A stretch of DNA of 64,000 nucleotides from a virus (taxonomy: Duplodnaviria > Caudoviricetes), in the IMG/VR virus record IMGVR_UViG_3300049455_000007, positions 261 to 64,260 of that record; one strand, 5' to 3'. This document shows, piece by piece, positions 1 through 64,000 of the stretch. Below the pieces are notes generated by a model. The model worked only from the letters and a program-made list of their open reading frames with translations. It did no database searches and was not told the DNA's origin. Both the position numbers and the translations under genes were made by a program. Within the stretch, counting starts at the first letter, position 1. Every line of letters starts with the position of its first letter.

Positions 1-587
1 GGGGAGTTGTCCTCCACGGTTACCCGCGCCGAAACGCTGACCCAGAAGTTCCGCTTCCTCCCGGGCAGTCCGATGGCGCGCACGATTTCGTCGTACGTGC
101 TGCACCAGCGGTTGTTCTCAGCCAGTTCGTTCAGCCCGTCACCAAAATCCTCGAACCACGTCTGCTCGGTCGCCTGTTCCCGGCGGAGTTCCAGCATCTT
201 CTCGTGGCTGGCGTCCATCTGCGCATCCGTGATGGGCACCACGTCGAAGCGCGCCTTCACCCACACCCTGTCCTCGATGGCCTGTTGCCCGACGAGGGCG
301 CGGACCTCCGGCTCGTCCACCTCATCACGTGGCCGGGTGATGTACCCAAGCGGGGCAAGCAGGCGCTCGCCCTCGAACTCCCCGCAGTAGGTGGCAATGA
401 ACACGGGGGAAGTGTCGTCCAGCGCCGCCTCACTCCAGAGCAGGTACGTCTCCCCGAGTATCGGGTCCGGGTTCTTCAGCGCCAGGCCTTCACTGTCCAG
501 TTCTGCCATCCCGCGGGTGAGTCCCCGGCGCGAGAGGTCCGTGATGTACTCGGGCACGCCGATCATGGCTTCCTCGGTGGTAGTCAT
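1..587 (-). CDS. hypothetical protein, runs off the left edge of the window
   Basis: Manual translation from ATG 587 (MTTTEEAMIGVPEYITDLSRRG...) is open to position 1; RBS-like GAGAGGAAC upstream; absent from ORF track because no stop in window. Confidence 0.75.
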   Translation of the reverse strand, partial: MTTTEEAMIGVPEYITDLSRRGLTRGMAELDSEGLALKNPDPILGETYLLWSEAALDDTSPVFIATYCGEFEGERLLAPLGYITRPRDEVDEPEVRALVGQQAIEDRVWVKARFDVVPITDAQMDASHEKMLELRREQATEQTWFEDFGDGLNELAENNRWCSTYDEIVRAIGLPGRKRNFWVSVSARVTVEDNS

Positions 588-598
588 TGTCGTTCCTC

Positions 599-1525
599 TC
601 AGAAGCTCAGGCCGCGCATGGCGGGGGTCAGGGTTGGGTCGCTGATGGACAAGCCTTGGGCCTTCAGGACTCGGTTTGCATGTTGGGAGAGGCTGTTCAC
701 GTTGAACGCACGCACATCGCTGCTGTTCCCCGCATCCCCCGGGTACATGAAGGACAGGGTGATCCGGGCGTACGCGGTGGTGTTGACGAGCGCGGCATCA
801 CCAGCCCTGTCCATGACCGCACGTACCCCCTCCAGCCCCTGCGAATCCAGCGACCCCATCGAAGGGATGAACGCACTGGCCGTCACCAAGGCCCCGAACG
901 TGGGGGTTGGCAGGCTGTAGTTCTCCGTGAGTTCCACCAAGTCCTCTTCGAGGTCCCGCACCGTCATCTGGCTGATGATTTCCGCCTGCGCCCGGCGCTT
1001 CTGGTAGAACTGCGCGGCCAGCGCAAGCTTTGCGGAGGCCGACCCGACACCATCACTGACCGTGGGAAGCAGGCGTTCCGCCCACGGTGCCGCCTTCACG
1101 TACTGGGACACATGGCATGAACGGGTCGAGAACTCCTGCCCGCCGAGGGTCTGCCTGTCAGAGCGCATGACGTTATTGATCCTGACGAACGGGGTGGCAT
1201 TGCCGAACGGCCTTTCGGCCAGCACCCCCACCACGAACACGTCATCGCTGATGACGCCGACGACCGTGTTGCCGGTGGCTATGGGTGGATTGACCGGTGC
1301 GCCCTGCACATATTCGCCGGATGCGGCGATGTACCAGAGGTAGTGGCCGTCGAAGTACCGCTTGTTCTTGACCTCGACGATCGTGTTGAGCAGTCCATCC
1401 GAGGAGTGACCACCCAGTGACGGCACAAAAACACGGTTCAACCGCTGCACAAGGATTCGCTCCACCTCGACGGTGGGGTCCTGTACGGGGTCGACAAAGT
1501 TGGCGAGGTTGGTAGCCGGATACAT
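599..1525 (-). CDS. hypothetical protein (308 aa)
   Basis: Long ORF, RBS AGAAAGGT upstream, no recognisable motif. Confidence 0.8.
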   Translation of the reverse strand: MYPATNLANFVDPVQDPTVEVERILVQRLNRVFVPSLGGHSSDGLLNTIVEVKNKRYFDGHYLWYIAASGEYVQGAPVNPPIATGNTVVGVISDDVFVVGVLAERPFGNATPFVRINNVMRSDRQTLGGQEFSTRSCHVSQYVKAAPWAERLLPTVSDGVGSASAKLALAAQFYQKRRAQAEIISQMTVRDLEEDLVELTENYSLPTPTFGALVTASAFIPSMGSLDSQGLEGVRAVMDRAGDAALVNTTAYARITLSFMYPGDAGNSSDVRAFNVNSLSQHANRVLKAQGLSISDPTLTPAMRGLSF

Positions 1526-1545
1526 GGTGTACCTTTCTGGTTTGG

Positions 1546-1563
1546 CGGCTGGTCGACCAGCCG
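1546..1563. promoter_or_regulatory. 18-bp palindrome family copy 1
   Basis: CGGCTGGTCGACCAGCCG (perfect 22 bp 1544-1565), intergenic. Confidence 0.65.
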
Positions 1564-1573
1564 CCGATGGATA

Positions 1574-1783
1574 TTACTTGCGTGCGGACACGTTGATCCG
1601 CCCGGTGTACAGCACCTCTGCGTCAGGGTGCGATGACTCAAAGACGATGACGAAGGCGTTGCCGTCGCTGTCTATCTCCGAGATGTGGACAAGGTCCTGC
1701 CCGTCCACTTGGAACGCCACGCTGCGGGTGTCGAAGCGCTTGGCCCCGAACCTCCAGCGCAGCGGTAACCGTGGTGGGGTCAA
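1574..1783 (-). CDS. hypothetical protein
   Basis: ORF with 4-bp overlap to upstream gene. Confidence 0.6.
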   Translation of the reverse strand: MTPPRLPLRWRFGAKRFDTRSVAFQVDGQDLVHISEIDSDGNAFVIVFESSHPDAEVLYTGRINVSARK

Positions 1784-1980
1784 CGCTCCACGTCCTGAAT
1801 GAGGTCGCTGATGTTGGGCACGAACGCCTCATCGAAGCAGGTGCCGCACTGGATGGTGAAGTCCCCGAGCATGTCGAGGTTGATGACCACGTCAGAGCCG
1901 GACTGTGTAAGGTCCAACTCGTTCATGGACATCGTCCCCCCGCAGTCACAATCGGCGATGTATTTGATGCGGATAGCCAT
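1780..1980 (-). CDS. small Cys-containing hypothetical protein
   Basis: MAIRIKYIADCDCGG...CGTC; start chosen at ATG overlapping upstream stop. Confidence 0.65.
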   Translation of the reverse strand: MAIRIKYIADCDCGGTMSMNELDLTQSGSDVVINLDMLGDFTIQCGTCFDEAFVPNISDLIQDVER

Positions 1981-2255
1981 CAGCCCACCACATGGTCGTC
2001 GAGGTAGGTCCGCAGCACCCATGCCTGACGATCCAGCGGGCGCACCCCGGTGATGCGCCCCTCGTACAGGTCATCGGACAGGGAACGCAGGTGTTCCACT
2101 ACCTCCTGCTCTGGCACGCCACCGTGTGCGGCCAGCGCCTCCACGAGGATCGGGTTGTAGTGCGTCCACTGGGAGAACGGCGGGTCTATCGCCGGACGGG
2201 GGACGGGCAGGATTTCCATGGGCTGGGTGTCGACGGACAGGGTGTCGGTGTTCAT
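1980..2255 (-). CDS. hypothetical protein
   Basis: MNTDTLSVD..., RBS GAAAGG, ATGA overlap. Confidence 0.65.
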   Translation of the reverse strand: MNTDTLSVDTQPMEILPVPRPAIDPPFSQWTHYNPILVEALAAHGGVPEQEVVEHLRSLSDDLYEGRITGVRPLDRQAWVLRTYLDDHVVG

Positions 2256-2581
2256 TTGGAACCTTTCGCAATTTGACGCTCGATGGCGTCGGTGATGATG
2301 GAGTGCACGGCGGGGGAACCCTCCTCCCAGTCCACCTCCACGATGTCGTCGGCCAGCGCCCGGAGCTTTGCCGGGACGACCGAGCCTGTGGGGACGGCGA
2401 GGATGATTGGCTTGTCCAGCATCACGGACAGTCCCAGTTCCACCGCGAACTTGATGTCCGGCGGTCCCTCGGGCATGAGGGAAATGGTGAACGCGGACCC
2501 TGCAATCTTGGGTACGACTTCGCGCTCTACGCGCCTCGCCCACTCGATGAACTCCGGGTCGTTCATGATGTCGTCAGTCAT
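2252..2581 (-). CDS. hypothetical protein, weak nucleoside 2-deoxyribosyltransferase-like motif
   Basis: RBS GAAAGGA; segment VELGLSVMLDKPII resembles the ExGxAxAxGKP motif; function call tentative. Confidence 0.65.
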   Translation of the reverse strand: MTDDIMNDPEFIEWARRVEREVVPKIAGSAFTISLMPEGPPDIKFAVELGLSVMLDKPIILAVPTGSVVPAKLRALADDIVEVDWEEGSPAVHSIITDAIERQIAKGSK

Positions 2582-2611
2582 GACATTCCTTTCGGTTGGT
2601 TGGTAGCCGGT

Positions 2612-2882
2612 TCATTTGAACCACCTTAAACAAAAGACACAGAAGTCCTCCGGCAGATGATGTAGCCGACGGGGGAAGCCCCGCTCGGCCACCTGCAGAT
2701 TGTCCCTGCGGTTGATCTGGAACATGGCAGCGATCTCGTTGAGTTCAGTCTCGGTGTCATCTTCCGTAGGGTCCCCGCCTGCATCGCGCCATGCGGTCCA
2801 TGGTTCGTGCAGGGTAAGGACTGCAACGATGTCCCCCTCGCAATAGAGGGCACCGTCCCATTTGTAGGCGGAATGCTGAGTC
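2612..2882 (-). CDS. hypothetical protein
   Basis: In ORF 2612..2905; likely start near MTQHSAYKW (start approximate), downstream of promoter at 2980-3008. Confidence 0.6.
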
Positions 2883-2922
2883 ATTGCCCGTCGTGCTCCA
2901 TTCAAAGTGAAAGGTGCGGTGG

Positions 2923-2940
2923 CCGCTGGTCGACCGTCTG
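2923..2940. promoter_or_regulatory. 18-bp palindrome family copy 2
   Basis: CCGCTGGTCGACCGTCTG, downstream of promoter. Confidence 0.75.
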
Positions 2941-2979
2941 CACCCGGAATGAGGGCATAGTTCTACCCCTCTACTCTCA

Positions 2980-3008
2980 AGTATACCAGACTTGGGAAGT
3001 TTTGTCAA
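2980..3008 (-). promoter_or_regulatory. sigma70/SigA-type early promoter
   Basis: TTGACA-17 bp-TATACT with TG extension. Confidence 0.85.
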
Positions 3009-3029
3009 GCGTGGGTAGGGGTGCGCGCC

Positions 3030-3809
3030 TCACGCACCCTGCGCATGCTGCTCCTGCCCCTGTTCAGGGACCTGTGCCACGGGCTGCTGCTGTTGCTGCT
3101 TTTGCTCCCGCTGCATGCGCTTCAGTTCCGCCATAGCGATGTCGTAGTGGTCGATGTACTGCTGCGGGATGCGGCCCGACGGGGCAATCTCAAACCCCTG
3201 CTCGGCGAGCCACGTCCGTATGTGCAGCCGCTCTTGGGCGGACCTGCCCTCCAGTCCGTGACCGGGCTTCAGCTTCCCCCGTGGCGACTTGTCCTTCTTG
3301 TGGTGAGCGCGCTTCTCGTGCTGTGCCGGTCGAGCATGCCCCCCCCTCGCCTCGTCGAAGTCATCCAGCAAGTGCTGCGGCACCGTCTTGTTCAGCGGGA
3401 GGTCGATGCCATGCGATGCCAGCCAATCCCGGAACGCCTTCCGCTCCGCTGTTGAGCGCCCCGCCATCCCCCTCCCCTCGGTCTGCCTCGGGGCAGGTGC
3501 CTCGGTCAGCGGTCGGCGGACAAGGCGGGGGTACTCATCCAGCGGGTGCACGACCGGCTCGGGCACCACCTCGTTTGCTTCGTCGTCGATTGTGATGCTG
3601 CCATCGAGAATGCGGAGGATTTGTTTCGCGTGCAGAGAGCTACTGTGCACTTCCTCCCCATACCTAATGGCCCGGTCCACACGGTGCTGCAATTCGAGAC
3701 TGCGCTCGATAGCGGCTGACGCAATTCGTGGCAACTGGTCATCGCCCCCCATAGCCATGAGCAAATTGTTGGCCTCAATCAGATCATTGAGTTTCACGTG
3801 GTGTTTCAT
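3030..3809 (-). CDS. Lsr2-like DNA-binding protein with two tandem Lsr2 C-terminal domains
   Basis: AFRDWLASHGIDLPLNKTVPQHLLDDF and HIRTWLAEQGFEIAPSGRIPQQYIDHY match the Lsr2 IREWAxxNGxxVSxRGRIPxxVIDAY pattern; RBS AAGGAAG. Confidence 0.8.
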   Translation of the reverse strand: MKHHVKLNDLIEANNLLMAMGGDDQLPRIASAAIERSLELQHRVDRAIRYGEEVHSSSLHAKQILRILDGSITIDDEANEVVPEPVVHPLDEYPRLVRRPLTEAPAPRQTEGRGMAGRSTAERKAFRDWLASHGIDLPLNKTVPQHLLDDFDEARGGHARPAQHEKRAHHKKDKSPRGKLKPGHGLEGRSAQERLHIRTWLAEQGFEIAPSGRIPQQYIDHYDIAMAELKRMQREQKQQQQQPVAQVPEQGQEQHAQGA

Positions 3810-3984
3810 CACTAGCTTCCTTCCTTTGGTTTCCTGCCTGCGTGAGTAATTCCCGGAGTTGGTACGTGGTGATCTTCCCGACCATCGACCCGTAGGACTG
3901 TTGCCCGAAGTCGGCTTCATCGCAGAGGGCGAGGATGGCCTTCAGCACAGGGTGTGTGCAGTCGTCGGCCCTATTCCGTGTCAT
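3784..3984 (-). CDS. hypothetical protein
   Basis: 66-aa ORF filling gap between flanking genes. Confidence 0.55.
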   Translation of the reverse strand: MTRNRADDCTHPVLKAILALCDEADFGQQSYGSMVGKITTYQLRELLTQAGNQRKEASDETPRETQ

Positions 3985-4285
3985 TGGGGATAACCACGGG
4001 CCGCTGATCCAATGGGCGTGGCCGCTGGGGCGGCGTGCCCTTATGTGTGAAATAGCAGACCTGCAATATCAATGACGTTGATACGCCATACCTAGCCGCG
4101 AGTTCCCTAGTCGGGACACCCTGCTCAAACTCCCGCTGAATAGCGGTCATTGCACCTGCTGCGAGCTTTCGGGGGCGTCCGGATAGAGGGTCAATGTAGC
4201 GCCCCTCGGCTACATGCTGGGCTTGCTCCGAAATGCGTGCTCCTGCCCGCTCGTTGCTGATCCGTGCTCGTTTAGCTGCGCTCAT
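3971..4285 (-). CDS. helix-turn-helix DNA-binding protein
   Basis: IQREFEQGVPTRELAARYGVSTSLILQV HTH pattern. Confidence 0.7.
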   Translation of the reverse strand: MSAAKRARISNERAGARISEQAQHVAEGRYIDPLSGRPRKLAAGAMTAIQREFEQGVPTRELAARYGVSTSLILQVCYFTHKGTPPQRPRPLDQRPVVIPNDTE

Positions 4286-4318
4286 TACTGTGGGATTCCT
4301 TTTGTGGTTGGTGCGTCG

Positions 4319-4336
4319 CAGATGGTCGACCACCTG
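4319..4336. promoter_or_regulatory. 18-bp palindrome family copy 3
   Basis: CAGATGGTCGACCACCTG, downstream of promoter. Confidence 0.8.
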
Positions 4337-4362
4337 CGGTTATGTTTGGACACAACTTCCCA

Positions 4363-4391
4363 AGTCTACATACACTTGGGAAGTTTGGCAA
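4363..4391 (-). promoter_or_regulatory. sigma70/SigA-type early promoter
   Basis: TTGCCA-17 bp-TAGACT; overlaps 12-bp inverted repeat AACTTCCCAAGT. Confidence 0.75.
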
Positions 4392-4397
4392 GTCATG

Positions 4398-4688
4398 TCA
4401 TTCTTCCTCCTCCTTCGGTTTGGTGAGGTCCTTGAACTTCCGCTTCCAGTCCCGGCGGGCTTGGCGTTCGGCGGTCCTGCGCTGCCGTTTGGTGATCCGG
4501 TCCATGGCACGCCTGATCCGCACGTACTCCTCGACCTTCTCGTCGAGTGACCGCAGGTCCGGTGGCTTCGGCAGTTGCTTCGGCGGGTCCGGCGGCTTCT
4601 CCGGCGGCTTGGGTTCACGGCGGATGAAGGGCACGATGAACACGAGCGACATGGCCAGCACTAAGACGATGGCCGCGAGCGTGTTCAC
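4398..4688 (-). CDS. membrane protein with Pro/Lys-rich linker
   Basis: N-terminal hydrophobic helix LAAIVLVLAMSLVFIVPFI; GTGA overlap start. Confidence 0.65.
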   Translation of the reverse strand: MNTLAAIVLVLAMSLVFIVPFIRREPKPPEKPPDPPKQLPKPPDLRSLDEKVEEYVRIRRAMDRITKRQRRTAERQARRDWKRKFKDLTKPKEEEE

Positions 4689-4768
4689 CGTCCCCGCCGC
4701 CACCGCTCGTAGTAGGCACGGATCAGCACCCGCACCTGTTCAATGACACCCTGCTTACGTCGAGCCAT
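4685..4768 (-). CDS. 27-aa basic micro-protein
   Basis: MARRKQGVIEQVRVLIRAYYERWRRGR, read manually; 4-bp overlap with next gene. Confidence 0.45.
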   Translation of the reverse strand: MARRKQGVIEQVRVLIRAYYERWRRGR

Positions 4769-4782
4769 GACTGATTCCGTTC

Positions 4783-5088
4783 TTAGAAGAAGTCGGCTGG
4801 GTCACCATCACCGATCGCCTCCTCGGCGGCGTCGAAGTCGCCCTGATTGATGGCCTGCCGCACCTTTGCCCGGCGCTCCTCCGTGGTGGGCACGGGCTTC
4901 TCCCCGACGATGAGGCGCTGGCCATAGCCGGTGCCGAGACGGCCGACGCTGTTGTGCTGGAAGTGGTTTTCACAGAGGTAGGCCCACGGTCCTTCGTCGG
5001 TCTTGGCGTCATACAAAGCGTCGACCGGACCTTCGGGGTGGGGGTAATTGCACTTCGGTAGTTTGGTGACGTAGGCGGTGTCGCTCAT
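4783..5088 (-). CDS. hypothetical protein
   Basis: MSDTAYVTKLPKC..., RBS GAGAGGA. Confidence 0.7.
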   Translation of the reverse strand: MSDTAYVTKLPKCNYPHPEGPVDALYDAKTDEGPWAYLCENHFQHNSVGRLGTGYGQRLIVGEKPVPTTEERRAKVRQAINQGDFDAAEEAIGDGDPADFF

Positions 5089-5228
5089 GATGGTTCCTCT
5101 CTCTGGTTGGATTGTTCTTCCTCGTCGTCGAGCACCCGTTCCAGCAGGCGTCGGCCCCAAGGTGTTATGTGGTCCGGGCTAATCAGCCGGAGCGCGGCGC
5201 GGACACGGACAATGGTGTACTCACTCAT
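5085..5228 (-). CDS. small hypothetical protein (47 aa)
   Basis: MSEYTIVRVRAALRLISP..., RBS AAAGGA, ATGA overlaps at both ends. Confidence 0.55.
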   Translation of the reverse strand: MSEYTIVRVRAALRLISPDHITPWGRRLLERVLDDEEEQSNQREEPS

Positions 5229-5439
5229 CGCGTTCCTTTCGTGAGTTCCTATACAGACGCAGCGCCCGGTTGTGCGCCGTCCGTGCCCTCACTGCTTCCA
5301 CGTGGGCCGCGCTGATGGCATCCGCCAGCCCGCCTTGGAAGCCCTGAAACTTCGCCGCGATCATGGCTAACTCGCGCTCCGTCACCCAGATCGGAACCCG
5401 GGGCGGCTTGGGTTTGGAAGATGGTCGACCGTCTGTCAC
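5221..5439 (-). CDS. hypothetical protein
   Basis: RBS AAAGGAGG; first codons overlap an 18-bp palindrome copy. Confidence 0.65.
   Translation of the reverse strand: MTDGRPSSKPKPPRVPIWVTERELAMIAAKFQGFQGGLADAISAAHVEAVRARTAHNRALRLYRNSRKERDE
5418..5435. promoter_or_regulatory. 18-bp palindrome family copy 4
   Basis: AAGATGGTCGACCGTCTG. Confidence 0.8.
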
Positions 5440-5591
5440 CGTGGCTTACCTCCTTTGTGTATCAGGGGCTTCGGTGGTGGCCAGACAAGGTCGTTGCGCT
5501 TGACCCGCCCACACCCGGGCACCTCGCAGGTGATGTACCGCGCTCCGTAGAGGAACGGCATAGCACTCATGTAGTGGCCCTCGCGCTTCAT
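5436..5591 (-). CDS. small hypothetical protein (51 aa)
   Basis: Manual ORF MKREGHYMSAMPF... with 4-bp overlaps at both ends. Confidence 0.5.
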   Translation of the reverse strand: MKREGHYMSAMPFLYGARYITCEVPGCGRVKRNDLVWPPPKPLIHKGGKPR

Positions 5592-6604
5592 TGGCCCTCC
5601 CCGTGGGCGATGCCATCGGGCAGCCGCTTCAGGTCCCTGATGTAGCGGTGGAATGCCTTCGCCATCCTGTAGTCAGGGTCCACTCCCACCGCCACATCGA
5701 GGTACTGCTCCGCATCCAGCGTCCGTCCCTGCATCCACGACATCCACGCCTGTGCCACGAGCAGAGGCAGGCGGTGCCGGTCGCACGTCCACTGCATGAG
5801 GTTGGCGATGAGTGACGCCGCCGCCATCACCCTTTCGGGATTGGGTTGGATGTCGCTCTGTCCGGTGATCGCATCCCCGAACTCCATGGGGTCCATGGTG
5901 CTGCTGATCGTGTCCACCATGAGCCGGTCACGAAGCATAGGGTTCTGGAAGCAGGCAATGAGGCGCACTGCCTCCGGTTCGGTGGCCCCGAATCCGCGCT
6001 GGAGCAGTGACTCGTACAGCGCCCGCTCCTCCGTCACGTACGGCATGTGCCATGCGTCCTCGATACGGCGGGGGTACTCGGGTATGCGTGCCACCCTTTC
6101 GTCGATGGCCTCCGTCACCTCCTCGGTGAGCGCCGTCGGCTCGGGAATGACCAGCCCCTCCGGCTGGAGCGGGATTCCATTGAGAACCAGTGACGCGGCC
6201 AACTGGGAGTCCTTCACCTCCTCGATGTCATGCCATTGGCCGCTGCCGTACACGTGATACCGCCCGCCCTTCACCAGCACCCCGGGGTTCACGGTCATGG
6301 GGGTGAGGGCATCGAGCGCCAGCATGGTGAGTATGTTCACGTGCTCGTATGGTTCGTGATCGCAGCCCGACTCAGTCTCGGTGTAGAACACCATCACCAG
6401 CGCTTCCGGCTTCAACTCCAACATCTGCGTGATGATGGCAGAGACGTACTCGGCAATGTTCTCCTCGTCCCGCAGGTGCTCCATGCCCAGCGCGGCCTGC
6501 ATCTGGTTGTCCTTGATGGTGATGAGGACCAGTATCTCCTCCGGCTCACGGTTCATGAGCGTTGGGATCAGCGCGAGTAAGTCAGCGGGTGTGGACAGTT
6601 CCAT
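5588..6604 (-). CDS. DUF4192-like protein
   Basis: N-terminus LSTPADLLALIPTLMNREPEEILVL and C-terminal helical region (AWMSWMQG...A...DPDYRMA) fit DUF4192 pattern. Confidence 0.7.
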   Translation of the reverse strand: MELSTPADLLALIPTLMNREPEEILVLITIKDNQMQAALGMEHLRDEENIAEYVSAIITQMLELKPEALVMVFYTETESGCDHEPYEHVNILTMLALDALTPMTVNPGVLVKGGRYHVYGSGQWHDIEEVKDSQLAASLVLNGIPLQPEGLVIPEPTALTEEVTEAIDERVARIPEYPRRIEDAWHMPYVTEERALYESLLQRGFGATEPEAVRLIACFQNPMLRDRLMVDTISSTMDPMEFGDAITGQSDIQPNPERVMAAASLIANLMQWTCDRHRLPLLVAQAWMSWMQGRTLDAEQYLDVAVGVDPDYRMAKAFHRYIRDLKRLPDGIAHGEGQ

Positions 6605-6606
6605 GG

Positions 6607-6957
6607 CTACTCCGTGCTTTCGTTTGCAAGCGGGATAGTGTCCCCGCGATTAAAGTACAGCGGCGCGTTTGGCATTTCCCTGACCCAGACGGTGGGGATG
6701 GGCGCGCGCATATCCACTGAGGACACCGTGAACACGTCACCGAGGATGAACACCCGGGTCCCGGCCCGGAGGGTCCTGATGGGGGTGTCCTCCCCCTCCC
6801 GTGGGTCAGGGAGGAGGCTGTCCACGTCAAAGCGGAGGGCCTGTAGTGACCGGACGAAGCTGTCGATCGCATCATTGATCGACCCGATCGACCCGAATTG
6901 GGCGAAAGGGTCGGGCACCCGCGCCTCCGGGTCACCCCAAGGATCGGAGGTGGTCAT
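6607..6957 (-). CDS. hypothetical protein
   Basis: MTTSDPWGDP..., ATGA overlap. Confidence 0.6.
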   Translation of the reverse strand: MTTSDPWGDPEARVPDPFAQFGSIGSINDAIDSFVRSLQALRFDVDSLLPDPREGEDTPIRTLRAGTRVFILGDVFTVSSVDMRAPIPTVWVREMPNAPLYFNRGDTIPLANESTE

Positions 6958-7478
6958 GGCCGTGGGGAGTCGGTCGACCAGTTGGCGTTGTCCCGCAACA
7001 CGCCCCGGTATTCCGGCGGTACGTCCCCGCCACACCACAGCCCGCGCTTGGTGATGGTGATGCCGTCCGCGATGATGCTGAACTCCCGCCCGCCATACCC
7101 ATGCTCGGGTCCCCACGTGTAGACCGTCCCTTCAATGACCATGAGTTCGCCGTTCGCATACTGTGCCATGCGCCCGGTCCAGAACACGCAGTGAAAACAG
7201 ACAGTCCCGCCCTTGGTGAGGTAGTTGGCATCGGGCCGGAACCGCAGGCCGCAGTTGGTGCATGTGATGACCGGCCAGTTCCTGCGCGGGCCGGGGTCCA
7301 CCGCCCTCCACTGTGACCCGCCCTCGGTGCCCGTCCACTCGGTGATCCACAGGTGCCCGCCACTCCCTTCGAGTGGCATGGTCTGGTGCGGTCCGATGTG
7401 CCCTTCATCCCGGGTGCAGGTGTGCACCTGCCGGTCGTAGAACAGAGGTTTGCTGACGTTGCCGCAGATCATGGTCAT
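6954..7478 (-). CDS. Cys/His-rich hypothetical protein (CxxC pairs)
   Basis: CTNC, CFHC motifs; RBS CAGGAG. Confidence 0.7.
   Translation of the reverse strand: MTMICGNVSKPLFYDRQVHTCTRDEGHIGPHQTMPLEGSGGHLWITEWTGTEGGSQWRAVDPGPRRNWPVITCTNCGLRFRPDANYLTKGGTVCFHCVFWTGRMAQYANGELMVIEGTVYTWGPEHGYGGREFSIIADGITITKRGLWCGGDVPPEYRGVLRDNANWSTDSPRP
6967..6984. promoter_or_regulatory. 18-bp palindrome family copy 5
   Basis: GAGTCGGTCGACCAGTTG. Confidence 0.65.
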
Positions 7479-7807
7479 TCTCCTGTCGCCAATGACCGCA
7501 GGATGCGGGCCATGAGGTCGGTGTCATCAGTGCCAATGAGTGACGAGGTCAGTTCGATGATGGCCCGGTCGTATTCGGTGTTCTCCCCGCCATCGCTGAG
7601 CAGGTCAGCCGCATTCATGAGCACGGTGTATGCCCGGATGTGTGGCTGCACCTGCAACCGGGGGAACTGCTCGTGCGTCATGCAGTCCGGGCAGGTCACA
7701 TCCGTGGGGAAGGGGGAGTAGCGCGTGACATCCGGCGACTCGCAGGCAATGAGGGGTGGTGTCTCTAGGTCCAGCGCATAGTGGATCAGTGTCTGGTTGG
7801 CAGCCAT
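7475..7807 (-). CDS. hypothetical protein
   Basis: ORF in tightly packed operon. Confidence 0.65.
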   Translation of the reverse strand: MAANQTLIHYALDLETPPLIACESPDVTRYSPFPTDVTCPDCMTHEQFPRLQVQPHIRAYTVLMNAADLLSDGGENTEYDRAIIELTSSLIGTDDTDLMARILRSLATGE

Positions 7808-7813
7808 TGGGTT

Positions 7814-8215
7814 CTACTTCCTTGCAGTTGGTCGACCAGTTGCCGTGGGCTTCCGGCCATTCTTTATGAGTTGCTTCGTCGTTCGCGAGCGCACAATCCT
7901 TTTAACGGCACGCACGAACATGCGGTGACCGCGCTCGGCCTCCGCCAGCGTGGAGTACCTGTTCATGAGGTTCTCGAATCCGCCCATGTCGTCGTCCTCG
8001 AAGACAATCGTCTCGAAGATCAGTGGCGGACCGCCGGGCCAGAAGTTGTGGTCCAGACCCAGCCACACGGTGGACACCCGGTACATGTGGCCACGCAGCC
8101 GGATGTAGTCGAGGCTGATATGCCGGTCGTGCTCGAAGGCACGCGCCCACTCCATCTGCGTCATGGGCCTGCCGTTCATGGCGTAGTAGCGCGGGCCGAA
8201 GTCCTCAGCCCTCAC
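7814..8215 (-). CDS. hypothetical phage protein
   Basis: VSTVWLGLDHNF...PPLIFETIVF; start at GTG approximate. Confidence 0.65.
   Translation of the reverse strand: MRAEDFGPRYYAMNGRPMTQMEWARAFEHDRHISLDYIRLRGHMYRVSTVWLGLDHNFWPGGPPLIFETIVFEDDDMGGFENLMNRYSTLAEAERGHRMFVRAVKRIVRSRTTKQLIKNGRKPTATGRPTARK
7825..7842. promoter_or_regulatory. 18-bp palindrome family copy 6
   Basis: CAGTTGGTCGACCAGTTG. Confidence 0.75.
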
Positions 8216-8366
8216 GGCTAGCCGCCAGCCGTTCGATGATGGCATCCGCCGCGTCCCTCAGCGCGAGCAGGTCCAGCGGGTCCGGGTCCTTGCCCCGGAT
8301 GTCATCCCTGATGATGCGCCGGGCGATGGCGTTCAGGTTCCGGTTCAGTGAGCGCATGCTGGTCAT
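8205..8366 (-). CDS. small hypothetical protein (53 aa)
   Basis: Manual ORF MTSMRSLNRNLNAIARRII..., ATGA overlap. Confidence 0.55.
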   Translation of the reverse strand: MTSMRSLNRNLNAIARRIIRDDIRGKDPDPLDLLALRDAADAIIERLAASREG

Positions 8367-8746
8367 GGCAGCACCATCTGCTCCCCGGCCGGGAAGTAGT
8401 GGCGCTGGAACCGCCAGCCCGGGGTAAGGGTGGACCAGTACAGGCCGAACCGTTCAGTGGCAATCTCCCGTGCCCGCTCGTAGTCCGGTGCGGTGATGCG
8501 CACCCAGCCCTTCGCGTTGCAGTCAGCCCACAGCGGGTGAACCTCGCTGTTGTACTGCACCCCGAACGTGAGGAAGAAGTCATTCCCGGTGGCGAGTTGC
8601 CGGGTCCGGGTGTACGCAGCCTTCCGGGCAAGGTGCACATACGCCACGGTGAGGCGTGTGGTGTCCGTGGGGCGGGTGCATGGCTGTCCTGCGGGGACAT
8701 GGCAGGCAGGGCAGGGCACGGCGGCGATGACCTTGGCGGTGTCCAT
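8363..8746 (-). CDS. zinc-finger protein
   Basis: CPACxxxxxxxC...HLAR, same pattern as 51732..51893. Confidence 0.65.
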   Translation of the reverse strand: MDTAKVIAAVPCPACHVPAGQPCTRPTDTTRLTVAYVHLARKAAYTRTRQLATGNDFFLTFGVQYNSEVHPLWADCNAKGWVRITAPDYERAREIATERFGLYWSTLTPGWRFQRHYFPAGEQMVLP

Positions 8747-8749
8747 GGC

Positions 8750-9115
8750 TCAGCGCTTCTCAACCGAGACGGACACGGTGCCATCCGGCCGGTCACCGAT
8801 GAGCACCAGCCTGTAGTCCCAGACCCCGCCGTGCACGGCGGTGAGCGCTTCGAGAATGACACCCTCGTGCGATGAGCCACTGTCCTCGGGAATGAGGTAG
8901 CAGCAGAGGTAATGGCCCCCGGTCACCATCGGAAAGTACGTGGTGTCCTTGAAGCCATTGAGGTAGTACACCGGCAGTGCCCGGGCACCGCCGGAATCGT
9001 AGCGGTCGAACAGCGCGGACATCGCATGCCCGAGGCTGTCGAATACCTCGATGTTGTACTCATCGTTTACCAATGAGTCGTAATTCGGTCCGTGGAATGT
9101 GGCGATCACAGTCAT
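8750..9115 (-). CDS. hypothetical protein
   Basis: RBS TAGGAG, 121 aa. Confidence 0.7.
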   Translation of the reverse strand: MTVIATFHGPNYDSLVNDEYNIEVFDSLGHAMSALFDRYDSGGARALPVYYLNGFKDTTYFPMVTGGHYLCCYLIPEDSGSSHEGVILEALTAVHGGVWDYRLVLIGDRPDGTVSVSVEKR

Positions 9116-9147
9116 TGCGGATAGCTCCTATTCAGTTGGTGGTGTGG

Positions 9148-9165
9148 CAGACGGTCGTACGTCTC
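9148..9165. promoter_or_regulatory. 18-bp palindrome family copy 7
   Basis: CAGACGGTCGTACGTCTC. Confidence 0.75.
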
Positions 9166-9170
9166 CCGGT

Positions 9171-9407
9171 TCAGTGCCCTGTGGTGGGCCGTGCATCTGT
9201 GAAGTGGTCCTGCCCAGCATGCCGAAGATGCCCGGCAATGGCGGCAGGGCCGGTGAATCTGCGCCCGCAGGAGCAGGCATACGGGTGACCCTTGCGGCAG
9301 TTGTCCTGCCATGAGCCACCCTCGTACCCGGCCTTGCCGCAGATGGTGCACTTGACGCGCCCCCGGTGGTGGTTGCCGATGGGGGTGAACAGTTCATCGT
9401 CAGTCAT
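9171..9407 (-). CDS. zinc-finger protein (C2H2-like)
   Basis: CTIC...CSCGRRFTGPAAIAGHLRH. Confidence 0.6.
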   Translation of the reverse strand: MTDDELFTPIGNHHRGRVKCTICGKAGYEGGSWQDNCRKGHPYACSCGRRFTGPAAIAGHLRHAGQDHFTDARPTTGH

Positions 9408-9543
9408 GGATGCCCGTCTGGGTGGTGAGGCCGAGCGCGGCAATTGTCTTGGCCACTTCATCACGGACGGTGAGAAGCATCGCGAGTACATCAGGCCCCA
9501 TCGTGGATGACGGGACGATTACTGGGGGTGTGGTGGTAGCCAT
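9400..9543 (-). CDS. small hypothetical protein (47 aa)
   Basis: Manual ORF MATTTPPVIVPSS... Confidence 0.5.
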   Translation of the reverse strand: MATTTPPVIVPSSTMGPDVLAMLLTVRDEVAKTIAALGLTTQTGIHD

Positions 9544-9602
9544 GGAAAATGCCTGTCTGCGAGTGCGAATTAGGGGTGAACGCTGGTGGGTTACTGACAG
9601 TG

Positions 9603-9827
9603 TCAGTATGCGCCGCGCTGATAGGCAAGTTCCGCGTCGACATGGGTGAGGAAACGGTCGACGTATTCGTCCGCAACGTGGGTGTCACCGTTGCGGATCG
9701 CGGCCAGCGCAGTGGCCAGCAGCCAGCGCTGGGAGGCGAGCATCCCGTTCATGTGGGCACGCTTGGTTTCGATGTCGTCGATGGTGTGCGACATGCTGAT
9801 TTCGCGGGCAGTGAGGTCGGTAGCCAT
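9603..9827 (-). CDS. hypothetical protein
   Basis: MATDLTAREISM..., downstream of promoter 9917-9945. Confidence 0.65.
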   Translation of the reverse strand: MATDLTAREISMSHTIDDIETKRAHMNGMLASQRWLLATALAAIRNGDTHVADEYVDRFLTHVDAELAYQRGAY

Positions 9828-9861
9828 GATGATTCCGTTCTGTGGTTGGTAGCCCGGTCGG

Positions 9862-9879
9862 CAGATGGTCGACCAGTTG
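9862..9879. promoter_or_regulatory. 18-bp palindrome family copy 8
   Basis: CAGATGGTCGACCAGTTG, downstream of promoter. Confidence 0.8.
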
Positions 9880-9916
9880 GTGAGCGGGTTTTGGGCATAC
9901 CTCACCCGCTACTCTA

Positions 9917-9945
9917 AGCGTATCATGTTTGGGTAGAGATGTCAA
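9917..9945 (-). promoter_or_regulatory. sigma70/SigA-type early promoter
   Basis: TTGACA-17 bp-TACGCT. Confidence 0.75.
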
Positions 9946-9971
9946 GTCGTGGGAGGGGGCGGCCTCGCTCA

Positions 9972-10277
9972 TCACCAGCCCGGAGGACGGAGGTTCCGCT
10001 TATCGCTCACGTGCCATGACTGCGCAAGCAGTGCCCTGAAATGTACATCCCACTCCTCGTGTTGCTGTGCGTGGTGTTCATGCTTGGCATTGAGCGGGGT
10101 CAGATTGAACGTGCGGTTTGGTGGCGGGAAAGCCCGAGGGGGACGGACCGATTTCCTGATCCAATCCCACGCCTTGTCCATGACATGCGGCTGCTGTTCA
10201 TACGAGAACAGGACGGCCAAGAACAGTGGCGTGAACACGATGATGACGATAAGGGTGCCGATGATGGTGCCGATCAT
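9972..10277 (-). CDS. membrane protein
   Basis: N-terminal TM helix IIGTLIVIIVFTPLFLAVLF. Confidence 0.65.
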   Translation of the reverse strand: MIGTIIGTLIVIIVFTPLFLAVLFSYEQQPHVMDKAWDWIRKSVRPPRAFPPPNRTFNLTPLNAKHEHHAQQHEEWDVHFRALLAQSWHVSDKRNLRPPGW

Positions 10278-10660
10278 GACCCGCCCCTGATGTCGCGGTC
10301 ATACCAGTGGTTCGGCCCCCCGCACAGGTGGGCGGACAGGCCGTGCTCGCACACTTCCACCGCAGGCTCCGGCCATGGTGCGGAGTTGTAGCCGTCCTCC
10401 CATGCGTCGCACAGTTCCTGAATCTCCCAGTCAGCGGCACCATCGAAGGTGCTTGGGCCGGCAGTCCTGCCGTCCTCCCATACGTCGCCGTCCGACAGTG
10501 GTCTGGTTGACATCTCCACCACGTCGCGGGGAGTGATGGCCCCCGCCCATTCCCCTGACAGTGGCGACTCCTGCGGACTGACTTCACCAGCGGCGATGCC
10601 GTTGGTGGCGTACTCTAGACCGTTGCTCTTGGCCTTCGCCAGTTGTTCAAACCAGTCCAT
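10274..10660 (-). CDS. hypothetical protein
   Basis: RBS AAAGGAG; 128 aa. Confidence 0.75.
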   Translation of the reverse strand: MDWFEQLAKAKSNGLEYATNGIAAGEVSPQESPLSGEWAGAITPRDVVEMSTRPLSDGDVWEDGRTAGPSTFDGAADWEIQELCDAWEDGYNSAPWPEPAVEVCEHGLSAHLCGGPNHWYDRDIRGGS

Positions 10661-10700
10661 GACTGGCTCCTTTCGTTGGTTGGTAGCCTGATGAAATGGG

Positions 10701-10731
10701 GCAGGCGGGCGGCTACCAACGACCCGCCTGC
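10701..10731 (-). terminator. GC hairpin (terminator or switch) with GTTGGTAGCC loop
   Basis: Stem GCAGGCGGG/CCCGCCTGC directly after stop of 10739..10930; weak U tract. Confidence 0.55.
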
Positions 10732-10738
10732 GCCCGGT

Positions 10739-10930
10739 CTATGTGGCGGACGTACGACCGTCTTCGATACGGGCACGGAGGACAGGGTCGATCCTGTTCT
10801 GCAGGCTGGTGACCTGCGCCTCCGTGAGCATGTCCGAGTCGACGATGGCGGTCAGCGCATCATCAAGTTCCTGCGCGGTGTACGCCTCGGGATTCTTGGC
10901 GACGGCCTTGGCCTTGGTGAGCGACATCAT
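10739..10930 (-). CDS. hypothetical protein
   Basis: MMSLTKAKAVAKNP..., RBS GAGGAAG. Confidence 0.6.
   Translation of the reverse strand: MMSLTKAKAVAKNPEAYTAQELDDALTAIVDSDMLTEAQVTSLQNRIDPVLRARIEDGRTSAT
10747..10764. promoter_or_regulatory. 18-bp palindrome family copy 9
   Basis: CGGACGTACGACCGTCTT. Confidence 0.65.
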
Positions 10931-11163
10931 CACTTCCTCCCGTGGTGGATGAGGGTGCCGACGTGCTCGTGTGTGCCGCCACGCCGGAACATGATGCGCT
11001 CCCATGGGGCATCCCCATTGCCCATGCGAAGCCCGCAGTACGAGTGCTCCTTGCGCAGTTCCCGCATGGAAAACACCGGGTACTCGCCGTCATGCAGTGA
11101 CCACTCCGCACGGGAGACGTCACCTGCATGGCACTCGGGGCAGTCCTTCATGCGTGCCATCAC
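10930..11163 (-). CDS. hypothetical protein (CxxC)
   Basis: 77-aa ORF with overlap start. Confidence 0.6.
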   Translation of the reverse strand: MMARMKDCPECHAGDVSRAEWSLHDGEYPVFSMRELRKEHSYCGLRMGNGDAPWERIMFRRGGTHEHVGTLIHHGRK

Positions 11164-11342
11164 GCACCTGCCCTACGGGTGGCGCGGTGCTCGATGATGC
11201 TCTGCCATGCGTCGCACCCGTTCATGAGCAGGGACATGCGGGAACGGGCGGGACGGTGCGGGTCTGCGGCAACGTCCATCGCGGTGCGGAACCACCACAC
11301 CAGCGCAGCGTCAACGTCGGCGAATGTGCGCTCGTCCATCAC
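11160..11342 (-). CDS. hypothetical protein
   Basis: MDERTFADVDAALVWW..., GTGA overlap. Confidence 0.55.
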   Translation of the reverse strand: MMDERTFADVDAALVWWFRTAMDVAADPHRPARSRMSLLMNGCDAWQSIIEHRATRRAGA

Positions 11343-11500
11343 GCACCTGCCTTCGGGGAGTACGGGCACTCGCTGGTGCTGGCATGCCAGTGGTGGCACT
11401 CGTCGCACCAGAGCAGTGATGCGCCTGACGGGACGGTCGAAAGCGTGGCGACCCATGCGGTGAAGGGTGCGTCGAGGAGTGGTTTGCGGTTGGTAGCCAT
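11339..11500 (-). CDS. small hypothetical protein
   Basis: MATNRKPLLDAP..., RBS GAAGGA. Confidence 0.6.
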   Translation of the reverse strand: MATNRKPLLDAPFTAWVATLSTVPSGASLLWCDECHHWHASTSECPYSPKAGA

Positions 11501-11539
11501 GATGATTCCTTCGGGGTTGGGTTGGGTTGGTACGGGTGG

Positions 11540-11557
11540 CAGATGGGCGACCATCTG
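11540..11557. promoter_or_regulatory. 18-bp palindrome family copy 10
   Basis: CAGATGGGCGACCATCTG, intergenic. Confidence 0.8.
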
Positions 11558-11580
11558 CCACCCTCGGTTTGGTAGCCGGT

Positions 11581-11781
11581 CTATTTGGTGCCAGTGACCT
11601 TGCGGTTCTGGCTGTAGCGGATGATGACGTGCATGCTCGGGTCAGCGTCCGCATTGCGCTTGCTCATGTAGCGCCCGGTGCTGGGGTCGAGGAAGTCCTT
11701 GCCCTCGTTCCAGTCAGCCTTCGCCGCCTTCGCGGTGGTGTAGTCGCGGCCATATGCGGGGGTGACTTCGAACCATGCCAT
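11581..11781 (-). CDS. hypothetical protein
   Basis: MAWFEVTPAYGRDY..., RBS GGGAAG. Confidence 0.65.
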   Translation of the reverse strand: MAWFEVTPAYGRDYTTAKAAKADWNEGKDFLDPSTGRYMSKRNADADPSMHVIIRYSQNRKVTGTK

Positions 11782-11786
11782 GGCCG

Positions 11787-12176
11787 TTACTTCCCGTCCG
11801 TCAGGACGCCACGGAACACGTACCAGCCATCGCGGGCGGGGACGGCCAACTCCGTGTGCTCGTCCACGGTCGGGTAGCGCGTGGCTGTGCCCACGTACTC
11901 CACCCGTACGTTGGATGAGGCGACCTGCAGTTGCTTCCATGCCTGCGTCTTGTCCCATGCGGCCCACGCTTCCGTGGCGTGGACACCCTGCGGGTCCCCG
12001 CAGATTCGGTTGCCGTCGAGGTTGCAGTCCCAGCCGGGATCATCCTCGCTCATGGCGTGGGACACGGCGGGTGCGGGGGTGGGCGGTTGTGCCGCACCAG
12101 CGCTGGCCGTGAAGGCGATGATGCTGAGGCCGATGGATGCGGCGATGAGTGATGCGCGGTTCTGGTTGGTAGCCAT
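11787..12176 (-). CDS. secreted/membrane-anchored protein
   Basis: Signal-peptide-like N-terminus (SLIAASIGLSIIAFTASAGA) then EDDPGWDCNLDGNRICG. Confidence 0.7.
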   Translation of the reverse strand: MATNQNRASLIAASIGLSIIAFTASAGAAQPPTPAPAVSHAMSEDDPGWDCNLDGNRICGDPQGVHATEAWAAWDKTQAWKQLQVASSNVRVEYVGTATRYPTVDEHTELAVPARDGWYVFRGVLTDGK

Positions 12177-12206
12177 GTGGTGAGTCTTTCTGTGATGGGC
12201 CGACCG

Positions 12207-12224
12207 GAGACGGTCGACCAGTTG
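12207..12224. promoter_or_regulatory. 18-bp palindrome family copy 11
   Basis: GAGACGGTCGACCAGTTG, downstream of promoter. Confidence 0.8.
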
Positions 12225-12260
12225 CCGCCCTGCCAAAGGGCATGGAAGGGCGAAGTAACA

Positions 12261-12289
12261 ACATTACCGTATTTGACAAGGTTTGTCAA
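12261..12289 (-). promoter_or_regulatory. sigma70/SigA-type early promoter
   Basis: TTGACA-17 bp-TAATGT; second TTGACA 10 bp upstream. Confidence 0.75.
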
Positions 12290-12306
12290 GTCATGTCAAG
12301 TAGTGA

Positions 12307-12468
12307 CTAGGGCTTGGCGGCATGCACCGACCAGCCAGCGTCGCGGATGACGTGCTCCCACTCGTCCGCTCCGTCGTTGCGTACGCGGGACATGACGATC
12401 GTGTAGCCGCACCAGTAGCAGTGGTGCTCGTTGATGTAGGCGCAGCGGTCGCACCGGTCATCTTCCAT
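12307..12468 (-). CDS. small Cys-rich protein (53 aa)
   Basis: Manual ORF MEDDRCDRCAYINEHHCYWC..., RBS GGAGG. Confidence 0.55.
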   Translation of the reverse strand: MEDDRCDRCAYINEHHCYWCGYTIVMSRVRNDGADEWEHVIRDAGWSVHAAKP

Positions 12469-12473
12469 GAGGG

Positions 12474-12695
12474 TTACCTCCTTCCATGGTGGGAGACATC
12501 CTCGGCGAAGACGGATTCAGTGGTGCCGGTCCGGTACAGCGAGGTGCCTTCAGTGACTCTGAACGTGACAGCGGCTGACCTGCCGGAACCGATCACTGAC
12601 GTGACTACGCCCGTGACGGTTCCGCCCGTGACGCGTGGACGGTAGTCGATGACGTCACCGGAGTGGATGAGCGGACGGTCTGGGAAGAAGGACAT
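12474..12695 (-). CDS. hypothetical protein
   Basis: RBS TAGGA; 73 aa. Confidence 0.65.
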   Translation of the reverse strand: MSFFPDRPLIHSGDVIDYRPRVTGGTVTGVVTSVIGSGRSAAVTFRVTEGTSLYRTGTTESVFAEDVSHHGRR

Positions 12696-12722
12696 GGCAT
12701 TCCTAACGGGAGGGGAAAACGG

Positions 12723-12740
12723 GAGATGGTCGACCGTCTG
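12723..12740. promoter_or_regulatory. 18-bp palindrome family copy 12
   Basis: GAGATGGTCGACCGTCTG, intergenic. Confidence 0.8.
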
Positions 12741-12798
12741 CGCGGATCAGCGCAGGCACGTCGGAGGAGCGCCAACCTGGTAGCTGGCGCATAGGGGA

Positions 12799-12828
12799 AG
12801 GCCCCCGCCTGTCCTAGCGCGGGGGCCT
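12799..12828 (-). terminator. hairpin after first early gene
   Basis: AGGCCCCCGC/GCGGGGGCCT 10-bp stem; poor U tract. Confidence 0.5.
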
Positions 12829-12837
12829 CCTACCGGA

Positions 12838-13620
12838 CTACGCCTTCAGGCTCGGGTAGACGTCGGCGAGGATAGCGCTGACCTCCTTGGCCACACCGGA
12901 CCATTCCTTGGTAGCGCGAAGGGCAAGGATCTGCTTGACCAAGAGCTTGGCCGTAGCCTTGACGTCATCCTGCAGGCTGGGGCCTGCGGGGGCCTCGGGG
13001 GCCTTGTCCGTACCCGTTGCGGCACCCTCCGGCAGGAGGGCTGACGTACCCGTGGCGGGGGCCTTGGGGGCCTCCACGGGGGCCTTGCCGTTCGCGGCCT
13101 TGAGGGCCTCCAGTTCGAGGGCCTTGGCTTCGAGCGCGGCCTTCTTCTCCTTCTCGACGAGCCGCTTGGCCTTCTGGTCAGCGCGGGAAGTTGCGTCGAA
13201 GGAACCCTCGACCAGCGCGACATCATCCGCGTCCGGCACAGACAGAAGGCCAGCGCGGTCCTTCACGTGCAAAGCCTGACCGGCCAGCGCATACGGCCGA
13301 AGCGTCCCTACAGGCATTCCGAGAACCTTCGCGGCACCCGTGATGTTATACGGGTAACGCTTCGTAGCAACAGCCTCATGCGTCGCCGTCCGGTAGGCGA
13401 TACGCGACATCCAAACAGCCGCAACAGCGCGGGCCTGAACGGCCGATTCGATGGCCTTGGTCTGGGAGTCGTGCTCGGCCCGCTCCTTGTCGAACGCGGC
13501 ACGTAGCGCGTCCAACGTGCCGGTCTGAAGGGTAGCGACGTCGACGACCGTGCCGTCAACGGGTGTGATGTCGGTTCCTGCGGGTGTTGCGGGTGTTGCG
13601 GGTGTTGTGTTGGTAGCCAA
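12838..13620 (-). CDS. Ala/Lys-rich hypothetical protein, first gene of early operon
   Basis: TTG start, MATNTTPATPATPA, RBS GGAAGG, followed by hairpin. Confidence 0.75.
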   Translation of the reverse strand: MATNTTPATPATPAGTDITPVDGTVVDVATLQTGTLDALRAAFDKERAEHDSQTKAIESAVQARAVAAVWMSRIAYRTATHEAVATKRYPYNITGAAKVLGMPVGTLRPYALAGQALHVKDRAGLLSVPDADDVALVEGSFDATSRADQKAKRLVEKEKKAALEAKALELEALKAANGKAPVEAPKAPATGTSALLPEGAATGTDKAPEAPAGPSLQDDVKATAKLLVKQILALRATKEWSGVAKEVSAILADVYPSLKA

Positions 13621-13646
13621 TTGGGGCGACCTTCCTATGCGTGGGG

Positions 13647-13664
13647 CAGACGTACGTACGTCTG
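13647..13664. promoter_or_regulatory. 18-bp palindrome family copy 13
   Basis: CAGACGTACGTACGTCTG (perfect 22 bp 13645-13666), downstream of promoter. Confidence 0.8.
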
Positions 13665-13700
13665 CCGACCTAGTGCGGGCCGGAATTGGCCCGCACTTTC

Positions 13701-13729
13701 AGTAGTATGTACGTAGGTAGACATGTCAA
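13701..13729 (-). promoter_or_regulatory. probable early promoter of first leftward gene
   Basis: TTGACA with a weaker -10 (TACTAC at 16 bp spacing). Confidence 0.5.
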
Positions 13730-13745
13730 GCGATAGGAACCTAAT

Positions 13746-13816
13746 CGTTACCGTTTCGTTACCAAAAATGGCCGTTTTAGGTGGGTTCACCGGCGTGTCG
13801 TTACCATTCCGTTACC
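13746..13816 (+). repeat. four CGTTACC direct repeats in two pairs with 11-bp spacing
   Basis: Copies at 13746, 13757, 13799, 13810. Confidence 0.75.
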
Positions 13817-14211
13817 ATTCCGCGTGGGTTGTGGAGGTTAGGCCCCCACCCACCCGCAACGGACGGCGCGCCGCGCCAGGTTAACGCTGCCCGTCCCCCT
13901 ACCCGTGTTGGCCCCCGGTGTAATCGGTATACATGTTGGGAAGTTCTGCATTTTTTTAGCGAAAAGTGCCGATAAGGCTCCTTTTCCCACGGGCGGGGAG
14001 AATGACGTCCCGGAAAGAAACGCATTTCTTTAGCTTTGACCCTTGTTTGGGGGGCTGAGGGTGTCATTTCCACGGAAAATTCGTGCCCCTGCGTGGGTGT
14101 CACATGGTTCCGGGGGCCTGTGGCGGGCAGGATAATAAATGTGTACGTTTACTGCAAACCAAAAGGGGCACCCGTGCGGCAGAACCGGCAGGACTGTGTG
14201 GAGTGGATCAT

Positions 14212-14307
14212 ATGAGGAGGCCGACCCGCTTCGACGCGGTCACGTGGTTCTCCCTCGGCTGGGTCGCCGGGATCGGATTCGCGTGGCTCACGCTGACGTT
14301 CCGGTGA
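14212..14307 (+). CDS. micro membrane protein
   Basis: MRRPTRFDAVTWFSLGWVAGIGFAWLTLTFR. Confidence 0.5.
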   Translation: MRRPTRFDAVTWFSLGWVAGIGFAWLTLTFR

Positions 14308-14675
14308 CCGAAGCCGGGTGGGACTACATGGGCATCCCGGCCCGCTGGGTGGACGGGGACACCGACTGGATGTGGGTGGAGAAGGAAATCGACAACGGCT
14401 TCCGGGTGTTCACCACCGTGAGGCACCTGCTGGAGTTCCGCATCTGGGGGGCCGACACGCCCGAGCGGGGGAAATTCAACTACGGCGCGGCAACTGCGCG
14501 GGCTGCGCAATTGTGCCCGGTGGGCGTCCCCGTTCAGGTGCAGACGTTCAAGCCCCGGCCCGAGGACAAGTACGGGCGCTGGCTGGTGCGCATCCTGCTC
14601 CCCGACGGGCGCTGGCTTGATGAGGTCCTGATCGGGGAGGGGCTGGCTGTCCCCTATTTCGGGGGTCCGCGATGA
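14304..14675 (+). CDS. thermonuclease (SNase-like) family protein
   Basis: VDGDT, RIWGADTPE, DKYGRWL, LIGEGLAVPY motifs. Confidence 0.8.
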   Translation: MTEAGWDYMGIPARWVDGDTDWMWVEKEIDNGFRVFTTVRHLLEFRIWGADTPERGKFNYGAATARAAQLCPVGVPVQVQTFKPRPEDKYGRWLVRILLPDGRWLDEVLIGEGLAVPYFGGPR

Positions 14676-14770
14676 GCGACCGGTTCTGGATTTCCCTGCT
14701 GTTCTGGATTTCCCTGCTGTTCGGGCTGGCAGCTTTGGTATTTGTTGTGGCTGCGCTGGCGGGCCGGTGA
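14672..14770 (+). CDS. micro membrane protein with tandem FWISLL duplication
   Basis: Manual ORF MSDRFWISLLFWISLLFGLAALVFVVAALAGR; 18-bp tandem repeat 14684-14719. Confidence 0.55.
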   Translation: MSDRFWISLLFWISLLFGLAALVFVVAALAGR

Positions 14771-14988
14771 TCGAGGCGCTGATCGCAACTTCGGCGCTCT
14801 GGGCGCTCGTCATCGGCTGGGCTGCCGCGCGTGGGGTGTGGTTCCTGCTGTCCCGGCGCGAATACAGGGGGCGTCCCGGGCGGAATCGCACGAACTGGGG
14901 GCATGCCCGGTGCGGGGTCTCAGCCGCTCCGTCCCGCCCGGGACCTCAAAAGGCTATCAAACGGGACGCGATATATCGCGTTAGATGA
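14767..14988 (+). CDS. membrane protein
   Basis: N-terminal hydrophobic helix, GTGA overlap. Confidence 0.55.
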   Translation: MIEALIATSALWALVIGWAAARGVWFLLSRREYRGRPGRNRTNWGHARCGVSAAPSRPGPQKAIKRDAIYRVR

Positions 14989-15170
14989 GGCCGAACACCC
15001 GCAGAACCACGAGCAACACGATGAGGGCAAGGACTGCCCAGACGATTGAACCGGCGTTCATGGCTCCTCCTTGGCGTGATGGACACCACGATACGCCCGC
15101 TAACCTCCTGCCCCCGGAGGCAGTCCGGGTGCATGATGTTACTGTCATACACTTTCCGAAGGGAAACACC

Positions 15171-15329
15171 ATGTGTGAAGCAGATGACCGCAACAGGCAG
15201 GCGCTGTTCGTCCTTGAAAACGAATGGGGGTGCGGGCGCATCGACGTTGGCCGCATCCGGCAGATTCTCAGGGGTGAGGACTGCGACCACGCCGAATGCG
15301 GGGAGGAACCACTTGCACGTACCGGATGA
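15171..15329 (+). CDS. small hypothetical protein
   Basis: MCEADDRNRQALF..., RBS GAAGGGA. Confidence 0.55.
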   Translation: MCEADDRNRQALFVLENEWGCGRIDVGRIRQILRGEDCDHAECGEEPLARTG

Positions 15330-15501
15330 GAACCTTCCCCGCTATCGCCGCCTCATGGCGCTGTACCGGAAGGTGGACCGGATCGGGAACAACCGGTCCA
15401 ACCATGGCGACTATGCCGGGGCCAACGCCGCATGGCATCGTGCCGCACAGATCAAACATGCCGCGCAGGACCTGCGCGTCGCTGGCTCGAACGGCAAATA
15501 G
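15313..15501 (+). CDS. small hypothetical protein
   Basis: TTG start with GGAGG RBS; start uncertain. Confidence 0.45.
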   Translation: MHVPDENLPRYRRLMALYRKVDRIGNNRSNHGDYAGANAAWHRAAQIKHAAQDLRVAGSNGK

Positions 15502-15519
15502 CAGACGGCCGACCGTCTG
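15502..15519. promoter_or_regulatory. 18-bp palindrome family copy 14
   Basis: CAGACGGCCGACCGTCTG, immediately upstream of RHH gene RBS. Confidence 0.8.
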
Positions 15520-15531
15520 CAAAGGAGCACC

Positions 15532-15687
15532 ATGCCCAGACCCGCCCTCGGGCCGTCCAAGAAGTCCGAAATAGTCTCCGTCCGCCTCACCAAGCGCGAG
15601 GTCGCGGACCTGACCAGCCGGTACGGGTCCGCTGCCAAGGGGCTGCGGGCGCTCTACTCCGCCTCCAAGAGGGAAGCAAAGAAATGA
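15532..15687 (+). CDS. ribbon-helix-helix DNA-binding protein (51 aa)
   Basis: Manual ORF MPRPALGPSKKSEIVSVRLTKREVADLTSRYGSAAKGLRALYSASKREAKK; alternating beta-strand VSVRL then helix; RBS AAGGAG. Confidence 0.6.
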   Translation: MPRPALGPSKKSEIVSVRLTKREVADLTSRYGSAAKGLRALYSASKREAKK

Positions 15688-15965
15688 CTGAGAAGCACTA
15701 CGTGATCGTCCCGTCCATCCAGCGCTTCCGCAACTGGGCGATGGACAATATTCGGGATGAGGAGTGGTCCCATGTCGGTGCCCGCATCCACACGCCCACC
15801 AAGGAGTACCGCGCCGTCACGGCCATGCACCATTTGCGCGGCGCGACCCTGACCCCGGAGACGATCCACTGGGCGGACGGCTGGTTCATGGGCCTGTCCA
15901 ACAATGGTGCTGTCGAGATGGAGCAGTACGTCGAGATGTGCATCGGCGCGGGGCCGGTCAAATGA
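15684..15965 (+). CDS. hypothetical protein
   Basis: MTEKHYVIVPSI..., ATGA overlap. Confidence 0.65.
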   Translation: MTEKHYVIVPSIQRFRNWAMDNIRDEEWSHVGARIHTPTKEYRAVTAMHHLRGATLTPETIHWADGWFMGLSNNGAVEMEQYVEMCIGAGPVK

Positions 15966-16144
15966 GCGAGCAGCCCGACGAACGTCTGCAGCTACAGCTA
16001 CACACCCACATTTCCATGCCCATCAACGCCGACGGCTACGGACCCGAGATGGACGAGGATAAGGTCGTGGACACCATCTGCTGGTCCTGTCTGGAGACAT
16101 GGCCCTGCGCCGCATACCGTTCGGGCCACCCTGCGGGAGAATGA
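15962..16144 (+). CDS. small hypothetical protein
   Basis: MSEQPDERL...CWSCLETWPC; ATGA overlap. Confidence 0.55.
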   Translation: MSEQPDERLQLQLHTHISMPINADGYGPEMDEDKVVDTICWSCLETWPCAAYRSGHPAGE

Positions 16145-16180
16145 ACACAGTCCCGCCTCCGCTGAAAGAAGGAACACCCA

Positions 16181-19054
16181 ATGCCTGAAGGTGTGCTCTA
16201 CTGCAGAATCACCGGTCGCCTCCGCGCGATAAGCGGAACGAATGAGGACGGGACGCCCATCTTCCACGGAGCGGCGGGGCGGGGAACCATTACCTGCAAC
16301 ACCCGCGTCACCCGCAACACCACCCCCGGGCAGGTGGAGACGTACTTCCCCGACCCGATCCCGTTCAGTATTGACGCTGACGGGTACATTTCCCGCGATG
16401 GTCTGCCGTTCATTATGGTCATGGCACCGTCCCCCGCGCTGAACCCGCCCGACTTCAACTACCGCATCCGGATCGAGTTCAACAACGGCAAGCGGTACGG
16501 GTCTTACAGCTTCAACGTTGTCCCCGGCGGCGAAGTGGACCTCACCGATGTCATCCCTGTCGCAATAAACGCCGGAGTCCCGTCGGTCATTGGCCCGGCA
16601 GGCCCGCAGGGGGAACCCGGCGCTGACTCGACCGTCCCGGGTCCGCAGGGTCCGACCGGACTGACCGGTCCCCAAGGCCCCACGGGTGCCGACGGCGCGG
16701 ATTCATCGGTGCCCGGACCGGCTGGTCCGCAGGGCGCGCAAGGCCCTCCCGGCTTGGACGGAATGGACGGAGCGGATGGCGCGGATTCCACTGTCCCCGG
16801 TCCTGCCGGTGCCACTGGTCCACAAGGACCCGCTGGAGTGGACGGGGCCGATTCCACGGTTCCCGGCCCGCAGGGACCGCAAGGCCCAGCCGGGGCCGAC
16901 GGCGCTGACTCCACCGTTCCCGGTCCTGCCGGGGCGCAAGGCCCTGCCGGGGCTGATGGCACAGACGGCAATGACGGGGCACCCGGACCAGCCGGGGCCA
17001 CGGGAGCAACCGGAGCAGCGGGTCCCACCGGATTGACCGGGACCACCGGATTGACCGGTCCGCAGGGCGTCAAAGGCGACACGGGTGACGCCGGGCCGAC
17101 GGGAGCCACTGGACCGACCGGACCCACCGGAGCCGATTCCACGGCACCCGGACCTCAGGGTCCGCAGGGACCTGCCGGGGCGGACGGAGCCACTGGCGCA
17201 ACCGGACTCACCGGCCCGGTGGGTTCTACGGGTTCTACCGGCTCTACCGGTGCCGCCGGAGCTACGGGAGCGGCCGGACCGGCCAACACTCTGTCCATCG
17301 GCACGGTCACCACCGGAGCCGCCGGTTCCAGCGCAGCGGCAGCCATCACCGGAACCGCGCCCAGCCAGACCCTCGGCCTGACCATCCCCACCGGAGCCAC
17401 CGGAGCAACTGGCCCCACGGGTGCCGACGGCCCCACCGGGTCCGCCGGGTCCACTGGAGCGGCGGGAGCCACTGGTATCCAAGGCATCCAAGGTCCGACA
17501 GGAGCCACGGGTTCTACCGGAGCAACCGGCTCGACGGGTGCAACCGGCCCGGCGGGGTCCACCGTCCTGTCCGGCATGACCGACGCATCCATCACCTCCC
17601 CGGCCAACACTGATGTGCTCTCGTACGACTCCTCCATCTCGAAGTGGAAAAACGCGCCCGTCCCGGTAGGCCCATCGCCGTCGGTAAGGGCGTCGTCCAC
17701 CAACTCAGGTTCCTCAGGAACCAGCGCGTCGGTGACGGTGCCTGCCACCGCAGTCGTCGGCGACGTTCTGCTGATGTTCGTAGGTTCCAATTACGCCGCG
17801 AACTCGGGTCCCTCCGGCTGGACGGCCCTCAGTGTGACGAGCGGAGGCTGGCACAATGCTGCCGTCTACTCGAAAATTTGCGCATCGGGTGACATTGGCG
17901 CGACGGTGTCAGCCACCTTGGCAGGATCAGAGTTTTGGGATGCTCACTGCTTGGTGGTGAAGGACACCGACGGCATCGTCAACGTGGCGGCAACTCAGAC
18001 GATTGCCTCGCAGGACACTCTGGCGACCTTAGGAGTGCAGGGCTGGACTCAGCGGGACACCATCTTCATGTTCGGCTCAGCCCGCAAGGCGAACAGCAGT
18101 GTGACTTTCCCGTCGCCTGCCGTGAACGTGACCTCGCGTCCGGCGACTGAGTCTCTCGGATCGGCGGTTTACCGGAGTGCGCCACCCGGGGTTCCGGTTA
18201 CTCCAACGACAACGGCCACCTATACGGCCACGAGTGTCGGAACGGGCACGGCCTCGGGGTTTGGCGTCGCTGTACTGCGGGCTGTCGCACTCGGGACGCA
18301 GGGAACACCGGCGTCGATCACTTCGATCAACGACACAACGGGTTCATCGACGACGCCATCGTTTAAAGTCTGGACCAACGTTGCTTCGACCACGGACCCG
18401 GTCATCTGGTCCGACTCCTCGGGTACGTCAAACCGCACCAGCCTGCGGGCGTCCGTCGGAATCAGCGCCAGCCAGAGCGCACTCGAAGCAGGTGTCTATT
18501 CCGGAGGAACCTTCTACAAGAGGTTCGCCGTTTCGGGCGGCGGTGCCATCACGCGGCTGAACGATGTCGACTTCACCGTCGCGGCAAGCAACGCCAACCC
18601 GCAGGACATGATTGCGGCCGGGGTGTACGGCCAGACCACCACCTTCGACCGGGGCATGACGTTCCTGAAACGGAACAACACCGGATCGTACTGGCCCGCG
18701 TGGAACTTCCACCCGTACGGCTACTTCGGCCAGCCGCTCACCCAGACCTCGAACTACACGTTCGAACCCCGGGATTCCGCGGCCATCATGAACGGCTCGT
18801 CCCTGACCTGCACGCTCCCGGACCCGACATCCACGGGTATCTCCGGGCGCAAGTACGAAATCAAGAACATCCACGCCACCGCAGCGTCGGTCGCCTCGGC
18901 GGGTACGTCCAAGACCATCGACGGGGCAGCGAGCGTATCGCTGGCGCAGTGGGAAGCAATCACCGTCATGACCGACGGTGCCGCGTGGTTCATCATCAAC
19001 AAGGTCGCAGCACCCAGCCCGGCCATCGCACTCTCACTCGTCTTCGGAGGATAA
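16181..19054 (+). CDS. collagen-like fibre / minor virion protein 1 (957 aa)
   Basis: Long Gly-X-Y tract (about aa 140-460) flanked by N-terminal anchor-type and C-terminal beta-rich domains. Confidence 0.85.
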
Positions 19055-19057
19055 ATC

Positions 19058-19423
19058 ATGGCCGGTCAGAACATCATCGTTGCGGCATCCATCTCGCCGC
19101 AGATCATCAGGTCCGCATACCTGCCCATCACCACAGAGGCGGCGCAGTACACGGTTCCGGCGTCAACGTCGGTGAAGGTGACTTCGGCCACCATCTGCAA
19201 CGTGACCGGCACTGCGGTCACGGTGTCGCTATCGCTCTGCCCTACGGGCGGCACGCTGGACGGAACGCACCGCTTCCTGAACAGCTACTCGCTCCCGGCC
19301 AACGACACGATGGAACTGTCGATGATCAGTGGAGCCATGCTGGGTCCGGGTGACATCATCGGCGGGCTGGCAGGCACGGCCAGCGCCGTCGTCCTCGTGG
19401 TGACGGGCACGGTGCACGCATGA
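19058..19423 (+). CDS. fibre-associated minor structural protein
   Basis: beta-rich, directly follows fibre gene. Confidence 0.65.
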   Translation: MAGQNIIVAASISPQIIRSAYLPITTEAAQYTVPASTSVKVTSATICNVTGTAVTVSLSLCPTGGTLDGTHRFLNSYSLPANDTMELSMISGAMLGPGDIIGGLAGTASAVVLVVTGTVHA

Positions 19424-20106
19424 GGCCGTCAGTGAAGGGGGCTGACCTTATTGCCGCCGCAGCCGCTGGCGGGAATGCGGCATACCGGGACAGCGGGCTT
19501 ACTTGGGGAACCAGCGCCTCGGCCAACCAATGGACGCCCAACGGAACCGTAGCGGGTGACCTGCTGGTGTACTTCGTCTGGTCTGCCGGTACGACGGTGG
19601 TGGCCGGGCCGAATGCTCAGGGGGCTTGGGCACTGGCGGCTGCCACGTCCGGGGCTAACCTTCTTGGCACCGAGCAGAACCTTGCCGTGTACCTCAAGAC
19701 GGCCGTGGCAGCGGACGCTGGTTCAGGCAACCATCCCACTTTCACGCTCGGAGCCTCCGCCGACTGGTACGTGGCCAGTGTGGCAGTGTCCGGCTGGACG
19801 AAAGTGTCCGCCGCCGCGGTGGCACGGTCTGATTCATCGGGCACCCGCCTCGATTTCGGGGCGCTCCCGGGAATGCGGGCCGGTGACCTTGAGGTGTTCC
19901 TCGGGGCCGGTCGCGTAGGCAATCTGGAAGTCACTGTCGCAGGGGCCACGACCCGGCAAAAGCGGACCAACGATCCGAACCTGTCCATCGCCCTCGCCAC
20001 CGGCGCAGGCGCAATCTCTAACTTCGGCAGTCCCCTTCTTGGTGCCCACACGCTGGGCTCTGACTCGGCGACCAGTTGGATCATAGGCAGCGTATCCATC
20101 TCGTAA
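19420..20106 (+). CDS. fibre-associated minor structural protein
   Basis: GDLLVYFV pattern like the GDVLLMFV module in the fibre; Ala/Gly/Thr-rich. Confidence 0.65.
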   Translation: MRPSVKGADLIAAAAAGGNAAYRDSGLTWGTSASANQWTPNGTVAGDLLVYFVWSAGTTVVAGPNAQGAWALAAATSGANLLGTEQNLAVYLKTAVAADAGSGNHPTFTLGASADWYVASVAVSGWTKVSAAAVARSDSSGTRLDFGALPGMRAGDLEVFLGAGRVGNLEVTVAGATTRQKRTNDPNLSIALATGAGAISNFGSPLLGAHTLGSDSATSWIIGSVSIS

Positions 20107-20114
20107 GGAGAAAA

Positions 20115-20696
20115 ATGAAAGCAGTGAGATTCGCGAAGGGGGTGCAGCCACTCCTAGTGCCGATTGAATCGGTCCACCAACACCAGAGCAATCCGAACAA
20201 CGGCGACCTCGATGCGCTGATTGAGTCCATACAGGTCAACGGTTTCGTAACCGCCGTCACCGCCGACGCCAAGACCGGCAACATCATCGCCGGGAACCAC
20301 AGATATCAGGCACTGCACGCACTCGGGGCCAAGGAAATCCCGGTCATCTGGGTCGACCACATGGACGAGACTGGCGCGGTCCGCTACATGGTCGCGGACA
20401 ACCGCACCGGCAAGCTCGCCATCCTCGACGACACCGCTGTGGCAGCCCTGCTCACCGGGCTGAACGAAACCGACCTCGGGCTGGCCGGTACGGGCTACGA
20501 CGAATCCGCGTACCAGCGCCTGCTGCTGGAAATGAACTCGGACCCCGAAATCCCCGGTGGCGGGTTCGGGGACGCCGCTCCCTCGGGGCTGTATCAGGTC
20601 ATCGTGGACTTCGAGGAGGACCGGGATTCGCGGGATACCCTGTTCGCCGAACTGGCCGAACGCTTCCCTGAGCAGGCCCGCGTGGCGGACCTGTGA
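20115..20696 (+). CDS. ParB/Srx N-terminal domain protein
   Basis: NPN..D.DALIESIQVNGF...IIAGNHRYQALHALG...ADNRT; no HTH visible. Confidence 0.85.
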   Translation: MKAVRFAKGVQPLLVPIESVHQHQSNPNNGDLDALIESIQVNGFVTAVTADAKTGNIIAGNHRYQALHALGAKEIPVIWVDHMDETGAVRYMVADNRTGKLAILDDTAVAALLTGLNETDLGLAGTGYDESAYQRLLLEMNSDPEIPGGGFGDAAPSGLYQVIVDFEEDRDSRDTLFAELAERFPEQARVADL

Positions 20697-21409
20697 AATA
20701 CATGGGCGGCAAGACCCGCGTGGCATCGCAAATCTGCGCCGTCATGCGTGCCCGCAGCAGGGGTTCGGACACCTACGTGGAACCCTTCCTTGGCGGCGGG
20801 TCCGTGGCTGCGCTCATGGCCCCCGAGTTCAGGACGGTCCACCTGTCCGATGCCAACGAATCCCTCGTCATGCTCTGGCAGGAAGTCCTGTCCGGCTGGA
20901 AACCACCGGGGCACATCACTAAGCCGCAGTGGGAGGCGCTGCGGGCAGACGTACGACCGTCTGCCCTGAAGGCGCTTGCCGGGTTCGCGGCATCCTTCGG
21001 GGGCAAGTGGTTCGCCGGGTACGCCTCCAGCCCGGGACGGAACTACGTCGCCGGGTCCACCCGGCAACTGGTGAAGCACGCGAGCGGGTTCCGGCACGCC
21101 GAAGTCAGGCACCTCGACTACATCGAGGCCGGAGCGTTCGTTGGCCCCGGCACCGTCGTCTACTGCGACCCCCCATATGAGGGCACCACCGGATACGGCG
21201 CGGTCGGGTCATTCCACTCCGCGCAGTTCTGGGACACGATGCGGGAATGGACCGGGCGCGGGGCCAAGGTCTTCGTCTCGGAGTACACCGCCCCCGATGA
21301 CTTCGTGCCGGTGTGGCGGCTGAAGGTTCAGGTGTCACTGGCCAAGGACGGCAACACCGATATCGGAACCGAGCAACTGTTCACGTACCGGGAAGGAACC
21401 AATGGGTGA
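20693..21409 (+). CDS. DNA adenine methyltransferase (Dam/D12 class)
   Basis: MKYMGGK, YVEPFLGGGSV (motif I), VYCDPPY (motif IV). Confidence 0.9.
   Translation: MKYMGGKTRVASQICAVMRARSRGSDTYVEPFLGGGSVAALMAPEFRTVHLSDANESLVMLWQEVLSGWKPPGHITKPQWEALRADVRPSALKALAGFAASFGGKWFAGYASSPGRNYVAGSTRQLVKHASGFRHAEVRHLDYIEAGAFVGPGTVVYCDPPYEGTTGYGAVGSFHSAQFWDTMREWTGRGAKVFVSEYTAPDDFVPVWRLKVQVSLAKDGNTDIGTEQLFTYREGTNG
20946..20963. promoter_or_regulatory. 18-bp palindrome family copy 15
   Basis: CAGACGTACGACCGTCTG inside methyltransferase gene. Confidence 0.75.
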
Positions 21410-21944
21410 GAAAGAAGCCCGGATCATGACCGGCGCAAAGGCTTTTGCACAGGCTGTGGAAAACGGGGAGGAACCCAACGCGGACCTCGTCATTCAGGAG
21501 ACGCAGACCAAGGCCGAATCGGCGCTGGCGCTGCGCATTGCTGGCACCTCATATACGAATATCGCCAAGGCTCTGGGCTACTCATCGGCCACCCGGGCAC
21601 GGCTCGCGGTCGAACGGGTGCTGGCCGCGTCGGCGGACTCCCCCGAGGACCGCGACCAGCAAAGGGTACTGGCGGACAAGCGGCTTAACCGGCTGCTCCA
21701 GTCCGTCATGGCAAAGGCCGTGGACCCGAAGGACCCGGACCACCTCGCCTACAACGCGAGGGCGCTGGCGATCACCGACCGCGTCATGCGGCTATGGGGT
21801 GTGGACGCCCCGGCACAGGTGCAGATCACCCCGACCGACGAGCACCTCCAGCAGTACGTTGCGCACATGATGGCACTGGCCCGGAGGGAACCCGAAGCCG
21901 AGGAAGCCGAAATCATCGACGCCGACCCCATAGAACCCGAATAG
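21402..21944 (+). CDS. HTH protein, probable terminase small subunit
   Basis: ALALRIAGTSYTNIAKALGYSS HTH; position upstream of TerL. Confidence 0.6.
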   Translation: MGEKEARIMTGAKAFAQAVENGEEPNADLVIQETQTKAESALALRIAGTSYTNIAKALGYSSATRARLAVERVLAASADSPEDRDQQRVLADKRLNRLLQSVMAKAVDPKDPDHLAYNARALAITDRVMRLWGVDAPAQVQITPTDEHLQQYVAHMMALARREPEAEEAEIIDADPIEPE

Positions 21945-21953
21945 GAGGACTGA

Positions 21954-22046
21954 ATGTTTGTGCTGGGCGCTGTAGTTGGGGCTGCTTCCGCAGTTGTCGG
22001 AGTGTGGCTGTACGTCGTGCGGCTCTTGAAGAAGGAGATTCACTGA
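21954..22046 (+). CDS. micro membrane protein (30 aa)
   Basis: Manual ORF MFVLGAVVGAASAVVGVWLYVVRLLKKEIH, RBS GGAGG. Confidence 0.5.
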   Translation: MFVLGAVVGAASAVVGVWLYVVRLLKKEIH

Positions 22047-22456
22047 TGGTCAACCACTATCCTGACCTGCAGGGCTGGTCCGACCGGGACGAGGACCCGG
22101 AGTGGATGGAGAACGCCATTGCCCGCGTCCGGGCACGGCAGAAGAAAACGAGGGTGTCGACCAACCGGCGGAACCCGACGTGCATCTCGTACGACGATCC
22201 GTTCCGGGTGCTGCTGAACGAGGCTGCGGACCGGCGCGACATCTCCCTAGTCGCCTACATCCGACGCGCGACAGCGGCGTTCATCGCGCACGATCTGGGC
22301 ATGCCGTACACGGAAGTGGTCAGGCACACCGCGAAGCCGAAACCCCGGAATCCGGTGCAGATGTCATTTCCCGAAGGGCTCTCCTACGACGACGGGCGCG
22401 GGATGGGACCATGGCTGATAGACGGCCTCACGGAGGTAGGTAAAGCCGATGCCTGA
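22046..22456 (+). CDS. putative RHH-type DNA-binding protein
   Basis: LLNEAADRRDISLVAYIRRA pattern; RBS AAGGAG. Confidence 0.6.
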   Translation: MVNHYPDLQGWSDRDEDPEWMENAIARVRARQKKTRVSTNRRNPTCISYDDPFRVLLNEAADRRDISLVAYIRRATAAFIAHDLGMPYTEVVRHTAKPKPRNPVQMSFPEGLSYDDGRGMGPWLIDGLTEVGKADA

Positions 22457-23966
22457 CTACAGCAAGTTCCCCTCGCTGGACGAGTGGAAGAACTGGGACC
22501 CGAAATCCAAGGACAAATTGCTCGCCATGGTGGCGAGGGCGGATCGGGACCGGGAGGTCTGGTACTGCAAGAAGGGCCGGTCCTGCGACGGTAAGCCCCA
22601 CGACGAGTACGACTATCGCCATGCCCGGGGTGACCAGTGGCCCCCCGGGGATGCGGACTGGCTGGTGTGGCTGCAGAAGGGCGGGCGCGGTTCGGGCAAG
22701 ACCCGCTGCGGTTCTGAATGGATACGCAAGGTGTCCGAGTCCATCGCATACACCTCGATCATCGGCCCGACCCTCCCCCACGTCCGCGACATCATGGTGG
22801 AAGGCGAATCCGGCCTGCTCGCTGCGTTCGAGAAGGCCAAGGTCAATGCGCTGTGGGAGCCGTCCAAGCGCAGGATCACCCTCCCGGGCAAGGGCCGGTA
22901 CAAGGAGCACCGCATTCAGGCGTTTACCGGCGAGGAACCGGACCGCCTTCGTGGTCCTAACCACGGCGCGGTCTGGCTGGACGAACCTGCCCACTACCCG
23001 ATGATCGAAACCGTCTGGGACATGATGATGATGGGCCTGCGCTTCGGTAAGCGGCCCACCGTTCTGTGCACCACCACGCCGCTGCCCACGAAGTGGCTGA
23101 AGGAACTCATCGAGACACCGACTACCCGGGCCGTCACCGTGTCCACCTACGCCAACATCGACAACCTCGCGCCGACCTTCCGTAACGTGGTGCTCTCCAA
23201 GTACGAAGGCACCCGGCTTGGCCTGCAGGAACTCTACGGCGAAGTCCTCGAAGACATCGAGGGCGCACTGTGGACGTGGGACATGATCGAGAACAACCGG
23301 CCCGTTGCGGAGATCACCCACAAGGATATGGACCGGATCGTGGTCGCCATCGACCCCGCTGGCACGTCCTCGAAGAAGCGGGATGAAACCGGCATTGTGG
23401 TCATCGGCATCAAGGATGACCACTTCTACGTGTTCGCTGACCACTCCGGCCACTACACCCCTGACGGCTGGGCATCGGAAGCGTGGCGGGCGTATGACCT
23501 GTATCAGGCAGACCTCATCGTTGCGGAGAAGAACTACGGCGGCGAGATGGTGCTGTCCACCCTGCGCACCAAGCGCAAGGACGGCAAGGTTGATCTGGTG
23601 CATTCCCGGCGCGGCAAGGTGCTGCGCGCCGAACCCGTCGTCGGTCTTTACGAGCAGGAGCGTGTGCACCACGTCCGGGCGCACGTCGAACTGGAGCAGC
23701 AGATGACTGAGTGGGTGCCGGACATGCACGACTCCCCCGACCGGGTGGACGCGCTGGTGCACGGCATCACAGAACTGAACACCGGGCTGGCCCCCGCACA
23801 GATCGCCGTCCCGTCCGGGCGGACCCTCAAAGGCGAAAGCCTTCAGTCCGTCCCCGGCAACCGGGGTGCCCTGTTCGGCTACCACCCACGCATCTCCGAC
23901 ACAGCGTTGGACGTGGGCTGCGAGGCCGCTGAACACGGTAAGGTGCGCGAGGAATCCCTGACATAG
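22449..23966 (+). CDS. terL: terminase large subunit
   Basis: GGRGSGKT Walker A, VWLDEP Walker B, RIVVAIDPA nuclease motif, PDRVDALV. Confidence 0.95.
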   Translation: MPDYSKFPSLDEWKNWDPKSKDKLLAMVARADRDREVWYCKKGRSCDGKPHDEYDYRHARGDQWPPGDADWLVWLQKGGRGSGKTRCGSEWIRKVSESIAYTSIIGPTLPHVRDIMVEGESGLLAAFEKAKVNALWEPSKRRITLPGKGRYKEHRIQAFTGEEPDRLRGPNHGAVWLDEPAHYPMIETVWDMMMMGLRFGKRPTVLCTTTPLPTKWLKELIETPTTRAVTVSTYANIDNLAPTFRNVVLSKYEGTRLGLQELYGEVLEDIEGALWTWDMIENNRPVAEITHKDMDRIVVAIDPAGTSSKKRDETGIVVIGIKDDHFYVFADHSGHYTPDGWASEAWRAYDLYQADLIVAEKNYGGEMVLSTLRTKRKDGKVDLVHSRRGKVLRAEPVVGLYEQERVHHVRAHVELEQQMTEWVPDMHDSPDRVDALVHGITELNTGLAPAQIAVPSGRTLKGESLQSVPGNRGALFGYHPRISDTALDVGCEAAEHGKVREESLT

Positions 23967-23983
23967 CCGGTACGCTCATTACC

Positions 23984-24292
23984 ATGGTGGAGATTGTCGT
24001 CGTACTCGCGGCTGTCGTAGTCGGCACGCTGTCGATTGCGCGGCTCACTCGCCTCGTCACGCAGGACAGTTTCCCTCCGTCGGCGTGGTTTCGCTCGAAG
24101 TGGGATGCCCTGACCGACGACGGACCATGGTCGACGTTGGCCCATTGTCCGTTCTGCATATCCCTCTGGATTGCGATTCCGGTGATTCTCTGGGGCTGGC
24201 TGTCCAACCTGCACATCTCATGGTGGCTGTTCAACGGCTGGATGGCGGTCTCCTACCTCGCCGCGATCGTCGTTATGAATGATGGGGAATAG
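23984..24292 (+). CDS. DUF1360-like membrane protein
   Basis: ARLTRLVTQD...CPFCISLW pattern, three hydrophobic segments. Confidence 0.65.
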   Translation: MVEIVVVLAAVVVGTLSIARLTRLVTQDSFPPSAWFRSKWDALTDDGPWSTLAHCPFCISLWIAIPVILWGWLSNLHISWWLFNGWMAVSYLAAIVVMNDGE

Positions 24293-24294
24293 AC

Positions 24295-26166
24295 ATGGCA
24301 CGGACCCGCAGGGATGAGACACCGAAGACCAATTCTCTTGTGGCGTCGGCGGCGCGGATCGGCAAGAGCGGGCAGAAAAGCTATACCCGCATCGCCGAAT
24401 CCATTGCGTGGCAGGAGGAGTCGTGGCGTTTCTACAACACCATCGGCGAGTTCCGCTACATCTGCGACTGGGTTGGCTCCATGCTTTCCAAGGCACTGCT
24501 GTACGCCACCGTAAAGTCGGGCGGCGAACGCACACCGGTCAAGAGCGGCCCCGTTGTGGACATCATGGAGTCCCTGTTCACCGATGACGACGGCCGCGCC
24601 GAGATGCTCCGCCAGATCGGCATCCACATGTCCGTCACCGGGGAGCTTTACATCGTCTCCTACCCGAACCCGGACCAGTTCGGCGGGGTCGACGATGTGT
24701 GGGAGATAGCGACACCGTCCGAAATCAACAAGGCCGACGGCGGCAAGTGGCGGGTCAACGAGAAGATTCTCGACATGGACCCTGACGACGTGCTCGTCAT
24801 CCGCGTTTGGCGTCCGGACCCCAAGAAGCCCATGCGGGCAACCGCACCCGCGAAGGCAGTGCTGCCGATCCTTGGGGAGATTTACGGCCTCACCCAGCAT
24901 GTCGCCGCGCAGATTGACTCCCGGCTTGCAGGCGCTGGCATCCTGCTGGTGCCTTCGGAGATGACCTTCCCGGCCCCGCCCCCCCTTGATGGGCAGCCCG
25001 AGCGCGTCGCCAATGATGCCGAGGACCTGATGCGGGTGCTCGCTGATGCAATGGCAGCGTCCATCCAGAACCGTGAGGACGCATCGGCGCTGGTGCCCAT
25101 CGTCATCAAAGCTCCCGCCGATGCCATCGCCGCGATCAAGCACCTGACGTTCTGGACGCAACTGGACGAGCACTCCATCGAACTGCGCAAGGAAGCGATC
25201 AGCCGCCTCGCCCTCGGCATGGACCTGCCCCCCGAGATTCTGCACGGGCTGTCGCGGACGAACCACTGGTCGGCATGGCAGGTGGATGAGGCTGCGATTA
25301 AGTCGCACACCGAGCCGCTGCTGAAGCTGGTCACCACGGCACTCGCGCAGGGCTACCTGCGTCCGCTGCTTCTGGATGAGAAGACCATCGACCCGGTCAC
25401 GCTGCGCACCTACAGCATTGGCGCGGACTCCTCCGAGATGCGGCTGCGGCCCGACCGTTCCAAGGAAGCAATGGAACTGTACGACCGGGGCGAAATGTCC
25501 GGGGAGGCGCTGCTGCGCGAAACCGGCTTCGATCTGCAGGACGCCATGGACGACGCGGAGCGTCAGAACTGGCTGCTGCGCAAGGTCGCCTCCGGCTCCA
25601 CGACCCCGGACATGGTTGACGCCGCCCTGCGCGCACTCGGGCTGGACCTTGCTGTGGTCCGGGATTCCTCCGGCGAACAGCCCGGCTATCCGGTCGATAC
25701 GCAGGAGGCCAGACCCGCGCCGTCACTGCAGGATCATCCGGTCAAAGACATCCCCAACCGGGAAATATCGCAGCGCCGGGGCGATGCCCGGGAGCAGGGG
25801 GGCGTACCCTCCGCAGACCGCACGTCCGCCGCCGCCCTGATCGCCGCCTCCGAGCAGGTAGTGGTCCGGGCGCTGGAGCGCGCCGGGAACAAGTTGAAGA
25901 ACAAGATGCAGGTGAAGCCATCCTGTGCTGCGACCGACATCTATAAGTTCATCAAGAGCGAGGACACCGCGTTCCTCCTCGATGATGCGTGGACCCATGT
26001 GGCCACCATTGCCGAGCGCCACCACATACCCGGCGGCTGGCTCGAAGGTGTCCTGAGCGACTACTGCACGCAACTGCTGCGGGATCAGACGCCGCACAGC
26101 TTCGGGTCCTTCAACACCTACATGGTGACCAATCTGATGCTCGCTGAGGAGAAGGTGCCCGCATGA
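24295..26166 (+). CDS. portal protein
   Basis: 623 aa after TerL; WQEESWRFY...GEFRY, DSRLAGAGILLVP, NHWSAW typical of actinophage portals. Confidence 0.85.
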   Translation: MARTRRDETPKTNSLVASAARIGKSGQKSYTRIAESIAWQEESWRFYNTIGEFRYICDWVGSMLSKALLYATVKSGGERTPVKSGPVVDIMESLFTDDDGRAEMLRQIGIHMSVTGELYIVSYPNPDQFGGVDDVWEIATPSEINKADGGKWRVNEKILDMDPDDVLVIRVWRPDPKKPMRATAPAKAVLPILGEIYGLTQHVAAQIDSRLAGAGILLVPSEMTFPAPPPLDGQPERVANDAEDLMRVLADAMAASIQNREDASALVPIVIKAPADAIAAIKHLTFWTQLDEHSIELRKEAISRLALGMDLPPEILHGLSRTNHWSAWQVDEAAIKSHTEPLLKLVTTALAQGYLRPLLLDEKTIDPVTLRTYSIGADSSEMRLRPDRSKEAMELYDRGEMSGEALLRETGFDLQDAMDDAERQNWLLRKVASGSTTPDMVDAALRALGLDLAVVRDSSGEQPGYPVDTQEARPAPSLQDHPVKDIPNREISQRRGDAREQGGVPSADRTSAAALIAASEQVVVRALERAGNKLKNKMQVKPSCAATDIYKFIKSEDTAFLLDDAWTHVATIAERHHIPGGWLEGVLSDYCTQLLRDQTPHSFGSFNTYMVTNLMLAEEKVPA

Positions 26167-28445
26167 TCCGCACAGACCGCTTTACGGTTGACGTAGACAC
26201 CTTCGCCGCAGACCGGAGGAACATCCTCGAACGCTCCGACGCCCGGTTCGCCGGTCCCGTCCGCACATCCCTGATCCGGCTGGGCCTGCCCCGCTGGGAC
26301 GAGAACATCATCTCGATGGCGCTGGACATTTTCGACGAGACGGCCCGTTCCGAAATCGACCAGTGGAACCCGATCATCGACGACATGCGCGATGAGTTCA
26401 AGCGGGAACTTGGTGCGGCCCTCGCCAAGACGAAGGCTGCCCCGCCAGAGCAGTTCGACGTGCAGGTCGAGCGCATGACGAAGTGGCTCTCCACCTACTC
26501 CGTGAACGCCGGGACCGAAGCGGCAACCACCTCCGATACCGAAACGCACGTCGGGCTGGAGTGGGTCACGATGGACGACTCGCACGTACGTGATACGCAT
26601 AGAGAGGCCAGAGGCGAGACAGTCCCTTCCGGTCAGCCGTTTGAGGTCGGCGGGTTTGAACTGCTTTATCCGGGTCAACCAGTAGGACCCCCAGAAATCT
26701 GGATCAACTGTAGATGTGTTGCTCGTCCGGCCATGCTGGAAGGATTCAAGGTGAAAACCACAGAGTTCACATCAGAGGAGCAGCAGACGGTCGACCGTCT
26801 GCCGGAAGATTCACCAGATTCACCAGATTCACCGGGATTCACCTCGGTCACCGCCGCTGTAGAACCTGCGCCGGTGGTCCCTGCACCGATGATGCCAGTG
26901 GAGCAGAAGAAGGAACCCGTGCCTTGGTACGGTGTGCTCGCCCCGGAGGGCACCCCCTCCGGGGACGGGAGGCAGTTCGACGTGAACGGCCTGACCCACC
27001 GTGATCTGCCACTGCCACTGAAGGCGATGTTCGTGGACGACGATGGCCACAAGGGTTCAGTCATCGTGGGCCGCATCGACAACATCTTCCGCGACGGTGG
27101 CCTCGTCAAGGGTGAAGGTGTCTTTGATGACTCCGCGTTAGCCGCCGAGACGGTCCGCATGCTGGCCGAAGGCATGTGGCGCGGAGTGTCCGTGGACATC
27201 GACGACATGCAGGCCACGCTTTCCGAGGATGGGTCGGTATCGTCTGCCAGTGGGCGCATCTGTGCAGCTACCATCTGCGCCATCCCTGCCTTCGCGGAAG
27301 CATTCGTCGGGCTGGGCCGCTGGGCTGACGTTCGGCAGACGGTCGACCAACTGCCCGGGGAGGATGTTTCACGTGAAACATCCTTCGCGTCAGAGGGGTC
27401 ATGGGATGGGAGCGCCTCCCGGTTCTCCAACGAACAGTGGAAGAAGTCCTGCATCCTGCACGTCTGCGATGGTCCTGAAAAGTCGTGCCATAAACTGCCC
27501 ATCCGCGAGCCGGGCGGGGCACTCTCCCGCGCCGGGGTGCACGCCGCTGCCGGACGGATCGGTCAGGCACACGGAACCCCCGAGCAGATCGCTGCCGCTA
27601 AGTCGAAGCTGCGCGGTGCGTACAAGGAACTGGGCGAAACACCGCCGGACAGCCTGACGGCTGCACACACAGGAGAGATGATGACACTCACAGCAGCAGT
27701 CGAAGCCCCGGTCCTTCCCGCCGACTGGTTCAAGGACCCGGCCCTGCCCGGTCCCACCCCGTTCACAGTCACGGACGACGGGCGCGTGTACGGGCACGTT
27801 GCCACATGGGAGGCGTGCCACATCGGCCAGCCCATGACTGAGACCGAGTGCACCACCGCGCCGCACTCCGAGACAAACTACGCATACTTCCTCACCGGGG
27901 AAGTGCAGACCGATGTCGGCCCGGTCAACGTCGGCCAGATCACCATGGGTGGCGGGCACGCCAGCGACCGCATGGGGGTCCGGGCTGCGACCAGCCACTA
28001 CGATTCCACCTCCAGCGCCGTCGCGGACGTGACTGCCGGGGAGGACGAGTACGGTATCTGGGTCGCCGGGGCGCTGCGCTCCAGTGTCTCGGATGAGGAA
28101 ATTCATGCCCTGCGTGCCGCCGCGATTTCCGGAGACTGGCGTCGGGTGGCGATCGGCCGGGAAGGGAATCTGGAGATGGTCGCGGCGCTGGCCGTCAACG
28201 TCCCGGGCTTCCCGATCCCGCGCCCGTCCATGCTGGTTGCTTCCGGCGGCGAGGCGATGTCACTGGTGGCGGCTTCGATCCCGCTGGCGGAAGGGCAGGA
28301 CACGGGGGATAGCATTGAGATTCCGTCGACTCCGGCGGAGAAGTTCAACGCAGCGCGTGCCAAGTTCCGGCACCTTCAGGTTGCGCGGGCGAAGACAGCG
28401 TTTGTCGTGGATGAACAGGTACTGACGAGTGTGGGCGGAGAGTAG
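26163..28445 (+). CDS. MuF-like / capsid maturation protease fusion
   Basis: MuF motif WVTMDDSHVRDTH...INCRC; protease region GVLAPEG..SGDGR...GVSVD; extra C-terminal domains. Confidence 0.85.
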   Translation: MIRTDRFTVDVDTFAADRRNILERSDARFAGPVRTSLIRLGLPRWDENIISMALDIFDETARSEIDQWNPIIDDMRDEFKRELGAALAKTKAAPPEQFDVQVERMTKWLSTYSVNAGTEAATTSDTETHVGLEWVTMDDSHVRDTHREARGETVPSGQPFEVGGFELLYPGQPVGPPEIWINCRCVARPAMLEGFKVKTTEFTSEEQQTVDRLPEDSPDSPDSPGFTSVTAAVEPAPVVPAPMMPVEQKKEPVPWYGVLAPEGTPSGDGRQFDVNGLTHRDLPLPLKAMFVDDDGHKGSVIVGRIDNIFRDGGLVKGEGVFDDSALAAETVRMLAEGMWRGVSVDIDDMQATLSEDGSVSSASGRICAATICAIPAFAEAFVGLGRWADVRQTVDQLPGEDVSRETSFASEGSWDGSASRFSNEQWKKSCILHVCDGPEKSCHKLPIREPGGALSRAGVHAAAGRIGQAHGTPEQIAAAKSKLRGAYKELGETPPDSLTAAHTGEMMTLTAAVEAPVLPADWFKDPALPGPTPFTVTDDGRVYGHVATWEACHIGQPMTETECTTAPHSETNYAYFLTGEVQTDVGPVNVGQITMGGGHASDRMGVRAATSHYDSTSSAVADVTAGEDEYGIWVAGALRSSVSDEEIHALRAAAISGDWRRVAIGREGNLEMVAALAVNVPGFPIPRPSMLVASGGEAMSLVAASIPLAEGQDTGDSIEIPSTPAEKFNAARAKFRHLQVARAKTAFVVDEQVLTSVGGE
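26784..26801. promoter_or_regulatory. 18-bp palindrome family copy 16
   Basis: Perfect CAGACGGTCGACCGTCTG in MuF-protease linker. Confidence 0.8.
26808..26843 (+). repeat. 9-bp tandem repeat GATTCACC(A/G) x4
   Basis: Encodes DSPDSPDSPG linker directly after palindrome copy 16. Confidence 0.7.
27336..27353. promoter_or_regulatory. 18-bp palindrome family copy 17
   Basis: CAGACGGTCGACCAACTG, 11 bp from parS. Confidence 0.8.
27365..27380. promoter_or_regulatory. parS: perfect bacterial parS site
   Basis: TGTTTCACGTGAAACA, within 24-bp perfect palindrome 27361-27384; reads DVSRETS in protein. Confidence 0.85.
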
Positions 28446-28447
28446 CA

Positions 28448-28594
28448 ATGGGATGCAACTGTGGATCGCAGAAGGCTGGCAAGGTCACGTTCAAGGTGAC
28501 GCACGCCGACGGCAGCACCAAGGTCGTCAATTCCGAAGTTGAAGCCAAGGCGTCGGTTGCACGCCGCGGTGGGGGCTACGTCAAGCAGGGCTAA
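28448..28594 (+). CDS. small MGCNCG-type protein (48 aa)
   Basis: Manual ORF MGCNCGSQKAGKVTFKVTHADG... Confidence 0.7.
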   Translation: MGCNCGSQKAGKVTFKVTHADGSTKVVNSEVEAKASVARRGGGYVKQG

Positions 28595-28633
28595 CAGGAA
28601 CACGCCGTCCGTATTGTGGACGGCGTGTTCCTG
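28595..28633 (+). terminator. 16-bp stem hairpin before capsid operon
   Basis: CAGGAACACGCCGTCC/GGACGGCGTGTTCCTG. Confidence 0.65.
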
Positions 28634-28741
28634 TAGCGTCTAGGATTTGTCCCAGCAGGACACTCCCCTTATGGCCGTAGGCCGTGTGTCGAATTTTGTT
28701 GTACCCCCACACGTAACTGCGTCCCATAAGGAGAAGCCATC

Positions 28742-30400
28742 ATGGGTGCCTTTGTAATCCCAACGGACATCGAGTCGCTTGATTCCGACGCCCTCGTTGA
28801 AGCCGTAGACGGCGCATTCGCCGCAGGCCGCGCACTTTCCGCGCTCCCTGACGAGCAGATCACCGACGAGCAGGCCGTCGAACTCGACGCCCTCTATGAG
28901 TTCCACACCGCAGCTTCCACCGTTCTCGCCGCGCGTCAGAGCGCCGCCGAGGAACGGGCTAACCGCCTTTCCGCCTCCCGCTCCGCCTTCGCCGAGTCCG
29001 CTGTAGAGGACGAAGTGGTTGAGGAAGAGGAGGAAGCCCCGGTAGAAGAGGAGGAAGCCACGGCCCCGACTCCAGTCAAGGACACCGCAAGTGCCCGTCG
29101 CTCCTTCGCTTCCCGCGCCGCACGCGCCACCCCGCCTGCGCAGAAGAAGGTCGCGGTCCACACCGCGCCCAGCGCCTCGCTGACCGCCGCCGCGGACGTG
29201 CCGTCATTCTCCGCCGGGCAGAAGTTCGACAACCTCAATGAGGCCGCCAAGGCCATCGGCGTGTCACTGAACAACCTGCCCAAGAACGCCCCCAAGGGGA
29301 CCTTCAGCCGCAACGGCGCAGTGGTTATCACCCTGCCGGAGAATAAGTTCAACCAGAACGAGTACCGCGGCCGGGACTCCGAGATGCTCCTTGACGCGGC
29401 CAAGGAGTCCCGCCTTGAAGGCGGCTCGCTCGTCGCGGCCGGTGGCTGGGGTGCGCCCTCGGAAATCATCATGGACTTCTGCTCCGGCGAAACCACGGAC
29501 GGGCTGATCAGCCTTCCCGAGGTCACCATCACCCGCGGTGGTGTCCAGTACACCAAGGGTCCGACCTTCGCTGACGTGATGGCTGCGACCACCGGCTTCT
29601 GGGACATGACCGAAGCCACCGCCGAGGCGGGCACCGAACAGAAAACCTCGCTGCGCCCGGAGATCCCGGACTTCGTCGAGAAGCGCCTCGACGCAGTCGG
29701 CGTCATGATCGAGTCCGGCCTGCTGCTCCGTCAGGGCTGGCCGGAAGTCATCGCCCGCTACGCCGAACTGGCCCTCGTCGTGCACCAGTACAAGATGCAC
29801 GCCAAGACGATCAACCAGATTCTCGCCTTCACCGGCGCGGCCGTCCCCGTTCCGAACGGTTTCGGCAACGCCGTGGACGTACTGAACGTCCTCGACGTGG
29901 TCGCCTACGGCGAGCGCCAGCGCACCGCGCTGGCCGAGAACGCCACCCTCGAAGTGGTGCTTCCCCGCTGGGTGAAGGGCGTCCTGAAGGCCGACCTCGC
30001 TAACCGCATGGGCGCGGACATCGAGTTCTTCAACATCACGGACGCACAGATTGATGCTTGGCTCGCCGCCCGGGGCCTCCGGGTGCAGTGGCTGGCCTAC
30101 TGGCAGAACTTGGACACGGACACGGACGGGATTGCCACCAAGTACCCGGCCACCGTCGAGGCGATCATGTACCCGGCCGGTACGTACGTCCGTGGCACCT
30201 CCCCTGTCATCACGCTGGACACCGTGTACGACTCCGTGAACCTGAAGAACAACGACTACGTGCACCTCTTCACCGAGCAGGGCACCGTCGTGACCAATCC
30301 GTGCTACACCGGACGCCGCATCTCGCTCCCGCTTGTTGCCAACGGACGTACGGGTGCTGCTGACCTCACCGGCGGCCTCTTCGTTGACCCCACCCCGTAA
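28742..30400 (+). CDS. major capsid (hexamer) protein with N-terminal scaffold region
   Basis: Acidic coiled-coil N-terminus, SLVAAGGWGAPSEIIMDFC, RGGVQY; position. Confidence 0.85.
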   Translation: MGAFVIPTDIESLDSDALVEAVDGAFAAGRALSALPDEQITDEQAVELDALYEFHTAASTVLAARQSAAEERANRLSASRSAFAESAVEDEVVEEEEEAPVEEEEATAPTPVKDTASARRSFASRAARATPPAQKKVAVHTAPSASLTAAADVPSFSAGQKFDNLNEAAKAIGVSLNNLPKNAPKGTFSRNGAVVITLPENKFNQNEYRGRDSEMLLDAAKESRLEGGSLVAAGGWGAPSEIIMDFCSGETTDGLISLPEVTITRGGVQYTKGPTFADVMAATTGFWDMTEATAEAGTEQKTSLRPEIPDFVEKRLDAVGVMIESGLLLRQGWPEVIARYAELALVVHQYKMHAKTINQILAFTGAAVPVPNGFGNAVDVLNVLDVVAYGERQRTALAENATLEVVLPRWVKGVLKADLANRMGADIEFFNITDAQIDAWLAARGLRVQWLAYWQNLDTDTDGIATKYPATVEAIMYPAGTYVRGTSPVITLDTVYDSVNLKNNDYVHLFTEQGTVVTNPCYTGRRISLPLVANGRTGAADLTGGLFVDPTP

Positions 30401-30412
30401 GGAACTGATGAC

Positions 30413-30445
30413 TGAGGGGGACGGTGCGGCCCACCGCCCCCCTCA
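30413..30445 (+). terminator. hairpin after major capsid gene
   Basis: TGAGGGGG..CGGTG/CACCG..CCCCCTCA. Confidence 0.55.
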
Positions 30446-30474
30446 ATCCAGAACCTTCGGAAAGGGGGTAGGCC

Positions 30475-31224
30475 ATGACAGCACGGTTCGCAATTGACGC
30501 ACCGGTACGCGAAAGCATCCGGGGCGGTCTGTTGTCCGTGGCGCGGGTAATCGACGCGCCAAAAGAGGCCCTGTACGTCGGGGTGAAGTACCTGCGGGGG
30601 GATAACACTCCCCCGGTGCCGGTCCCGGATATTGGCGAGGATAAAGAGTTCGCCATCTTCGAGGACGCGGTTGAGGCGGAACCGTTCACGCTCTACAAGG
30701 GTGTGGATTACGCGATGCTGCTCGGTGCCCAGACGGACGTTGCGGGGCATTTCACAGCCGGGGAAAGCTACGGCGTCGAAAAGGCACTGCAGGCCGGTGT
30801 GCTGAACGATCAGGCAACGGACCTTACGCCGACCGCGGGGACTCCGGTCACCAACATCAAGTACGCAATCGGGCTGCTGGAGCAGTACGCCGCCGATAGC
30901 TACGTGGGACTGCCCATACTGCACGGCAACAGGCAAGCGGTGGCCCTGATGGGCCAGTACGTGACCGACACCGGCGGCTTCAAGTTGTTCACCAAGCAGG
31001 GCACGCCCATTGCCAATGGCGGAGGGTACGGTCCTGACGGGCCGGACACCGCAGGCGCTGGCGAGGCGTGGCTGTACATCACTGGCGGGATCACGATCCT
31101 TCGTGGACCGCTGGACGTGTACCCGGCGCACAACCTGAAGAGCAACCGAAACCTCGCACTGGCGGAACGTACCTACGTTCCCGTTGTGGACAGTTTCGTT
31201 GCGGCGATCCTCGTCGGAATCTAA
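30475..31224 (+). CDS. major capsid pentamer protein (probable)
   Basis: Follows hexamer gene; GGLLSVA, PFTLY, TxxGTPIANGGGY, ERTYV pattern. Confidence 0.7.
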   Translation: MTARFAIDAPVRESIRGGLLSVARVIDAPKEALYVGVKYLRGDNTPPVPVPDIGEDKEFAIFEDAVEAEPFTLYKGVDYAMLLGAQTDVAGHFTAGESYGVEKALQAGVLNDQATDLTPTAGTPVTNIKYAIGLLEQYAADSYVGLPILHGNRQAVALMGQYVTDTGGFKLFTKQGTPIANGGGYGPDGPDTAGAGEAWLYITGGITILRGPLDVYPAHNLKSNRNLALAERTYVPVVDSFVAAILVGI

Positions 31225-31236
31225 GGAGAAGATCAC

Positions 31237-31578
31237 ATGACAACGAAAATCAAATTGGCTGACGACGAGTCCCACGTTGAGGGCCGCTCGGCTGCCAAGG
31301 CAAAGGAACTGCTGGAGAAGGCCAAGCTCCTTGGCCTTGAAGGCCGGATCAGTACCACCGGCTTCGGCTACATCGTCCCCACCGCAATTCTTGGCGAGGG
31401 CGCTGCACAGACGGAAGGCGAAGGCTCCTCCGAGGAGTTTGACCCATTCACAGCATCCGTTAACGAGGTCAAGGAACGCCTCGCGAATGCAGATGACATC
31501 GAGCGGGAGCGCGTGCTCGCCGCTGAACGAGACGGCAAGGCCCGCAAGGGTATCCTCGCCGACACCGAGGGAGAGTAA
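31237..31578 (+). CDS. head-associated hypothetical protein
   Basis: C-terminal EVKERL...ERERVLAAERDGKARKGIL module. Confidence 0.7.
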   Translation: MTTKIKLADDESHVEGRSAAKAKELLEKAKLLGLEGRISTTGFGYIVPTAILGEGAAQTEGEGSSEEFDPFTASVNEVKERLANADDIERERVLAAERDGKARKGILADTEGE

Positions 31579-31582
31579 GTAA

Positions 31583-32476
31583 ATGGGAAAGTCGAAGAAC
31601 ACTTCGTACCTCCGCGGTCGTCGGATGCGGGCAACCGTCCTCGACGCCGCTGGCATGCCCGTCTTTGGTGATGACGCTGTCGTCACCACGAAGGGCTACA
31701 TCACCGTGGCGTACGTCACCAACTCCCAAACCAAGGGCGACGCGATCAACGTCACCAATGCCTCCGGGGAATCCTGCATCAGCGAAGCCGCAACCCCCAC
31801 GGTGAGCGGATACACGGTGGAGGCCACGTTCTGCGAGGTCGACTACCGGCTGTTCGAGATTCTCACCGGCCAGCGCGTGCTGCTGGACGACAACAGCGTG
31901 GCCATTGGCATCGCCGAGTCCGTCGATGTCGACCTTGCAACGGTGAACTTCGCGCTGGAACTGTGGCTCGGCTCCAAGGACGCGGGCGTGTACGGCTACG
32001 TGCTCACCCCGTTCCTGCGCGGCGGGATCATCGGCGACGTGTCGGTGGATAACGCCGCCATCACCTTTAAGATCAGCGGCATGACCACCCGCAGCGGCTC
32101 GGCATGGGGTAAAGGCCCCTACGCGGTGCAGACTGTCAGCGGCGTCCCGGCTGTCCTGAAGGACGCGGTCACCGCGCACGAGCACCGGCGCTGGCTGTCT
32201 GTGGATGTTGCGCCTCCGGCCGTCTTTGAAGGCAGCACCCCGCTGCTGGACCCGGCGGACCCGGCGGTCACCAACCTCACCACGACCCCGACCGGACTCT
32301 CCGTGCTCATCGCTCCGGTGCCTTCCGGCACCGATCCGATCATGTACGAGTTCGGCGACGGCACATGGGACTACGCAGCGACTGGCACATACACCCATGT
32401 GTACCCGGCTGCCGGAACGTACACGATCACCGCGCGCCGCGGCCTCTCCACGTACTCGGAGCCGGTCACGGTCTAG
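31583..32476 (+). CDS. major tail protein with C-terminal PKD/Ig-like domain
   Basis: RGRRMRATVLD..G; C-terminal YEFGDG..HVYPAAGTYTIT. Confidence 0.85.
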   Translation: MGKSKNTSYLRGRRMRATVLDAAGMPVFGDDAVVTTKGYITVAYVTNSQTKGDAINVTNASGESCISEAATPTVSGYTVEATFCEVDYRLFEILTGQRVLLDDNSVAIGIAESVDVDLATVNFALELWLGSKDAGVYGYVLTPFLRGGIIGDVSVDNAAITFKISGMTTRSGSAWGKGPYAVQTVSGVPAVLKDAVTAHEHRRWLSVDVAPPAVFEGSTPLLDPADPAVTNLTTTPTGLSVLIAPVPSGTDPIMYEFGDGTWDYAATGTYTHVYPAAGTYTITARRGLSTYSEPVTV

Positions 32477-32483
32477 CAAGACG

Positions 32484-32526
32484 GAAATGGTGGGTGTGCT
32501 GTCCGGGGCGGCACGCCCACCATTTC
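32484..32526 (+). terminator. intrinsic terminator-like hairpin
   Basis: GAAATGGTGGGTGTGC/GCACGCCCACCATTTC then ACTTT. Confidence 0.7.
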
Positions 32527-32555
32527 ACTTTCCGGAACTACCCGAGGGGGCAGGC

Positions 32556-33455
32556 ATGACCACGCTCGCAGAACTACAGGACAGCCTCGACCTCTGGATT
32601 ACACAGGTGCAGGGCCGCTACATCAACGAGGACTGGGAGCCGGTCACCGAGGGCTACGGGGCGCAGTGCTGGGACTTGGCGGCGAACTGGTCCAAGTGGC
32701 TCGGCCTGCCGGTCATAAACACGGGGGGCGGCGGACGCTGGCCCGGATGGGCCGGGAACATGGTCGATTCGTTCCCCCAGTCCCCCGAGGTGGACGCAGC
32801 CTACCAACTCATCAGTCCAGATCAGGATGGCCTCCCCGCTGACATCCCCGTCTGGGGGGACACCTACTGGTGGTACCCAAAGACGCACGTCGCGGTGCTC
32901 GTGCGCGATCCCGGCAGCGGCTGGCTGACTTGCATGTCGCAGAACAGCGTCCCCTCACGCGGCGACAACCCTTACCCCAACTGGACGACCGGCCCCACCA
33001 CGCTTCAGGACCTGCCCAAGGCGGGACTCATCGGTTTCATCAGGCCCCGCACGGGACTCACAACACCGGAGGATGACATGGCAAATGTGCCGCAGGAAGA
33101 ATGGAACGCCGTGAGGGACGCGGCCTACCGCATCAGCGGGGTCATCACCGACCCCCATGCCAAGGTGCTGACCACCGCGGACCTCGGTGCTATCGCCGAC
33201 GCCGTGCTGGACGACGCGACGGACCTGCCCGGTGGCGGCAGCACATCGCCCCGGACCAAGGTGAAGTTCCAGAAGCAGGAGTTCAACGTCCTTGGGGCCA
33301 AGCTCGACGCGCTCGCCGGGGCAATCGCCTCGCTGGCCGCCGCACAGCCCGGGGTCCCACTCACCAAGGACGAAATCCTTGGGCAACTGGACAAGTCCGT
33401 CAAGGACGTACTCGGGGACTACACCCCGGCGTTCGTCAAAACCGATTCCGCGTAG
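32556..33455 (+). CDS. endolysin (CHAP-type peptidoglycan hydrolase)
   Basis: YGAQCWDL (Cys), THVAV (His), SQN; helical C-terminal tail. Confidence 0.8.
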   Translation: MTTLAELQDSLDLWITQVQGRYINEDWEPVTEGYGAQCWDLAANWSKWLGLPVINTGGGGRWPGWAGNMVDSFPQSPEVDAAYQLISPDQDGLPADIPVWGDTYWWYPKTHVAVLVRDPGSGWLTCMSQNSVPSRGDNPYPNWTTGPTTLQDLPKAGLIGFIRPRTGLTTPEDDMANVPQEEWNAVRDAAYRISGVITDPHAKVLTTADLGAIADAVLDDATDLPGGGSTSPRTKVKFQKQEFNVLGAKLDALAGAIASLAAAQPGVPLTKDEILGQLDKSVKDVLGDYTPAFVKTDSA

Positions 33456-33466
33456 AGCCGCATAGT

Positions 33467-33506
33467 GAAAACCGCAACACTGGTGGCAGTCGCCGTTGCG
33501 GCTTTC
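33467..33506 (+). terminator. hairpin after endolysin
   Basis: GAAAACCGCAAC/GTTGCGGCTTTC. Confidence 0.55.
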
Positions 33507-33601
33507 TTCGCGGTTGGGAGCTTAGCGTTGATGATGATGCTAATGATTCAGGCGTCTGGGGTCCTGCTGGAGTTGCTCGCACGCATGATGGAGGAAATAC
33601 G

Positions 33602-34345
33602 ATGATCTGGCCCATTCTCTGGCCCGGCGGCGAAGCACCAGAAGGTGCCGACCCGGACATGGTTGCCCGCGCCGAAATCCTCGCCGCACAGACACTGCGT
33701 CTGCTCACCCTGAACCGCGTGGGCGGGGAGTCGATCACGGTCATGCCGCGCGCGAAGACCTGCCGTGCCCCGCGCTTCAGCACCACCCTGTTCTGGCACC
33801 CGATCATGCTGATGGACATGTGGGATTCGGGGATGTACGGGAACTGCTTCTGCGCCTCGGACTGCTTCTGCCCCACGGCACCCACCGTGCTCCTCACCGG
33901 TCCGGTCGGGCGGATCGACGAAGTGAAGGTTGACGGCGTGGCTCTGCCCGACACCGCCTACTACGTGAAGGACGGCAACCATCTTGTCCGCACCGACGGG
34001 AAGCGCTGGCCCGCGTGCTCCGGTACGAACTTCACCGTAACGTACCTGAACGGCCACGAGGTTGACGAACTGGGCCAGTACGTCGGCGGCCTGCTCGCCA
34101 CCGAGTACCTCATGGCGATGACCTCCACGAAGAACTGCCGCCTGCCTGCGAACGTCACTACCGTGACCCGGCAGGGCATTTCAATGATCCTCTCCACCGG
34201 TATGTTCCCCGACGGGACCACCGGCATCAAGGAAGTGGACGCGTACCTGATGCAATGGAACCCGTACGGGCTGCGCACCCGGCCCGAGGTCTACTCCCCC
34301 GACCTTCCCCGCCCGTCTGTCATCACATGGAAGGCGACGCCGTGA
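33602..34345 (+). CDS. head-to-tail adaptor
   Basis: RLPANVTTVTRQGISM...TGIKEVDAYLMQWNPYGL; RBS GGAGG. Confidence 0.8.
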   Translation: MIWPILWPGGEAPEGADPDMVARAEILAAQTLRLLTLNRVGGESITVMPRAKTCRAPRFSTTLFWHPIMLMDMWDSGMYGNCFCASDCFCPTAPTVLLTGPVGRIDEVKVDGVALPDTAYYVKDGNHLVRTDGKRWPACSGTNFTVTYLNGHEVDELGQYVGGLLATEYLMAMTSTKNCRLPANVTTVTRQGISMILSTGMFPDGTTGIKEVDAYLMQWNPYGLRTRPEVYSPDLPRPSVITWKATP

Positions 34346-34848
34346 TGACACTGCGGGAAATGATTGCGATCCTGCTGGAGGAACTGTCCTCCGCGCTGGA
34401 TGATGCGGACATGCTGGAGTCGATGTGCACCGTCACCGCGTTCCCCGGCACCGCGGTTCCCGTGGACTACGTCGGCGTGGATGCGTCGTGCGGTTCCATG
34501 GCATGGGTCCGGCACGTCACCTCCTACCCGACCGTGCGCTTCCCGAATGCGGACGCGTCACTGGAGAACTGCCACTCCACACTGGCGCACATCCTCGAAG
34601 TCGGCATGCTGCGGCGCTCCCCGATCCCCGAATCGGACGGCAAGTCCGTGGAACTGCCCGACGATCTGGAGCACCTCAACTCCGCCTTTGACCTCGCCGA
34701 CGACATGGTCCTGATGAAGCGCGCCATCACCCGCGCTGCGCAGAGCATCGCCTTCGTCATCCTTGGCACCTACACCCCGGCCGGTCCCGAGGGCGGGGCC
34801 GTCGGCGGCACATGGAGCTTCACCGTGGGGGATGACGAAGATGCCTGA
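34342..34848 (+). CDS. neck/tail terminator-like protein
   Basis: Position between adaptor and tail chaperone; LEVGMLR...GPEGGAVGGTW. Confidence 0.6.
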   Translation: MMTLREMIAILLEELSSALDDADMLESMCTVTAFPGTAVPVDYVGVDASCGSMAWVRHVTSYPTVRFPNADASLENCHSTLAHILEVGMLRRSPIPESDGKSVELPDDLEHLNSAFDLADDMVLMKRAITRAAQSIAFVILGTYTPAGPEGGAVGGTWSFTVGDDEDA

Positions 34849-35335
34849 TCCCATACTGCTGCACATCCACGAGGAGGCCGTCCGGTCGTACATCCAGCCC
34901 GGCGGAGAGGTCAACGACCTGCTGAACAGGCTGGCGAAGGAGGTCAAGCGCTATTCGTACCTGTACATCTTGGGCGGGCACGTCCGCTCCGGGCGTCTGC
35001 TGGGCGGCCTGAACTGGAAGCAGGCATGGTCCACGGGGCCGCTGTCCGCCGTCTCGCGGGCGGGGTCCTCCGCGAAGCACACCGAGTATTTCATGTTCAC
35101 CACCCGACCCGAAATCAAGGCCCACGGGCCGTTCATGCTGGTGCCCAAATACCGGAAGGCGATGCAGGTCTCATCTGCCTCGAAGGGTGCCGGTTCGGAA
35201 CTGTTTGCTGTATGGAACGCCAATGGCCGCAAGAGGGGGAGGGGTTTCTTCCGCGCCCAAGAGGTTCGGGGATACAGGGGCCACCCGTTCCTGCAGGAAG
35301 GTCTTGACGCGGCCTTAGCCAAGGAACGCCTTTAG
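34841..35335 (+). CDS. neck/tail completion protein
   Basis: VRSGRL ... VRGYRGHPFLQEGL, HK97 gp10-like pattern. Confidence 0.55.
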   Translation: MPDPILLHIHEEAVRSYIQPGGEVNDLLNRLAKEVKRYSYLYILGGHVRSGRLLGGLNWKQAWSTGPLSAVSRAGSSAKHTEYFMFTTRPEIKAHGPFMLVPKYRKAMQVSSASKGAGSELFAVWNANGRKRGRGFFRAQEVRGYRGHPFLQEGLDAALAKERL

Positions 35336-35404
35336 CCCCGATAGTCTGGGGCTGTTCGGTCGACCGATACCCAACTAGGAGACAGCAATGCAGGAGACGC
35401 CAGT

Positions 35405-35851
35405 ATGAAAGAGTTCGTTACCGCAGCGGCGGATACCCTCGGGGAGGTCGACGAGGAATCAAAAATCACCTTCAGGCATGATGGCAGGGACATTACCTTC
35501 TTCGAGCCGTCCACCGGGCAGCAGGCCATCATGCTTGCTATGGGCGGCAGGGCCATGAACACGAAGACCATGGGCATGTTCATCCAGCTTTTCTTCGAGA
35601 TGGCCGAGGATGACACCGCACGCTACCTCCAGAGCCGTCTGCTTGACCGCAACGACACCTTCGATATTCAGGGTGAGGGCGGCATGTTCGACCTCTTCGA
35701 GGCTCTTACCGAGGAGTGGTCGGCCCGCCCTACCCGAGAGCCGTCCGACTCGCCCTCACCGCGGCGGGCGAATGGGCGCGCATCGACGGGCACTACACGG
35801 GCCAAGGCGTCGACCTCCTCAGGCTCCCGTTCTCGCGCTTCCTCAACGTAG
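35405..35851 (+). CDS. tail assembly chaperone
   Basis: Upstream of tape measure; EEWSARPT. Confidence 0.75.
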   Translation: MKEFVTAAADTLGEVDEESKITFRHDGRDITFFEPSTGQQAIMLAMGGRAMNTKTMGMFIQLFFEMAEDDTARYLQSRLLDRNDTFDIQGEGGMFDLFEALTEEWSARPTREPSDSPSPRRANGRASTGTTRAKASTSSGSRSRASST

Positions 35852-35985
35852 TACTGGTCTGGGTACTGGAGCGTCTCAGCGGTGAGGATGCGGAACAGTG
35901 GCTGGATGAATTGGACGGACCCCTCCCCGGCCAGCCGGACAGGTTCGCGGGGGAGGACGAGATGGAACAACTGAAGTACCTGTAA
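35728..35985 (+). CDS. tail assembly chaperone extension (-1 frame)
   Basis: Overlapping -1 frame AVRLALTAAGEWARIDG... ending before tape measure. Confidence 0.6.
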   Translation, partial: PYPRAVRLALTAAGEWARIDGHYTGQGVDLLRLPFSRFLNVVLVWVLERLSGEDAEQWLDELDGPLPGQPDRFAGEDEMEQLKYL

Positions 35986-36000
35986 CAGGAAGAGGTCCCC

Positions 36001-39000
36001 GTGGGAATCGGACGCCAAGTAGCCGACGCGTACATTGAAGTGCACGGGGACCTCTCCAAGTTCCGCCGGGACCTCGCTGAGGGTTCCGGTGCGGAGGCTG
36101 AGGCGATCAAGGGGGCCGACAAGTTCACGAAGGCGTGGGCTGACCGCGTCAAGCAGGGCGTGAACGAGAAGTGGGCCTCCATTGTCGACGCCATGTACTC
36201 GGACAAAAAGCTCGACTGGGACCGGATGATCGGTGCCTTCGACTCCCGGAACCTCGACGAGGCCGAAACCAAGATCACCGAGTTCATGGACAAGATGAAG
36301 GCGGCCGGGAAGCTCACGCAGGATCAGTTCGACGGTGCCAAGAAGTCCCTCGACGGTGTGCTCGAAGGCATGCGGGAGCAGAACAGGCTGCTGGACCGGC
36401 AGGAGCAGGAGACCCGGGGCTTGGGGATGGCCACCGACGCGAACCGGACACTGTTCGCCGAGGCCAACGCGGAGAACGAAAAGTGGGCACGCACCTTCGA
36501 GGGTATGTTCAAGAACAACCAACTTGCCAAGATCGAAGAGGACTTCAAGGGCATCGCCAAGGCCATGAACGAATCCGACTGGTCGAAGTTCACGAATGGT
36601 TTCGACAGCATGCAGGAGGCTTCCCGCCGGGTGCGGGAACTCAACGCCCTCATGCACGAGCAGGGCCGCATCACTGATGAGAACGCGGCGAAGGTGCAGA
36701 GCAGCATCGACCAGTACATTCAGGGCGAGAAGGACAAGTCCAAGGCGATGCGGGACTCGCTGGACGAAACCAACCGGCTGAGGAAAGCGCAGGACGACTA
36801 CAACGCCTCCCTGTCCGGGATGGCCCGCAACATCCACTTCGGTGAACTGGAAGGCCAGTTCAAGCAGCTTGCCCGCGCCATGGACTCAAACGACTGGTCC
36901 CATTTCGCCAAGGGTGCTGCGAACGCGAACGAAATGCAGGCCCGCATTGGCCAAGCCGCCGATGAAATGCACCGGCTGGGCCGGATGAGCGATGAGGAGT
37001 TGTCGCTCGTGAACAGCCGGGCCAAGGAGGCTGCAGGCAACTTCCGCCTGTTCTCCGGGGAACTGGCGAAGGCGGAGGCGATCATGGCCCGCTCCTCCTC
37101 CGGCGGCGGCGGCGGGGGTAAGTTCAAGAGCATGCTGGGCGGGCTGGGCGATGCAACCCGCGGCCTGCGTGAACACCTGCAGGGCTTCGCCGGGTTGAAC
37201 GTGTTCGGGGACATGATCGAGGGCGGTCTGGAGTTCCTCCACAACCTTGACCGCATCGCCGTCAGCGCCTCGCTGACCACGCTGAAACTCACCACGATGG
37301 CTTCGGTCGTGGGGTCGGCGCTCACCGCACTGTTCCCCATCGCAACAGACCTCGGCGGGATCATCGGCGGCCTTGGTGCGGCTTTGCCTGCGTTCGCCAC
37401 CGGCCTCGGGATCATGGGCTTCATTGCCATAGAAGCGCTGGGCGGCTTCGCCAAGCAGTACAAGAAGGAGATTCTGAAGTTCAAAGAGGACCTGCTGAAG
37501 GAGGTCATGGTCGGGCTTGACCCCGCCTTGAACAGGTTCAGGGACCAGACGCTGCCGACCCTGAAGAAGAACTTGGCGGACGCCGCCGGAGCCATGGGCC
37601 GGATGTTCGGCACCATCCTCGACGCCATCACCAAGAACGCCAACAACGACCTCATGACGCTGATGTTCAAGCGGATGAACGACGCGATGGACAAGTCCCA
37701 CGTCGGCGTCGAGGCGCTGGTCCACATCTGGGCGGTGCTCGGCGAAGTCGGCACCAGATTCTTTGACCGGTTCGCGACCGGCTTCAACGACATGGCGACC
37801 CAGTGGGCGGACTTCATTGATAAGTCCGCAGCCAACGGGGACATTGAGAAGTGGATCAACAACATGATCGACGGCTTCAAGGACCTGTTCCGGGCCTTCG
37901 ACGGTGCATTCGGCATCATCAACGCGGTCTCCGACGCCGCGCGTGCGGCTGGGTTCGGCGGCCTGAAGACCTTCGCCGACGCCCTTCAGAACGCCGCCGC
38001 CGCAATGCAGTCCATCGCATTCCAGAAGACCCTCTCCATCTACCTCGAAGGTATGCACGGGCTGGTGGGGAAGCTCGGCGACGCCCTGAAGGGGCTGGGT
38101 CCGGCGGCTGAGTCATTCGCCCCGACCGCCCTCGTGGCGCTGGGCAGCATCGGTGATGCCGTGTCCAAGTTGATCGGGTACGTCGGGGACATCTTCAAAA
38201 ACCCGGCGTTCCAGTTGGGCGTGAACAACTTCACCGCCGGTATTGCGGATGCGGTGCGGAAACTGGAGCCTGCGGTGAAGCCCTTCGGGGACTCCCTCGG
38301 CAACGCGCTGACCCTGCTTGGGATGATCGTCGGTTCCGTCGCGGGGATTGCCACGGCGTTTACTGTCACCCTCGGCCCGGTGCTGGACAACATGTCCGCG
38401 AAGATGCAGACTCTCGTCCAGCCGCTCGCGGATGCGGCGTCGAAGTTAATCACGGACATGAAGGGTCCGCTGGATGCGATCAACCGTGAAATCGTCGGAC
38501 CGCTGGTCGAGGGCATCCGGGACAAGCTGCTCCCGGCGCTGACCGGCCCGGGCGGGTTCACCGAGAAGTTCGGCGACTTCGCCACCAAGGTCATCACGGA
38601 CATCGGCCCCTCATTCAGGATCGTCGTCAACGAGGTGCTGCCCAACCTTGTGAAGGTCGCCACCGAAGTGCTGGGGCCGCTCGGGAGCCTCGTCGACCTC
38701 CTGTCCCCGACACTTGCGGCGACGGTGGGAGCCATCGGGACCGCCCTCGGCAATATGGCCAACGACATCAAGGTGCTCAAGAGCGAACTGCCGATCACCG
38801 AACTGTCGATTTTCAAGGCGTTCAGCCCGGAGGTAATCCAGAAGCAGATCGAGCAGGAGTCGGTCAAGCCGCAGAGGTGGAGCGAAATCCTCGCCATCTT
38901 CTTCACCAAGAACATCCAGACGGGCATGGAACTGGCGTGGACGGAGAAGATTTATCCCGCCATCGTCAAGGCCGATGACTGGGTGTGGGACAAAGCCACG

Positions 39001-40920
39001 GATGCCATCGACAAGCTGTTTACCGGCCACAACACCCAGACGGATCAGGCCCAAAGGAACCGGAAGTGGGTTGCATCCCTCTTCGGCATCCCCGACGCCG
39101 ACCAGTTCGACAAGGACGTGAACCAGTGGTTTGAGGACAACATCTTCAAGCCCACGCGCGAAATCGGCCCGGAAATCGGGCGGCTGTGGGACAAAACCAT
39201 CGGCTCGCTCTGGGACACCGTGTTCAACGGCAAGGGCGGGGGCGACAAGGGCACCGGCTCCGGCACGGGCGGCGGCTTGGGCAGTAGCGGTGCGGGTGGG
39301 CGCGGCCGTGGGGTCACGGGCAAGCTGGACCCGAACATCCTTGTCGGCACCCCGGCGGACACGGAGACGGCGTGGAAGACGTGGGGCGACGACATCATCG
39401 GGCGCATCCAGAAGATTCCGGGTGACATCTGGCAGGGCTTCCTCGACGGCTTCAACAGCCTGTCCGGCGGTGCTACCGGTATGGTGACGGCCATCGTCCA
39501 GAACTTCACCGGCTGGGTTCAGTCCGTGAAGGACTTCTTCGGCATCGCGTCCCCCTCCACCCTGATGCTGGGGATGGCCGGGGACATCGTGCAGGGCTTC
39601 ATCGACGGCTTTACTGACATCGGCACGAGGGTCGGGCAGGCGTGGGCCAACGTCGGCACGACCATCTCCACCAAGGTCGAGGAAATCAAGACCAACCTCG
39701 TTCAGTTCGGCACGGAGGTGCAGACGAACTGGGACCTGTTCTGGGGAGGCTTGGGCACGACGATCCAGACGAAGTGGACCGAGTTCACGACGTGGATTTC
39801 CACCACCACCGAGCAGATCAAGACCAACCTCGCCCAGTTCGGTACGGACGTGTCCACGAACTGGAACACGTTCTGGGGCGATGTTGGCACCTTCCTGCAG
39901 ACGAAGTGGACCGAGTTCACGACATGGGTTTCCACGAAAACGGAGGAAATCAAGACGAATATCGCCACCTTTGGCGAGACCGTCAAGACAAACTGGAACA
40001 CGTTCTGGACCGATGTCGGCACCACGATTCAGACGAAGTGGACCGAGTTCACGACGGCCATCAGCACCAAGGCCGAGGAAATCAGGACCAACCTCTCCAC
40101 CTTCGGCGAGAACGTCAAGACGAACTGGAACAACTTCTGGACCGAAGTGGGCAACAAGGTGTCCACCGCGTGGGAGGGCATCAAGTCCGGAGTCACGACC
40201 GGGATCGAGAACGTCATGACCTCTGTCCGGGAACTGCCGGGGAAGATCACCGGGGCGTTCTCGAACATGTGGCAATTGATGTCCGACGTGGGCAACAACA
40301 TCGCGAACGGACTGAAGGCCGGTATCGACGGTGGCGTCAAGTGGGTCACGGACGCTGCGACAACCTTGGCGAATGCTGCGGTCGACGCGGCCAACACCGC
40401 GCTGGGCAACAAGTCCCCGTCCAAGGTGTTCCGGCAGATCGGCCTGTTTACCGGCGAGGGCTACGTGCAGGGCATGAACTTGTCCGAGGCTCCGGTCGCG
40501 CTGGCCGCTGCCTCGATGGCGGCTGCCGCGACGGGCGGCATGCAGGCCCAGATCGACCCGCTCCGCAACACCATGCAGGCAATGGTCGACGCGCTGACAG
40601 GCCCGCTCACCGCGGACCTGTCCCAGTCACAGATGTACATCACGGGCAGGGACGCGGCGCAGGGTCTGGCCGACGGGCTGAAGGCCAACCGCTCCGCCGT
40701 GCACACCGCGCTCGGCACGTTGGGCGCGTTCACCGTGCCTTCCCAGTCGGTTATCACTGTCAGTGGTGCCATCGAATCGGCAGTTGGTCGACCGTCTGCC
40801 GAATCGGGCAACCACCTGACTATTGCGCAGGGGGCCATCAACATCACCACACCCACCCAGAATCCGGAACTGGTGGCCGCCAAGGTCATCGACGGCTTCT
40901 CCAACTTCTCCAGCTTCTGA
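36001..40920 (+). CDS. tape measure protein (1639 aa)
   Basis: Longest ORF, helical, Trp-periodic repeats, starts VADAYIEV. Confidence 0.95.
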   Translation: MGIGRQVADAYIEVHGDLSKFRRDLAEGSGAEAEAIKGADKFTKAWADRVKQGVNEKWASIVDAMYSDKKLDWDRMIGAFDSRNLDEAETKITEFMDKMKAAGKLTQDQFDGAKKSLDGVLEGMREQNRLLDRQEQETRGLGMATDANRTLFAEANAENEKWARTFEGMFKNNQLAKIEEDFKGIAKAMNESDWSKFTNGFDSMQEASRRVRELNALMHEQGRITDENAAKVQSSIDQYIQGEKDKSKAMRDSLDETNRLRKAQDDYNASLSGMARNIHFGELEGQFKQLARAMDSNDWSHFAKGAANANEMQARIGQAADEMHRLGRMSDEELSLVNSRAKEAAGNFRLFSGELAKAEAIMARSSSGGGGGGKFKSMLGGLGDATRGLREHLQGFAGLNVFGDMIEGGLEFLHNLDRIAVSASLTTLKLTTMASVVGSALTALFPIATDLGGIIGGLGAALPAFATGLGIMGFIAIEALGGFAKQYKKEILKFKEDLLKEVMVGLDPALNRFRDQTLPTLKKNLADAAGAMGRMFGTILDAITKNANNDLMTLMFKRMNDAMDKSHVGVEALVHIWAVLGEVGTRFFDRFATGFNDMATQWADFIDKSAANGDIEKWINNMIDGFKDLFRAFDGAFGIINAVSDAARAAGFGGLKTFADALQNAAAAMQSIAFQKTLSIYLEGMHGLVGKLGDALKGLGPAAESFAPTALVALGSIGDAVSKLIGYVGDIFKNPAFQLGVNNFTAGIADAVRKLEPAVKPFGDSLGNALTLLGMIVGSVAGIATAFTVTLGPVLDNMSAKMQTLVQPLADAASKLITDMKGPLDAINREIVGPLVEGIRDKLLPALTGPGGFTEKFGDFATKVITDIGPSFRIVVNEVLPNLVKVATEVLGPLGSLVDLLSPTLAATVGAIGTALGNMANDIKVLKSELPITELSIFKAFSPEVIQKQIEQESVKPQRWSEILAIFFTKNIQTGMELAWTEKIYPAIVKADDWVWDKATDAIDKLFTGHNTQTDQAQRNRKWVASLFGIPDADQFDKDVNQWFEDNIFKPTREIGPEIGRLWDKTIGSLWDTVFNGKGGGDKGTGSGTGGGLGSSGAGGRGRGVTGKLDPNILVGTPADTETAWKTWGDDIIGRIQKIPGDIWQGFLDGFNSLSGGATGMVTAIVQNFTGWVQSVKDFFGIASPSTLMLGMAGDIVQGFIDGFTDIGTRVGQAWANVGTTISTKVEEIKTNLVQFGTEVQTNWDLFWGGLGTTIQTKWTEFTTWISTTTEQIKTNLAQFGTDVSTNWNTFWGDVGTFLQTKWTEFTTWVSTKTEEIKTNIATFGETVKTNWNTFWTDVGTTIQTKWTEFTTAISTKAEEIRTNLSTFGENVKTNWNNFWTEVGNKVSTAWEGIKSGVTTGIENVMTSVRELPGKITGAFSNMWQLMSDVGNNIANGLKAGIDGGVKWVTDAATTLANAAVDAANTALGNKSPSKVFRQIGLFTGEGYVQGMNLSEAPVALAAASMAAAATGGMQAQIDPLRNTMQAMVDALTGPLTADLSQSQMYITGRDAAQGLADGLKANRSAVHTALGTLGAFTVPSQSVITVSGAIESAVGRPSAESGNHLTIAQGAINITTPTQNPELVAAKVIDGFSNFSSF
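40781..40798. promoter_or_regulatory. 18-bp palindrome family copy 18
   Basis: CAGTTGGTCGACCGTCTG near 3' end of tape measure. Confidence 0.75.
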
Positions 40921-40930
40921 GGGGGCAGGC

Positions 40931-42148
40931 ATGTTTGACGGGTACCTGAATGTTGGCGGGGTTGAGATACTCAACGTCGCGCGCACGTTCGCATATGTCA
41001 CGCAGCACATGCCCGGCGTCACCGTGCACTGCAACCAAGAAGCGCTGCGTGATGCACTCGGGCACTCCGTGTACACCAGCCCGGAGGATGACTCAGCGCC
41101 GTGGTATCAGGGCAACCGCGTGGCTGCGGGGCGCTTCTACGGTCTGTTCCCGCTGGGCGCGCAGGGCGCGGACGACTCCACCCGGAGCATGAAACTGACG
41201 CAACTGATCGGCGACGGGGCGGTGCACACGATGCCCCGCCACGGCCCCCGGGAAATCCGGGTCAAGGCCGTCGCTTTTGCACAGGACTACGAGGCCCTCA
41301 GTGAGGGGCTGGCGTGGCTGCGGGATGTGCTCGCCGGGGAAGGCTGCTCGGACCCGACCAAACTGGGCTGCCTCGGCAAGGAGGTCGTCATGTACGCGGC
41401 CGTGCCGACGGACTCCGCGGAGGAGGTGGAGTTCCGGCGCACCTTCCATCAGGTCGAGACAACGGACGGGCCACAGGTCACGAAGGTCTACCCGTCCAAG
41501 TCGGGCGTGATGGTTGGCGTGGAGTTCACCCTGACCGCGGGCGTGCCATGGGCGTTCACGACGGCGGCGTCCGTCGCGACACTGAACATGGACACGGCCC
41601 TGAACTTTCAGGACCCGGTCGGGGAGAACTGCTCCCCGATGAACATCGCCTACGACCAGTACATCGACGATCCCTACTTCACCGGGATTTCCCGGCCGCC
41701 ACAGCCGCCCGTGATCGCGCCACCGAACATCCTCGCCATCCATTCATGGCGGCGGCTGACGGCGGCGATCCCGGCGTACATGACGCAGCGCTGGGGCAGG
41801 ACGGTCCCGCTGGTGCGGGTGTGGACTTCCGCTACGGCGGCGCAGTTCCTGCGCGTCAGGTTCTACCGGCAGGGGAGCGGGCTGGACGGCTGCGACTTCG
41901 ACGGGGAGTTCCTCGTCTCCTATATCCCGGCGTGGTGCATGCTGACGCTGGACGCTATCCGCCGGTCCGCGACGATCCGGCGGCCGGACGGGTCGGTGGT
42001 ACCCGCCGGGCACCTGCTGTTCGGTTCGGACGGCAGGCCGTTCCAGTGGCCGAGCCTTGGCTGCCAGTACACGTACACCATGACTGCTGACCTGATGCCG
42101 GGGCAGGCGAACGTGTCCGTGTACTTGGAAGCGGCGGTGAGGGAGTAG
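40931..42148 (+). CDS. minor tail protein (distal tail-like)
   Basis: MFDGYLNVGGVEILN..., follows tape measure. Confidence 0.8.
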   Translation: MFDGYLNVGGVEILNVARTFAYVTQHMPGVTVHCNQEALRDALGHSVYTSPEDDSAPWYQGNRVAAGRFYGLFPLGAQGADDSTRSMKLTQLIGDGAVHTMPRHGPREIRVKAVAFAQDYEALSEGLAWLRDVLAGEGCSDPTKLGCLGKEVVMYAAVPTDSAEEVEFRRTFHQVETTDGPQVTKVYPSKSGVMVGVEFTLTAGVPWAFTTAASVATLNMDTALNFQDPVGENCSPMNIAYDQYIDDPYFTGISRPPQPPVIAPPNILAIHSWRRLTAAIPAYMTQRWGRTVPLVRVWTSATAAQFLRVRFYRQGSGLDGCDFDGEFLVSYIPAWCMLTLDAIRRSATIRRPDGSVVPAGHLLFGSDGRPFQWPSLGCQYTYTMTADLMPGQANVSVYLEAAVRE

Positions 42149-43278
42149 TGGCGCTGTCATGTGAGGTCCACAGTGCGGAACTCTACGACCGCGGCGGGAA
42201 ACGCAAGATCGGATCGCTGGGGCCGCTGACCCGGGTGAAGTGGGAGCGCCGCCGCGATGACATTTCCATGGCGACGGTGTGGGTGTCCACCGTCAGTCCG
42301 GAGTGCGCACAGGTCCTCGGGCTGCTGGAGACGAACCGCACCGAACTGGTGATCTTCCGCGGCAATAAACGCGTCTGGGAGGGGCCGGTGGAAAGGATCA
42401 CCTATCAAGGCTCCTCCGTGGAGGTTGAGGCGAAGGACGTGATGTTCTACGTCCAGCGCACCATCATGCGCAACGAGTACGACAACCGCTTCCCGAATGT
42501 GGGGCTGGTGCTGGACCGGGTCCAGCGGATCATGACGGCGGAGTTGGCCCGCAAGGAAGCGCTGGACCCGGCCGCGAACATCCTGCCGCACATCCGCTAC
42601 ATCTACTCCACCACCCCCGGAGTCGTGGACGCCCGGACGGCGGCGTGGACTCAGCCGTACGAGATGACGGTGTTCGCCCACGTCGACAACTTAGCGTGGC
42701 GCGGCGGGCTGGACTACACGGTCATCGGGCGATCCATCATGTTCTTCGACGTGCACGCGCGCATCGGCCAGACGCCGATGGTCACCGGGGACGACTTCAT
42801 TGGCGACCCGGTCATCACGCAGTACGGCACGGAACTGACGACGCACGTTGTGATGACGGACGGGAAGGGGCACTGGGGCGAGGCCGGTGGCATTGATCCC
42901 TACTATGGCGAATGGGAAGTGCTCCATCAGGCGTACGACGAGAACGCGGTCGTCGATCCATTGCACAACACCCCGCCGACGGTTGCGGAGATGACTTCGC
43001 AGGCGAAGCGGTCCTACCTTCAGGGGAAGCGCCCGCCTCTGGTTGTCCGCATCCCTGACAACACACGCCTCAACCCGAACGGAGTCCTGACGGTGGATGA
43101 CCTTGTGCCGGGTGTGTGGATTCCACTGACCGCTACCCTGCCGGGTCGCACCCTTAGCCAGATGCAGAAGCTGGATAGTATGACCGTTGAGGAGACCGCA
43201 GGGAACGGCGAGGAAATCAAGGTTGTCCTTTCCCCCGCATATCCCGAAAGCTATGTGGAGGTACCGCCGACGCCATGA
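42148..43278 (+). CDS. minor tail protein (tail hub/Tal-like)
   Basis: W.RRRDDIS.A..., position. Confidence 0.8.
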   Translation: MALSCEVHSAELYDRGGKRKIGSLGPLTRVKWERRRDDISMATVWVSTVSPECAQVLGLLETNRTELVIFRGNKRVWEGPVERITYQGSSVEVEAKDVMFYVQRTIMRNEYDNRFPNVGLVLDRVQRIMTAELARKEALDPAANILPHIRYIYSTTPGVVDARTAAWTQPYEMTVFAHVDNLAWRGGLDYTVIGRSIMFFDVHARIGQTPMVTGDDFIGDPVITQYGTELTTHVVMTDGKGHWGEAGGIDPYYGEWEVLHQAYDENAVVDPLHNTPPTVAEMTSQAKRSYLQGKRPPLVVRIPDNTRLNPNGVLTVDDLVPGVWIPLTATLPGRTLSQMQKLDSMTVEETAGNGEEIKVVLSPAYPESYVEVPPTP

Positions 43279-44024
43279 CAATAAACCCAATCAGCTTTGA
43301 CCCGTACCTCGGATGGGTGGACATCACCGATCCGGACAACGTCCCCGAGGGCGTGCGCACCATCAACGCTTCGGACCTGCTGCGCTATGAGAACCTCGGC
43401 TCCGTTTCCGCCGACAGGATCAACCAACTCATCACGGCTGCCGCGACAGTAGCCGCGCCAGCATGGGCCGACATCACGGGCAAGCCGCCGACGTTCACCC
43501 CGGCCACGCACACGCACGCCGGAGGGGACATTGCGCTGGCGTCGACCACACAGCCGGGCGCGCTGTCGGCCGCGGACAAAACCAAACTGGACAACGCCAC
43601 CGCGGCGGCTACTGCTTCCCGTGTGGTCATCCGGGACGGGGCGGGCCGGGCGGCTTTCGCTGCACCGTCGGCCTCAGGGGACGCCGCGACCAAGGGCTAC
43701 GTCGACGGTCTCTTCGTCGATACCGGGTGGCTGACTGTGGCGCTCAGGTCCCCGTGGACGCAGTCGACTGCGTTCGGTTCGACCGGCCTGAAGCTCAGGG
43801 TCAAGAACGGCACCGCGTTCCTGAACGGCCGCATCGAGAACACCTCCGCGTGGCTGCTCGGTGATGTCCTCGTTGACGAAATCGAGTCCCTGAACGCGGC
43901 CGTCCGAAACCCCACCAACCGGGCCGTCGGCGTGAACTGTATCGTCCAGACCGACGGCGTTGTCATCGTCACCGTTGCCGGTGGTCCCGGGGGGCAGACC
44001 CTCTCCTGCTCGTGGCCCACGTAA
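43275..44024 (+). CDS. minor tail protein
   Basis: THTHAGGDI, GALSAADKTKLD, DAATKGYVD fibre-type motifs. Confidence 0.75.
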   Translation: MTINPISFDPYLGWVDITDPDNVPEGVRTINASDLLRYENLGSVSADRINQLITAAATVAAPAWADITGKPPTFTPATHTHAGGDIALASTTQPGALSAADKTKLDNATAAATASRVVIRDGAGRAAFAAPSASGDAATKGYVDGLFVDTGWLTVALRSPWTQSTAFGSTGLKLRVKNGTAFLNGRIENTSAWLLGDVLVDEIESLNAAVRNPTNRAVGVNCIVQTDGVVIVTVAGGPGGQTLSCSWPT

Positions 44025-44038
44025 TGAGGGCCGGATAG

Positions 44039-46195
44039 ATGGTGCAGCGCGCGCCGCGTGACGAACGCGAATGGCGGTCGATGGTCGAGCGCGGCATCCG
44101 GGAGGCCCGGGCTGGCATGCGGCCTCTGGTGGCGGCGGCCGTCGGCGGCGTCGTGGACACCATTGATCAGACCGCCGCCCGGCACCCCACTGCGCCCATT
44201 GAACTGACGTACCAGACGGCGCTGTACATCGACGTGTCCAGCCGCCACCGGGTCCGGTTCATGCTGGACTTCCCGGATGTCACCAAGGCCACCGACGGCA
44301 CTGATATTCCCATCTCCCAGTACGAACTGTGGGGAAAGCCGGACGGCTCTGCGCTGCTCGCGGCGACCACCGACGCGGTGCCAGCCATGGCCGTCCCCGG
44401 CCTGACCATGCCCGGACTTGCCGGAACCCCTGCCAACGTGGCCGCCGAGGCGACCGTCCTGCCGTGGCGGCTGCTCTCCACATCCGTCGGGTCAGCCTTC
44501 CGCGCCGACAGCTTCATCCCCAGCAGCACGTGGCGTTTCCGCGTCCGCGCCATCGGGACCAACACCGTCGTTCCGGGTGAGTGGTCCATCGAGGTCATCG
44601 TGCAGATGCTCGCCGATGTCACGCCGCCGCCGCAGCCCTCCCCGCCGGTCCTGACGGTGCAGCGCGGCACGATCACAGCCGCATGGGACGGGCTGTCGGT
44701 GTCAGGGGCCATGCCCGCGGACTTCAAGTACTGCATCCTTGCGCACGGCACCACGTCCTCCCCCACGACCGAGATTGCGCGGTTCGGGCGCGGCGGTGGC
44801 TTCAAGGTCGTCGCGAACATCCCCTACTACGACCCGCAGTTCTTCCGGCTGCAGGCCGTGGACGAGTCGGGCAACCACTCCCCATGGTCCGAGCAGTCGG
44901 TGGACTACACGACCCCGCTGGTGGACAAGGACATCATCCTGTCCACCATCGACGCGGCCAAGACGTACCTGAAGAACATCAACGCGGGTGTCTCCATCCT
45001 GCCCAACACGATCATCACCGAGCACCTTGTCGTGACGGAGGAGATGACCGCTGCGCTCGCGAACTTCCTGCACGTCAAGGCGGACATGCTGGAGGCCAAC
45101 GAAATCTGGGCCGACGCGGCATGGTTCGGCGTGGCCGACGCGATCCTCGTGCGCTCGGACATGTTCGAGGGCAAAGCATTCACCGGCGGCACGTTCACGG
45201 GCAGCATCTTCCGGACCAGTGTGGAGGAGTACTCCGGGATCAAGCTGGACGCGGACGGGCTGCGCCAGTGGGACGTGAACGGCAACCTCACGGTGTCACT
45301 GACCTCCAACGGCATCGACGAGAACCTGCTGATCGGCGACCTCGCAACCTCGATCGTGGGTGACCCGGGGATCAAGATACAGAACCACTCCTCGTGGGGC
45401 CTCCCGGCGATCCTGTACTCCTACGACGGCGGGATCGGGGTGGAGCAGGCCGCGTCCTTCATGCGGTACACCATCACGGGGGACCCGGAGTTGGTGCACC
45501 GGGCACCGAACCGGGAAATAATCGGCGGGACCGGGCTTGGCTTTGTCCGGGTCGAGGGGGACCTGATCCTGTCCCTCGGCACCCCGAACCAGCAGAAAAT
45601 CCGGTCAGAAGCTCCGCTCCACCTCTCTGCATGGTCCCCGGTCGACGGGTATCACTCGTTGACGATCAAGGGCAAACTCGTCAATATCATCGCGGACGAC
45701 GGTGACATCGTGCTGAATTCCGGCGCGCAGTACGTGCAGGCCCCCGGTATCTACGACAAGACGACCGGCCTTGGCGCGAACGTTTACATTTCCGAGGACG
45801 GCGGAATGTTCCGGTCCACCTCCGCGGCGAAGTACAAGATCATGCCGCGTGAGATGGATGTTCCGGCGTCGCTGCTGGATGTTCCGATGAAGGACTGGGT
45901 TGACCTGCACTCCGCTGAGGAGTTCGCGGTGCTGCAATACGAGAAACCGCGGCCGCTGTCCGACGCGGATGAGAAACGGCTGGAGTCCATCAGCCTCCGC
46001 CGCATCCCCGGAGCGATCGCTGAGGATGTCGTGGCGGCTGGCGGGTCACAGTTCGTGGTCTACGGCAACGACGGCGAGGTGGAGGGCCTCATGTACGAGA
46101 GGTTCGCACTGGCCCGGACGGCGTTGCTGTATCAGGAGGTCCTTGCGTTGCGTGTACGCGTAAGCGCATTGGAGAAGACACAAAATCAACAGTAG
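44039..46195 (+). CDS. minor tail protein with Fn3-like domains and C-terminal intramolecular-chaperone-like region
   Basis: WRFRVRAIG, FRLQAVDESGNHSPWS; STSAAKYK...GAIAEDV...YERF, C-terminal coiled coil. Confidence 0.8.
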   Translation: MVQRAPRDEREWRSMVERGIREARAGMRPLVAAAVGGVVDTIDQTAARHPTAPIELTYQTALYIDVSSRHRVRFMLDFPDVTKATDGTDIPISQYELWGKPDGSALLAATTDAVPAMAVPGLTMPGLAGTPANVAAEATVLPWRLLSTSVGSAFRADSFIPSSTWRFRVRAIGTNTVVPGEWSIEVIVQMLADVTPPPQPSPPVLTVQRGTITAAWDGLSVSGAMPADFKYCILAHGTTSSPTTEIARFGRGGGFKVVANIPYYDPQFFRLQAVDESGNHSPWSEQSVDYTTPLVDKDIILSTIDAAKTYLKNINAGVSILPNTIITEHLVVTEEMTAALANFLHVKADMLEANEIWADAAWFGVADAILVRSDMFEGKAFTGGTFTGSIFRTSVEEYSGIKLDADGLRQWDVNGNLTVSLTSNGIDENLLIGDLATSIVGDPGIKIQNHSSWGLPAILYSYDGGIGVEQAASFMRYTITGDPELVHRAPNREIIGGTGLGFVRVEGDLILSLGTPNQQKIRSEAPLHLSAWSPVDGYHSLTIKGKLVNIIADDGDIVLNSGAQYVQAPGIYDKTTGLGANVYISEDGGMFRSTSAAKYKIMPREMDVPASLLDVPMKDWVDLHSAEEFAVLQYEKPRPLSDADEKRLESISLRRIPGAIAEDVVAAGGSQFVVYGNDGEVEGLMYERFALARTALLYQEVLALRVRVSALEKTQNQQ

Positions 46196-46205
46196 GAGAC
46201 GAAGC

Positions 46206-46349
46206 ATGGATAGTGGCGTGGATTCAAACGCAGTAATTCAGAAGATGGCAGTGAAACTCGCCAACACCGAGGTTCGCACCGCCATGCTGGAGGTGGCGCT
46301 GGAATCAGCGCAGGCGGAACTCTCCAGATTGAAGGCCGAATCAACGTAA
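46206..46349 (+). CDS. small coiled-coil protein (47 aa)
   Basis: Manual ORF MDSGVDSNAVIQKMAVKL..., RBS AGGAG. Confidence 0.55.
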   Translation: MDSGVDSNAVIQKMAVKLANTEVRTAMLEVALESAQAELSRLKAEST

Positions 46350-46423
46350 TGGTAATACCGGGGCACCGACGGACAGTGCCCTATTGTGTGGAATAGAGCG
46401 CATGCTCTACGGAGGGGGCAAGT

Positions 46424-46861
46424 ATGACGGCAGTACAAAAGAAACAAAAGAAACAGCGCCCGGGATGGTTGCTCCGTGAGCCAAAGGCGATCAGCGCAGC
46501 GCAGATCATCATTAACTTCGCCGCAGCCGGTTCAGGTCTACTCGCAGCACTCGGTGGCAGTCCGGTCCTCATCACCGGGCAGATCGGTCCGTTCCTTGCC
46601 TTCATCGTCGGCGCTGTTCTTATCGTCGGCGGTATCACCGGAGCCTTGGCTGTTCTGCTCGGGCACTGGTGGCTGGAGCGCGTGGCGCTGCTCGTCATGG
46701 GACTCGGCTGGGTCATGCTGCTCCCCGCCTCCCTCACTTATGCCTTGAGCGGCCGCAGCACCGGGGTGTGGCTGGTGGTGGCGCTGATTTTCGCGGCCCT
46801 CGGAGATGTCTACAAAAGGTATCGCCGCATCGAATGGGCATACCTTGATCCGGCGCGATGA
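46424..46861 (+). CDS. holin-like membrane protein (4 TM)
   Basis: Four hydrophobic segments, basic termini. Confidence 0.65.
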   Translation: MTAVQKKQKKQRPGWLLREPKAISAAQIIINFAAAGSGLLAALGGSPVLITGQIGPFLAFIVGAVLIVGGITGALAVLLGHWWLERVALLVMGLGWVMLLPASLTYALSGRSTGVWLVVALIFAALGDVYKRYRRIEWAYLDPAR

Positions 46862-47163
46862 GGGGCCGACACATGACACCTGAACTCATCACGGCAATCA
46901 TCGGAGTCGGCGGCCTCGCCGCGATCATCCCGAAACTCATCGACGGCTGGATCGCATGGCGCTCCGGCCGGGCGAGGACAGAAAAGTACCGCAACCAGTC
47001 GATCCTAGAACGCCTTGCTGATGCGGAGAAGCGCGCGGAGAACGAGGCGGATTTCCGCAGGGCGCTGGAGGAGTACGCAGGGCATCTGCGCATACTGCTC
47101 ATCGGAGCCGGGGTCACCGTGGAGCGCCTGCCAATATGGCCGGTCCGCCACGTCGACCGCTAG
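46858..47163 (+). CDS. membrane protein (1 TM + coiled coil)
   Basis: ELITAIIGVGGLAAII then helical region. Confidence 0.65.
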   Translation: MRGRHMTPELITAIIGVGGLAAIIPKLIDGWIAWRSGRARTEKYRNQSILERLADAEKRAENEADFRRALEEYAGHLRILLIGAGVTVERLPIWPVRHVDR

Positions 47164-47178
47164 AAAAGGGAGAAGTCA

Positions 47179-47505
47179 ATGACTGAGGAAAACTACGGGC
47201 GGCACACTGCAGTGCCTTCCAATGAGGAAGTGCCTCCCTCCAAGGAGGCGATTGTTGAAGCGGACGAGGCCACGGGCACCCCGCCGCGCATCGCTGCCAA
47301 GACGCGCACCGCCGTCTATGTCGGGGCGCTCATCTTCAACACCATCTGCCTTCTGGTGTTCGGGCTGCTGCCTATCTTTGACATCCTTGACCCGGGGAAA
47401 GCGGCGCAGGCCATGAACGTCATCATCACGGCGATCAACTTGGTATCGGCGGGCCTCGCCGTGGGCTACCGTCCGACACGCCCCGGCTCTCCCGTGAAAC
47501 CCTGA
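47179..47505 (+). CDS. holin-like membrane protein (2 TM)
   Basis: RTAVYVGALIF..., VIITAINLVSAGLAV. Confidence 0.65.
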   Translation: MTEENYGRHTAVPSNEEVPPSKEAIVEADEATGTPPRIAAKTRTAVYVGALIFNTICLLVFGLLPIFDILDPGKAAQAMNVIITAINLVSAGLAVGYRPTRPGSPVKP

Positions 47506-47542
47506 GAAGATTCAGAAGAACAGTTCCGAGTAAGGAAGCCCC

Positions 47543-49324
47543 ATGTCCATTCCAGCAGGAGTAACCACGGCGACCGTCCACCATGACGCGCCTGTCTCAT
47601 TCGGCGGCGAGCCGGGGCGGGTCATGGCGCGCTTCACTCCTTCGGCGACGCTGATCTGGGAGGCCACAGGCACTCCGCTAGCCGGGTTCTTCGATGCCAT
47701 CTCCCCGGAGAACGGGGCACCGCTGGAGGTTGAACTCCCGCACACGGACCAGCCCGGGTTCGTGGATGGTTCCGGCAACACCATGACGAACTGGCACTAC
47801 TCGGTCAAAATCTGGTTCTTCAAGGACGGTCAGAAGATCAGCTTCCCGTCCCGGGACTTCCAGTTGTCCACAGGTCAGTCCGACGTGGACCTCGCGCTGA
47901 TCCCGTGGGGGCTGGCCGTGGACCCGACGGTCGCGCCGATGGCCTACGTGACGAGCGTGAACGGCCAGACCGGCGACCTTGAAATCGCGTCATTGCAGGG
48001 TCCGCAGGGTCCACAAGGCATCCAAGGTATCCAAGGCATTCAGGGCATCCAAGGCATTCAGGGTGAAATCGGTCCCGGTGGTGAGGGGTCCGTGGGTCCG
48101 GCCGGACCCACGGGAGCTACCGGACCCACGGGGGCCACGGGTGCTACCGGAGCACCGGGAGCCACGGTACTGTCGGGGCTTACCGACGTCGATGTTGCCG
48201 GGGTCACCGACACGCAGCTTCTCATGTACTCCACGTCGGCGGGCAAGTGGGTGCCCACCGCGAAGTTTCTGGAAACACTCGACGCGCTCACGGACGTGGA
48301 CACGACCGGCGTCACCGACAACCAGTCGCTCAAGTGGAATTCCGGGACCGGCCAGTGGGTGCCGTACACGCCCAGCGCCGGGGTCACCACCCTCGCTGCG
48401 CTCACGGACGTGAACGTCGCCGGGGCTGCCAACAACCAGATTCTCAAGTACGACTCCGGCACCTCGAAATGGATACCGACCACGCCGAGCAGCGGCGTGG
48501 CGTACCCGCTGCTCGTCGCCGTCCCCGGAGGCAACTCGTCCAACTCGGCGGCCGTCGCCATCACGCACGGGTCAGGGTCCGCCAACCCGCCCGGATTCCT
48601 CGCGACCATGCGCACCACGGCCCCGCTCCTTAAGCTGCAGAACTACGTCAGCGCCACAGGCAACACGGAAGACCTGTTCTGGGTGAACGCCGACGGCACA
48701 ACGGTCATCAACACCCGCGGGGACGCCCAGCTTCCTGCCCTGCGCGTTACCTACAACTACGGCGTCCTCGGCAGCAGCTTCGAGGTCCGGAGCGACGGGG
48801 CGCTCACCAAGATTCAGGGCCAGAACGTAGCGCTGCAGTTCGGCGGCACCGCATGGCCTTCCGGCGGCTACACCCAGCGCGTCGGTCTGGCAGTCACGGA
48901 CAACATCGCCGGGATAGCGCGCCTCTGGGTCAAGGCGTACGGTTCCTTCGCCAATGACGGATGGGCCACCCCGAACCAGATCACAGGCTATGTCACCAAG
49001 ACAGCGAATTTCACACTCACGCAGTACGAGGAATTCGTCATCTTCAACGGCTCATCCATCACGTGCACGCTGCCCGCGGCGAACGGCACATACATGGCCG
49101 GGCGCATCTACACCATCCAGAACATCCACGCGACAAGCCTCGCGATCTCGGGCACCATCGACGGCAACGCCTCCGTCACACTCGGCCAGTACCAGACCAT
49201 CCAGATCACGAGCGACGGCACCAACTGGCACCAGACGGCTGGATCGAACCGCAACCCCATCACCGTATCCGCGTCGGCACCCGGTTCCCCGGTCAACGGC
49301 GACATCTGGTTCGACATCTCCTAG
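47543..49324 (+). CDS. collagen-like fibre / minor virion protein 2 (593 aa)
   Basis: Short Gly-X-Y tract, three LxxLTDV repeats, C-terminal module paralogous to fibre 1. Confidence 0.8.
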
Positions 49325-49333
49325 GAGGACACA

Positions 49334-50170
49334 ATGGCAGGCAACTACGTAGATTACCCGTCGTACCGGATGCCATATGACCGGGACGGCACGCAGGTCT
49401 ACAAGATCACTTCCTCGAACGTCATCACGGCGGTTTCCGCGGCGAACATCCTGATCATGAACAACGAGAACAGTGACTCCTATGCTCCGGGAGGCTACTC
49501 CAACTTAGACAAGATCGCGTTCATTTTCCCGGAACTGCGTGACCTTGACGGCTATTTCATTATCGGACCCTCGACCATTCAGGCCGCCACTTCGGCGGAC
49601 ACCACGAACGGGGTGGACGGGACGTGGACCAACCTTGGCGCGTCCACGTCCCCCACAGTGGGGGTTATCCCCGGCTTCCGGACGTCGATCAACACGTCCG
49701 CCGCAGCCGCCGGGATCAAGGCGATCCGATTCGCCTTCACCGGGTATGAGGACATAAACGGCCTGCACCTGTTCGGCAAGATCACAGCAGGGCAGAACCC
49801 CAACCGGCTGATCCTCTGGCACCCGACCCTCGACCAGCGCGCCGGGGCCGCATACTTCGACTGGGGCGACGTGCGGCGCTCGGCAGCGGCCACCGACCGG
49901 ACGTTCAGGGTGAAGAACAACTCATCCACCCTGACCGCCAACGGGGTCAGCGTCTCCTTCGACGTCCTGTCCGACGCCTCCCCGACGCTGCTGGCGGGGC
50001 AGCATTCGCTGTCGCTGGACGGCACAACGTTCACCAACACGGTGACTATCGGCGCTCTCGCTCCGGGCGCGATTTCGGGGACCGTGACGGTCAGGCGCAC
50101 CATGTCCGCCACCGCCGCGCTGTCGCTCTGGGCGCTCCGCGTCGTCTCCTCCGCGACCTCATGGACATGA
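49334..50170 (+). CDS. fibre-associated minor structural protein
   Basis: beta-rich, RBS AGGAGG. Confidence 0.7.
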   Translation: MAGNYVDYPSYRMPYDRDGTQVYKITSSNVITAVSAANILIMNNENSDSYAPGGYSNLDKIAFIFPELRDLDGYFIIGPSTIQAATSADTTNGVDGTWTNLGASTSPTVGVIPGFRTSINTSAAAAGIKAIRFAFTGYEDINGLHLFGKITAGQNPNRLILWHPTLDQRAGAAYFDWGDVRRSAAATDRTFRVKNNSSTLTANGVSVSFDVLSDASPTLLAGQHSLSLDGTTFTNTVTIGALAPGAISGTVTVRRTMSATAALSLWALRVVSSATSWT

Positions 50171-50171
50171 C

Positions 50172-51101
50172 ATGGCCGTAAGCCCAGATGCCGTCGAATA
50201 CGTCCTACTAAACGTCGGGGTCCTCGACCAACCGGCTCCCGCGGCGGCGGAGCCGGTCCTGATGAACGTCGGCGTACTGGATGCTCCCAGCCCGGCGGCG
50301 GCGGAGCCGGTCCTGATGAACGTCGGCGTCCTCGACCAACCGGCCTCAGCGGACGCGGAGCCGGTGCTGCTGAATGCACTCAACACCACCCGCACGAATC
50401 AAATCAAAAACCCGTCCTTCGAGGTCGACACCACGGGCTGGACCTTTCAGTCTTCCACCACGCTCACAAGGGATACGACGCAGTTCAACACGGGCGTCGC
50501 CTCGATGAAGGCCGTTTCCACAATAGGCAACATCAGGGTGGCCGTCTACGGCGCCACCAGCGGCTCCGGAGTGGCGGCCAACGCCGACAGCATCGCCGTC
50601 ACCATCGGCCAGCAGGTCACGGTCAGCGCTTGGGTCAAGGTCGCCTCCGGCACCGCCCAGCACCGGGTCAAAATTCACTGGTTCAATTCCGGCGGCTCAT
50701 TCCTCTCGGACAGCGACGGCGCGCTCATAGCCATGAGCACAAGCTGGCAGCGCCTGCAGGTTACAGCCACCGCGCCTGCCAATACCGCAAAATTTGGCAT
50801 TTCCGTGCAACAGGACGCCGCGGCCACAACGTTCATCGACTCGGTCCTCGCGGAAATATCACCCGCGCTGGGCGACTACTTCGACGGGTCCATCGCAGCG
50901 CCCAGCGGCTACCAGCACGCATGGACCGGCCCCGCGAACGCATCGACCTCCACCGAGACACTCACCACCGTCGCCTTCAAGCAGCGCGAATCCGGGGCAT
51001 GGGTCGCGCACACCGCCGTCCCCAAAGTCCGGGTCGCCGGGGCATGGGTCGTCAAACGCCCGAAGCGCTGGAGCGGCACGGCGTGGGTTGATCTGCCCTA
51101 A
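50172..51101 (+). CDS. minor structural protein with 18-aa repeats and CBM4-like domain
   Basis: EPVLMNVGVLD repeats; NQIKNPSFEVDTTGW. Confidence 0.7.
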   Translation: MAVSPDAVEYVLLNVGVLDQPAPAAAEPVLMNVGVLDAPSPAAAEPVLMNVGVLDQPASADAEPVLLNALNTTRTNQIKNPSFEVDTTGWTFQSSTTLTRDTTQFNTGVASMKAVSTIGNIRVAVYGATSGSGVAANADSIAVTIGQQVTVSAWVKVASGTAQHRVKIHWFNSGGSFLSDSDGALIAMSTSWQRLQVTATAPANTAKFGISVQQDAAATTFIDSVLAEISPALGDYFDGSIAAPSGYQHAWTGPANASTSTETLTTVAFKQRESGAWVAHTAVPKVRVAGAWVVKRPKRWSGTAWVDLP

Positions 51102-51143
51102 AAGACTCCCGGCGCTGGAGCGTCTCCCTGCGCCGGGCAAGAT

Positions 51144-51192
51144 AAAACCCCCCACCGAATCGTGCGCCCTCTCAATTCGGCTGGGGGGTTTT
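51144..51192. terminator. bidirectional intrinsic terminator between convergent arms
   Basis: AAAACCCCCCACCGAAT...ATTCGGCTGGGGGGTTTT. Confidence 0.85.
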
Positions 51193-51204
51193 GTTGTCTA
51201 TCGG

Positions 51205-51222
51205 CAGACGGTCGACCGTCTG
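51205..51222. promoter_or_regulatory. 18-bp palindrome family copy 19
   Basis: Perfect copy extended to 28 bp (51200-51227) next to bidirectional terminator. Confidence 0.85.
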
Positions 51223-51227
51223 CCGAT

Positions 51228-51614
51228 TCAGATGTCCGTCATGGTGATGCGGAACCGGTAGTGGTGCGGGCGCAAGCAGCGCTCGCCCGAGTGGGTCATG
51301 AACGGCCCGACCACGTACTCGTCGGAGTCGTCCGGGAGGATGCCCCGGCCTCCATTCACCAGCCCGTCGATGTAGTACTTCATCGTGGGCTGGAGGTTGT
51401 TCACGTCCCGCCGGATTCTGCGCGGGTAGGAAACCTCCACCTCGAACCGGACCTTCTCATGCTTGCCGAGCGGTCGGCCATGCGCATTCCCGAGGGCGCG
51501 GAGCACAGCCTTCCGGTCGTTCTCGGCGGCCCAATGCAGACGCTGGTTCGCGTTAAGGTGGTTTGATTCATGCAGCCAGAGGTTCCAGACGTGCACGGTC
51601 AAAGCACTAAGCAT
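51228..51614 (-). CDS. rusA: RusA-like Holliday junction resolvase
   Basis: RRDVNNLQPTMKYYIDGL..GILPDDS. Confidence 0.75.
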   Translation of the reverse strand: MLSALTVHVWNLWLHESNHLNANQRLHWAAENDRKAVLRALGNAHGRPLGKHEKVRFEVEVSYPRRIRRDVNNLQPTMKYYIDGLVNGGRGILPDDSDEYVVGPFMTHSGERCLRPHHYRFRITMTDI

Positions 51615-51735
51615 CCTTCCTGATCCACTCCGAGTCGTCCATGACCTTCCACGCAAGGTCGCATGCGGGGCACTCACCCCGGGGCTTGATGTCCCTAGTT
51701 AAGTGCCAGTGACGGGGAGGGTCGGACTTGCTCAT
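51607..51735 (-). CDS. small hypothetical protein (42 aa, CxxC)
   Basis: Manual ORF MSKSDPPRHWHLTRDIKPRGECPACDLAW... Confidence 0.5.
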   Translation of the reverse strand: MSKSDPPRHWHLTRDIKPRGECPACDLAWKVMDDSEWIRKDA

Positions 51736-51893
51736 GACAACTGCCCGTTGTCGTTGTCACGGTTCTGGAGTTCGTACCAGCGGGCCATGTGGATGCCGGT
51801 CTTGAACGGAGTCCCGTCCGGGTTGACGCAGCCCAGCCCGACCCCGGCCTTGCAGAACGGGCACTGTACGTCCTGATTGGTTTTCGTTGCCAT
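51732..51893 (-). CDS. zinc-finger protein
   Basis: CPFCxxxxxxxC...HMAR. Confidence 0.6.
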   Translation of the reverse strand: MATKTNQDVQCPFCKAGVGLGCVNPDGTPFKTGIHMARWYELQNRDNDNGQLS

Positions 51894-51937
51894 CGCTACT
51901 CTCCCCTTCAATTTGATGACCGTCTGGAGCACGCCCA

Positions 51938-52288
51938 TCAGAGGTCACTCTCCATGTAGTCGGCATGCTCCGCACAGTAGTCGCCGTCGTGCTCAACAAC
52001 ATTGGTGCAATATTCCGGCGGTTCAGGGTCAACGTACATGCTGCCGGGGTGGATCAGGAAGGCGCAGTGGTAGACAGACCGGTCTGCCTCCTCCTCCGCT
52101 TCATTGATTGCTTCCTCGGCCTCCTGCATGAGGTGGACGGTCGGGCACGGCCACATGGTCAGACAGTGCGAGCAGTGCCAGTTCCTTGCAGCGGCCATCC
52201 TCTTGACCTTGTGCAGGCTGGCCACCGCCTTGATGGATTCGCGGGCCAGCCGGTTCGCGCGCTCGTCCAGCGTCTCGTCCTCGGCCAT
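51938..52288 (-). CDS. Cys/His-rich hypothetical protein
   Basis: CSHC..WPC; C-terminal HC..C..C..H. Confidence 0.6.
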   Translation of the reverse strand: MAEDETLDERANRLARESIKAVASLHKVKRMAAARNWHCSHCLTMWPCPTVHLMQEAEEAINEAEEEADRSVYHCAFLIHPGSMYVDPEPPEYCTNVVEHDGDYCAEHADYMESDL

Positions 52289-52833
52289 CAGAAATCACCC
52301 CCGCCACCACTGTCGCTGCTAAAGCTGCCGCCGCTGTCCGAGGAACCGGAGCCGCTGTCGCAGCTTGATCCGCTGTCATAACTGCTGCTGGATGACCCAC
52401 CGTCGTAGCTGCTGCTTGGGGTGGGGTCGCAGTTGTTCGGAGTGGGGTCGCCCAACAGGTAGCCCGCGGCGAGCATGCCCATGGCGTCGTAACCGGGGGA
52501 CGGGTCACTGTTCCGGGGAGCGTCGGTCCTGAAGCCCGGACGACCGGGTGCCGGGATGCTGGCGCGGCGGACAGGGCCATCCTTGCGGCGGACGACTTTG
52601 CTGGTGCGATCAAGGCCGCGGATAACCCGGGAGCGCTTCTCTTCGAGGCGGCGCTGCTGGTCGGCAACATCCTGTGCCCGCACGCGCTTCCGGCTCAACT
52701 CTTCGCGCACAGCTTCCCGCGCCTGTTCCTTGCGCCGGTTGCTGGCGACCTTGATGAAGATGGCGATGACGCCCGCCACGGCCACCACCGTCGCGACGAT
52801 GGGAGTCACCGGGCTGGTGAGTAGTTCATTCAT
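52288..52833 (-). CDS. membrane protein with Ser/Gly/Asp-rich tail
   Basis: N-terminal TM; SSSYDGGSSSSSYDSGSS C-terminus. Confidence 0.65.
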   Translation of the reverse strand: MNELLTSPVTPIVATVVAVAGVIAIFIKVASNRRKEQAREAVREELSRKRVRAQDVADQQRRLEEKRSRVIRGLDRTSKVVRRKDGPVRRASIPAPGRPGFRTDAPRNSDPSPGYDAMGMLAAGYLLGDPTPNNCDPTPSSSYDGGSSSSSYDSGSSCDSGSGSSDSGGSFSSDSGGGGDF

Positions 52834-53384
52834 TGCTCGACTACTTTCAGATCGAAGATGTCCACCTCGGACTCGTCGGCTGGCCAGCGCCGCTCGTCGC
52901 TGGCTGCACCGGGGTTCGCTTCGAGGTAGTCGACAAGGTCGCCCCCGTCGATTTCTTCGACGTCCATCCCCTGCTGGCCGAGCCACTGCTGTAGGTGCTG
53001 CCGGTCCACGGTGGCACGGCAGGAGTAGAGCATCCGCTCCCGCTCGGTCCAGTTGTACGTGATGCTCCGGGCCGTACGCTGCTCATCCAACTGCTTCTCC
53101 AGTTCGATGTAGCTGTCCGACGGCGGGTCGGTGACGTAACCGCCGGGGCCTTCCGGGTCATGCTGGTCGACACCCCGGGGCGGGTCCTCGTCCTTGATCC
53201 AGTCCTCAAACAGGTCAGCCTCATGGCCGTAGCCACCCCCGCGGAGCGCGGTGATGATGTCCTCGTCGGGGTAGGAGAACTCGGTGTGCAGTTCGTTGAG
53301 TTCTTCCATCATGGCGGTGATGTGCTTGTCGCAGGTGTCGGTGATGCGCAGGTTCTTGGCGTCCGGGGTTGGTAGCTCTTTCAC
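52830..53384 (-). CDS. acidic hypothetical protein
   Basis: 184 aa, RBS AAGGA. Confidence 0.7.
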   Translation of the reverse strand: MKELPTPDAKNLRITDTCDKHITAMMEELNELHTEFSYPDEDIITALRGGGYGHEADLFEDWIKDEDPPRGVDQHDPEGPGGYVTDPPSDSYIELEKQLDEQRTARSITYNWTERERMLYSCRATVDRQHLQQWLGQQGMDVEEIDGGDLVDYLEANPGAASDERRWPADESEVDIFDLKVVEQ

Positions 53385-53393
53385 GGTGGTTCC

Positions 53394-53567
53394 TTAGTCT
53401 TCGATCGGTTCTGTGGAAATGGTAACGGTGTCGCCTGCCGGGGTCTGCCCGGAGACGGTATGGCCGATGGTCAGCGCGTGCACCATGGCCTCGCCGCTGT
53501 CCTCAGCGGTAAAGTCGCAGGACCTGCAGGACAGGTCCGCCATCAGTACGAACTCCCCAGCATTCAT
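53394..53567 (-). CDS. small zinc-binding hypothetical protein
   Basis: Manual ORF MNAGEFVLMADLSCRSC...H...GH. Confidence 0.5.
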   Translation of the reverse strand: MNAGEFVLMADLSCRSCDFTAEDSGEAMVHALTIGHTVSGQTPAGDTVTISTEPIED

Positions 53568-53806
53568 GGCCACTCCCTCGTAATAGTTCCTTCGCCAAGT
53601 TTCCCGCCCTCAACGTAGAACGCAAGCGTCATGTTGCTGCCTGCGCCCTTGACGAGCCGGATGTTGGAAGCGGCGTGCCGCTTCCGGCCTTCTTCCTTGA
53701 TTGCCATGACAATTTTGTCGTCACTGGCGTTGCCATTCAGGAGGATGTCCTGCGGCTTGCTCATCCCGGGAAGGCCGAGTCGGGTGAACTTTATCCTCGT
53801 TTGCAA
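53564..53806 (-). CDS. hypothetical protein
   Basis: 80 aa; downstream of palindrome copy 20. Confidence 0.6.
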   Translation of the reverse strand: MQTRIKFTRLGLPGMSKPQDILLNGNASDDKIVMAIKEEGRKRHAASNIRLVKGAGSNMTLAFYVEGGKLGEGTITREWP

Positions 53807-53837
53807 AGCACTTCTCTTTCGTTGTCTCTTCGGTTGG

Positions 53838-53855
53838 CAGTTGGTCGTACGTCTG
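53838..53855. promoter_or_regulatory. 18-bp palindrome family copy 20
   Basis: CAGTTGGTCGTACGTCTG, intergenic. Confidence 0.75.
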
Positions 53856-53862
53856 CCGAGGG

Positions 53863-54039
53863 TTACTGCGGGTTCTCTTGCTCAATCAGGCTCACCATGT
53901 CGTGGTGGTGGATCACGTGGATGGTGCTGGGGGTGGAGTCGTTGAACCATCCGTCCATCCCTCGCTGCCACACGTGGGACGTCTTGGTGGTGTACTTGCC
54001 GTCGGCGTACGCCTTGGTCACTGCCGGGTTCGTGCTCAA
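53863..54039 (-). CDS. small hypothetical protein
   Basis: Manual ORF, TTGA overlap start. Confidence 0.45.
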   Translation of the reverse strand: MSTNPAVTKAYADGKYTTKTSHVWQRGMDGWFNDSTPSTIHVIHHHDMVSLIEQENPQ

Positions 54040-54281
54040 AACGCCGCTCCGTTCAGGGCTTCTGCCAGTCCCAGCGCAGTGATGCCCGGAAGGTCCATGT
54101 GCTCACTGCCCTTGGCCTTGAAGTGCACGCGCACACCGACCACCTGCTCCTTGCCAGCGAACACCGGATGCACGTCCTTGGAGGAGTCGTAGGGGACGGC
54201 GTGGGATATGTCGTCGACGGCGAGCACGACGGGTCCGGTGCTCGTCTGGATCAGCGCGAACTGGGGATGGTGGTGGGTCAT
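54036..54281 (-). CDS. hypothetical protein
   Basis: MTHHHPQFALIQTSTG..., RBS GAGAGGA. Confidence 0.6.
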   Translation of the reverse strand: MTHHHPQFALIQTSTGPVVLAVDDISHAVPYDSSKDVHPVFAGKEQVVGVRVHFKAKGSEHMDLPGITALGLAEALNGAAF

Positions 54282-54586
54282 CCGTTTCCTCTCTTTTGGT
54301 CGGTGATGTCCCGACGGTGGGTGGCATGGGCACTGCACAGGTAGCGTTCCAAGCCCTGATAGATGCGGATGTGGGTGGCGCTGGCGACGACAGCAGACCC
54401 CTCGTAGGCGCAGTCGTGGCAGACGATGCTTCTGGCTCCCCGGTATCTGCGGTACTTGATTTTGTGCGCGTCGTCGTCCTCGTCCTTCTTGGACTTCTCC
54501 CGGACGTGCTTCGTCGGGACTTCCTCCAAGCCGGGGAGGGGCGTGTCCTGCCACTCAGGTGCTGGTTTCTTGGGGAGCAGGCTCAC
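54278..54586 (-). CDS. Cys-containing hypothetical protein
   Basis: CHDC...CSAH; GTGA overlap. Confidence 0.55.
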   Translation of the reverse strand: MSLLPKKPAPEWQDTPLPGLEEVPTKHVREKSKKDEDDDAHKIKYRRYRGARSIVCHDCAYEGSAVVASATHIRIYQGLERYLCSAHATHRRDITDQKRGNG

Positions 54587-54828
54587 AGCCACAGCCAGTC
54601 GACCCGCACCCAATTGATCTGGTTCGGCTGGAGCATCAGGAGGTGGGCGTAGCCCTGCGCCTTGCCAGCCGCCTCGGCGAGCAGGGCCTGCTCATGGCCC
54701 ATCACGTTAGCCTCCCGGGCTTTCTGCCACTCCGCGCTGGTGATGGCGTACTGCCGCGTGTACTCCGGCTGCGCCTTCCCGGGGATGATACCCGCTGTAA
54801 CTTCGAGTAGTGCTCGTGCTTCCTGCAT
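54583..54828 (-). CDS. hypothetical protein
   Basis: MQEARALLEV..., RBS AGGAG. Confidence 0.6.
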   Translation of the reverse strand: MQEARALLEVTAGIIPGKAQPEYTRQYAITSAEWQKAREANVMGHEQALLAEAAGKAQGYAHLLMLQPNQINWVRVDWLWL

Positions 54829-54836
54829 GGCGTCTC

Positions 54837-55892
54837 CTATTTCCTTGCGCCCGGCACCTTGGTGATGCCGAGCTTCTTGTACCCACTGCGGGTGCGGGCT
54901 TTCATTTCCACCGCGCCGACCTCGGTCCACCGGATGTTGTATGTCCCAGTCGAACCCGTCACGCCGTCGAGGGTCCGCTTATACGCGGCCTCTTTCTTCT
55001 TGGCCTGCGCCTTCAGTTCTTTGACTTCCTCCCACATCTCCACAGCGGCGATGATATTCGGATCTTCCAGCAGACCTTCGACATCGGTATCGTGACCCCG
55101 GCATGCGGTGGCGTACTCGCAGTACGACCAGCACCATTCGCGCGGCATGTCCCGGGATGCGTCCTCGTTGTGCATCACCGCGTACTTGACGTCGTTAACC
55201 CACTCGTCGATGAACGTGATGACATCCTCGGTGTAGAGGTGCATCACACCGTGCGGGATCACGTCCTTGCCGGAACGGTCGAAGTACACATCGCCTACGA
55301 TGATCGGATGGCTCGGGTCCAGCAGCCCTGCCTCGATAGCCGCCTTCGCGTAGGCGTGCACTTGGTAGATTTGCTGCTGGCTCGGGCCGGTCTTCTTTAT
55401 GGTTTCCAATTCAGCCTTGGACTTGCCGTCGAGAACGCCCTGATAGAACCCTGCCTCGGGGTCCTGCACATCGAACGGGATGACGATGTCCGGGTGGGCA
55501 CCCGTTCCGCCGCCGGACGGGAGCGGGAACCACAGGTCCTCTTGGAACAGCCAGCCCGGGTGGTCGATCAGCAACTGCGCTTCGATGGCGGCACCGGCCA
55601 CGGTCCCGAAGAACGCTGCGGTCTTGTCCCGCTTGTCGGAGAACGGGGTCTGCTTCATCATCAGCGCCGCGTAGTTCCGGCAATGGCCCAAATTGGAAAC
55701 ACCCAGCATGAAGTCCTGTTGCTGCTGGGACCGGGCGGTGCTGTTGCTGGCATGTTGAATCGCATCGTGAAACGCCATAGCTGCGGCCTCACCTACCTTT
55801 TTCAGGTCGATGCCAGCGTGCTCCTCGTTGTGCATGAGCACGTCGAGGACGGCGTCGTTCAGGTCCGCTGCCTGCTCATCTTCGTCGACCAT
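54837..55892 (-). CDS. Cas4/RecB-family PD-(D/E)XK exonuclease
   Basis: SNLGHC, HPD, DGK, QxxxY, C-terminal CWSYCEYATAC. Confidence 0.8.
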   Translation of the reverse strand: MVDEDEQAADLNDAVLDVLMHNEEHAGIDLKKVGEAAAMAFHDAIQHASNSTARSQQQQDFMLGVSNLGHCRNYAALMMKQTPFSDKRDKTAAFFGTVAGAAIEAQLLIDHPGWLFQEDLWFPLPSGGGTGAHPDIVIPFDVQDPEAGFYQGVLDGKSKAELETIKKTGPSQQQIYQVHAYAKAAIEAGLLDPSHPIIVGDVYFDRSGKDVIPHGVMHLYTEDVITFIDEWVNDVKYAVMHNEDASRDMPREWCWSYCEYATACRGHDTDVEGLLEDPNIIAAVEMWEEVKELKAQAKKKEAAYKRTLDGVTGSTGTYNIRWTEVGAVEMKARTRSGYKKLGITKVPGARK

Positions 55893-55962
55893 GGTGGTCC
55901 TTTCGGAAATGCCACAGGGGACAGGCAGCTTGGGGTTTACCTGTCCCCTGTGGGGAATGCGG

Positions 55963-55980
55963 GAGACGGTCGACCGTCTG
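55963..55980. promoter_or_regulatory. 18-bp palindrome family copy 21
   Basis: GAGACGGTCGACCGTCTG abutting Rad52-like stop codon. Confidence 0.8.
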
Positions 55981-56652
55981 CTAGTTCACTGCCTGCTCGG
56001 CCTTCATCTGGAGCGCCCGGTTCAGCAGGGCTTGGTTCGCGTCCCGCTGTTCTGGGGTCACGTTGTACTCAGCCTCGTCGACGATGATGTCCTTCGGCTG
56101 CTCCTCCTTGGCCTGATCCTCCGCCCGCTGCTCCGGGTTGGGCCGGGGCCACAACTGGTCCGGCGCGAACACGCGCTGGACGATGTCGGTCGTGCGTCCG
56201 GCGTTATACAACGAGAGTCCGTACTGCGTGCCGAGGAAGATGGCCGCGCGCTTCAAGGCATCGGACTCGGCGGACTTGATCGCCATGTCCATCGACTCGG
56301 TGATGTCCGGCTGGGATGATCCTGCGATCGCGGCCTCGGTGTAGACGGCACCGGTCTGGTGGATGGTCAGACGTACGACCGCCTTGGCCGTGACCTTCTG
56401 GTTCATCTTGTTGCCGCTGCGCTGTGCGACCTCGCGCACGTCGAGGATTTCGGATTCCAGCAGTTCGGAGGAGAACCCGCCGAAGCCGAACACCTTGATG
56501 AGGGACGCCTTTACGTCCCACGCTTCGAGGTAGGACATGTTGTCCCGCTTGGATACGCGGGCCGGGTTGAGCGGGGACATTAGGGCCAGTTGCTGGTGCC
56601 ACGTCAGCGGGCTAAGTCTGGGGTTGGTCTGCAGTTCAGCGTCGGTAGTCAT
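55981..56652 (-). CDS. Rad52/Rad22-family single-strand annealing protein
   Basis: SYLEAWDV...VFGFGGFS, KSAESDALKRAA..LGTQYGLSLY. Confidence 0.85.
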   Translation of the reverse strand: MTTDAELQTNPRLSPLTWHQQLALMSPLNPARVSKRDNMSYLEAWDVKASLIKVFGFGGFSSELLESEILDVREVAQRSGNKMNQKVTAKAVVRLTIHQTGAVYTEAAIAGSSQPDITESMDMAIKSAESDALKRAAIFLGTQYGLSLYNAGRTTDIVQRVFAPDQLWPRPNPEQRAEDQAKEEQPKDIIVDEAEYNVTPEQRDANQALLNRALQMKAEQAVN

Positions 56653-56658
56653 GTTTCT

Positions 56659-56687
56659 ATTTTATCCCATATCTTCCCAAGTGTCAT
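56659..56687 (-). promoter_or_regulatory. promoter, probably leaderless, for Rad52-like gene
   Basis: ATGACA-17 bp-TAAAAT, ATG 6 nt after the -10, no SD. Confidence 0.6.
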
Positions 56688-56754
56688 ACTCTATCCACAC
56701 TCTGGACAGGTGCCCGGGGCCGGGTGGAACCATCGTCCACCCGACCCCTGACAT

Positions 56755-56961
56755 TCAGCGCCGGGCTTCTGCGCTCTGCTTTTTCCCTGCTACGCCGTCA
56801 AAGAAACGGTCCCGCCTGAACGACTGCCACTCACCCTCGATCACCGTGACGGTGCCTGCCACCATCTTTGACCAGAGTTCATACTCCGGGGTGTCCGGCT
56901 CGGGCCGGAGCTTGCTGTACCGATCGGCAAGGCTGGTGAAAAATCTGCGCGGCATTGTCAT
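56755..56961 (-). CDS. hypothetical protein
   Basis: MTMPRRFF..., ATGA overlap. Confidence 0.55.
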   Translation of the reverse strand: MTMPRRFFTSLADRYSKLRPEPDTPEYELWSKMVAGTVTVIEGEWQSFRRDRFFDGVAGKKQSAEARR

Positions 56962-57191
56962 GCGATCTGTGGTCCCTTCATGCTTCCTCCTACTGTCATT
57001 CCTATCCATGTCACACCCATAGCGGCCAGAGCGGTGACGCCAATGGCATCAGAGAATGCCCACTGAATAGCCTCCGCTAAGTCCATGTCCCCGACAATTC
57101 CATACGGATAACACTGCATTCCGACGGCAATAACGGATGCAATATCCACCCATTCAGGAATGTTTACCTCGATACTTAGGCCCAGTCCCAT
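56958..57191 (-). CDS. hypothetical protein (AT-richer)
   Basis: 77-aa ORF with atypical base composition. Confidence 0.45.
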   Translation of the reverse strand: MGLGLSIEVNIPEWVDIASVIAVGMQCYPYGIVGDMDLAEAIQWAFSDAIGVTALAAMGVTWIGMTVGGSMKGPQIA

Positions 57192-57206
57192 CGAGTGTTC
57201 CCCTCA

Positions 57207-57518
57207 TCATTCATTTATGAAGTGGATACCCCCGTCATTATCGAAGAGCACCAGTCCCATAAAGGTCTGAATCGGAACGGTCGACGGCTCATCCACGCTG
57301 ATCCCCACAATGTAACCCCGATCACGTGCGCTGTCAGGATGGGAGTGTGCCCACTCGTGACATGTGCGGCATAGGCCAACGAGATTGCCCTCGGCATGTC
57401 CGCCTTCGCGTCGCCGCTGTCGGTGGTGAATCTGGTAGCCGCGCCCACCACAGCGGGCGCACTGCCTGTTCTGTCGCTCCCAAACCTTGTCCCGTGCACT
57501 GGTTGGGATGGCGCTCAC
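57207..57518 (-). CDS. HNH endonuclease
   Basis: CARC...HHR...NLVGLCRTCHEWAH. Confidence 0.85.
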   Translation of the reverse strand: MSAIPTSARDKVWERQNRQCARCGGRGYQIHHRQRRREGGHAEGNLVGLCRTCHEWAHSHPDSARDRGYIVGISVDEPSTVPIQTFMGLVLFDNDGGIHFINE

Positions 57519-57949
57519 CGACGCACCACCCACGGTGTCTCTACCCGGCGACTCGTCCTGACGGTAGCCAGCCCGAGGATGCGCCGCCGCGTGTAGACGG
57601 AGTCGAGTGACCGCCCCAGCGCCACGGCGATCTGTTCGTAGCTCTGGCCGGTGATGTTCTCGCGCAGGTACTTGTCCTCCTCGGCGGACCAGCGCCGGTA
57701 CTTACTGGTCTGCAACTCCTCCGGCGGTCTGGCAGACGGTCGACCGATGCCCCGCTCCTCACGGTCGCGCTTCTTCTGCCTGTTCACGCAGTCGTGGCAC
57801 GCCTTGCGCCGCGCCCCGACGCCTGAGATAACCGGGAAGCTGTCGCCGTCCGCCAGTTGCCCGCACCGTAGGCAGGTGCGGGCAACCAGCGTGCGCTGGC
57901 CGACGGAGAACGGACTGTAGGGTCCGCGGCTCGGCAGAGCATCCTTCAT
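57515..57949 (-). CDS. zinc-ribbon + Myb/SANT-like HTH protein
   Basis: CLRC...CHDC then RWSAEEDKYLREN...SYEQIAVALGRSLDSVYTRRRILGL. Confidence 0.75.
   Translation of the reverse strand: MKDALPSRGPYSPFSVGQRTLVARTCLRCGQLADGDSFPVISGVGARRKACHDCVNRQKKRDREERGIGRPSARPPEELQTSKYRRWSAEEDKYLRENITGQSYEQIAVALGRSLDSVYTRRRILGLATVRTSRRVETPWVVRR
57733..57750. promoter_or_regulatory. 18-bp palindrome family copy 22
   Basis: CAGACGGTCGACCGATGC inside Myb-like gene linker. Confidence 0.65.
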
Positions 57950-57955
57950 GTCGCC

Positions 57956-58165
57956 TCACTCAAAGCGGTCCTTCGTGTCCTCCTCAGTGGTGCCGTGCAC
58001 CTCGGCCTCGGCGTCCTCAGAGTCCTCGGCCTCCAAGTACACGGCGAACAGCCCGCCGTCGGTAACATCAAACCCGCCGGTCACGTTGTGCTCCCCCTCG
58101 ATGACGCCGATGACGTGTCGCTTGCCCGCGCTGTCCCAGAATCCGACCACCGTAAATCCAGTCAT
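57956..58165 (-). CDS. small acidic hypothetical protein
   Basis: RBS GGAGG. Confidence 0.6.
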   Translation of the reverse strand: MTGFTVVGFWDSAGKRHVIGVIEGEHNVTGGFDVTDGGLFAVYLEAEDSEDAEAEVHGTTEEDTKDRFE

Positions 58166-58416
58166 TGCCCCGCCTCCGGAATGGTGATGATGTACGACGG
58201 CAGGTCATCCGGCCTGAACATCAGGGGCGGGGACAGTTCCAGTCCCTGCCTCACGATCCACGCCTCGAACGCCTTGAACACTTCCTCCGTGAGGATTACC
58301 TGCACGGTGGACAGGTCACTACCTGCATAGACGATCGGGTACTTGGTTTCGTCCTCATCACCCAGTGGTAGGCCAGCCTGCACGCGGTTCTCGCGCCGTT
58401 GCTTATCGGTCGTCAT
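58162..58416 (-). CDS. hypothetical protein
   Basis: RBS GGAGG, ATGA overlap. Confidence 0.6.
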   Translation of the reverse strand: MTTDKQRRENRVQAGLPLGDEDETKYPIVYAGSDLSTVQVILTEEVFKAFEAWIVRQGLELSPPLMFRPDDLPSYIITIPEAGQ

Positions 58417-58868
58417 GGCAATGCCTCCAGAATCCTTCGGATGGTCGGGTACATGTCCTCGTCCACACCCAAGTCGGACAGGATCGCCAGCACCTGATCT
58501 TTGGTCAGGTAACGCGGGTGTGGCCGGGCCAGCCGGGGACGGTATGGTGATTCCTCCCGGTCCTCGACGTAGCCCTTCAGCACATAGACCTGCTGGCCGC
58601 TTCGCCGCTCCTGCAACCGGGCAACACGATCGGCCCGGTGCAGGTGCGTAAGGGCGGAAGAGGCCGGGCCGTGGCCCAACGACAGGTGGTCCTCCACTTC
58701 CTTCACGGTCATGCCCGCCGTGGTGTGCGTGGCAAGGAGGGCGAACACCTGCGCCTGTCGCTTGCCCGTGATTCCCATACTGTCCTCACGCTCGGCCCGC
58801 TCCCGGGATGTCTCCGAGCCTGACCAGCCGCTTCCCTTGCTCCCGTACGGGATGATGCCTTCAGTCAT
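58413..58868 (-). CDS. winged-helix DNA-binding protein
   Basis: RQAQVFALL...GMTVKEVEDHLSLGHGPASSALTHL. Confidence 0.65.
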   Translation of the reverse strand: MTEGIIPYGSKGSGWSGSETSRERAEREDSMGITGKRQAQVFALLATHTTAGMTVKEVEDHLSLGHGPASSALTHLHRADRVARLQERRSGQQVYVLKGYVEDREESPYRPRLARPHPRYLTKDQVLAILSDLGVDEDMYPTIRRILEALP

Positions 58869-59394
58869 TTGCTACTTTCCGCAGGTGTCCCTGCTCGTCG
58901 TACTCGTACACGCGGCTATGGCGAACCGAGCACTTGAACAGCACGCCCTTGCCCCACGGGATCATGCGGTAGTCGCGGGTAATGCCGATGATCCATTGCG
59001 CTGGCTTCTCCTCGACCGCACCCTCGGACTTCCAACTGCCGTCGGGCATCTTCTCGTCGGGTGCCCGGCGGTGGACCTTGCGGTTCAGGTGCGGGCAGTA
59101 AAGCATTGCCGCCTCCGCACACTCCACATGGAACGGCGGGTCGGTGTACGCCCCGTTGCCAGCGGAGATTGGCCCGCCCACAAAGGCGATCCAGTAGTCC
59201 AAGTCCTTCCCGCAGATACCGCACAGCCGGGCCATGCCGCACCGGATTACCGTCTCGTTGTTGACCACCATGAAGTTCGGCTCGCCGTCCGGCTTCAGGT
59301 TCATGATGGGGATGGGGACCTTGCGCCGGTAGTCCAGATTCAGGTCCTTCATCCTCTCGGGGATGGCATCGGTCCAGTCCCAGTTCTCACTCAC
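58861..59394 (-). CDS. Cys-rich hypothetical protein
   Basis: RLCGICG...PPFHVECAEAAMLYCPHL. Confidence 0.7.
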   Translation of the reverse strand: MSENWDWTDAIPERMKDLNLDYRRKVPIPIMNLKPDGEPNFMVVNNETVIRCGMARLCGICGKDLDYWIAFVGGPISAGNGAYTDPPFHVECAEAAMLYCPHLNRKVHRRAPDEKMPDGSWKSEGAVEEKPAQWIIGITRDYRMIPWGKGVLFKCSVRHSRVYEYDEQGHLRKVAND

Positions 59395-59630
59395 TGCAGC
59401 CCCAGCCTTTCCTGAATGGCGTCTACTTGGATGTCAGTGCCCGCCGCCTGCAAGAGCGCTTCGAGCGCAATCATGTTGGCGGTGCGCAACTCGTACGCCA
59501 CGGCCATCCTGCTCTGGGATTCAAGGATGAGGCCCAGCCCGTCGCGCTGGTATAGCTCCCGCTTGCCGATCAGTTCCCTGATGTTCTGGACGCCATTGTT
59601 CACAGCCTCCGCATAGGGGTTGCCCTTCAT
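59391..59630 (-). CDS. hypothetical protein
   Basis: MKGNPYAEAV..., RBS AAGGAG. Confidence 0.6.
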   Translation of the reverse strand: MKGNPYAEAVNNGVQNIRELIGKRELYQRDGLGLILESQSRMAVAYELRTANMIALEALLQAAGTDIQVDAIQERLGLQ

Positions 59631-59743
59631 TCGGTGTTCTCCTTCTCGCGTTGTGACTGTGCCAGCAAGGCGTCGTAATCCCCGCCCATTCGTATGACCC
59701 AGTCCCGCAGGGCCATCCTCCACGTGCGCATTTCCTCAGTCAT
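59627..59743 (-). CDS. small hypothetical protein (38 aa)
   Basis: Manual ORF MTEEMRTWRMALRDW... Confidence 0.45.
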   Translation of the reverse strand: MTEEMRTWRMALRDWVIRMGGDYDALLAQSQREKENTE

Positions 59744-60170
59744 CAGTGACATCCACTTCCGCCGTGACGATTTCAATGTGCGTGTGCCACGTGAACGGGA
59801 ACTCCATCACCCATCCCGGGGCGTCCATGGAGTTGCCGTCCTCGTCGGCGTCACCGACCACAACGTAGTCACCAATCAGGGGCACGGTGAAGTCGGTGAG
59901 TTGCATCCCTTCGAGGGTGGCGTACAACTGCATGGCCCGCAGGTTGATGATGTCCGGGAGGTTTTCGCTGTCGAGGCGGAACAGGCCCTCGTCGTCGTAG
60001 AAGAATGAGAGGTGCTTGTCCCCGTCGCCGACGGTGGACATGGAGAACATGCCGCCGTTGCGGTTGCCGCCGAACACCAGCGCTGTCATCGACTTGTAGT
60101 CGTTGTTGGCATGGTCGGCCCAGCGCAGCGGCTGGGTCTTGTCCGACGGGATGATGATTGCCTTGGACAT
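59736..60170 (-). CDS. DUF3846-like protein
   Basis: MSKAIIIP...YDDEGL...NLRA...LIGDYVVVG. Confidence 0.6.
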   Translation of the reverse strand: MSKAIIIPSDKTQPLRWADHANNDYKSMTALVFGGNRNGGMFSMSTVGDGDKHLSFFYDDEGLFRLDSENLPDIINLRAMQLYATLEGMQLTDFTVPLIGDYVVVGDADEDGNSMDAPGWVMEFPFTWHTHIEIVTAEVDVTDD

Positions 60171-60188
60171 TTCGATTCCTTTCGATGG

Positions 60189-60206
60189 CAGACGGTCGAC
60201 CGTCTG
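60189..60206. promoter_or_regulatory. 18-bp palindrome family copy 23
   Basis: Perfect copy, intergenic after helicase. Confidence 0.85.
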
Positions 60207-60221
60207 CCGGGTTGGTAGCTC

Positions 60222-61457
60222 TTAGTTGTAGCGGGCGTGGTGGTCCTGCCGCTCTTGGCTGATGACGGCTCTCGCTCGCGGGCTGATGGTGTCACCGCTC
60301 CACGGGAGTATCCCGCCGCGCCATAGTTCACGCGGCCACTCCCTGCCCGTCTCACGGTCCCCACGCCACCTTTGGATATTGGTGAGTTGGGGATTCTCGG
60401 AGTCGGGGTACATCCCGAACCCGAACTCGGGCCAGCCGAGCAGTGCAGCCGAACCACGCGGGGACATGTCCCGCTGTCCGTTGGCTCCGGTGCCCTTCGG
60501 CGAGTGACCCTCCATGATGAGCGCCAGCCCACGATCACGTAGGGAGTCCAGCGCCGTGATGACCGGCGCGGCTTCCTGATCGTTGTTGATCCCGGTGGAC
60601 ACCATCTTGTAGATCGGCCCGATGGCCAGTACCTGCGGCTCGTGCTCGTCCACGAGCCGGTGAATCTCTCCCAGTGTTGCGTCCCTCGTTATGTCGATCC
60701 TTCCTTTTGCGTGGATGTGAATCCTTGGGGCGGGGTTGTTGCCCCCCATGCGGTGGATGTTGTGCACCATACCCCGGGTGTGTGACCGCCACTGCGCCTC
60801 GGTGTTCTCCGCGTCCACCACCAGCACGGTGAGCGGTTCGTCCAGCATGTTCAGCGTGGTGGGGTGGATACCCGCCGCCATGCAGATGACCAACTGCCGG
60901 ACCCACGTCGTCTTTCCCCCACCCTCGAAGCCGGTGATGATGAGCCTGTCACCGCGTTCGAGCAGGTCCGGGATCAGCCAGTCGTGGTCCTCCGCCACGG
61001 CAAGGATTTCTTCCAGCGTCTTTGTCGTCATCCGGTTCTTGCCGGTGGAGTGCAGGTCCTTGATGGCCTCGGCCACCATCTGGATCGCCTGCGACGGCGC
61101 GATCGTTTCATCCCTCGCCGCGCTCATAAGCTTCGTGGCGATGGACTCCATGCGACGGCGGGTTGCCACCTTCTTCACCTGCTCGGCGTAGAAGGTGATC
61201 GACGCCGCCGACATCGTCTCCTGCTGCATGCGGTACAGGTCAACGAGTTGGAGTCCCCGGTGCCCGGACTCCGATGCCTTGGCATGCACGGACATCGGTT
61301 CGACCGGCTCCCCATCGTTGATGAGTTGCATGATGGCCCGGAAGTAAGCGGTGTGTGACGAAAGCTCGAAGTCCTCCGGCTCGATCATGTCCGCCGCGAA
61401 GCGGGCACTCGCCGGTTCGAGCAGGCAGGCACCGATCACTGATTCCTCGGGTGTCAT
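60222..61457 (-). CDS. DnaB-like replicative helicase
   Basis: DnaB N-terminal domain (EESVIGACLL), Walker A GFEGGGKT, VVDAEN, GWPEFG. Confidence 0.85.
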   Translation of the reverse strand: MTPEESVIGACLLEPASARFAADMIEPEDFELSSHTAYFRAIMQLINDGEPVEPMSVHAKASESGHRGLQLVDLYRMQQETMSAASITFYAEQVKKVATRRRMESIATKLMSAARDETIAPSQAIQMVAEAIKDLHSTGKNRMTTKTLEEILAVAEDHDWLIPDLLERGDRLIITGFEGGGKTTWVRQLVICMAAGIHPTTLNMLDEPLTVLVVDAENTEAQWRSHTRGMVHNIHRMGGNNPAPRIHIHAKGRIDITRDATLGEIHRLVDEHEPQVLAIGPIYKMVSTGINNDQEAAPVITALDSLRDRGLALIMEGHSPKGTGANGQRDMSPRGSAALLGWPEFGFGMYPDSENPQLTNIQRWRGDRETGREWPRELWRGGILPWSGDTISPRARAVISQERQDHHARYN

Positions 61458-62278
61458 CGACGGTTCTCCGGTATCCATGAGTGCATCGGGTGGACGATCG
61501 ACTGGTTAGAGGGCTTCCAGCCCCTGCGTTCCGCATCCGTCTGCGCCCGGCGCATCCAGTTCCGCCATGTGGTTTCCCAATTCTTCTTCTTGCCCCCCTC
61601 CCCATGCCAGTAGTCCACGAACGCATCCGTCTCACGCTTGGCATTGATGGCGGGAGCGTGCTCTTTGGCCCACGCCTCCCGCTCGGGAGACAGTCCGAAC
61701 TCAGCCGGGACGGCATGCGCAGCCGCTGCCTTCGGGGCCTTCGATGGAGCGGCGCTACTAATGGATGGTTCATGGATGGTTAAAGGACGGTTTGTAGGAC
61801 ATCCGTGTCCGGCCTGAATGTCTCCAGTGTCCGGCCTAGATGTCTCAGATGTCCGCCCGGACACGGGTGACCGGTCACCCGTGTCCGCCCTGCCCCCCAG
61901 TTCTGGCCGGACACTGGTGTCCGGGCGGACATCCTGTCCCCCCAAGATTGGCTCCAAGATTTCCTGTCCGATGTGCTCGTCCGGGGTGGCCTCGACATCC
62001 AAGCACAGGTCCCAAACGATGGGCCTGCGGTTGGTCGGGATGTGCGCGACCATCTGCTGGTCACCGCGTTTGATGAGGCCCGCCGCCTCCAGTACGGCGA
62101 GCTTCCTGCGTACTGTTCGGGACGAGGTCCGTGCGTACGTTGCGAGCGTGTTCTGTGCGGCATACGCCACCGTGCCATCCTCGTGCGCATGATCGGCAAG
62201 GCCGACGAGGATAAGGGCTTCCACCGGGTCTGAGACGGGGGCCTTCTTCAAGGCCCAAACCATGGCTTCTATACTCAC
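61454..62278 (-). CDS. replication initiator (N-terminal HTH, lambda O-like architecture)
   Basis: LILVGLADHA...QNTLATYARTSSRTVRRKLAVLEAAGLIKR; central repeats; C-terminal WETTWRNW; upstream of helicase. Confidence 0.8.
   Translation of the reverse strand: MSIEAMVWALKKAPVSDPVEALILVGLADHAHEDGTVAYAAQNTLATYARTSSRTVRRKLAVLEAAGLIKRGDQQMVAHIPTNRRPIVWDLCLDVEATPDEHIGQEILEPILGGQDVRPDTSVRPELGGRADTGDRSPVSGRTSETSRPDTGDIQAGHGCPTNRPLTIHEPSISSAAPSKAPKAAAAHAVPAEFGLSPEREAWAKEHAPAINAKRETDAFVDYWHGEGGKKKNWETTWRNWMRRAQTDAERRGWKPSNQSIVHPMHSWIPENRR
61805..61925. repeat. iteron-like direct and inverted repeats (candidate origin)
   Basis: GTGTCCGGCCT at 61805 and 61827; perfect 30-bp palindrome 61858-61887; CCGGACAC-T-GGTGTCCGG. 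Confidence 0.65.
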
Positions 62279-62397
62279 TGCTGCTACTTGTCCCCTTAGT
62301 TGGTTGTGCGGTTGCTTCGTTGCACCGGTACCATAGGAGATACCCCCCCCTATGGGTCCTACCGGTTGAGTCACATCCGCACGGTTTGGTTGAAATC

Positions 62398-62434
62398 AAA
62401 AGCGCCCCTGCCGTCCAAAGCTGGGGGCGCTTTT
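62398..62434. terminator. bidirectional-type intrinsic terminator
   Basis: AAAAGCGCCCC/GGGGCGCTTTT. Confidence 0.75.
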
Positions 62435-62537
62435 TCATTTGGTTCCGATAGCCTATCGCAAGCGTTATGCCGCGCTTCTTGGTATGCTGGAGGTTCGGTT
62501 TACATTCAGAGGTTGGTAGCCAAAGGTTGTACCGAAC

Positions 62538-62576
62538 GACGAAGCCCCCGCCACTAAAACCGCCGGGGGCTTCGTC
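62538..62576 (-). terminator. 13-bp stem hairpin after 62587..62862
   Basis: GACGAAGCCCCCG/CGGGGGCTTCGTC. Confidence 0.65.
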
Positions 62577-62586
62577 ATGCCCGGGG

Positions 62587-62862
62587 TTAGTGGGAGGCGA
62601 ACTGTTCCCGGAGTTCCGGGAACTGGGTGAAGTATTCCTCCACCTTCCGTGCGGCCTTTTCAGACTCGGTCAGGCGGCGGGTGTAGTTGAGTCCCTGTTC
62701 CACGAACTTCGCCTCCGTGATCTGGTTCAGTTCGTCCCGGTGGTTGTTCAGCACCTCGCGCTCAGCCTCGTTGCGCAGACGGTTTTTTTTCTGCTGCACG
62801 GTTTCGTCCGTTACGACTTCCTCGTTGTCCGTAACGGGGGCTTCGATCGTTCCTGTTGCCAT
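62587..62862 (-). CDS. hypothetical protein (helical)
   Basis: RBS AGGAG; 91 aa. Confidence 0.7.
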   Translation of the reverse strand: MATGTIEAPVTDNEEVVTDETVQQKKNRLRNEAEREVLNNHRDELNQITEAKFVEQGLNYTRRLTESEKAARKVEEYFTQFPELREQFASH

Positions 62863-62903
62863 CGGTGGCTATCTCCTGATTGTTGTGTGGGTTATGTGGG
62901 TTG

Positions 62904-62921
62904 CAGACGGTCGACCATCTG
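62904..62921. promoter_or_regulatory. 18-bp palindrome family copy 24
   Basis: CAGACGGTCGACCATCTG, intergenic after SSB. Confidence 0.85.
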
Positions 62922-62932
62922 CGGATTGGCTA

Positions 62933-63487
62933 TCAGAAAGGCGGCTGTTGTCCGCCGCCGGGCCAGCCCTGCTCAGGCCATTGGCCCTGCTGTGGCTGCC
63001 CCTGCTGGGTATAGGCTGGCTGGCCCTGTGGCTGTCTGTACGGGGCTTGCACTTCAGGGTTGGGCCATCCGCCCTGCTGTGGCCGTTGGCCCGGCTGTGC
63101 GCCCTGTGGCGGCTGTCCCTGCACGGGCTGCTGGTCACTGTGAGGAGTGGCGCGGAACGTCAGGGAGGGGGAGATGCTCACCGCATCAATCTCTGTGGAC
63201 GTACGCTTCACACCATTGTGCTCGAAGTCGCGGTTATAGAACACGCCGACGACATGGACGAGGTCCTTATCGCGGACAGAGTTCACCAGATTCTCCGCAG
63301 GCTTGCGCCACAGGCTGGCGTTCGCCCAGAGAACCTTGTCCGGGTCGTCACCCCAGTTTCCCTGTGCGTCCTTCTTGCGTGCATTGCACACGAGGCGGAC
63401 GTTGGCGACGGGTACACCGTCAGGCGTGAAGCGGAGTACGGGGTCACCGACTACACGGAACTCTCCGAACATGGTGGGTAAGGCCAT
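62933..63487 (-). CDS. ssb: single-stranded DNA-binding protein
   Basis: DPVLRFTPDGVPVAN...WRKPAENLVNS; Gln/Gly/Pro tail ending PPF. Confidence 0.95.
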   Translation of the reverse strand: MALPTMFGEFRVVGDPVLRFTPDGVPVANVRLVCNARKKDAQGNWGDDPDKVLWANASLWRKPAENLVNSVRDKDLVHVVGVFYNRDFEHNGVKRTSTEIDAVSISPSLTFRATPHSDQQPVQGQPPQGAQPGQRPQQGGWPNPEVQAPYRQPQGQPAYTQQGQPQQGQWPEQGWPGGGQQPPF

Positions 63488-63490
63488 AGG

Positions 63491-63784
63491 TTATAGGTCC
63501 CCTTTCTGGGATTGTTCCCACGTGAAATATACATCGCCGTATCGGATACCGTCGTGTTCTACCGTGGAGTTTCTGACAGCGACCACGATGTGGCCGGTGT
63601 CCTGCACGAACGGGTGGCGGGTGTATCCTCGAACGGATTTCACGCGCGACTCAGGTACGTGGCTGGCGGCAAGGACTGCCTCATCGGGATGCTTGGCCGC
63701 AAGATTCGCTGCGGCATCCCAGTCGTAGTCCTCGCCACGGGATGCACGTGGCGGCAGTTTGCCGACTAGCTTCCCTTGTGTCAT
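63491..63784 (-). CDS. hypothetical protein
   Basis: MTQGKLVGKLP..., RBS AGGAG. Confidence 0.65.
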   Translation of the reverse strand: MTQGKLVGKLPPRASRGEDYDWDAAANLAAKHPDEAVLAASHVPESRVKSVRGYTRHPFVQDTGHIVVAVRNSTVEHDGIRYGDVYFTWEQSQKGDL

Positions 63785-63930
63785 GTGTGTTGCTCTCCTC
63801 TGGGTGGGGGGCGGTGGCCGCGCTTCGTGCGCGGCCCCCGCCGGATCACTCTTTACAAGTCTACCATTGTTCTTGCCAACAGTAGACATTCTTCCGCTAG
63901 GAAATGTGGCCAGTTTCGACAAGGCCAAGA

Positions 63931-63969
63931 TCGCGCAGGGGCGGCTACCAACCAAAGACCCCTGCGCGA
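63931..63969 (-). terminator. GC hairpin with GTTGGTAGCC loop
   Basis: TCGCGCAGGGG/CCCCTGCGCGA 11-bp stem; resembles 10701-10731. Confidence 0.55.
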
Positions 63970-64000
63970 CCTTTACCCGGTCGAGGGATTAGTCCTCCTC

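What the first reader, a model, noticed from the sequence alone, without database searches (positions are those of the whole stretch)
1507..62521. Start-associated motif GGCTACCAAC(C) on the sense strand of leftward genes
Seen on the minus strand (plus-strand GGTTGGTAGCC or near): 1507, 2598, 9532, 9815, 9844, 10678, 11488, 11567, 12164, 13608, 53367, 60210, 62511. It is either codons 2-4 (genes beginning MATN/MATD/MATT/MYPATN at 13620, 12176, 11500, 9827, 9543, 1525) or lies in the leader just before the SD (2598, 9844, 10678). Often within about 50 bp of an 18-bp palindrome. Established: start-associated sequences are known in cluster K mycobacteriophages, but with a different sequence. Inference: strand-specific placement both inside and outside ORFs suggests an mRNA-level signal (translation enhancer, protein or sRNA target).
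Basis: partly seen in the sequence, partly recalled or inferred. Interest (0 to 1): 0.75.

Follow-up and report, generated by a model that had tools for sequence, protein, structure and literature searches.

The report
Start-associated RNA motif with antisense hairpins
A soil phage carries a conserved 10-11-base signal next to the start codons of about a dozen early genes, and its exact complement sits in the loops of two conserved RNA hairpins, which points to RNA-RNA control of early-gene translation.

Summary
GGCTACCAAC occurs 10 times exactly (0.11 expected). Eight exact and six one-mismatch copies lie on the sense strand of the leftward early/replication genes. Eleven of these 14 lie within -35..+20 of a start codon (10.8% expected). 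Two registers dominate: the first G of the motif is the G of ATG/TTG, or the motif starts 27-28 nt upstream.

The genome is a 64.2-kb circularly assembled, Arthrobacter-phage-like genome from a soil metagenome.

The motif is not a composition effect. It recurs at orthologous and other sites in at least seven related metagenomic phage lineages, including one with only 27% protein identity whose palindromes are entirely different. It is invariant at synonymous sites in nine homologues of one gene.

The only two reverse copies lie in loops of strong hairpins just after stop codons. All nine reverse copies in relatives do too, with compensatory stem changes.

Best reading (about 0.45): an RNA-level regulon in which hairpin loops pair with the motif beside ribosome-binding sites. 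Pairing with host rRNA or a conserved host RNA found no support.

It resembles cluster K start-associated sequences in behaviour but is not one of them. No expression data exist. The scan had no earlier record of this on other DNA.

The parts
13609..13618 (-). Motif, exact. Its first G is the G of the TTG start (13620) of the first early gene, 12838-13620 (M-A-T-N).
   Evidence: The orthologue in L277 starts GTG-GCT-ACC-AAC.
12165..12174 (-). Motif, exact. ATG-GCT-ACC-AAC start (12176) of gene 11787-12176, downstream of a TTGACA-N17-TAATGT promoter-like site and a palindrome.
   Evidence: Orthologue at L278:8344.
11568..11577 (-). Motif variant GGCTACCAAA, 3 nt after the stop TAG (11581-11583), followed by a palindrome and the next start.
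11489..11498 (-). Motif, exact. ATG-GCT-ACC-AAC start (11500) of a small ORF, 11339-11500.
   Evidence: Orthologues at L125:448 and L277:8662.
10679..10688 (-). Motif, exact, in the leader. Its 5' end is at -28 from the ATG at 10660 (gene 10274-10660), and it lies 22 nt downstream of the antisense copy in hairpin A.
   Evidence: The same module is in L125, L277 and L278.
10698..10735 (-). Hairpin A, directly after the stop codon TAG (10739-10741). It has a GC-rich stem of about 12 bp, and its loop contains the exact complement GUUGGUAGCC (10711-10720).
   Evidence: Fold -38.1 kcal/mol, z -3.2. Hairpin inventory. Orthologues with changed stems in L125, L277 and L278.
9845..9854 (-). Motif, exact, in the leader. 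Its 5' end is at -27 from the ATG at 9827, and it lies 5 nt after a palindrome.
   Evidence: Orthologues at L277:10655 and L278:10660.
9816..9825 (-). Motif variant GGCTACCGAC at the ATG start (9827) of gene 9603-9827 (M-A-T-D).
9532..9541 (-). Motif variant GGCTACCACC at the ATG start (9543) of gene 9400-9543 (M-A-T-T). The variant is conserved at the orthologous site.
   Evidence: L125:2574 and L278:10966.
7796..7805 (-). Motif variant GGCTGCCAAC at the ATG start (7807) of gene 7475-7807.
   Evidence: Same variant at L125:4373; exact motif at L278:12916.
2599..2608 (-). Motif, exact, in the leader. It lies 3 nt after the stop TGA of gene 2612-2905, and its 5' end is at -27 from the ATG at 2581.
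   Evidence: Orthologues at L125:8907, L127:2336 and L278:18674.
1508..1517 (-). Motif, exact, spanning codons 3-6 of the 308-aa gene 599-1525 (M-Y-P-A-T-N).
   Evidence: CCG GCT ACC AAC is invariant in 9 homologues.
63927..63973 (-). Hairpin B, 15 nt after the stop codon TAA (63989-63991) of the gene that spans the assembly junction. It has a 15-16-bp stem and a 15-17-nt loop containing GGUUGGUAGCC (exact complement at 63943-63952).
   Evidence: Fold -48.6 kcal/mol, z -5.5. Seven lineages, 100% of cells paired, 3 pairs with compensatory double changes. Individual folds.
62512..62521 (-). Motif, exact, not near any start. It lies in a conserved non-coding stretch between two terminator-like hairpins.
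   Evidence: TTGGCTACCAACC is invariant in window, L126, L127, L266, L267 and L129.
62395..62585 (-). Conserved non-coding region, a candidate small RNA or leader. In order: hairpin 62536-62578, the motif, about 90 nt, then the strong hairpin 62398-62434 followed by UUUUGAUUU.
   Evidence: 82% mean column identity among three lineages whose proteins are 58-68% identical. Consensus fold. Fourth, distant lineage.
60211..60220 (-). Motif variant AGCTACCAAC, 1 nt after the stop TAA of the DnaB-like gene (60222-61478), followed by a perfect palindrome and the start at 60170.
   Evidence: Same variant at L126:7704 and L127:9015; TGCTACCAAC at L267:11253.
53368..53377 (-). Motif variant AGCTACCAAC in codons 3-6 of gene 52830-53384 (GTG-AAA-GAG-CTA-CCA-ACC), a different reading frame from the M-A-T-N genes.
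   Evidence: Orthologue at L266:18313.

Best explanation
RGCTACCAAC(C) is a conserved RNA-level cis-element of the leftward (early and replication) transcripts of this phage group.

Where it sits:
- Immediately 3' of the start codon (+3..+12).
- Just 5' of the Shine-Dalgarno sequence (-27..-18).
- A few nucleotides after the upstream gene's stop codon.
- In one conserved non-coding RNA.

Proposed partner: the 10-14-nt complement displayed in the loops of two conserved hairpins that follow stop codons on the same transcripts.

Proposed action: loop-to-linear RNA pairing of about -19 to -26 kcal/mol over the region the 30S subunit needs single-stranded. This would repress translation of about a dozen early genes as a group, or otherwise change their mRNA fate. 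Decay-resistant 3' hairpin fragments would be the accumulating regulator.

Shown:
- Enrichment and strand bias.
- Start association.
- Conservation in relatives.
- Synonymous-site invariance.
- Exact complementarity.
- Hairpin covariation.

Inferred:
- That the RNAs pair in vivo.
- The direction of regulation.
- The timing.
For: - Enrichment: 10 exact copies against 0.11 expected. Sense:antisense is 14:2 in the leftward block, and 6-mer sub-motifs are 20-26 sense against 2-3 antisense.
- Start association: 11 of 14 sense copies lie in -35..+20 of starts, with two sharp registers at +3 and -27/-28.
- The motif occurs in leaders and in two reading frames. CCG GCT ACC AAC is invariant in 9 homologues while neighbouring synonymous sites vary.
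- It is conserved in L125, L126, L127, L266/L280, L267, L277 and L278. It is also conserved in the distant L128/L129, whose palindromes are unrelated.
- Both reverse copies in the window and all 9 exact reverse copies in relatives lie in hairpin loops. Such loops make up only 2.5% of the block.
- Hairpin B family: 15 pairs, 100% of 103 cells paired, 3 pairs with double compensatory changes, slid controls 34-54% paired. Hairpin A family: a bulge replaced by a U-A pair and an inserted base pair.
- The loop 10-mer is unchanged in 6 of 7 lineages while the loop flanks vary.
- Loop-to-start-region duplexes are -19 to -26 kcal/mol for motif genes. The median is -13 for all leftward starts, and the best among 36 rightward starts is no better than -16.
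- The loops contain UUGG, a Y-U-N-R sequence of the kind known in fast-pairing antisense loops (my own knowledge).
Against: - No expression data: no RNA run is listed for this metagenomic genome.
- The motif does not vary between lineages, so motif/loop covariation could not be tested.
- In lineage L266/L280 the orthologous loop reads GGGGGUAGCC (8 of 10 complementary) although exact sense motifs persist.
- In the 21 kb held of the distant L129 lineage, sense motifs occur without an exact reverse copy. Only a 9-of-11 match is present, in a hairpin loop.
- The motif is more conserved than freely co-evolving partners would need to be, which hints at a slower-evolving partner such as a protein.
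- Part of the loop can pair within itself (GGUU/AGCC).
- A full cis pseudoknot at hairpin A looks sterically strained (my estimate).
Confidence: 0.45

Rival explanations
1. The motif is the RNA operator of a translational regulator protein, encoded by the phage or the host, in the manner of T4 RegA. The protein binds at or next to start codons of a set of early mRNAs. The conserved non-coding RNA carrying the motif would be a decoy. The antisense hairpin loops would modulate access or be secondary.
For: - The motif sequence is unchanged across lineages down to 27% protein identity while the palindromes changed completely. That fits a slowly evolving protein partner.
- Sense motifs persist where the loop is degenerate or not found.
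- The motif is displayed in a large loop of a conserved non-coding RNA.
- Its position, overlapping or flanking start codons, resembles RegA targets (my own knowledge).
Against: - No candidate RNA-binding protein was identified. The ten motif-bearing genes have no Pfam family and only PHROGs of unknown function; the other genes were not scanned.
- A protein that reads the sense RNA does not explain why all 11 exact reverse copies sit in loops of covarying hairpins.
Confidence: 0.25
2. The motif acts on its own as a translation enhancer or ribosome standby or re-initiation site: an unstructured C/A-rich stretch beside the SD-AUG core, without any specific trans partner.
For: - The two registers, just 5' of the SD and just 3' of the AUG, are where classical enhancer elements were described (my own knowledge).
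- Several copies lie 1-4 nt after the upstream stop codon, a position suited to re-initiation.
- Related phages that lack the motif have other C/A-rich leaders such as ACACACACC before the ATG.
Against: - An exact 10-11-mer is conserved across deep divergence, which is far more specific than lack of structure requires.
- Leaders are not notably A/C-rich.
- No complement with up to 1 mismatch was found in the rRNA operon stretches held from 120 genomes.
- The best 16S duplex, -14.7 kcal/mol, is no better than for shuffled motifs (mean about -13.8).
- It explains neither the copy in the non-coding RNA nor the reverse copies in loops.
Confidence: 0.12
3. It is a DNA-level element. One option is an asymmetric binding site for a phage DNA-binding protein. 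Another is a short linker of shared sequence at gene boundaries that promotes modular gene exchange, like the promoter-early stem-loops of T4-type phages or the boundary sequences of lambdoid phages.
For: - Copies sit at gene boundaries next to promoter-like sites and palindromes.
- Some start contexts share longer identity, for example GGAATCATCATGGCTACC at 9827 and 11500.
- In L278 the hairpin-plus-motif module precedes a different gene than in the window.
- Double-stranded DNA sites would also look the same in both orientations.
Against: - The 14:2 strand bias and the fixed registers relative to start codons.
- Invariance at synonymous sites at orthologous positions over long divergence.
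- Reverse copies lie only in loops flanked by covarying inverted repeats. Recognition of double-stranded DNA does not predict any of these.
Confidence: 0.08
4. The motif pairs with a host RNA (16S or 23S rRNA, a tRNA, or a conserved small RNA), and the phage hairpin loops mimic that RNA.
For: - Deep conservation of the motif would fit a partner fixed by the host.
- 16S rRNA of actinobacteria contains GGUAGCCG near its 3' end, an 8-nt complement.
Against: - No complement of the 11-mer with up to 1 mismatch in the rRNA operon stretches held from 120 genomes.
- The 16S duplex energy is within the range of shuffled motifs, and the site lies in helix 45 (helix assignment from my own knowledge).
- The reverse 11-mer occurs in only 40 of 81 Micrococcaceae genomes, about as often as the backwards control, so it is not part of a conserved host RNA gene.
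- The true host is unknown.
Confidence: 0.04

Closest known systems
[quoted passage not shown] 2011, PMC3203893; function still unknown in PMC11373665 and PMC12699233)
   Same: - A short asymmetric repeat with a dozen or so copies, restricted to the non-structural arm, in one orientation, next to start codons of unrelated genes.
- Conserved across diverged relatives.
- Often accompanied by imperfect inverted repeats whose sequence is lineage-specific.
- Rare reverse copies not at gene starts.
- In Anaya the single reverse SAS also lies in a hairpin loop in an intergenic region.
   Different: - The sequence is unrelated (GGCTACCAACC against GGGATAGGAGCCC).
- It does not contain or replace the Shine-Dalgarno sequence.
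- It lies at +3..+12 or -27..-18 rather than 3-7 nt upstream of the start.
- It also occurs inside coding sequence and in a non-coding RNA.
- The host group is different (relatives infect Arthrobacter).
- No antisense partner has been described for SAS in the papers read.
Antisense RNAs that use hairpin loops as seeds on ribosome-binding regions, such as the c4 RNA of phages P1/P7 (same-strand, same-operon targets) and the C-rich loops of Staphylococcus RNAIII including its terminator hairpin (my own knowledge, not checked in papers here)
   Same: - Regulator and targets lie on the same strand.
- The complement is displayed in a hairpin loop.
- Several targets lie at or next to ribosome-binding sites.
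- Duplexes are about 10 nt.
- The loop contains a Y-U-N-R sequence.
   Different: - Here the loop-bearing hairpins are the structures that follow protein-coding genes, not dedicated RNA genes with known promoters.
- There are about 14 targets.
- Nothing is known about expression or effect.
- There is no sequence similarity, and no Rfam family matches.
3'UTR-to-5'UTR pairing within or between mRNAs (icaR of Staphylococcus aureus; the fold-back element of hok mRNA; my own knowledge)
   Same: - A 3'-end element is complementary to the translation start region.
- Each operon closed by hairpin A or B itself contains motif-bearing genes.
   Different: - The complement does not cover the SD itself.
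- There are multiple targets.
- The complement is in a loop, not in a linear 3'UTR stretch.
T4 RegA translational repressor and its operators (my own knowledge)
   Same: A phage-specific signal at or next to the start codons of a set of early mRNAs.
   Different: - RegA operators are A/U-rich and poorly conserved.
- No RegA-like protein was found.
- An RNA complement exists here.

Membership tests
Cluster K start-associated sequence (SAS) | 13-bp consensus GGGATAGGAGCCC with at most two deviations | tested here: not met
   The motif here is RGCTACCAAC(C), with no similarity to that consensus. The definition is taken from PMC3203893.
Cluster K start-associated sequence (SAS) | Lies 3-7 bp upstream of the start codon and contains the AGGAG ribosome-binding core | tested here: not met
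   The motif's 5' end is at +3, +8/+9 or -27/-28. A separate SD (GAAAGG, GGAAGG and similar) lies between leader copies and the ATG.
Cluster K start-associated sequence (SAS) | About a dozen copies, one orientation, restricted to the non-structural genes, in front of unrelated genes, conserved among relatives | tested here: met
   14 sense copies against 2 reverse, all in the leftward block. Conserved in relatives.
Cluster K start-associated sequence (SAS) | A subset is accompanied by upstream imperfect inverted repeats (ESAS) | tested here: inconclusive
   Ten of 14 copies lie within about 60 bp of a member of the 20-bp palindrome family. However, spacing and order vary, and the palindromes also occur in late genes.
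Antisense RNA regulator with a loop seed | Contiguous complementarity of at least 7-10 nt between an exposed loop and target mRNAs near the ribosome-binding site | tested here: met
   10-14 nt exact complementarity, with duplexes of -19 to -26 kcal/mol against a median of -13. Loops of hairpins supported by covariation.
Antisense RNA regulator with a loop seed | The regulator RNA is made and accumulates, and changes target translation or stability | not testable with these tools
   Only a DNA run of a soil metagenome holds the sequence.
Antisense RNA regulator with a loop seed | Seed and targets co-vary between lineages | tested here: inconclusive
   The motif is invariant in all lineages found. 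One lineage (L266) has a degenerate loop without matching target changes. In L267 the loop base 5' of the seed (A instead of G) matches a T at motif position 11 in 2 of 4 sites.
Canonical intrinsic terminator | GC-rich hairpin with a short loop followed directly by a run of U | tested here: not met
   Hairpins A and B have 11-17-nt loops and weak U tails, and the consensus scan does not call them. They do lie 3-15 nt after stop codons. The hairpin at 62398-62434 does have a U run.
rRNA-complementary translation enhancer (downstream box or epsilon type) | Complementarity to 16S rRNA beyond chance | tested here: not met
   No match with up to 1 mismatch in the rRNA operon stretches held from 120 genomes. 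The best 16S duplex, -14.7 kcal/mol, is within the range of shuffled motifs.
Known RNA families (Rfam 15) and tRNA/tmRNA | Match at the gathering score, or an ARAGORN call | tested here: not met
   No Rfam match and no tRNA or tmRNA in the window.

The most novel reading that the evidence does not exclude
Start-associated sequences of actinobacteriophages are the target half of phage-encoded RNA-RNA regulons. A short sense motif beside the ribosome-binding sites of many early genes is read by its complement, displayed in the loops of stable 3' hairpins on the phage's own transcripts. As these transcripts decay, the hairpins accumulate, giving a built-in timer that shuts early genes off or re-tunes them.

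The same logic may apply to cluster K SAS, whose function has been open since 2011. The lone reverse SAS of Anaya-type phages sits in a conserved hairpin loop.
Probability: 0.3. Interest if true: 0.85.

Novelty: new variant of a known kind. Interest (0 to 1): 0.72.

Why it matters
Short repeats next to start codons have been known in cluster K mycobacteriophages since 2011, without a mechanism. This phage group offers a second, unrelated example that comes with a concrete candidate partner: its exact complement in the loops of hairpins supported by compensatory changes.

That makes the question testable. Synonymous or leader mutations can be paired with compensatory loop mutations in reporter fusions. 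RNA proximity ligation or existing RNA-seq data for cluster K phages could also be used.

If confirmed, it would be a phage-wide post-transcriptional regulon in high-GC Gram-positive phages, where such control is almost unexplored. It would also give annotators a reliable marker for true start codons and small genes in this group.

Tried and rejected
- Close relatives in the annotated phage collection: none by megablast. Only about 70% identity in structural and recombination genes to Arthrobacter phages. SilentRX and AWGoat have no copy of the motif.
- A 14-mer scan of IMG/VR (GTTGGTAGCCGCCC) gave only chance hits, one copy per contig. A 26-base pattern from the non-coding region found nothing there.
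- Relatives of the 308-aa protein: none in IMG/VR or in the species genomes.
- Expression: no RNA holder is listed for the stretch. The only holder is a soil-metagenome DNA run that may be the source.
- Promoter reading: no conserved -35 or -10 element at a fixed distance on either side of the motif (by eye). The E. coli-type consensus scan found no promoter in 9000-14200 or 60000-64000. The TTGACA-N17-TAnnnT sites I cite upstream of 12236, 9905 and 2905 are by eye, using the actinobacterial -10 consensus from my own knowledge.
- rRNA or host-RNA pairing: rejected.
- tRNA-like or Rfam family: none.
- A combined alignment of hairpin families A and B misaligned the stems, so the families were analysed separately.
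- Distant homologue contigs L263-L265, L281 and L282 lack the motif, so they gave no variant motif with which to test co-variation.
- Pfam and PHROGs on the ten motif-bearing proteins gave no function.
- A cis pseudoknot at hairpin A was considered. I judged it sterically strained (2-nt first loop across a 10-bp helix, 9-10-nt third loop across a 12-14-bp helix). This is an estimate, not a computation.

Full report
**What the DNA is**

The window is 64,000 of the 64,260 bases of a single-contig virus record. Its ends overlap by 28 bases, so it is a circular assembly of 64,232 unique bases. The only public run that holds it is a soil-metagenome DNA run.

Structural, recombination and replication genes are about 70% identical at the DNA level to Arthrobacter phages such as SilentRX, AWGoat, Tank and Beagle. 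The early region has no counterpart in the annotated phage collection.

My own gene calls (codon-usage scores) give two blocks:
- A rightward block of virion and lysis genes, 14139-51101.
- One continuous leftward block that runs from 13620 down through position 1, across the assembly junction, to 51228.

In the relatives this leftward block is the right arm of the genome.

**Checking the observation**

GGCTACCAAC occurs 10 times exactly, against 0.11 expected. With up to one mismatch it occurs 20 times against 3.1 expected.

Eight exact and six one-mismatch copies lie on the sense strand of the leftward block.

The consensus is RGCTACCAAC with a C at position 11 in 12 of 14 copies.

Eleven of the 14 lie within -35..+20 of a start codon, a window that covers 10.8% of the block (binomial P about 6e-9). 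Three of the starts were picked over longer ORFs on the basis of SD position and frame-specific codon scores, so the test is not fully blind.

The registers are sharp:
- In six genes the first G of the motif is the G of ATG or TTG (13620, 12176, 11500, 9827, 9543, 7807).
- In three leaders the motif begins at -27 or -28 (2581, 9827, 10660).
- In two genes it covers codons 3-6 (1525 and 53384), and these two use different reading frames.

The remaining three copies:
- Directly after a stop codon (11577).
- Directly after a stop codon (60220).
- In a non-coding stretch (62521).

Composition does not explain this. Leaders are A 24% and C 32%, against 22% and 31% for the block. The 6-mer parts of the motif are 20-26 on the sense strand against 2-3 on the antisense strand.

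**The reverse copies**

Only two exact copies lie on the other strand (10711 and 63943). On the leftward transcript they read GUUGGUAGCC. Both sit in the loops of strong hairpins that begin 3 and 15 nt after stop codons:
- Hairpin A, 10735-10698: -38.1 kcal/mol, z -3.2.
- Hairpin B, 63973-63927: -48.6 kcal/mol, z -5.5.

Loops of hairpins with at least 8 contiguous pairs make up 2.5% of the block. Earlier first-stage notes on this genome had pointed to both hairpins. I tested them here.

**Relatives**

The 308-aa protein that starts M-Y-P-A-T-N has seven homologues of 58-68% identity in metagenome assemblies, and all start MYPATNL. The small protein downstream of hairpin A has 52.

Their contigs, plus contigs found through the 308-aa family and the DnaB-like protein, give syntenic pieces of at least seven related phage lineages (L125, L126, L127, L266/L280, L267, L268-L271, L277, L278, L279). 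They also give a distant lineage, L128/L129, with 27% identity in the 308-aa protein.

The same motif is present in all of these, on the sense strand only, at orthologous and at additional starts. L277 has nine exact copies in 14 kb of early genes.

One-mismatch variants are conserved at orthologous sites:
- GGCTGCCAAC at 7807.
- GGCTACCACC at 9543.
- AGCTACCAAC after the DnaB stop.

In nine homologues of the 308-aa gene, the codons CCG GCT ACC AAC never vary. Nearby conserved Pro, Val, Tyr and Ala codons do vary.

The palindromes that accompany the motif are different in every lineage:
- Window: GCAGACGGTCGACCGTCTGC.
- L127 and L277: GCAGTTGGGCGACCAACTGC.
- L128/L129: TGACGACCGGTCGTCA.
- L266/L280: a core ATCGGGCGACCGAT.
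- SilentRX-type phages: GGGGGGTCGG-N4-CCGACCCCCC.

The motif therefore evolves far more slowly than its neighbours.

Several contigs lack the motif: SilentRX, AWGoat, L263-L265, L281 and L282.

**The hairpins in relatives**

Every exact reverse copy in the relatives (nine) lies in the loop of the orthologue of hairpin A or B.

Hairpin B, seven lineages:
- All 103 cells of 15 pairs are standard pairs.
- Three pairs show changes on both sides (for example C-G, A-U, U-A and G-C at one position).
- Four pairs change on one side only.
- Sliding the partner by 1-3 columns leaves 34-54% paired.

Hairpin A, four lineages:
- A bulged C becomes a U-A pair.
- A base pair is inserted on both strands.
- One C-G becomes U-G.

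The ten loop bases are unchanged in 6 of 7 and in 4 of 4 lineages, while the loop bases next to them vary.

In all four lineages, hairpin A is followed 22-25 nt later by a sense motif, then an SD and a start. In L278 that start belongs to a different gene.

One lineage (L266) has GGGGGUAGCC in the hairpin B loop, 8 of 10 complementary, yet keeps exact sense motifs.

**A conserved non-coding region**

The copy at 62521 lies in a roughly 190-nt stretch between a small gene and the gene upstream of the DnaB-like helicase gene.

This stretch has 82% mean column identity among three lineages whose proteins are 58-68% identical. It is recognisable in six lineages, including the distant one. TTGGCTACCAACC is its longest invariant block.

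Its layout is:
- It starts with a hairpin whose stem co-varies in the distant lineage.
- It ends with a strong hairpin followed by a U run.
- The consensus fold puts the motif in a large loop closed by GUUCGGU/ACCGAAC.
- The loop of the terminal hairpin resembles the reverse motif in three lineages: UUGGUAG in L126, UUGGUGG in L127, GGUUAGGAGCC in L129. It hardly does in the window.

I regard this as a candidate small RNA or leader that belongs to the same system. Its role is open.

**How it most likely works**

Several facts point to function in RNA:
- The motif is strand-specific.
- It occurs in leaders, in two reading frames and in a non-coding RNA.
- It is fixed at synonymous sites.
- Its complement is kept in loops of structurally conserved hairpins.

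Only RNA-RNA pairing links the sense copies with the reverse copies.

The two preferred positions flank the SD-AUG core, inside the stretch that a 30S subunit needs single-stranded (established knowledge of bacterial initiation). A 10-14-bp duplex there would therefore be expected to block initiation. Calculated duplexes are:
- -19 to -26 kcal/mol for motif genes.
- A median of -13 for all leftward starts.
- No better than -16 for 36 rightward starts. These values follow from the complementarity and are not an independent test.

Each operon that ends in hairpin A or B also contains motif-bearing genes, so action in cis or in trans is possible.

I propose that the 3' hairpins are typically the most stable remnants of mRNA decay, that they accumulate, and that they feed back on the early genes. 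This last step is inference.

**Rivals**

- A protein that reads the sense RNA (RegA-like) would fit the extreme conservation of the motif and its persistence where the loop has decayed. It does not explain the loops, and no candidate protein was found.
- An autonomous enhancer or re-initiation site fits the positions but not the sequence specificity or the loops.
- A DNA-level operator or recombination linker fits the gene-boundary location. It does not fit the strand bias, the registers, or the covarying repeats around the reverse copies.
- Pairing with host rRNA or a conserved host RNA was tested and not supported, with the caveat that the true host is unknown.

**Comparison with what is known**

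In behaviour the element is closest to the start-associated sequences of cluster K mycobacteriophages. Their function was still called unknown in 2024 and 2025.

It fails the defining sequence and position features of that family, so it is not a member.

While checking that family, I found that the single reverse SAS of phage Anaya (59870) lies in the loop of a hairpin in an unannotated intergenic region. The region is conserved in 138 cluster K records. In the five further phages aligned, three (CrimD, Niklas, Amelie) keep the CCUCCUAUCCCC loop and two of them (Niklas, Amelie) show compensatory changes in the outer stem. The loop differs in Ekdilam and Keshu. This parallel is a lead, not a test.

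As a mechanism, the closest known cases are loop-seed antisense RNAs such as P1 c4 or the RNAIII hairpins, and 3'UTR-to-5'UTR pairing as in icaR. These comparisons rest on my own knowledge.

No paper in the library contains the motif in a phage context.

**Verdict**

The specific partner I propose, the hairpin loops, has good but indirect support and one contrary lineage. I rate it a new variant of a known kind of element, with a mechanism that is now directly testable.

Noticed in passing
window 62395-62585 (minus strand): A non-coding stretch between two hairpins that is more conserved than the flanking proteins: 82% mean column identity in three lineages, and recognisable in six. It is a candidate small RNA or attenuator upstream of the replication genes, and it carries the invariant block TTGGCTACCAACC.
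   Followed up: partly
L124 (Mycobacterium phage Anaya) record 59840-59910; L272-L276: The single reverse-orientation cluster K SAS lies in the loop (CCUCCUAUCC) of a GCGCGG/CCGCGC hairpin, inside a longer stem, in an unannotated intergenic region. The region is conserved in 138 cluster K records. In the five further phages aligned, three (CrimD, Niklas, Amelie) keep the loop, two of them with outer-stem compensatory changes. Possible anti-SAS RNA.
   Followed up: partly
window, 23 sites from 2922 to 62903 (e.g. 26783, 51204, 60188): A family of 20-bp palindromes, GCAGACGGTCGACCGTCTGC. Members occur also inside late genes and at the convergent junction at 51204. Some half-site changes are not compensatory, which favours a DNA-binding protein over an RNA hairpin. 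Each related lineage has a different palindrome at the same places.
   Followed up: partly
L122 (SilentRX) and L123 (BruhMoment), leftward genes: About 20 copies per genome of the perfect hairpin GGGGGGTCGG-N4-CCGACCCCCC, 2-10 nt upstream of the SD of leftward genes and sometimes inside coding sequence. They are accompanied by ACACACACC leaders. This looks like an analogous but different start-associated architecture.
   Followed up: no
window 63491-63784 (minus strand): A 97-codon ORF with a GAGGAG SD that my gene caller missed; it chose the opposite strand instead. It is preceded by a TTGGCA-N17/18-TAAAGA promoter-like site and a hairpin.
   Followed up: no
window 11100-12300 (minus strand): The coding frame changes three times: 12176-11787, about 11781-11581, 11500-11339, then about 11456/11408-11160. 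The longest-ORF calls here are misleading, and several genes of 50-70 codons are likely.
   Followed up: partly
window 56652-56700 (minus strand): TATGACA-N17-TAAAAT lies 6 nt before the ATG at 56652 (Cas4-type exonuclease homologue region). This is a likely leaderless or near-leaderless transcript start.
   Followed up: no
genome ends (window 63973-64000 and the 260 bases before the window): A 28-bp terminal overlap shows a circular assembly. A 276-aa gene spans the junction, so the record is permuted relative to the physical ends used for cultured relatives.
   Followed up: yes
L282 (ENA contig k141_426882), 1-10000: A distant phage that shares the small MDWF-type gene has about 20 copies of (T)AGTTACAAAAA(G/A)TG at its gene ends. 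This is another lineage-specific repeat at gene boundaries.
   Followed up: no

Follow-up and report, generated by a model that had tools for sequence, protein, structure and literature searches.

One palindromic element occurs 24 times, mostly at gene junctions, in the genome of an uncultured lytic phage, a relative of Arthrobacter phage Tank, and the corresponding junctions of related phages carry repeats of the same build and different sequence. We conclude that the palindrome is a genuine punctuation signal, and that others like it have been noted before in actinobacterial phages (Cluster O, Cluster EG); new here are the lineage-specific 7-4-7 repeats at orthologous places across relatives. 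The 64-kb phage genome is complete, was taken from IMG/VR, and has the architecture seen in Arthrobacter Cluster AP. The record is 64,260 bp long, circularly permuted, with terminal repeats present, and the window (the whole stretch analyzed, 64,000 nucleotides) comprises its bases 261-64260. Because the record is circularly permuted, the regions 1-13.7 kb and 51-64 kb join as one leftward-transcribed arm of ~27 kb.

A sequence-only reading of the window had listed 24 related 18-bp palindromes, and a family member is present at all 24 of those coordinates. When the genome was scanned with a half-site weight matrix, used to score windows in bits, these sites reached 20.0-34.6 bits; the next-best scan window scored 16.2 bits (at 15971) and the remaining ones ≤9.2 bits, while ten Markov simulations gave peak scores of 7-13 bits. 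The original list was therefore complete and clean. The frequency is also above chance, with 15 sites within ≤3 mismatches of the 18-mer where 0.12 are expected from shuffles. The symmetric unit that had been described holds, but its length does not, since it extends to 20-22 bases when the flanks are included. The full unit is G-G-CAGACGG-TCGA-CCGTCTG-C-C, a 7-4-7 build plus two more paired flank bases: half-site position -1 is G in 45 of 48 halves, a further G precedes it in 34 of 48, and conservation reaches equally far on both sides, to the G at +/-10. In this genome it is highest over the central 8 bp, with the center fixed as TCGA, its own complement. The recurring half-sites had been named correctly; they occur as discrete variants and, as had been proposed, combine independently (206 paired positions vs 198 ± 4.6 in random pairings of the 48 half-sites, P~0.06). 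Among 596 Gb of prokaryote genomes the exact 18-mer has scattered single matches only, with none in Arthrobacter; there is no exact copy elsewhere in IMG/VR, and no matching family in Rfam.

Counts and placement both describe a non-random, sequence-specific network at gene junctions. Thirteen sites fall within 1-13.7 kb, the number previously assigned to the early arm, and six more within 51-64 kb, the leftward arm of ~27 kb thus carrying 19 of the 24. The centers of 16 sites are intergenic in a genome with 9.6% intergenic DNA (P~2e-11). At each of the five promoter-bearing junctions (5/5) the site lies downstream of the promoter, within the leader of an early transcription unit and ~27-40 nt beyond its -10 box; at none does it fall in the gap that separates the promoter from the stop before it. 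Intercistronic sites follow a stop by 0-23 nt and most precede an RBS-preceded start by 12-41 nt, and the repeats of Tank, SilentRX and Ranunculus have the same stop/start spacing. A minority of sites reside inside ORFs, one lies where the two arms converge, and relatives also have repeat copies in their terminal repeats. The sites, with their scores, their orthologues in the closest relative (IMG/VR genome G001, given by coordinate) and three neighboring features, are as follows.

Site 1, 1546..1563, 20.2 bits: variant and perfect 22-bp palindrome with three mirrored changes per arm; 10 nt past the stop of ORF 1574-1720 and 20 nt ahead of the start of ORF 599-1525.
Site 2, 2923..2940, 24.8 bits: leader of an early leftward promoter (TTGACA-17-TATACT at 3008-2980), 40 nt downstream of the -10; G001 22633.
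Site 3, 4319..4336, 24.9 bits: leader of an early leftward promoter whose -10 (4391-4363) is 27 nt away, upstream of a basic ORF having an HTH-like stretch; G001 20561.
Site 4, 5418..5435, 27.5 bits: gene junction; G001 18490.
Site 5, 6967..6984, 20.4 bits: 3' end of ORF 6954-7472, ahead of the start of ORF 6607-6918, sense hairpin weak (-2.6 kcal/mol); G001 16717.
Site 6, 7825..7842, 25.3 bits: 3' end of ORF 7814-8245, with the next start 17 nt on; outer arms form a direct instead of an inverted repeat; G001 15577.
Site 7, 9148..9165, 27.4 bits: 32 nt ahead of the start of ORF 8750-9115; G001 14312.
Site 8, 9862..9879, 23.5 bits: leader of an early leftward promoter whose -10 (9945-9917) is 38 nt upstream; G001 13632, with the same leader sequence.
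Site 9, 10747..10764, 20.0 bits: weakest member, followed by a terminator-like hairpin; G001 12676.
Site 10, 11540..11557, 29.5 bits: CAGAT variant on both arms (a compensated change), sense hairpin -19.5 kcal/mol; G001 11229.
Site 11, 12207..12224, 24.6 bits: leader of an early leftward promoter whose -10 (12289-12261) is 37 nt upstream, with the start of ORF 11787-12176 30 nt on; G001 10484.
Site 12, 12723..12740, 29.8 bits: gene junction, followed by a short T run on the sense strand.
Site 13, 13647..13664, 25.5 bits: leader of the outermost leftward promoter (TTGACA box ~65 nt upstream), with the start of ORF 12838-13620 26 nt on; perfect palindrome of two CAGACGTAC halves; G001 9019.
Site 14, 15502..15519, 24.8 bits: abuts a stop codon, 12 nt ahead of the 51-aa ribbon-helix-helix-like ORF 15532-15687; G001 6525, in identical arrangement.
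Site 15, 20946..20963, 30.1 bits: within a D12-class adenine methyltransferase gene (20693-21409) that is missing from G001.
Site 16, 26784..26801, 32.5 bits: exact consensus within the MuF/protease gene (26163-28445), in frame and encoding QTVDRL.
Site 17, 27336..27353, 32.4 bits: within the same MuF/protease gene, 11 nt from the parS below; G001 62799.
parS, 27365-27380: one exact canonical copy, apart from the palindrome family.
Site 18, 40781..40798, 32.4 bits: within the tape-measure gene, 139 nt before its stop; the aligned codons are occupied in 8 phages, each by its own repeat sequence.
Terminator, 51125..51195: canonical bidirectional intrinsic terminator, a long GC stem between an A run and a T run, adjoining site 19 and outside the palindrome family.
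Site 19, 51205..51222, 34.6 bits: convergent junction of the arms, 5 nt past the RusA-like stop, where the palindrome reaches 28 bp; place occupied in G001, Tank, SilentRX, Ranunculus, MellowYellow and Odyssey395.
Site 20, 53838..53855, 27.9 bits: 7 nt past the stop of ORF 53863-54039; G001 33630.
Site 21, 55963..55980, 29.8 bits: abuts the stop of the Rad52-like recombinase, with the exonuclease start 70 nt on; G001 31320; kept exactly in a soil contig (L082, 83% identical), while Tank, SilentRX, Ranunculus, MellowYellow and Odyssey395 each have their own repeat at this junction.
Site 22, 57733..57750, 22.5 bits: inside ORF 57515-57949; G001 29614, also intragenic.
Site 23, 60189..60206, 34.6 bits: exact consensus between the DnaB-like helicase stop, 15 nt upstream, and the next start, 18 nt downstream; junction occupied in G001 (27679), Tank, SilentRX and Ranunculus.
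Site 24, 62904..62921, 30.3 bits: 11 nt past the SSB stop; junction occupied in G001 (25071), Tank and Ranunculus.
Possible decayed 25th copy, 15971..15988, 16.2 bits: between family and noise.

All the relatives examined match this phage in genome architecture, and each carries a 7-4-7 inverted repeat of its own around a common CGG-N4-CCG core: among the cultured Arthrobacter phages, GGGTCGG-N4-CCGACCC in Tank (Cluster AP) and SilentRX and CTGCCGG-N4-CCGGCAG in Ranunculus, MellowYellow and Odyssey395, and CAGTTGG-TCGA-CCAACTG, in 31-33 copies, in G001. These repeats are the true family of the element. The published description of Tank makes no mention of any repeat (PMC5513430). The orthologous places include the junctions that follow the stops of SSB, helicase, recombinase and RusA and a point ~140 nt short of the tape-measure stop. 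Lineages differ in the outer four bases of the arms and in the center, which is variable or GNRA-like in Tank and SilentRX and fixed as TCGA here. The arms do not follow the host, as SilentRX and Ranunculus have the same host strain and different arms, while Tank and SilentRX have different hosts and common arms. Conservation of position is most extensive with G001 (mean amino-acid identity to this phage, 66%), which has a counterpart for 20 of the 24 sites. At half-site positions 4-5 of these 20 orthologous junctions, G001 has TT in 39 of 40 halves, whereas this phage has AC in 22, AT in 6, CT in 5 and TT in 4. The sites have therefore kept their places and changed their arms in concert, which calls for a co-evolving reader.

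We tentatively favor, at somewhat less than an even chance, transcribed punctuation hairpins read by a phage-specific factor over double-stranded operators. A transcribed copy may fold into a GC-rich hairpin of 9-11 bp with a four-base cap, and a phage-encoded factor (perhaps a regulator or endoribonuclease that binds hairpins, or else an antitermination/pausing factor) would read the hairpin sequence-specifically and set where early and late messages get processed, stabilized or attenuated. A cognate factor of this type would account for the single stem used throughout a genome, for the change of stem from relative to relative at unchanged junctions, and for loops that follow the direction of transcription. 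The data show the sequence family, its placement, its concerted divergence across orthologous junctions and the polarity of the loops in relatives; that the RNA folds in vivo, that such a factor exists and what kind it is, and how it acts on the RNA are what we infer.

One argument for RNA comes from the centers. An RNA hairpin had been rejected in the sequence-only reading, which was too quick: the TCGA of this phage is self-complementary, but the asymmetric centers of three relatives are polar with respect to transcription, with GNRA-type tetraloops on the mRNA strand. In Tank, 27 of 29 copies have G as loop base 1 on the mRNA strand, and there are 21 GNRA loops on the sense strand vs 2 on the antisense; of 41 SilentRX copies, 25 have G at base 1 and 27 have A at base 4 (mirror image, 10 and 8); in G001, which shares the center of this phage, the variant center reads GCGA on the sense strand at 11 sites and UCGC at 2. 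Such orientation is not expected from a symmetric dimer bound to double-stranded DNA, and strand composition opposes the bias, the sense strand being poor in G and T. In addition, single-mismatch arms of left-arm SilentRX copies form G-U on the sense strand, compensated variants occur at 1546, 11540 and 13647 here and at 10484 in G001, and Tank and SilentRX have copies directly after the major capsid and major tail genes, a classical position for RNA hairpins.

The palindromes of this phage give a less favorable picture. Consensus copies are strong (-14 to -21 kcal/mol) and a hairpin is present in ~2/3 of copies, but on the sense strand 8 of the 24 sites fold at -7 kcal/mol or weaker, no more stably than background; the antisense fold is the better one at 14 sites and the sense fold at 8, and sense-strand mismatches are A-C in 19 cases and G-U in 5. 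The weak folds, the antisense preference, the A-C mismatches and the random-level pairing of halves argue against the hairpin reading here, as do the copies that lie within ORFs or where the arms converge, and those in the terminal repeats of relatives. The proteins of this phage yielded no candidate RNA-binding protein or nuclease for the palindromes. We know of no system with 20-40 identical protein-read hairpins in one phage, and we consider it rather doubtful that there is a clade-wide post- or co-transcriptional regulon in which one phage protein reads 25-40 identical RNA hairpins at cistron boundaries and promoter leaders. If there is, a lytic Arthrobacter phage clade, and perhaps the Cluster O mycobacteriophages, would share a regulon whose stem specificity co-evolves by lineage, with a logic like that of Cas6/Csy4-type processing or N/boxB antitermination, genome-wide.

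Second in probability, and a serious contender, is that the palindromes are double-stranded operators for a dimeric (or dimer-of-dimers) protein that the phage encodes. When occupied, copies in leaders and at junctions would obstruct or modulate RNA polymerase during elongation, stoperator-like, giving a timed shut-off of the early arm, or would organize the genome; this would match the “shut-off or DNA-organising system” that had been suggested from the sequence. The freely combining half-site variants, the symmetric conservation out to +/-10, and the third of sites that lose hairpin stability yet hold a good half-site score are all consistent with operators, as are the intragenic, convergent-junction and terminal-repeat copies and the concerted, lineage-specific changes of the arms. 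The tape-measure site is converted in one arm only: its 3' arm has shifted to the genome consensus at the cost of pairing and of a Thr-to-Ser change, which looks like half-site recognition and not stem maintenance. There are precedents in the 18-30 dispersed repressor sites in each of the L5 and phiC31 genomes (PMC4557955), and the authors of the Cluster O study interpret their own repeat likewise (PMC4351075). However, transcription-oriented centers in Tank, SilentRX and G001 are not required by a symmetric dimer, and on this view loop polarity would be a secondary adaptation of an unavoidable RNA hairpin; the peak of conservation in the central 8 bp is also unusual for a dimer site, and no binder was found. 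The ribbon-helix-helix-like protein, which has a site 12 nt before its start codon here and in G001, is a candidate, but its beta-strand is identical in the two phages though their main half-sites differ, and relatives of other repeat classes have no site at that gene. Two further candidates were rejected: the replication-initiator HTH protein (Hum25 has the module, at 68% identity, without sites, and the gene is missing in G001) and the winged-helix protein encoded at 58413-58868 (absent from Tank, with an unchanged recognition helix across repeat classes). For the ParB-like protein, its own canonical parS is present.

Readings without a dedicated reader fare worse. In one, which we hold improbable, the copies would be “linkers” at gene boundaries or a selfish foldback repeat; template switching at quasi-palindromes and a Rad52-type recombinase would keep them uniform, and they would serve or merely permit cassette exchange, insertion and deletion. 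The phage does encode a Rad52-like annealing protein, a Cas4-like exonuclease and a RusA-like resolvase; close relatives differ by the gain and loss of sites (one contig, L073, has a site where this phage has none, and 4 sites of this phage have no G001 partner); Ranunculus copies are flanked on both sides by in-frame TAA stops, like a portable cassette; and Cluster O repeats bound insertions and deletions (PMC4351075). However, the flanks of the copies are unique, which leaves gene conversion no homology to work on, the 20 junctions changed in concert yet stayed in place, no transposase or HUH/RAYT-like (Y1/HUH) gene was detected in the scanned ORFs, and a selected function is indicated both by where the copies lie with respect to promoters and start codons and by the polarity of the loops. 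Ordinary intrinsic terminators, or host-read stabilizing hairpins recognized without regard to sequence, are highly improbable despite the strong consensus hairpins just past stop codons: most copies have no U tract or T run after them and a terminator scan calls none, the textbook terminator next to site 19 shows that the phage employs ordinary terminators where termination is needed, five promoter junctions have the site within the leader, and hairpins selected for structure only would not share one genome-wide sequence, switch in concert or have arms that are independent of the host.

Among known systems, the lambdoid nut/boxB hairpin, read by N proteins, has a GNRA-type loop and lies in leaders past early promoters; its stem sequence co-varies with the phage-specific reader, and there are two copies per genome. 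The leader position is common to both (five promoters here), while GNRA loops are found in the relatives only, the copy number of the palindromes (24-40) is ten times the lambdoid one, and neither a boxA partner nor an arginine-rich N-like protein was recognized in this phage. REP elements with RAYT were rejected, as the scanned ORFs have no Y1/HUH domain and the repeat has no conserved GTAG/CTAC head, and so were parS/ParB sites, the family being unlike the 16-bp TGTTNCACGTGAAACA-type parS.

The sequence-only reading had compared the palindromes with Cluster A stoperators, a set that is incomplete, since symmetric multi-copy repeats are known in lytic actinophages (PMC4351075, PMC7302621). 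Like the palindromes, the L5 gp71 stoperators and the phiC31 sites are dispersed, reside in short intergenic gaps and occur in both arms. The L5 sites act within transcription units and are transcription-oriented. They differ in that L5 sites are 13 bp, asymmetric and monomer-bound, whereas those described here are symmetric and 18-22 bp, and in that L5 and phiC31 are temperate, with the immunity repressor as the binder. No such gene is detectable here: as had been noted, there is no visible integrase or repressor domain in the ~85 ORFs scanned (Pfam, PHROGs).

The Cluster EG phages of Microbacterium have an 18-bp inverted repeat, GATCAACC-NN-GGTTGATC, located 14-22 bp ahead of start codons (Jacobs-Sera et al. 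2020, PMC7302621). They too are lytic, without integrase or repressor, and keep the repeat among members despite diverging flanks; unlike the present element, theirs has 8-10 copies, 8-bp arms, a 2-nt spacer and no CGG/CCG core, with none reported inside late genes. In Cluster O (Corndog), a 17-bp repeat, TGTTCGG-N3-CCGAACA, occurs in >30 copies (Cresawn et al. 2015, PMC4351075), and our analysis confirmed ~34 near-identical copies per genome. It shares with the palindrome the 7-bp arms, a short spacer, the CGG...CCG inner core, a preference for the short intergenic gaps of the leftward arm, with some copies in genes, and absence from the host. Its spacer, which leans to A on the sense strand, is 3 nt as opposed to 4, and the outer arm bases, host genus and virion differ; a single common protein at the BLAST level (small, secreted or membrane) means that no common reader is evident. 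In build, copy number, placement and conservation alike, the palindrome described here agrees with the Cluster O/EG type of repeat.

The window, bases 261-64260 of a 64,260-bp IMG/VR virus record bearing terminal repeats, thus represents a circularly permuted complete genome. Its structural proteins match those of the Arthrobacter phages Tank and Wilde (Cluster AP), SilentRX, Ranunculus, MellowYellow and Odyssey395 at 50-62% identity, and all these phages share its two-arm layout. Neither an integrase nor a repressor was detected among its genes, in agreement with the sequence-only reading. A 957-aa collagen-repeat protein (16181-19054) is encoded among small genes upstream of the terminase; in relatives, similarity is limited to a short C-terminal segment.

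Gene content of the two arms
~14.2-51.1 kb, rightward: ParB-like protein, D12 methyltransferase, terminase, portal, MuF/protease fusion, capsid, tape measure, tail proteins
51.2-64 kb, continuing into 1-13.6 kb, leftward (part 1): RusA, Cas4-like exonuclease, Rad52-like recombinase, HNH, DnaB
Same leftward arm (part 2): O-like initiator, SSB, DUF4192, Lsr2-like protein, many small ORFans

The 18-mer consensus (arms CAGACGG, centre TCGA) has 15 matches in the window with ≤3 mismatches, compared to 0.12 expected. A family member is present at 24/24 of the coordinates initially proposed, and these sites score 20.0-34.6 bits with a weight matrix derived from the 48 half-sites (one arm plus half of the centre). 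Simulated sequence tops out at 7-13 bits; one doubtful additional copy occurs at 15971 (16.2 bits) and all remaining positions score ≤9.2 bits. The half-site is preceded by G in 45/48 halves, with a further G before that in 34/48, so that consensus copies are 22-bp palindromes, longer than first described. The best-conserved part is the central GGTCGACC, while half-site positions 4-5 vary most.

The exact 18-mer had no match in the rest of IMG/VR, and its 16-mer core returned only two unrelated contigs; genome and metagenome scans for the motif yielded single matches at chance level plus two genuine soil relatives. Based on these scans, an origin of the motif in the host or another phage was rejected, as was a SalI-type restriction/methylation signal (GTCGAC occurs 53 times in the window, mostly outside the family). 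Rfam and tRNA scans gave no match. A handful of unrelated bacterial genomes carry the exact 18-mer more than once (L010, L039, L060, L068 [Dechloromonas sp. ZS-1]; L067, a Binatia MAG with three copies within 500 bp; and L125); these are probably the genomes' own foldback repeats, unrelated to the phage.

The leftward arm holds 19/24 palindromes. As had been proposed, most sites lie at gene junctions, with 16/24 centres intergenic in a genome with 9.6% intergenic DNA (P ~2e-11). Typically, the palindrome begins 0-23 nt after a stop codon and is separated from the next start codon by 12-41 nt that include the RBS. A SigA-like promoter precedes five sites (2923, 4319, 9862, 12207, 13647), where the palindrome is 27-40 nt past the -10 box, which places it in the leader instead of between the upstream gene and the promoter.

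Several other repeated elements occur in these regions. The early promoters are paralogous cassettes (~2945-3010, 9880-9947, 12225-12290, 13665-13730; ~13590-13631 in G001, the closest relative) with a common leader (TAGAGTAG..GGG..TATGCCC) and a first hairpin ahead of the palindrome; the promoter spacer at 2923 and 4319 contains ACTTCCCAAG. A second repeat, GGCTACCAACC, has 16 copies in the window vs. 1 expected (e.g., 1507-1517, 9844-9854, 11488-11498, 12164-12174, 62511-62521), nearly always in sense orientation to leftward genes and within ~30 nt of start codons; several genes start M-A-T-N, and the same word flanks G001 sites. Five iteron-like CGTTACC copies (13745-13817) reside in a 550-bp non-coding gap between the divergent arms; this gap probably represents the physical end of the genome, or else an origin or packaging region.

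For comparative analysis, we assembled a series of seven genomes plus fragments, representing four arm classes (distinguished by lineage-specific outer arm bases) at the same junctions. De novo searches recovered in each relative its own repeat, with 7-bp arms around a 4-nt centre and the inner core CGG-N4-CCG. The paper describing Tank does not mention its repeat.

Repeats of the cultured Arthrobacter phages
Tank: ~28 copies, arms GGGTCGG
SilentRX: ~41 copies, arms GGGTCGG
Ranunculus: ~31 copies, arms CTGCCGG, centre ACGT
MellowYellow and Odyssey395: arms CTGCCGG, centre T-N-N-A

Conservation of position, a check suggested by the sequence-only reading, was found across the relatives' genomes: repeats occur directly after the RusA stop codon (at the arm junction), after the recombinase, helicase and SSB stop codons, and 139-154 nt before the tape-measure stop codon. 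In an alignment of eight phages the tape-measure repeat spans identical codon positions, encoding x-[V/I]-G-x-P-[S/T]-x with a codon choice that matches each phage's own arms. At ~30 Ranunculus sites (L140/L141), TAA stands on either side of the repeat on the sense strand, in frame and 21 nt apart; the TAA on the upstream side often terminates the preceding gene, with a stop-to-site gap of 0-2 nt in 11 cases.

A tail-protein query retrieved further IMG/VR relatives, several with the arm CAGTTGG. Among them, G001 is a complete genome of 63,250 bp that has 63/101 proteins in common with the window (mean identity 66%, full synteny) and 31-33 copies of CAGTTGG-TCGA-CCAACTG. Of the 24 window sites, 20 have a counterpart at the orthologous G001 junction; at these junctions half-site positions 4-5 are TT in 39/40 G001 halves, while the window has AC (22), AT (6), CT (5) and TT (4). 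One short soil contig (L082) keeps an exact site after the recombinase gene, with flanks 83% identical to the window, and another (L073) has a site at a place without one in the window. These comparisons indicate that sites are retained in position as their sequence changes concertedly; as the flanks are unique, this argues for a co-evolving reader, a factor recognizing the palindrome, rather than gene conversion. SilentRX and Ranunculus share a host strain and differ in their arms, and Tank uses the SilentRX arms in a different host. The reader should therefore be phage-encoded. Across these genomes, the comparison shows sites that appear to co-evolve with something phage-specific, and an element that in three relatives is polar with transcription.

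We tentatively read the palindrome as a transcribed hairpin recognized by a phage-specific factor, a reading that falls short of probable and weighs the evidence from the window and the relatives together with the leader and inter-cistronic placement. The evidence from relatives favours a strand-specific, transcription-linked role. On the mRNA strand of Tank the centre starts with G in 27/29 sites, and GNRA tetraloops are present in 21 sites vs. 2 in the opposite orientation. SilentRX loops, compared with their mirror image, have G at position 1 (25:10) and A at position 4 (27:8), and the variant G001 centre, read on the mRNA strand, is GCGA at 11 sites vs. UCGC at 2 (orientation taken from RBS and start-codon context). 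G and T are scarce on the sense strand, so composition opposes these loop biases. Single-mismatch arms in SilentRX are G-U on the sense strand, and compensated arm variants occur at 1546, 11540 and 13647 in the window and at 10484 in G001.

A double-stranded operator for a dimeric protein is a real, if somewhat doubtful, possibility, and evidence within the window itself favours half-site recognition. Half-sites combine independently, as first claimed (random re-pairing gives 198 ± 4.6 complementary positions vs. 206 observed, P ~0.06). Sense-strand folds are within the background range at 8/24 sites, and of the two strands the antisense gives the better fold at 14 sites vs. 8 for the sense strand. 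Arm mismatches on the mRNA strand are A-C (19) more than G-U (5), a bias in line with strand composition and opposite to that expected if stems were maintained. In the tape-measure copy the 3' arm alone has shifted to the new consensus, with pairing lost and Thr changed to Ser. The initial rejection of an RNA hairpin, based on half-site independence, was premature in view of the loop polarity in Tank, SilentRX and G001. Five to six palindromes lie in frame within ORFs, apparently in linker regions. As an explanation of the whole family, a boundary linker or selfish repeat without a reader is improbable. A textbook bidirectional terminator adjoins site 51205, the convergent junction of the arms, and it is very improbable that the palindromes themselves are plain terminators.

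Several candidate readers were considered. The O-like replication initiator (HTH) is excluded: Hum25 has the module at 68% identity without sites, and G001 has the repeat without the gene. The winged-helix protein (58413-58868) is also excluded, being absent from Tank and having an identical recognition helix across repeat classes. The sole protein in common with Corndog carries a signal peptide and is secreted or membrane-bound, not a nucleic-acid binder. A 51-aa ribbon-helix-helix-like ORF (15532-15687; no PDB match) is conserved in G001, Ranunculus and Tank. A palindrome lies just upstream of it in the window phage and G001, with none there in other repeat classes; its beta-strand is identical in the window and G001 and does not track repeat class. 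Judged on these features, it is no more than a weak candidate. The ParB-like protein is probably excluded because of a separate exact parS at 27365-27380.

This parS is canonical (TGTTTCACGTGAAACA); it falls within the coding sequence of the MuF/protease fusion, with palindrome 27336 lying 11 nt away. Three such sites are present in Ranunculus (portal and protease genes), one each in MellowYellow, Odyssey395 and Tank, and none in SilentRX; all five, like the window phage, encode a 193-aa ParB_N-like protein upstream of the terminase. A basic early protein (3971-4285, minus strand; pI 10.8) directly follows a promoter and palindrome; its N-terminus is rich in Arg and Lys, it contains an HTH-like stretch, and it is conserved at 73% identity in G001 and partly in Ranunculus.

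With the comparative series, what was an isolated observation becomes a system open to testing. Tank, SilentRX and Ranunculus, being available in culture, lend themselves readily to RNA-end mapping, reporter assays and pull-downs. A reader protein, if found, would offer compact, orthogonal protein-site pairs for gene-expression control in Actinobacteria.

The closest described features are the 17-bp Cluster O (Corndog) repeat, TGTT-CGG-N3-CCG-AACA (PMC4351075), of which we counted 34 copies in Corndog, and the 18-bp Cluster EG repeat (PMC7302621). Both belong to lytic actinophages, are mostly upstream of leftward genes and have no function ascribed (PMC4351075, PMC7302621); a literature search found no follow-up work on the Cluster O repeat. 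L5 stoperators and phiC31 sites are known functional dispersed sites and, unlike the window palindromes, belong to temperate phages and their repressors (PMC4557955). Several actinophage clusters have been known for a decade to carry such repeats, with no function assigned to them. The novelty here lies at the level of the family: a shared 7-4-7 architecture, sites at orthologous positions, arms that change in concert, and polarity of the loop.

Follow-up and report, generated by a model that had tools for sequence, protein, structure and literature searches.

Two conserved hairpins in the genome of an uncultured soil phage point to RNA–RNA translational control of approximately a dozen early genes, the loop of each hairpin being the exact complement of a short motif associated with the starts of these genes. 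Both hairpins, designated H1 (10698..10735) and H2 (63929..63971), lie on the leftward (minus) strand of the 64,000-nt stretch of DNA that was analysed (the window). Thirteen such hairpins were found across approximately 10 phage genomes or contigs (the relatives are referred to below by G and L numbers), two per genome, with H1 represented three times and H2 ten times. They may be regarded as a family of intercistronic, terminator-type hairpins whose loops each present an invariant stretch of 10–11 nt, (G)GUUGGUAGCC, the complement of GGCUACCAAC(C).

The start motif GGCTACCAAC is the most over-represented oligomer of the genome, with 10 exact copies in the window versus 0.11 expected, and none of 100 shuffles contained at least 10 copies. 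Eight of these copies are in the sense orientation on the leftward strand, at gene starts or in leaders, and two are antisense; the sense copies are confined to the leftward arm, and the 37-kb late operon is devoid of sites. The sense motif GGCUACCAAC(C) marks about a dozen early genes, and is positioned either 15–18 nt before the start codon or over codons 2–4. The latter position is observed after TTG 13620 of a 260-aa gene (13609..13618), after ATG 12176 (12165..12174) and after ATG 11500 (11489..11498), and the copy at 1508..1517 covers codons 3–6 of a 308-aa gene (ATG 1525). Leader copies are found 17 nt before ATG 9827 (9845..9854), 17 nt before ATG 2581 (2599..2608) and beside H1 (10679..10688), as described below. 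The copy at 62512-62521 is located in a TTCGG/CCGAA-closed loop of a 3'-UTR element (62393..62573), in which the motif is flanked by a terminator-like hairpin (62541-62573) on its 5' side and by a canonical terminator with a U tract (62402-62430) on its 3' side; this element is kept in G002, G004, G005, L267, L268 and L270, and a 17-base pattern designed for it matched only known members of the clade. One-mismatch sense copies are present at the starts at 9816 (9816-9825, directly after ATG 9827), 9532, 7796, 11568, 53368 and 60211, so that exact and one-mismatch copies add up to about 14, in keeping with the roughly 13 sites mentioned in an earlier note on this DNA. The changes in the one-mismatch copies gave a mixed picture, with no enrichment of wobble-compatible substitutions. 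The accessibility of the sense copies, predicted from the local partition function, ranged from the 55th to the 90th percentile, which is near that of 10-mers of the same composition and modestly above background. Among the genes bearing the motif, there were no Pfam matches, and PHROG matches were only to families of unknown function; a literature search for the 10-mer returned occurrences only within unrelated primers and constructs. The idea that the motif represents a sigma-70-type promoter or marks where transcription starts was rejected, as there is no conserved -10 element at a fixed distance and the copies located after ATG codons have an SD upstream. Likewise rejected was the possibility that the motif is a half-site of 18-bp palindromes, since ACCAAC is shared only with the palindrome family of G005 and the palindromes of the window differ.

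H1 is located inside the first early block and begins 3 nt past the stop codon (TAG 10741-10739) of a small upstream ORF (10739..10930; 63 aa from ATG 10930). Its GC-rich stem comprises 9–10 bp, with 10731-10723 paired to 10709-10701 (9 bp) and an additional U10722-G10710 pair, and is extended beyond the bulged C10732 by 3 bp between GGG 10735-10733 and CCC 10700-10698. The 11-nt loop (10721-10711) contains the anti-motif GUUGGUAGCC (10711..10720), and 22 nt further along the leftward transcript lies the sense copy 10679..10688, which is followed by the SD AAAGGAG (10673-10667) and, 18 nt past the motif, by the start codon (ATG 10660-10658) of a 128-aa gene (10274..10660) with orthologues in relatives. 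The positions of the stem, loop, complement, spacing, SD and ATG, as listed in the earlier note, were all confirmed in the sequence. Neither the 128-aa gene nor the 63-aa ORF has a PHROG or Pfam match. The 91-nt H1 region folds at -38.1 kcal/mol (z = -3.2, 1 of 200 shuffles being as good) and the hairpin alone at -27.4 kcal/mol. There is no U tract 3' of the stem (the tail is CCCCAUUUCAU), and a terminator scan listed neither H1 nor H2. No promoter was found between the upstream stop codon and H1, and none is predicted between H1 and genes 10660-9972, which indicates that the latter genes need read-through of H1. The H1 loop (10720-10711) and the sense copy (10688-10679) can form 10 perfect base pairs; the 10-mer duplex has a predicted energy of -16.7 kcal/mol, and freeing the loop costs 2–3 kcal/mol. 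The loop also includes UUGG, which had been highlighted earlier as a YUNR motif; the sequence does fit this pattern, but a match is expected approximately once every 16 positions and is too uninformative to serve as evidence.

The second hairpin, H2, is positioned at the end of a 13.9-kb early block, directly before the promoter of the SSB operon, and begins 2 nt past the stop codon (TAA 63975-63973) of a 204-aa gene that spans the window ends. It has a 13-bp stem and a 17-nt loop, in which the anti-motif (63943..63952) is preceded by the pyrimidine-rich UCUUUG, and it folds at -49.9 kcal/mol (z -5.0). The structure is extendable to 63913-63984, yielding a helix of approximately 25 bp that is interrupted by internal loops and whose outer pairs show compensatory changes. 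As in the case of H1, no U tract follows H2 in the window (the tail is GAUCUUGG). A -10-like TAGACT (63858..63863), a candidate promoter after H2 that is recognized by consensus match only, is kept in the window, G005, G002 and L267-L272, and would govern transcription of the 97-aa, SSB and 91-aa genes. No Rfam family matched the window at gathering score, and the region 62200-64000 gave a single match, at chance level.

The comparison of relatives, which the earlier note had proposed as a check, provided support for both structures. The loop sequence GUUGGUAGCC is identical in 12 of the 13 hairpins, and the stems vary by compensatory substitutions. Antisense copies of the motif lie in the loops of strong hairpins in the window (2/2), G005 (2/2), G001 (1/1), G004 (1/1) and L267-L272 (6/6), whereas only 0.7–0.9 % of all 10-mers are wholly enclosed in a 10–18-nt loop closed by a perfect stem of 9 bp or more, a setting found in the window for both antisense copies and for none of the eight sense copies. 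In an alignment of nine H2 orthologues, 96 % of the cells are paired and three pairs are changed on both sides (UA, CG and GC at one of them); the covariation score of 0.314 compares with 0.18 in shuffles, none of 500 of which reached it, and with at most 0.13 in slid controls. The H1 orthologues of G001 and G005 show one GC-to-AU compensatory pair and one wobble change. These observations support the view that the structure of H1 is under selection and that its loop is constrained in sequence. Three H2 orthologues (G005, L270 and L271) have a tail of six to seven U residues, on the leftward side only, and on the basis of these features are predicted to be canonical terminators on the leftward transcript. 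The location of the U tails implies that it is the leftward RNA that displays the antisense loop, and the converse arrangement, with hairpins on the opposite strand presenting the sense motif, was rejected for the same reason. In all of the hairpins the anti-motif adjoins the 3' arm, and the variable 5' part of the loop, which is 78 % pyrimidine, complements the purine-rich SD side of the leaders. The loop complementarity to some leaders of the same genome reaches 12–17 nt (17 nt, at -30.6 kcal/mol, in G005, and 13–14 nt for H2 of the window).

The motif and its hairpins appear to be restricted to one clade. Among phages with TerL identity of at least 82 % the motif is constant, while the palindrome family differs from phage to phage, implying the existence of a conserved partner. 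The distant relatives G007, G008 and Tank possess the 97-aa and SSB genes, with neither the H2 hairpin nor the motif, and no copies of the motif were found in the nearest isolates (SilentRX, Tank and others; TerL identity approximately 60 %). A megablast search of 9500-12500 against cultured phages gave no match, and a scan of viral contigs with a 14-nt pattern returned mostly chance matches, the real ones being only in G003 and G004. Among sequencing runs, the phage was listed for a single soil DNA run, probably its source, and for no RNA run.

The reading preferred here, advanced tentatively and with confidence somewhat short of even, is that the hairpin loop pairs with the motif in translation-initiation regions, in cis for the neighbour of H1 and in trans elsewhere. 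In read-through RNA, the H1 loop and the copy located 22 nt downstream could form a partial H-type pseudoknot beside the SD of gene 10660. Located at the 3' ends of transcripts, or persisting as stable products of decay, H1 and H2 could in addition base-pair in trans with the remaining copies and mask the ribosome-binding regions of the motif-bearing genes, so that the early genes carrying the label would be controlled jointly, repression being the simplest mode. The hairpin structure, its conservation, the strand and the complementarity to the motif are evident from the sequences, whereas the occurrence of pairing, its sign and the relative weight of cis and trans action are inferred. The trans pairing with many sites that the earlier note had envisaged fits the data best, although nothing indicates the discrete processed RNA that was part of that suggestion.

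Several features of the sequences count against the proposed pairing. As H1 and H2 of the window lack a U tract, terminated 3' ends are not assured; the anti-motif is partly self-complementary (GGUU/AGCC) and could form a small capping helix; and the 1–2 nt that precede the anti-motif in H1 are probably too short to span a full 10-bp second stem. Nor do the mixed substitutions of the one-mismatch copies or the modestly raised accessibility of the sense copies give the pairing clear support, and H1 and its neighbouring sense copy, 32 nt apart, would be co-inherited anyway. Moreover, no co-variation of loop and motif between lineages was seen, both being constant in the clade, and the sole variant loop, GGGGGUAGCC of G002, stands beside unaltered sense motifs, which brings its pairing down to 7 bp.

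It is conceivable, but unlikely, that H1 operates solely as a cis switch, its loop pairing only with the copy 22 nt downstream in a pseudoknot that tunes the translation or stability of gene 10660, the other copies of the motif being unrelated. Such a device would resemble the pseudoknot of ColIb-P9 repZ or the read-through-specific structures of the lambda sib type. A cassette of hairpin, spacer, motif and SD is indeed conserved before different genes in three phages, the spacer being 22 nt in the window, 23 nt in G001 and 25 nt in G005 (where the motif is present in two tandem copies), and where H1 is missing (G002 and G003/G004), the orthologue of gene 10660 is without the motif as well. 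However, the hairpin and the neighbouring sense copy are only 32 nt apart, and their joint inheritance would be expected in any case from physical linkage, without function. A cis partner accompanies all three H1 hairpins, and in G004 and G002 a degenerate sense copy, together with a gene start, likewise lies approximately 20 nt downstream of the H2 hairpin; in the other eight of the ten H2 copies the invariant loop is nevertheless retained, despite the absence of a sense copy within approximately 1.4 kb. The cis translational switch suggested in the earlier note may thus apply to H1 but is not general, and under a purely cis model the dozen or so further copies at gene starts need a separate explanation. 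The geometry is also ambiguous. The 10-bp complementarity, the ample connector of 22–25 nt and the location of the anti-motif towards the 3' end of the loop, which is typical of classical H-type knots, agree with the pseudoknot postulated earlier, but the first loop before the anti-motif is only 1–2 nt in the window, G001 and G004 (3–7 nt in the others), and with a first loop of 1–2 nt a full 10-bp second stem is sterically doubtful. The non-knotted alternative of two competing stems, also considered in that note, was rejected on energetic grounds, as enforcing the stem between loop and motif gives -23.6 versus -36.2 kcal/mol for the unconstrained fold, a difference of 12.6 kcal/mol.

The resemblance to ColIb-P9 is itself partial. 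In the repZ/Inc system, a pairing of 6–7 nt activates translation, requires translation of a leader peptide and is blocked by a separate antisense RNA, and the UUGGCG loop motif belongs to the IncI, IncB and IncFII antisense systems. The H1 loop, similarly to that of repZ, starts with UUGG and complements a stretch immediately 5' of a downstream SD, whereas the complement in the window is 10–11 nt long and is repeated at many genes, and most H2 hairpins have no cis partner.

Another explanation, also rather improbable, is that GGCTACCAAC acts at the DNA level as a site bound by a conserved phage or host protein, serving as a stoperator-like roadblock, the hairpins being ordinary terminators in which a reversed site lies by coincidence. 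Stoperators of Cluster A mycobacteriophages (the sites of L5 gp71) are distributed genome-wide and bound by the immunity repressor. The window sites share with them their asymmetry, their intra-operon location at gene boundaries and a single orientation with respect to transcription, and the constancy of the motif while other repeats change, together with the retention of sense copies in G002 despite its diverged sole hairpin loop, would be in line with protein binding. On the other hand, the window sites are restricted to the early arm, with none in the 37-kb late operon, and occupy two fixed offsets from start codons rather than tracking promoters, and reversed copies occur only in hairpin loops. 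A DNA site offers no reason why 13 of 13 reversed sites should lie in the loops of hairpins with covarying stems, nor does it account for loop complementarity that reaches the SD-side flank, and no candidate binding protein was identified.

A third explanation, antitermination by loop capture, seems quite improbable. In this model, a sense motif in nascent or free RNA pairs with the loop before the 3' arm of the hairpin has been made, so that the loop, held as a rigid duplex, would block hairpin closure when upstream initiation regions are ribosome-free, and transcription would read through H1 or H2. The requirement of genes 10660-9972 for read-through, with no promoter after H1, the presence of sense copies upstream on the same transcript and the predicted terminators among H2 orthologues before the next operon all agree with the model. 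However, the time window would be very short (approximately 13 nt of synthesis), stems of -25 to -30 kcal/mol outcompete a duplex of -17 kcal/mol, and the window hairpins, being devoid of U tracts, may cause little termination to relieve; moreover, we know of no precedent for capture by the loop alone. The hairpins do resemble Rho-independent terminators as GC-rich stem-loops after stop codons, with H2 before the next promoter and three U-tailed orthologues, but H1 and H2 of the window have no U tract and their loops of 11–19 nt are invariant in sequence, while Rho-independent terminators need no long, invariant loop sequence.

It is equally improbable that the complementarity is functionless, with the loop being maintained through its interaction with something else, for example a processing nuclease or RNA-binding protein, and the match a by-product of inverted duplication, template switching or mosaic recombination: the similarity of the window to G001 stops at the motif, as at a mosaic junction, the extended H2 helix of about 25 bp resembles RNase III-type processing sites and the anti-motif is able to form a small capping helix, but an exact 10–11-nt match to the genome's most over-represented oligomer is very unlikely by accident, it persists in H2 copies that have no nearby partner for template-switch correction, and Cluster K1 mycobacteriophages show an equivalent arrangement built on an unrelated sequence.

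Loop-to-motif pairing, as preferred here, would have parallels among known regulatory RNAs. The c4 RNA of P1/P7 and the CI RNA of satellite P4 are discrete, RNase P-processed RNAs that serve immunity. As in these systems, the element in the window is on the same transcript as its targets and exposes a segment that complements repeated sites at or near the RBS or in the leader and would control downstream expression; in contrast, it is a stem-loop right after a stop codon with approximately a dozen targets, no sign of immunity and no known processing signal. In Staphylococcus aureus RNAIII, C-rich loops, including that of the terminator hairpin H14, present a generic anti-SD UCCC and repress several mRNAs, as do related Gram-positive sRNAs. 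The predicted pairing of stable (terminator) hairpin loops with several RBS regions is common to RNAIII and the phage, although in the latter it is a 10-nt label next to the SD that would confer specificity, and the hairpins form part of mRNA 3' ends rather than of a dedicated RNA. A literature search for such hairpins in Arthrobacter-type phages found no paper.

The closest analogy is provided by the start-associated sequences (SAS and ESAS) of Cluster K mycobacteriophages (Pope et al. 2011, PMC3203893). These short asymmetric motifs, present in 10–20 copies that almost all point the same way, mark the starts of some of the non-structural genes. The SAS consensus, GGGATAGGAGCCC, includes the SD and lies 3–9 bp before the start codon, and the only remark of Pope et al. 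on the opposite orientation concerns a site away from gene starts (PMC3203893). In recent work, the role of start-associated motifs is still called undefined (PMC11373665, PMC12699233). Our analysis of Cluster K1 revealed a conserved hairpin between gp92 and gp93 that has the single reversed SAS as its apical loop, with 16 pairs, two of them compensatory, and z values of -3.6 and -6.3. The window motif is similarly short, asymmetric, of one orientation, placed at gene starts and limited to one phage cluster, with its reversed copies in hairpin loops, and in both cases inverted repeats often lie just upstream. However, its sequence is unrelated and it is located either upstream of the SD, 15–18 nt from the start codon, or in codons 2–4, and the host lineage and phage family differ. 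Judged by these comparisons, the window system appears to work like SAS without being a member of that group.

Phage start motifs have been catalogued since 2011 without a known partner, whereas here the partner is visible in the genome as a hairpin loop that is the exact complement, unchanged across approximately 10 related phages while its stem drifts by compensatory changes. It may be speculated, as a more general and still doubtful idea, that actinobacteriophages use their start motifs as address labels for a phage-encoded hairpin-loop RNA at an operon boundary, sometimes with an anti-SD stretch, which would switch the labelled set of genes at a defined time, and that such systems have arisen independently here (GGCUACCAAC with H1 and H2) and in Cluster K1. 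If true, the reading of address labels would explain the SAS puzzle, open since 2011. The Cluster K1 parallel makes the idea testable, as these phages are cultured and engineerable and RNA-seq data already exist, among them those published for Adephagia (PMC11373665). For the phage described here, if the pairing is real, it would provide compact post-transcriptional co-regulation of labelled early genes via the 3' ends of its own early messages.

The virus record, 64,260 bp with terminal repeats, is in effect a complete circle, and its large terminase shares about 62% identity with the terminases of SilentRX, Tank and other Arthrobacter siphophages. Structural and lysis genes are read rightward (about 14.1 to 51.1 kb), and a continuous arm of about 27 kb is read leftward, beginning at 13,620, crossing from position 1 to 64,000 and ending at 51,228; the first of two hairpins considered here, H1, lies 2.9 kb into this arm. 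Re-reading of the sequence confirmed every coordinate that the earlier note had given for H1. On the minus strand, the TAG stop of an upstream small ORF (10741-10739) is followed by a 9-bp GC stem (10731-10723 with 10709-10701), prolonged by a wobble pair and three GC pairs beyond one bulged C, whose 11-nt loop holds the anti-motif GUUGGUAGCC (10720-10711). The perfect complement of the anti-motif lies 22 nt downstream (10688-10679), ahead of the Shine-Dalgarno (SD) sequence AAAGGAG (10673-10667) and the ATG at 10660. The 91-nt H1 region folds at -38.1 kcal/mol (z = -3.2). There is no promoter between H1 and the gene starting at 10660, so that the next two genes would need read-through of the hairpin.

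The complementary sense motif, GGCTACCAAC, occurs in 10 exact copies in the window against 0.11 expected, eight of them in the sense strand of leftward genes and none in the late operon. When one-mismatch copies at starts are included the count reaches about 14, in keeping with the roughly 13 sites noted before. The eight sense copies, all on the minus strand, fall into two positional classes relative to the start codon, plus one non-coding copy (62512). In the first class the motif begins at the start-codon G, codons 2-4 reading Ala-Thr-Asn (13609, 12165 and 11489; the copy at 1508 is of this class but shifted by two codons), and in the second it occupies the leader at 17-18 nt upstream of the ATG, directly 5' of the SD (2599, 9845 and 10679). 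Many early proteins start with Met-Ala-Thr-(Asn/Asp/Thr), the motif or a near copy serving as codons 2-4 (start-proximal sites at 9532-9543, 9816-9827, 11489-11500, 12165-12176 and 13609-13620), so that a nucleic-acid motif dictates the N-terminal peptide. Window gene boundaries are also rich in a 16-bp palindrome, AGACGGTCGACCGTCT. A comparison of the window with relatives G002, G005, G007, G008 and G010 shows that such abundant boundary palindrome or hairpin families differ from phage to phage, with other sequences in G005, G002, G008, G007 and Tank. The start motif is constant in the close clade; the palindromes look like a fast-evolving operator or hairpin system apart from the motif.

The only other antisense copy (63943-63952) lies in the loop of the second hairpin, H2 (63929-63971, minus strand; -49.9 kcal/mol, z = -5.0), which begins 2 nt past the stop codon of a 204-aa gene spanning the window ends. 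Of background 10-mers, only 0.7-0.9% fall entirely inside a 10-18-nt loop closed by a perfect stem 9 bp or longer; both antisense copies do so, and none of the eight sense copies. Relatives were gathered through the H1-downstream protein, the terminase and, in metagenomes, the H2-downstream protein. All phages with a TerL identity of at least 82% carry the motif with the same biased orientation, and 17 more distant relatives, including SilentRX and Tank, lack it, the exceptions being one isolated single copy in G008 and two in G015. Thirteen hairpins were found in the clade, three of type H1 (window, G001, G005) and ten of type H2 (window, G005, G004, G002, L267-L272); all but one have the same 10-nt loop sequence. 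Across seven distinct H2 sequences 96% of alignment cells are paired, three pairs have changed on both sides (one occurring as UA, CG and GC), and the covariation score of 0.314 compares with 0.18 in shuffles, none of 500 reaching it, and with 0.13 or less when the registers are slid by 1-3 columns. The three H1 sequences add one GC-to-AU compensatory pair and one wobble change. Stems that covary around a near-invariant loop show that the hairpin is selected as a structure and that its loop is under sequence selection.

With internal loops allowed, the H2 helix lengthens to about 25 bp (window 63913-63984, minus strand; L268 about 5065-5150), its outermost pairs being compensatory (UCGAC/GUCGA in the window, CUCAG/CUGAG in L268), and in this form recalls RNase III-type processing hairpins. 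The G002 orthologue (contig 19557-19566; L261 about 2070-2110) has a variant loop, GGGGGUAGCC; about 20 nt further on come a degenerate sense copy, AGTTACCAACC, then an SD and a 139-aa gene. In the window a remnant of the 3' end of this gene persists downstream of H2 (63900-63930).

The H2 orthologues of G005, L270 and L271 carry U6-7 on the leftward-transcript side with no A tract opposite, and are by sequence canonical intrinsic terminators of leftward RNA; since the U tract occurs on that side only, the RNA displays the antisense of the motif. Window H1 and H2 have no U tract and are for that reason labelled terminator-type stem-loops, with no claim of termination. Just downstream of H2 lies a promoter-like element (-10 TAGACT, 63863-63858, minus strand), conserved in all relatives and preceding a 97-aa gene, the SSB gene and a 91-aa gene, so that H2 marks the end of the first early block. 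The element (63850-63900, minus strand) includes a GTCTAC ... GTAGAC inverted repeat and is kept even in G002, where an extra gene parts it from H2. Downstream of the 91-aa gene, a conserved 3'-UTR element (62393-62573, minus strand; also in G002, G004, G005, L267, L268 and L270) comprises a terminator-like hairpin, then the sense motif in a loop closed by TTCGG/CCGAA, with an extended conserved stretch of about 28 nt, and last a canonical terminator complete with U tract; the element could act as a small RNA or as a decoy for the partner that reads the motif.

The explanation we tentatively favour, at somewhat below even confidence, is that the loop pairs, as RNA, with initiation regions in cis, in trans or both, trans use being needed to explain H2. 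The anti-motif always adjoins the 3' arm at a distance of one nucleotide (two in G001), and the 5' part of the loop varies (1-7 nt, 78% pyrimidine over nine distinct versions), which makes it complementary to the SD side of the leaders, itself rich in purines. A G before the anti-motif in most loops matches a C after most sense copies, giving an 11-nt core. Perfect complementarity between loop and leader of the same genome spans 17 nt for G005 H1, 16 nt for G005 H2, 13-14 nt for window H2, 13 nt for G001 H1 and exactly 10 nt for window H1. Only the G005 extension clearly exceeds chance (roughly 10^-3 to 10^-2), and it is taken as suggestive, since the copies in one genome could have a common origin. 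Computed duplex energies are -16.7, -20.0 and -30.6 kcal/mol for the 10-, 11- and 17-mer, and forcing the anti-motif open costs a computed 2-3 kcal/mol. Counted against pairing are two changes in the G002 H2 loop, which leave 7 bp while the G002 sense copies are unchanged, the lack of bias toward wobble-compatible changes among one-mismatch sense variants at starts, and a predicted accessibility of sense copies that rises only modestly; no co-variation of loop and motif was seen within the clade. On the G002 contig at about 31141 (sense strand minus), a palindrome hairpin (TATCGGGCGACC ... GGTCGCCCGATA) holds a sense copy in its loop, so that the motif can be loop-displayed in this orientation too.

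Pairing of the hairpin loop in cis only is an unlikely account. The cassette of hairpin, 22-25-nt spacer, motif, SD and ATG at H1 is kept in three phages with different genes downstream (in G001 a zinc-ribbon-like gene, followed by a 10660 orthologue that lacks the motif, as do the orthologues in relatives without H1), and a degenerate sense copy and gene start lie about 20 nt downstream of H2 in G004 and G002; together these indicate that the cis arrangement is probably ancestral. Eight of the ten H2 copies, however, have lost the neighbouring gene and sense copy with the loop unchanged, and the constraint must come from something beyond a neighbouring partner. The interpretation given in the earlier note is partly supported: of its options, pairing in trans agrees best with the data, and pairing in cis is possible but does not suffice. 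The option of two competing stems fails on energy (-23.6 vs -36.2 kcal/mol); a pseudoknot at window H1 is possible, where the 1-2 nt before the anti-motif presumably allow, on geometric grounds, at most a partial second stem. A DNA-binding protein reading the motif in both orientations, stoperator-like, would account for orientation bias and motif constancy, but does not explain why 13 of 13 reversed sites lie in loops whose stems covary, nor why complementarity extends on the SD side, and is likewise improbable. Antitermination by loop capture, and a functionless complementarity of by-product origin with the loop kept for another ligand, are each more doubtful still.

The window motif behaves like the start-associated sequence (SAS) of Cluster K mycobacteriophages, an asymmetric 13-mer present in 11-19 copies of one orientation at a subset of starts, with unknown function and a partner, RNA or protein, left open by its authors (PMC3203893); its role was still undefined in 2024-2025 (PMC11373665, PMC12699233). 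The window motif differs from SAS in both sequence and offsets and is for that reason not a family member. In K1 phages the single opposite-orientation SAS copy (Anaya 59870-59882; Adephagia 58682-58694) makes up the apical loop, CCUCCUAUCC(C), 10-11 nt long, of a conserved 55-nt hairpin (Anaya JF704106 59847-59901, L291:1478-1532; Adephagia JF704105 58659-58713, L299:360-414; z = -3.6 and -6.3), and the loop CCUCCUAUCCC contains an anti-SD. The region was found in 128 phage records; nine diverse members share 16 predicted pairs, two of them compensatory, with the outer stem never broken and the loop kept in eight. The hairpin sits in the gp92-93 non-coding gap, the reported start of late transcription (PMC11373665). 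In ZoeJ the reversed copy is simply the regular SAS belonging to a leftward gene, that in Kratio is a two-mismatch match within a gene, and Pixie and Unicorn have no reversed SAS copy. Each of two actinophage lineages, unrelated to one another and in their start motifs, thus carries a conserved predicted hairpin displaying the antisense of its own motif near an operon boundary. Mechanistic relatives are the c4 RNA of P1/P7, the CI RNA of P4, the repZ pseudoknot of ColIb-P9 and the SD-binding hairpin loops of S. aureus RNAIII. On computational support, the hairpin-loop/start-motif system would be a form of phage antisense control.
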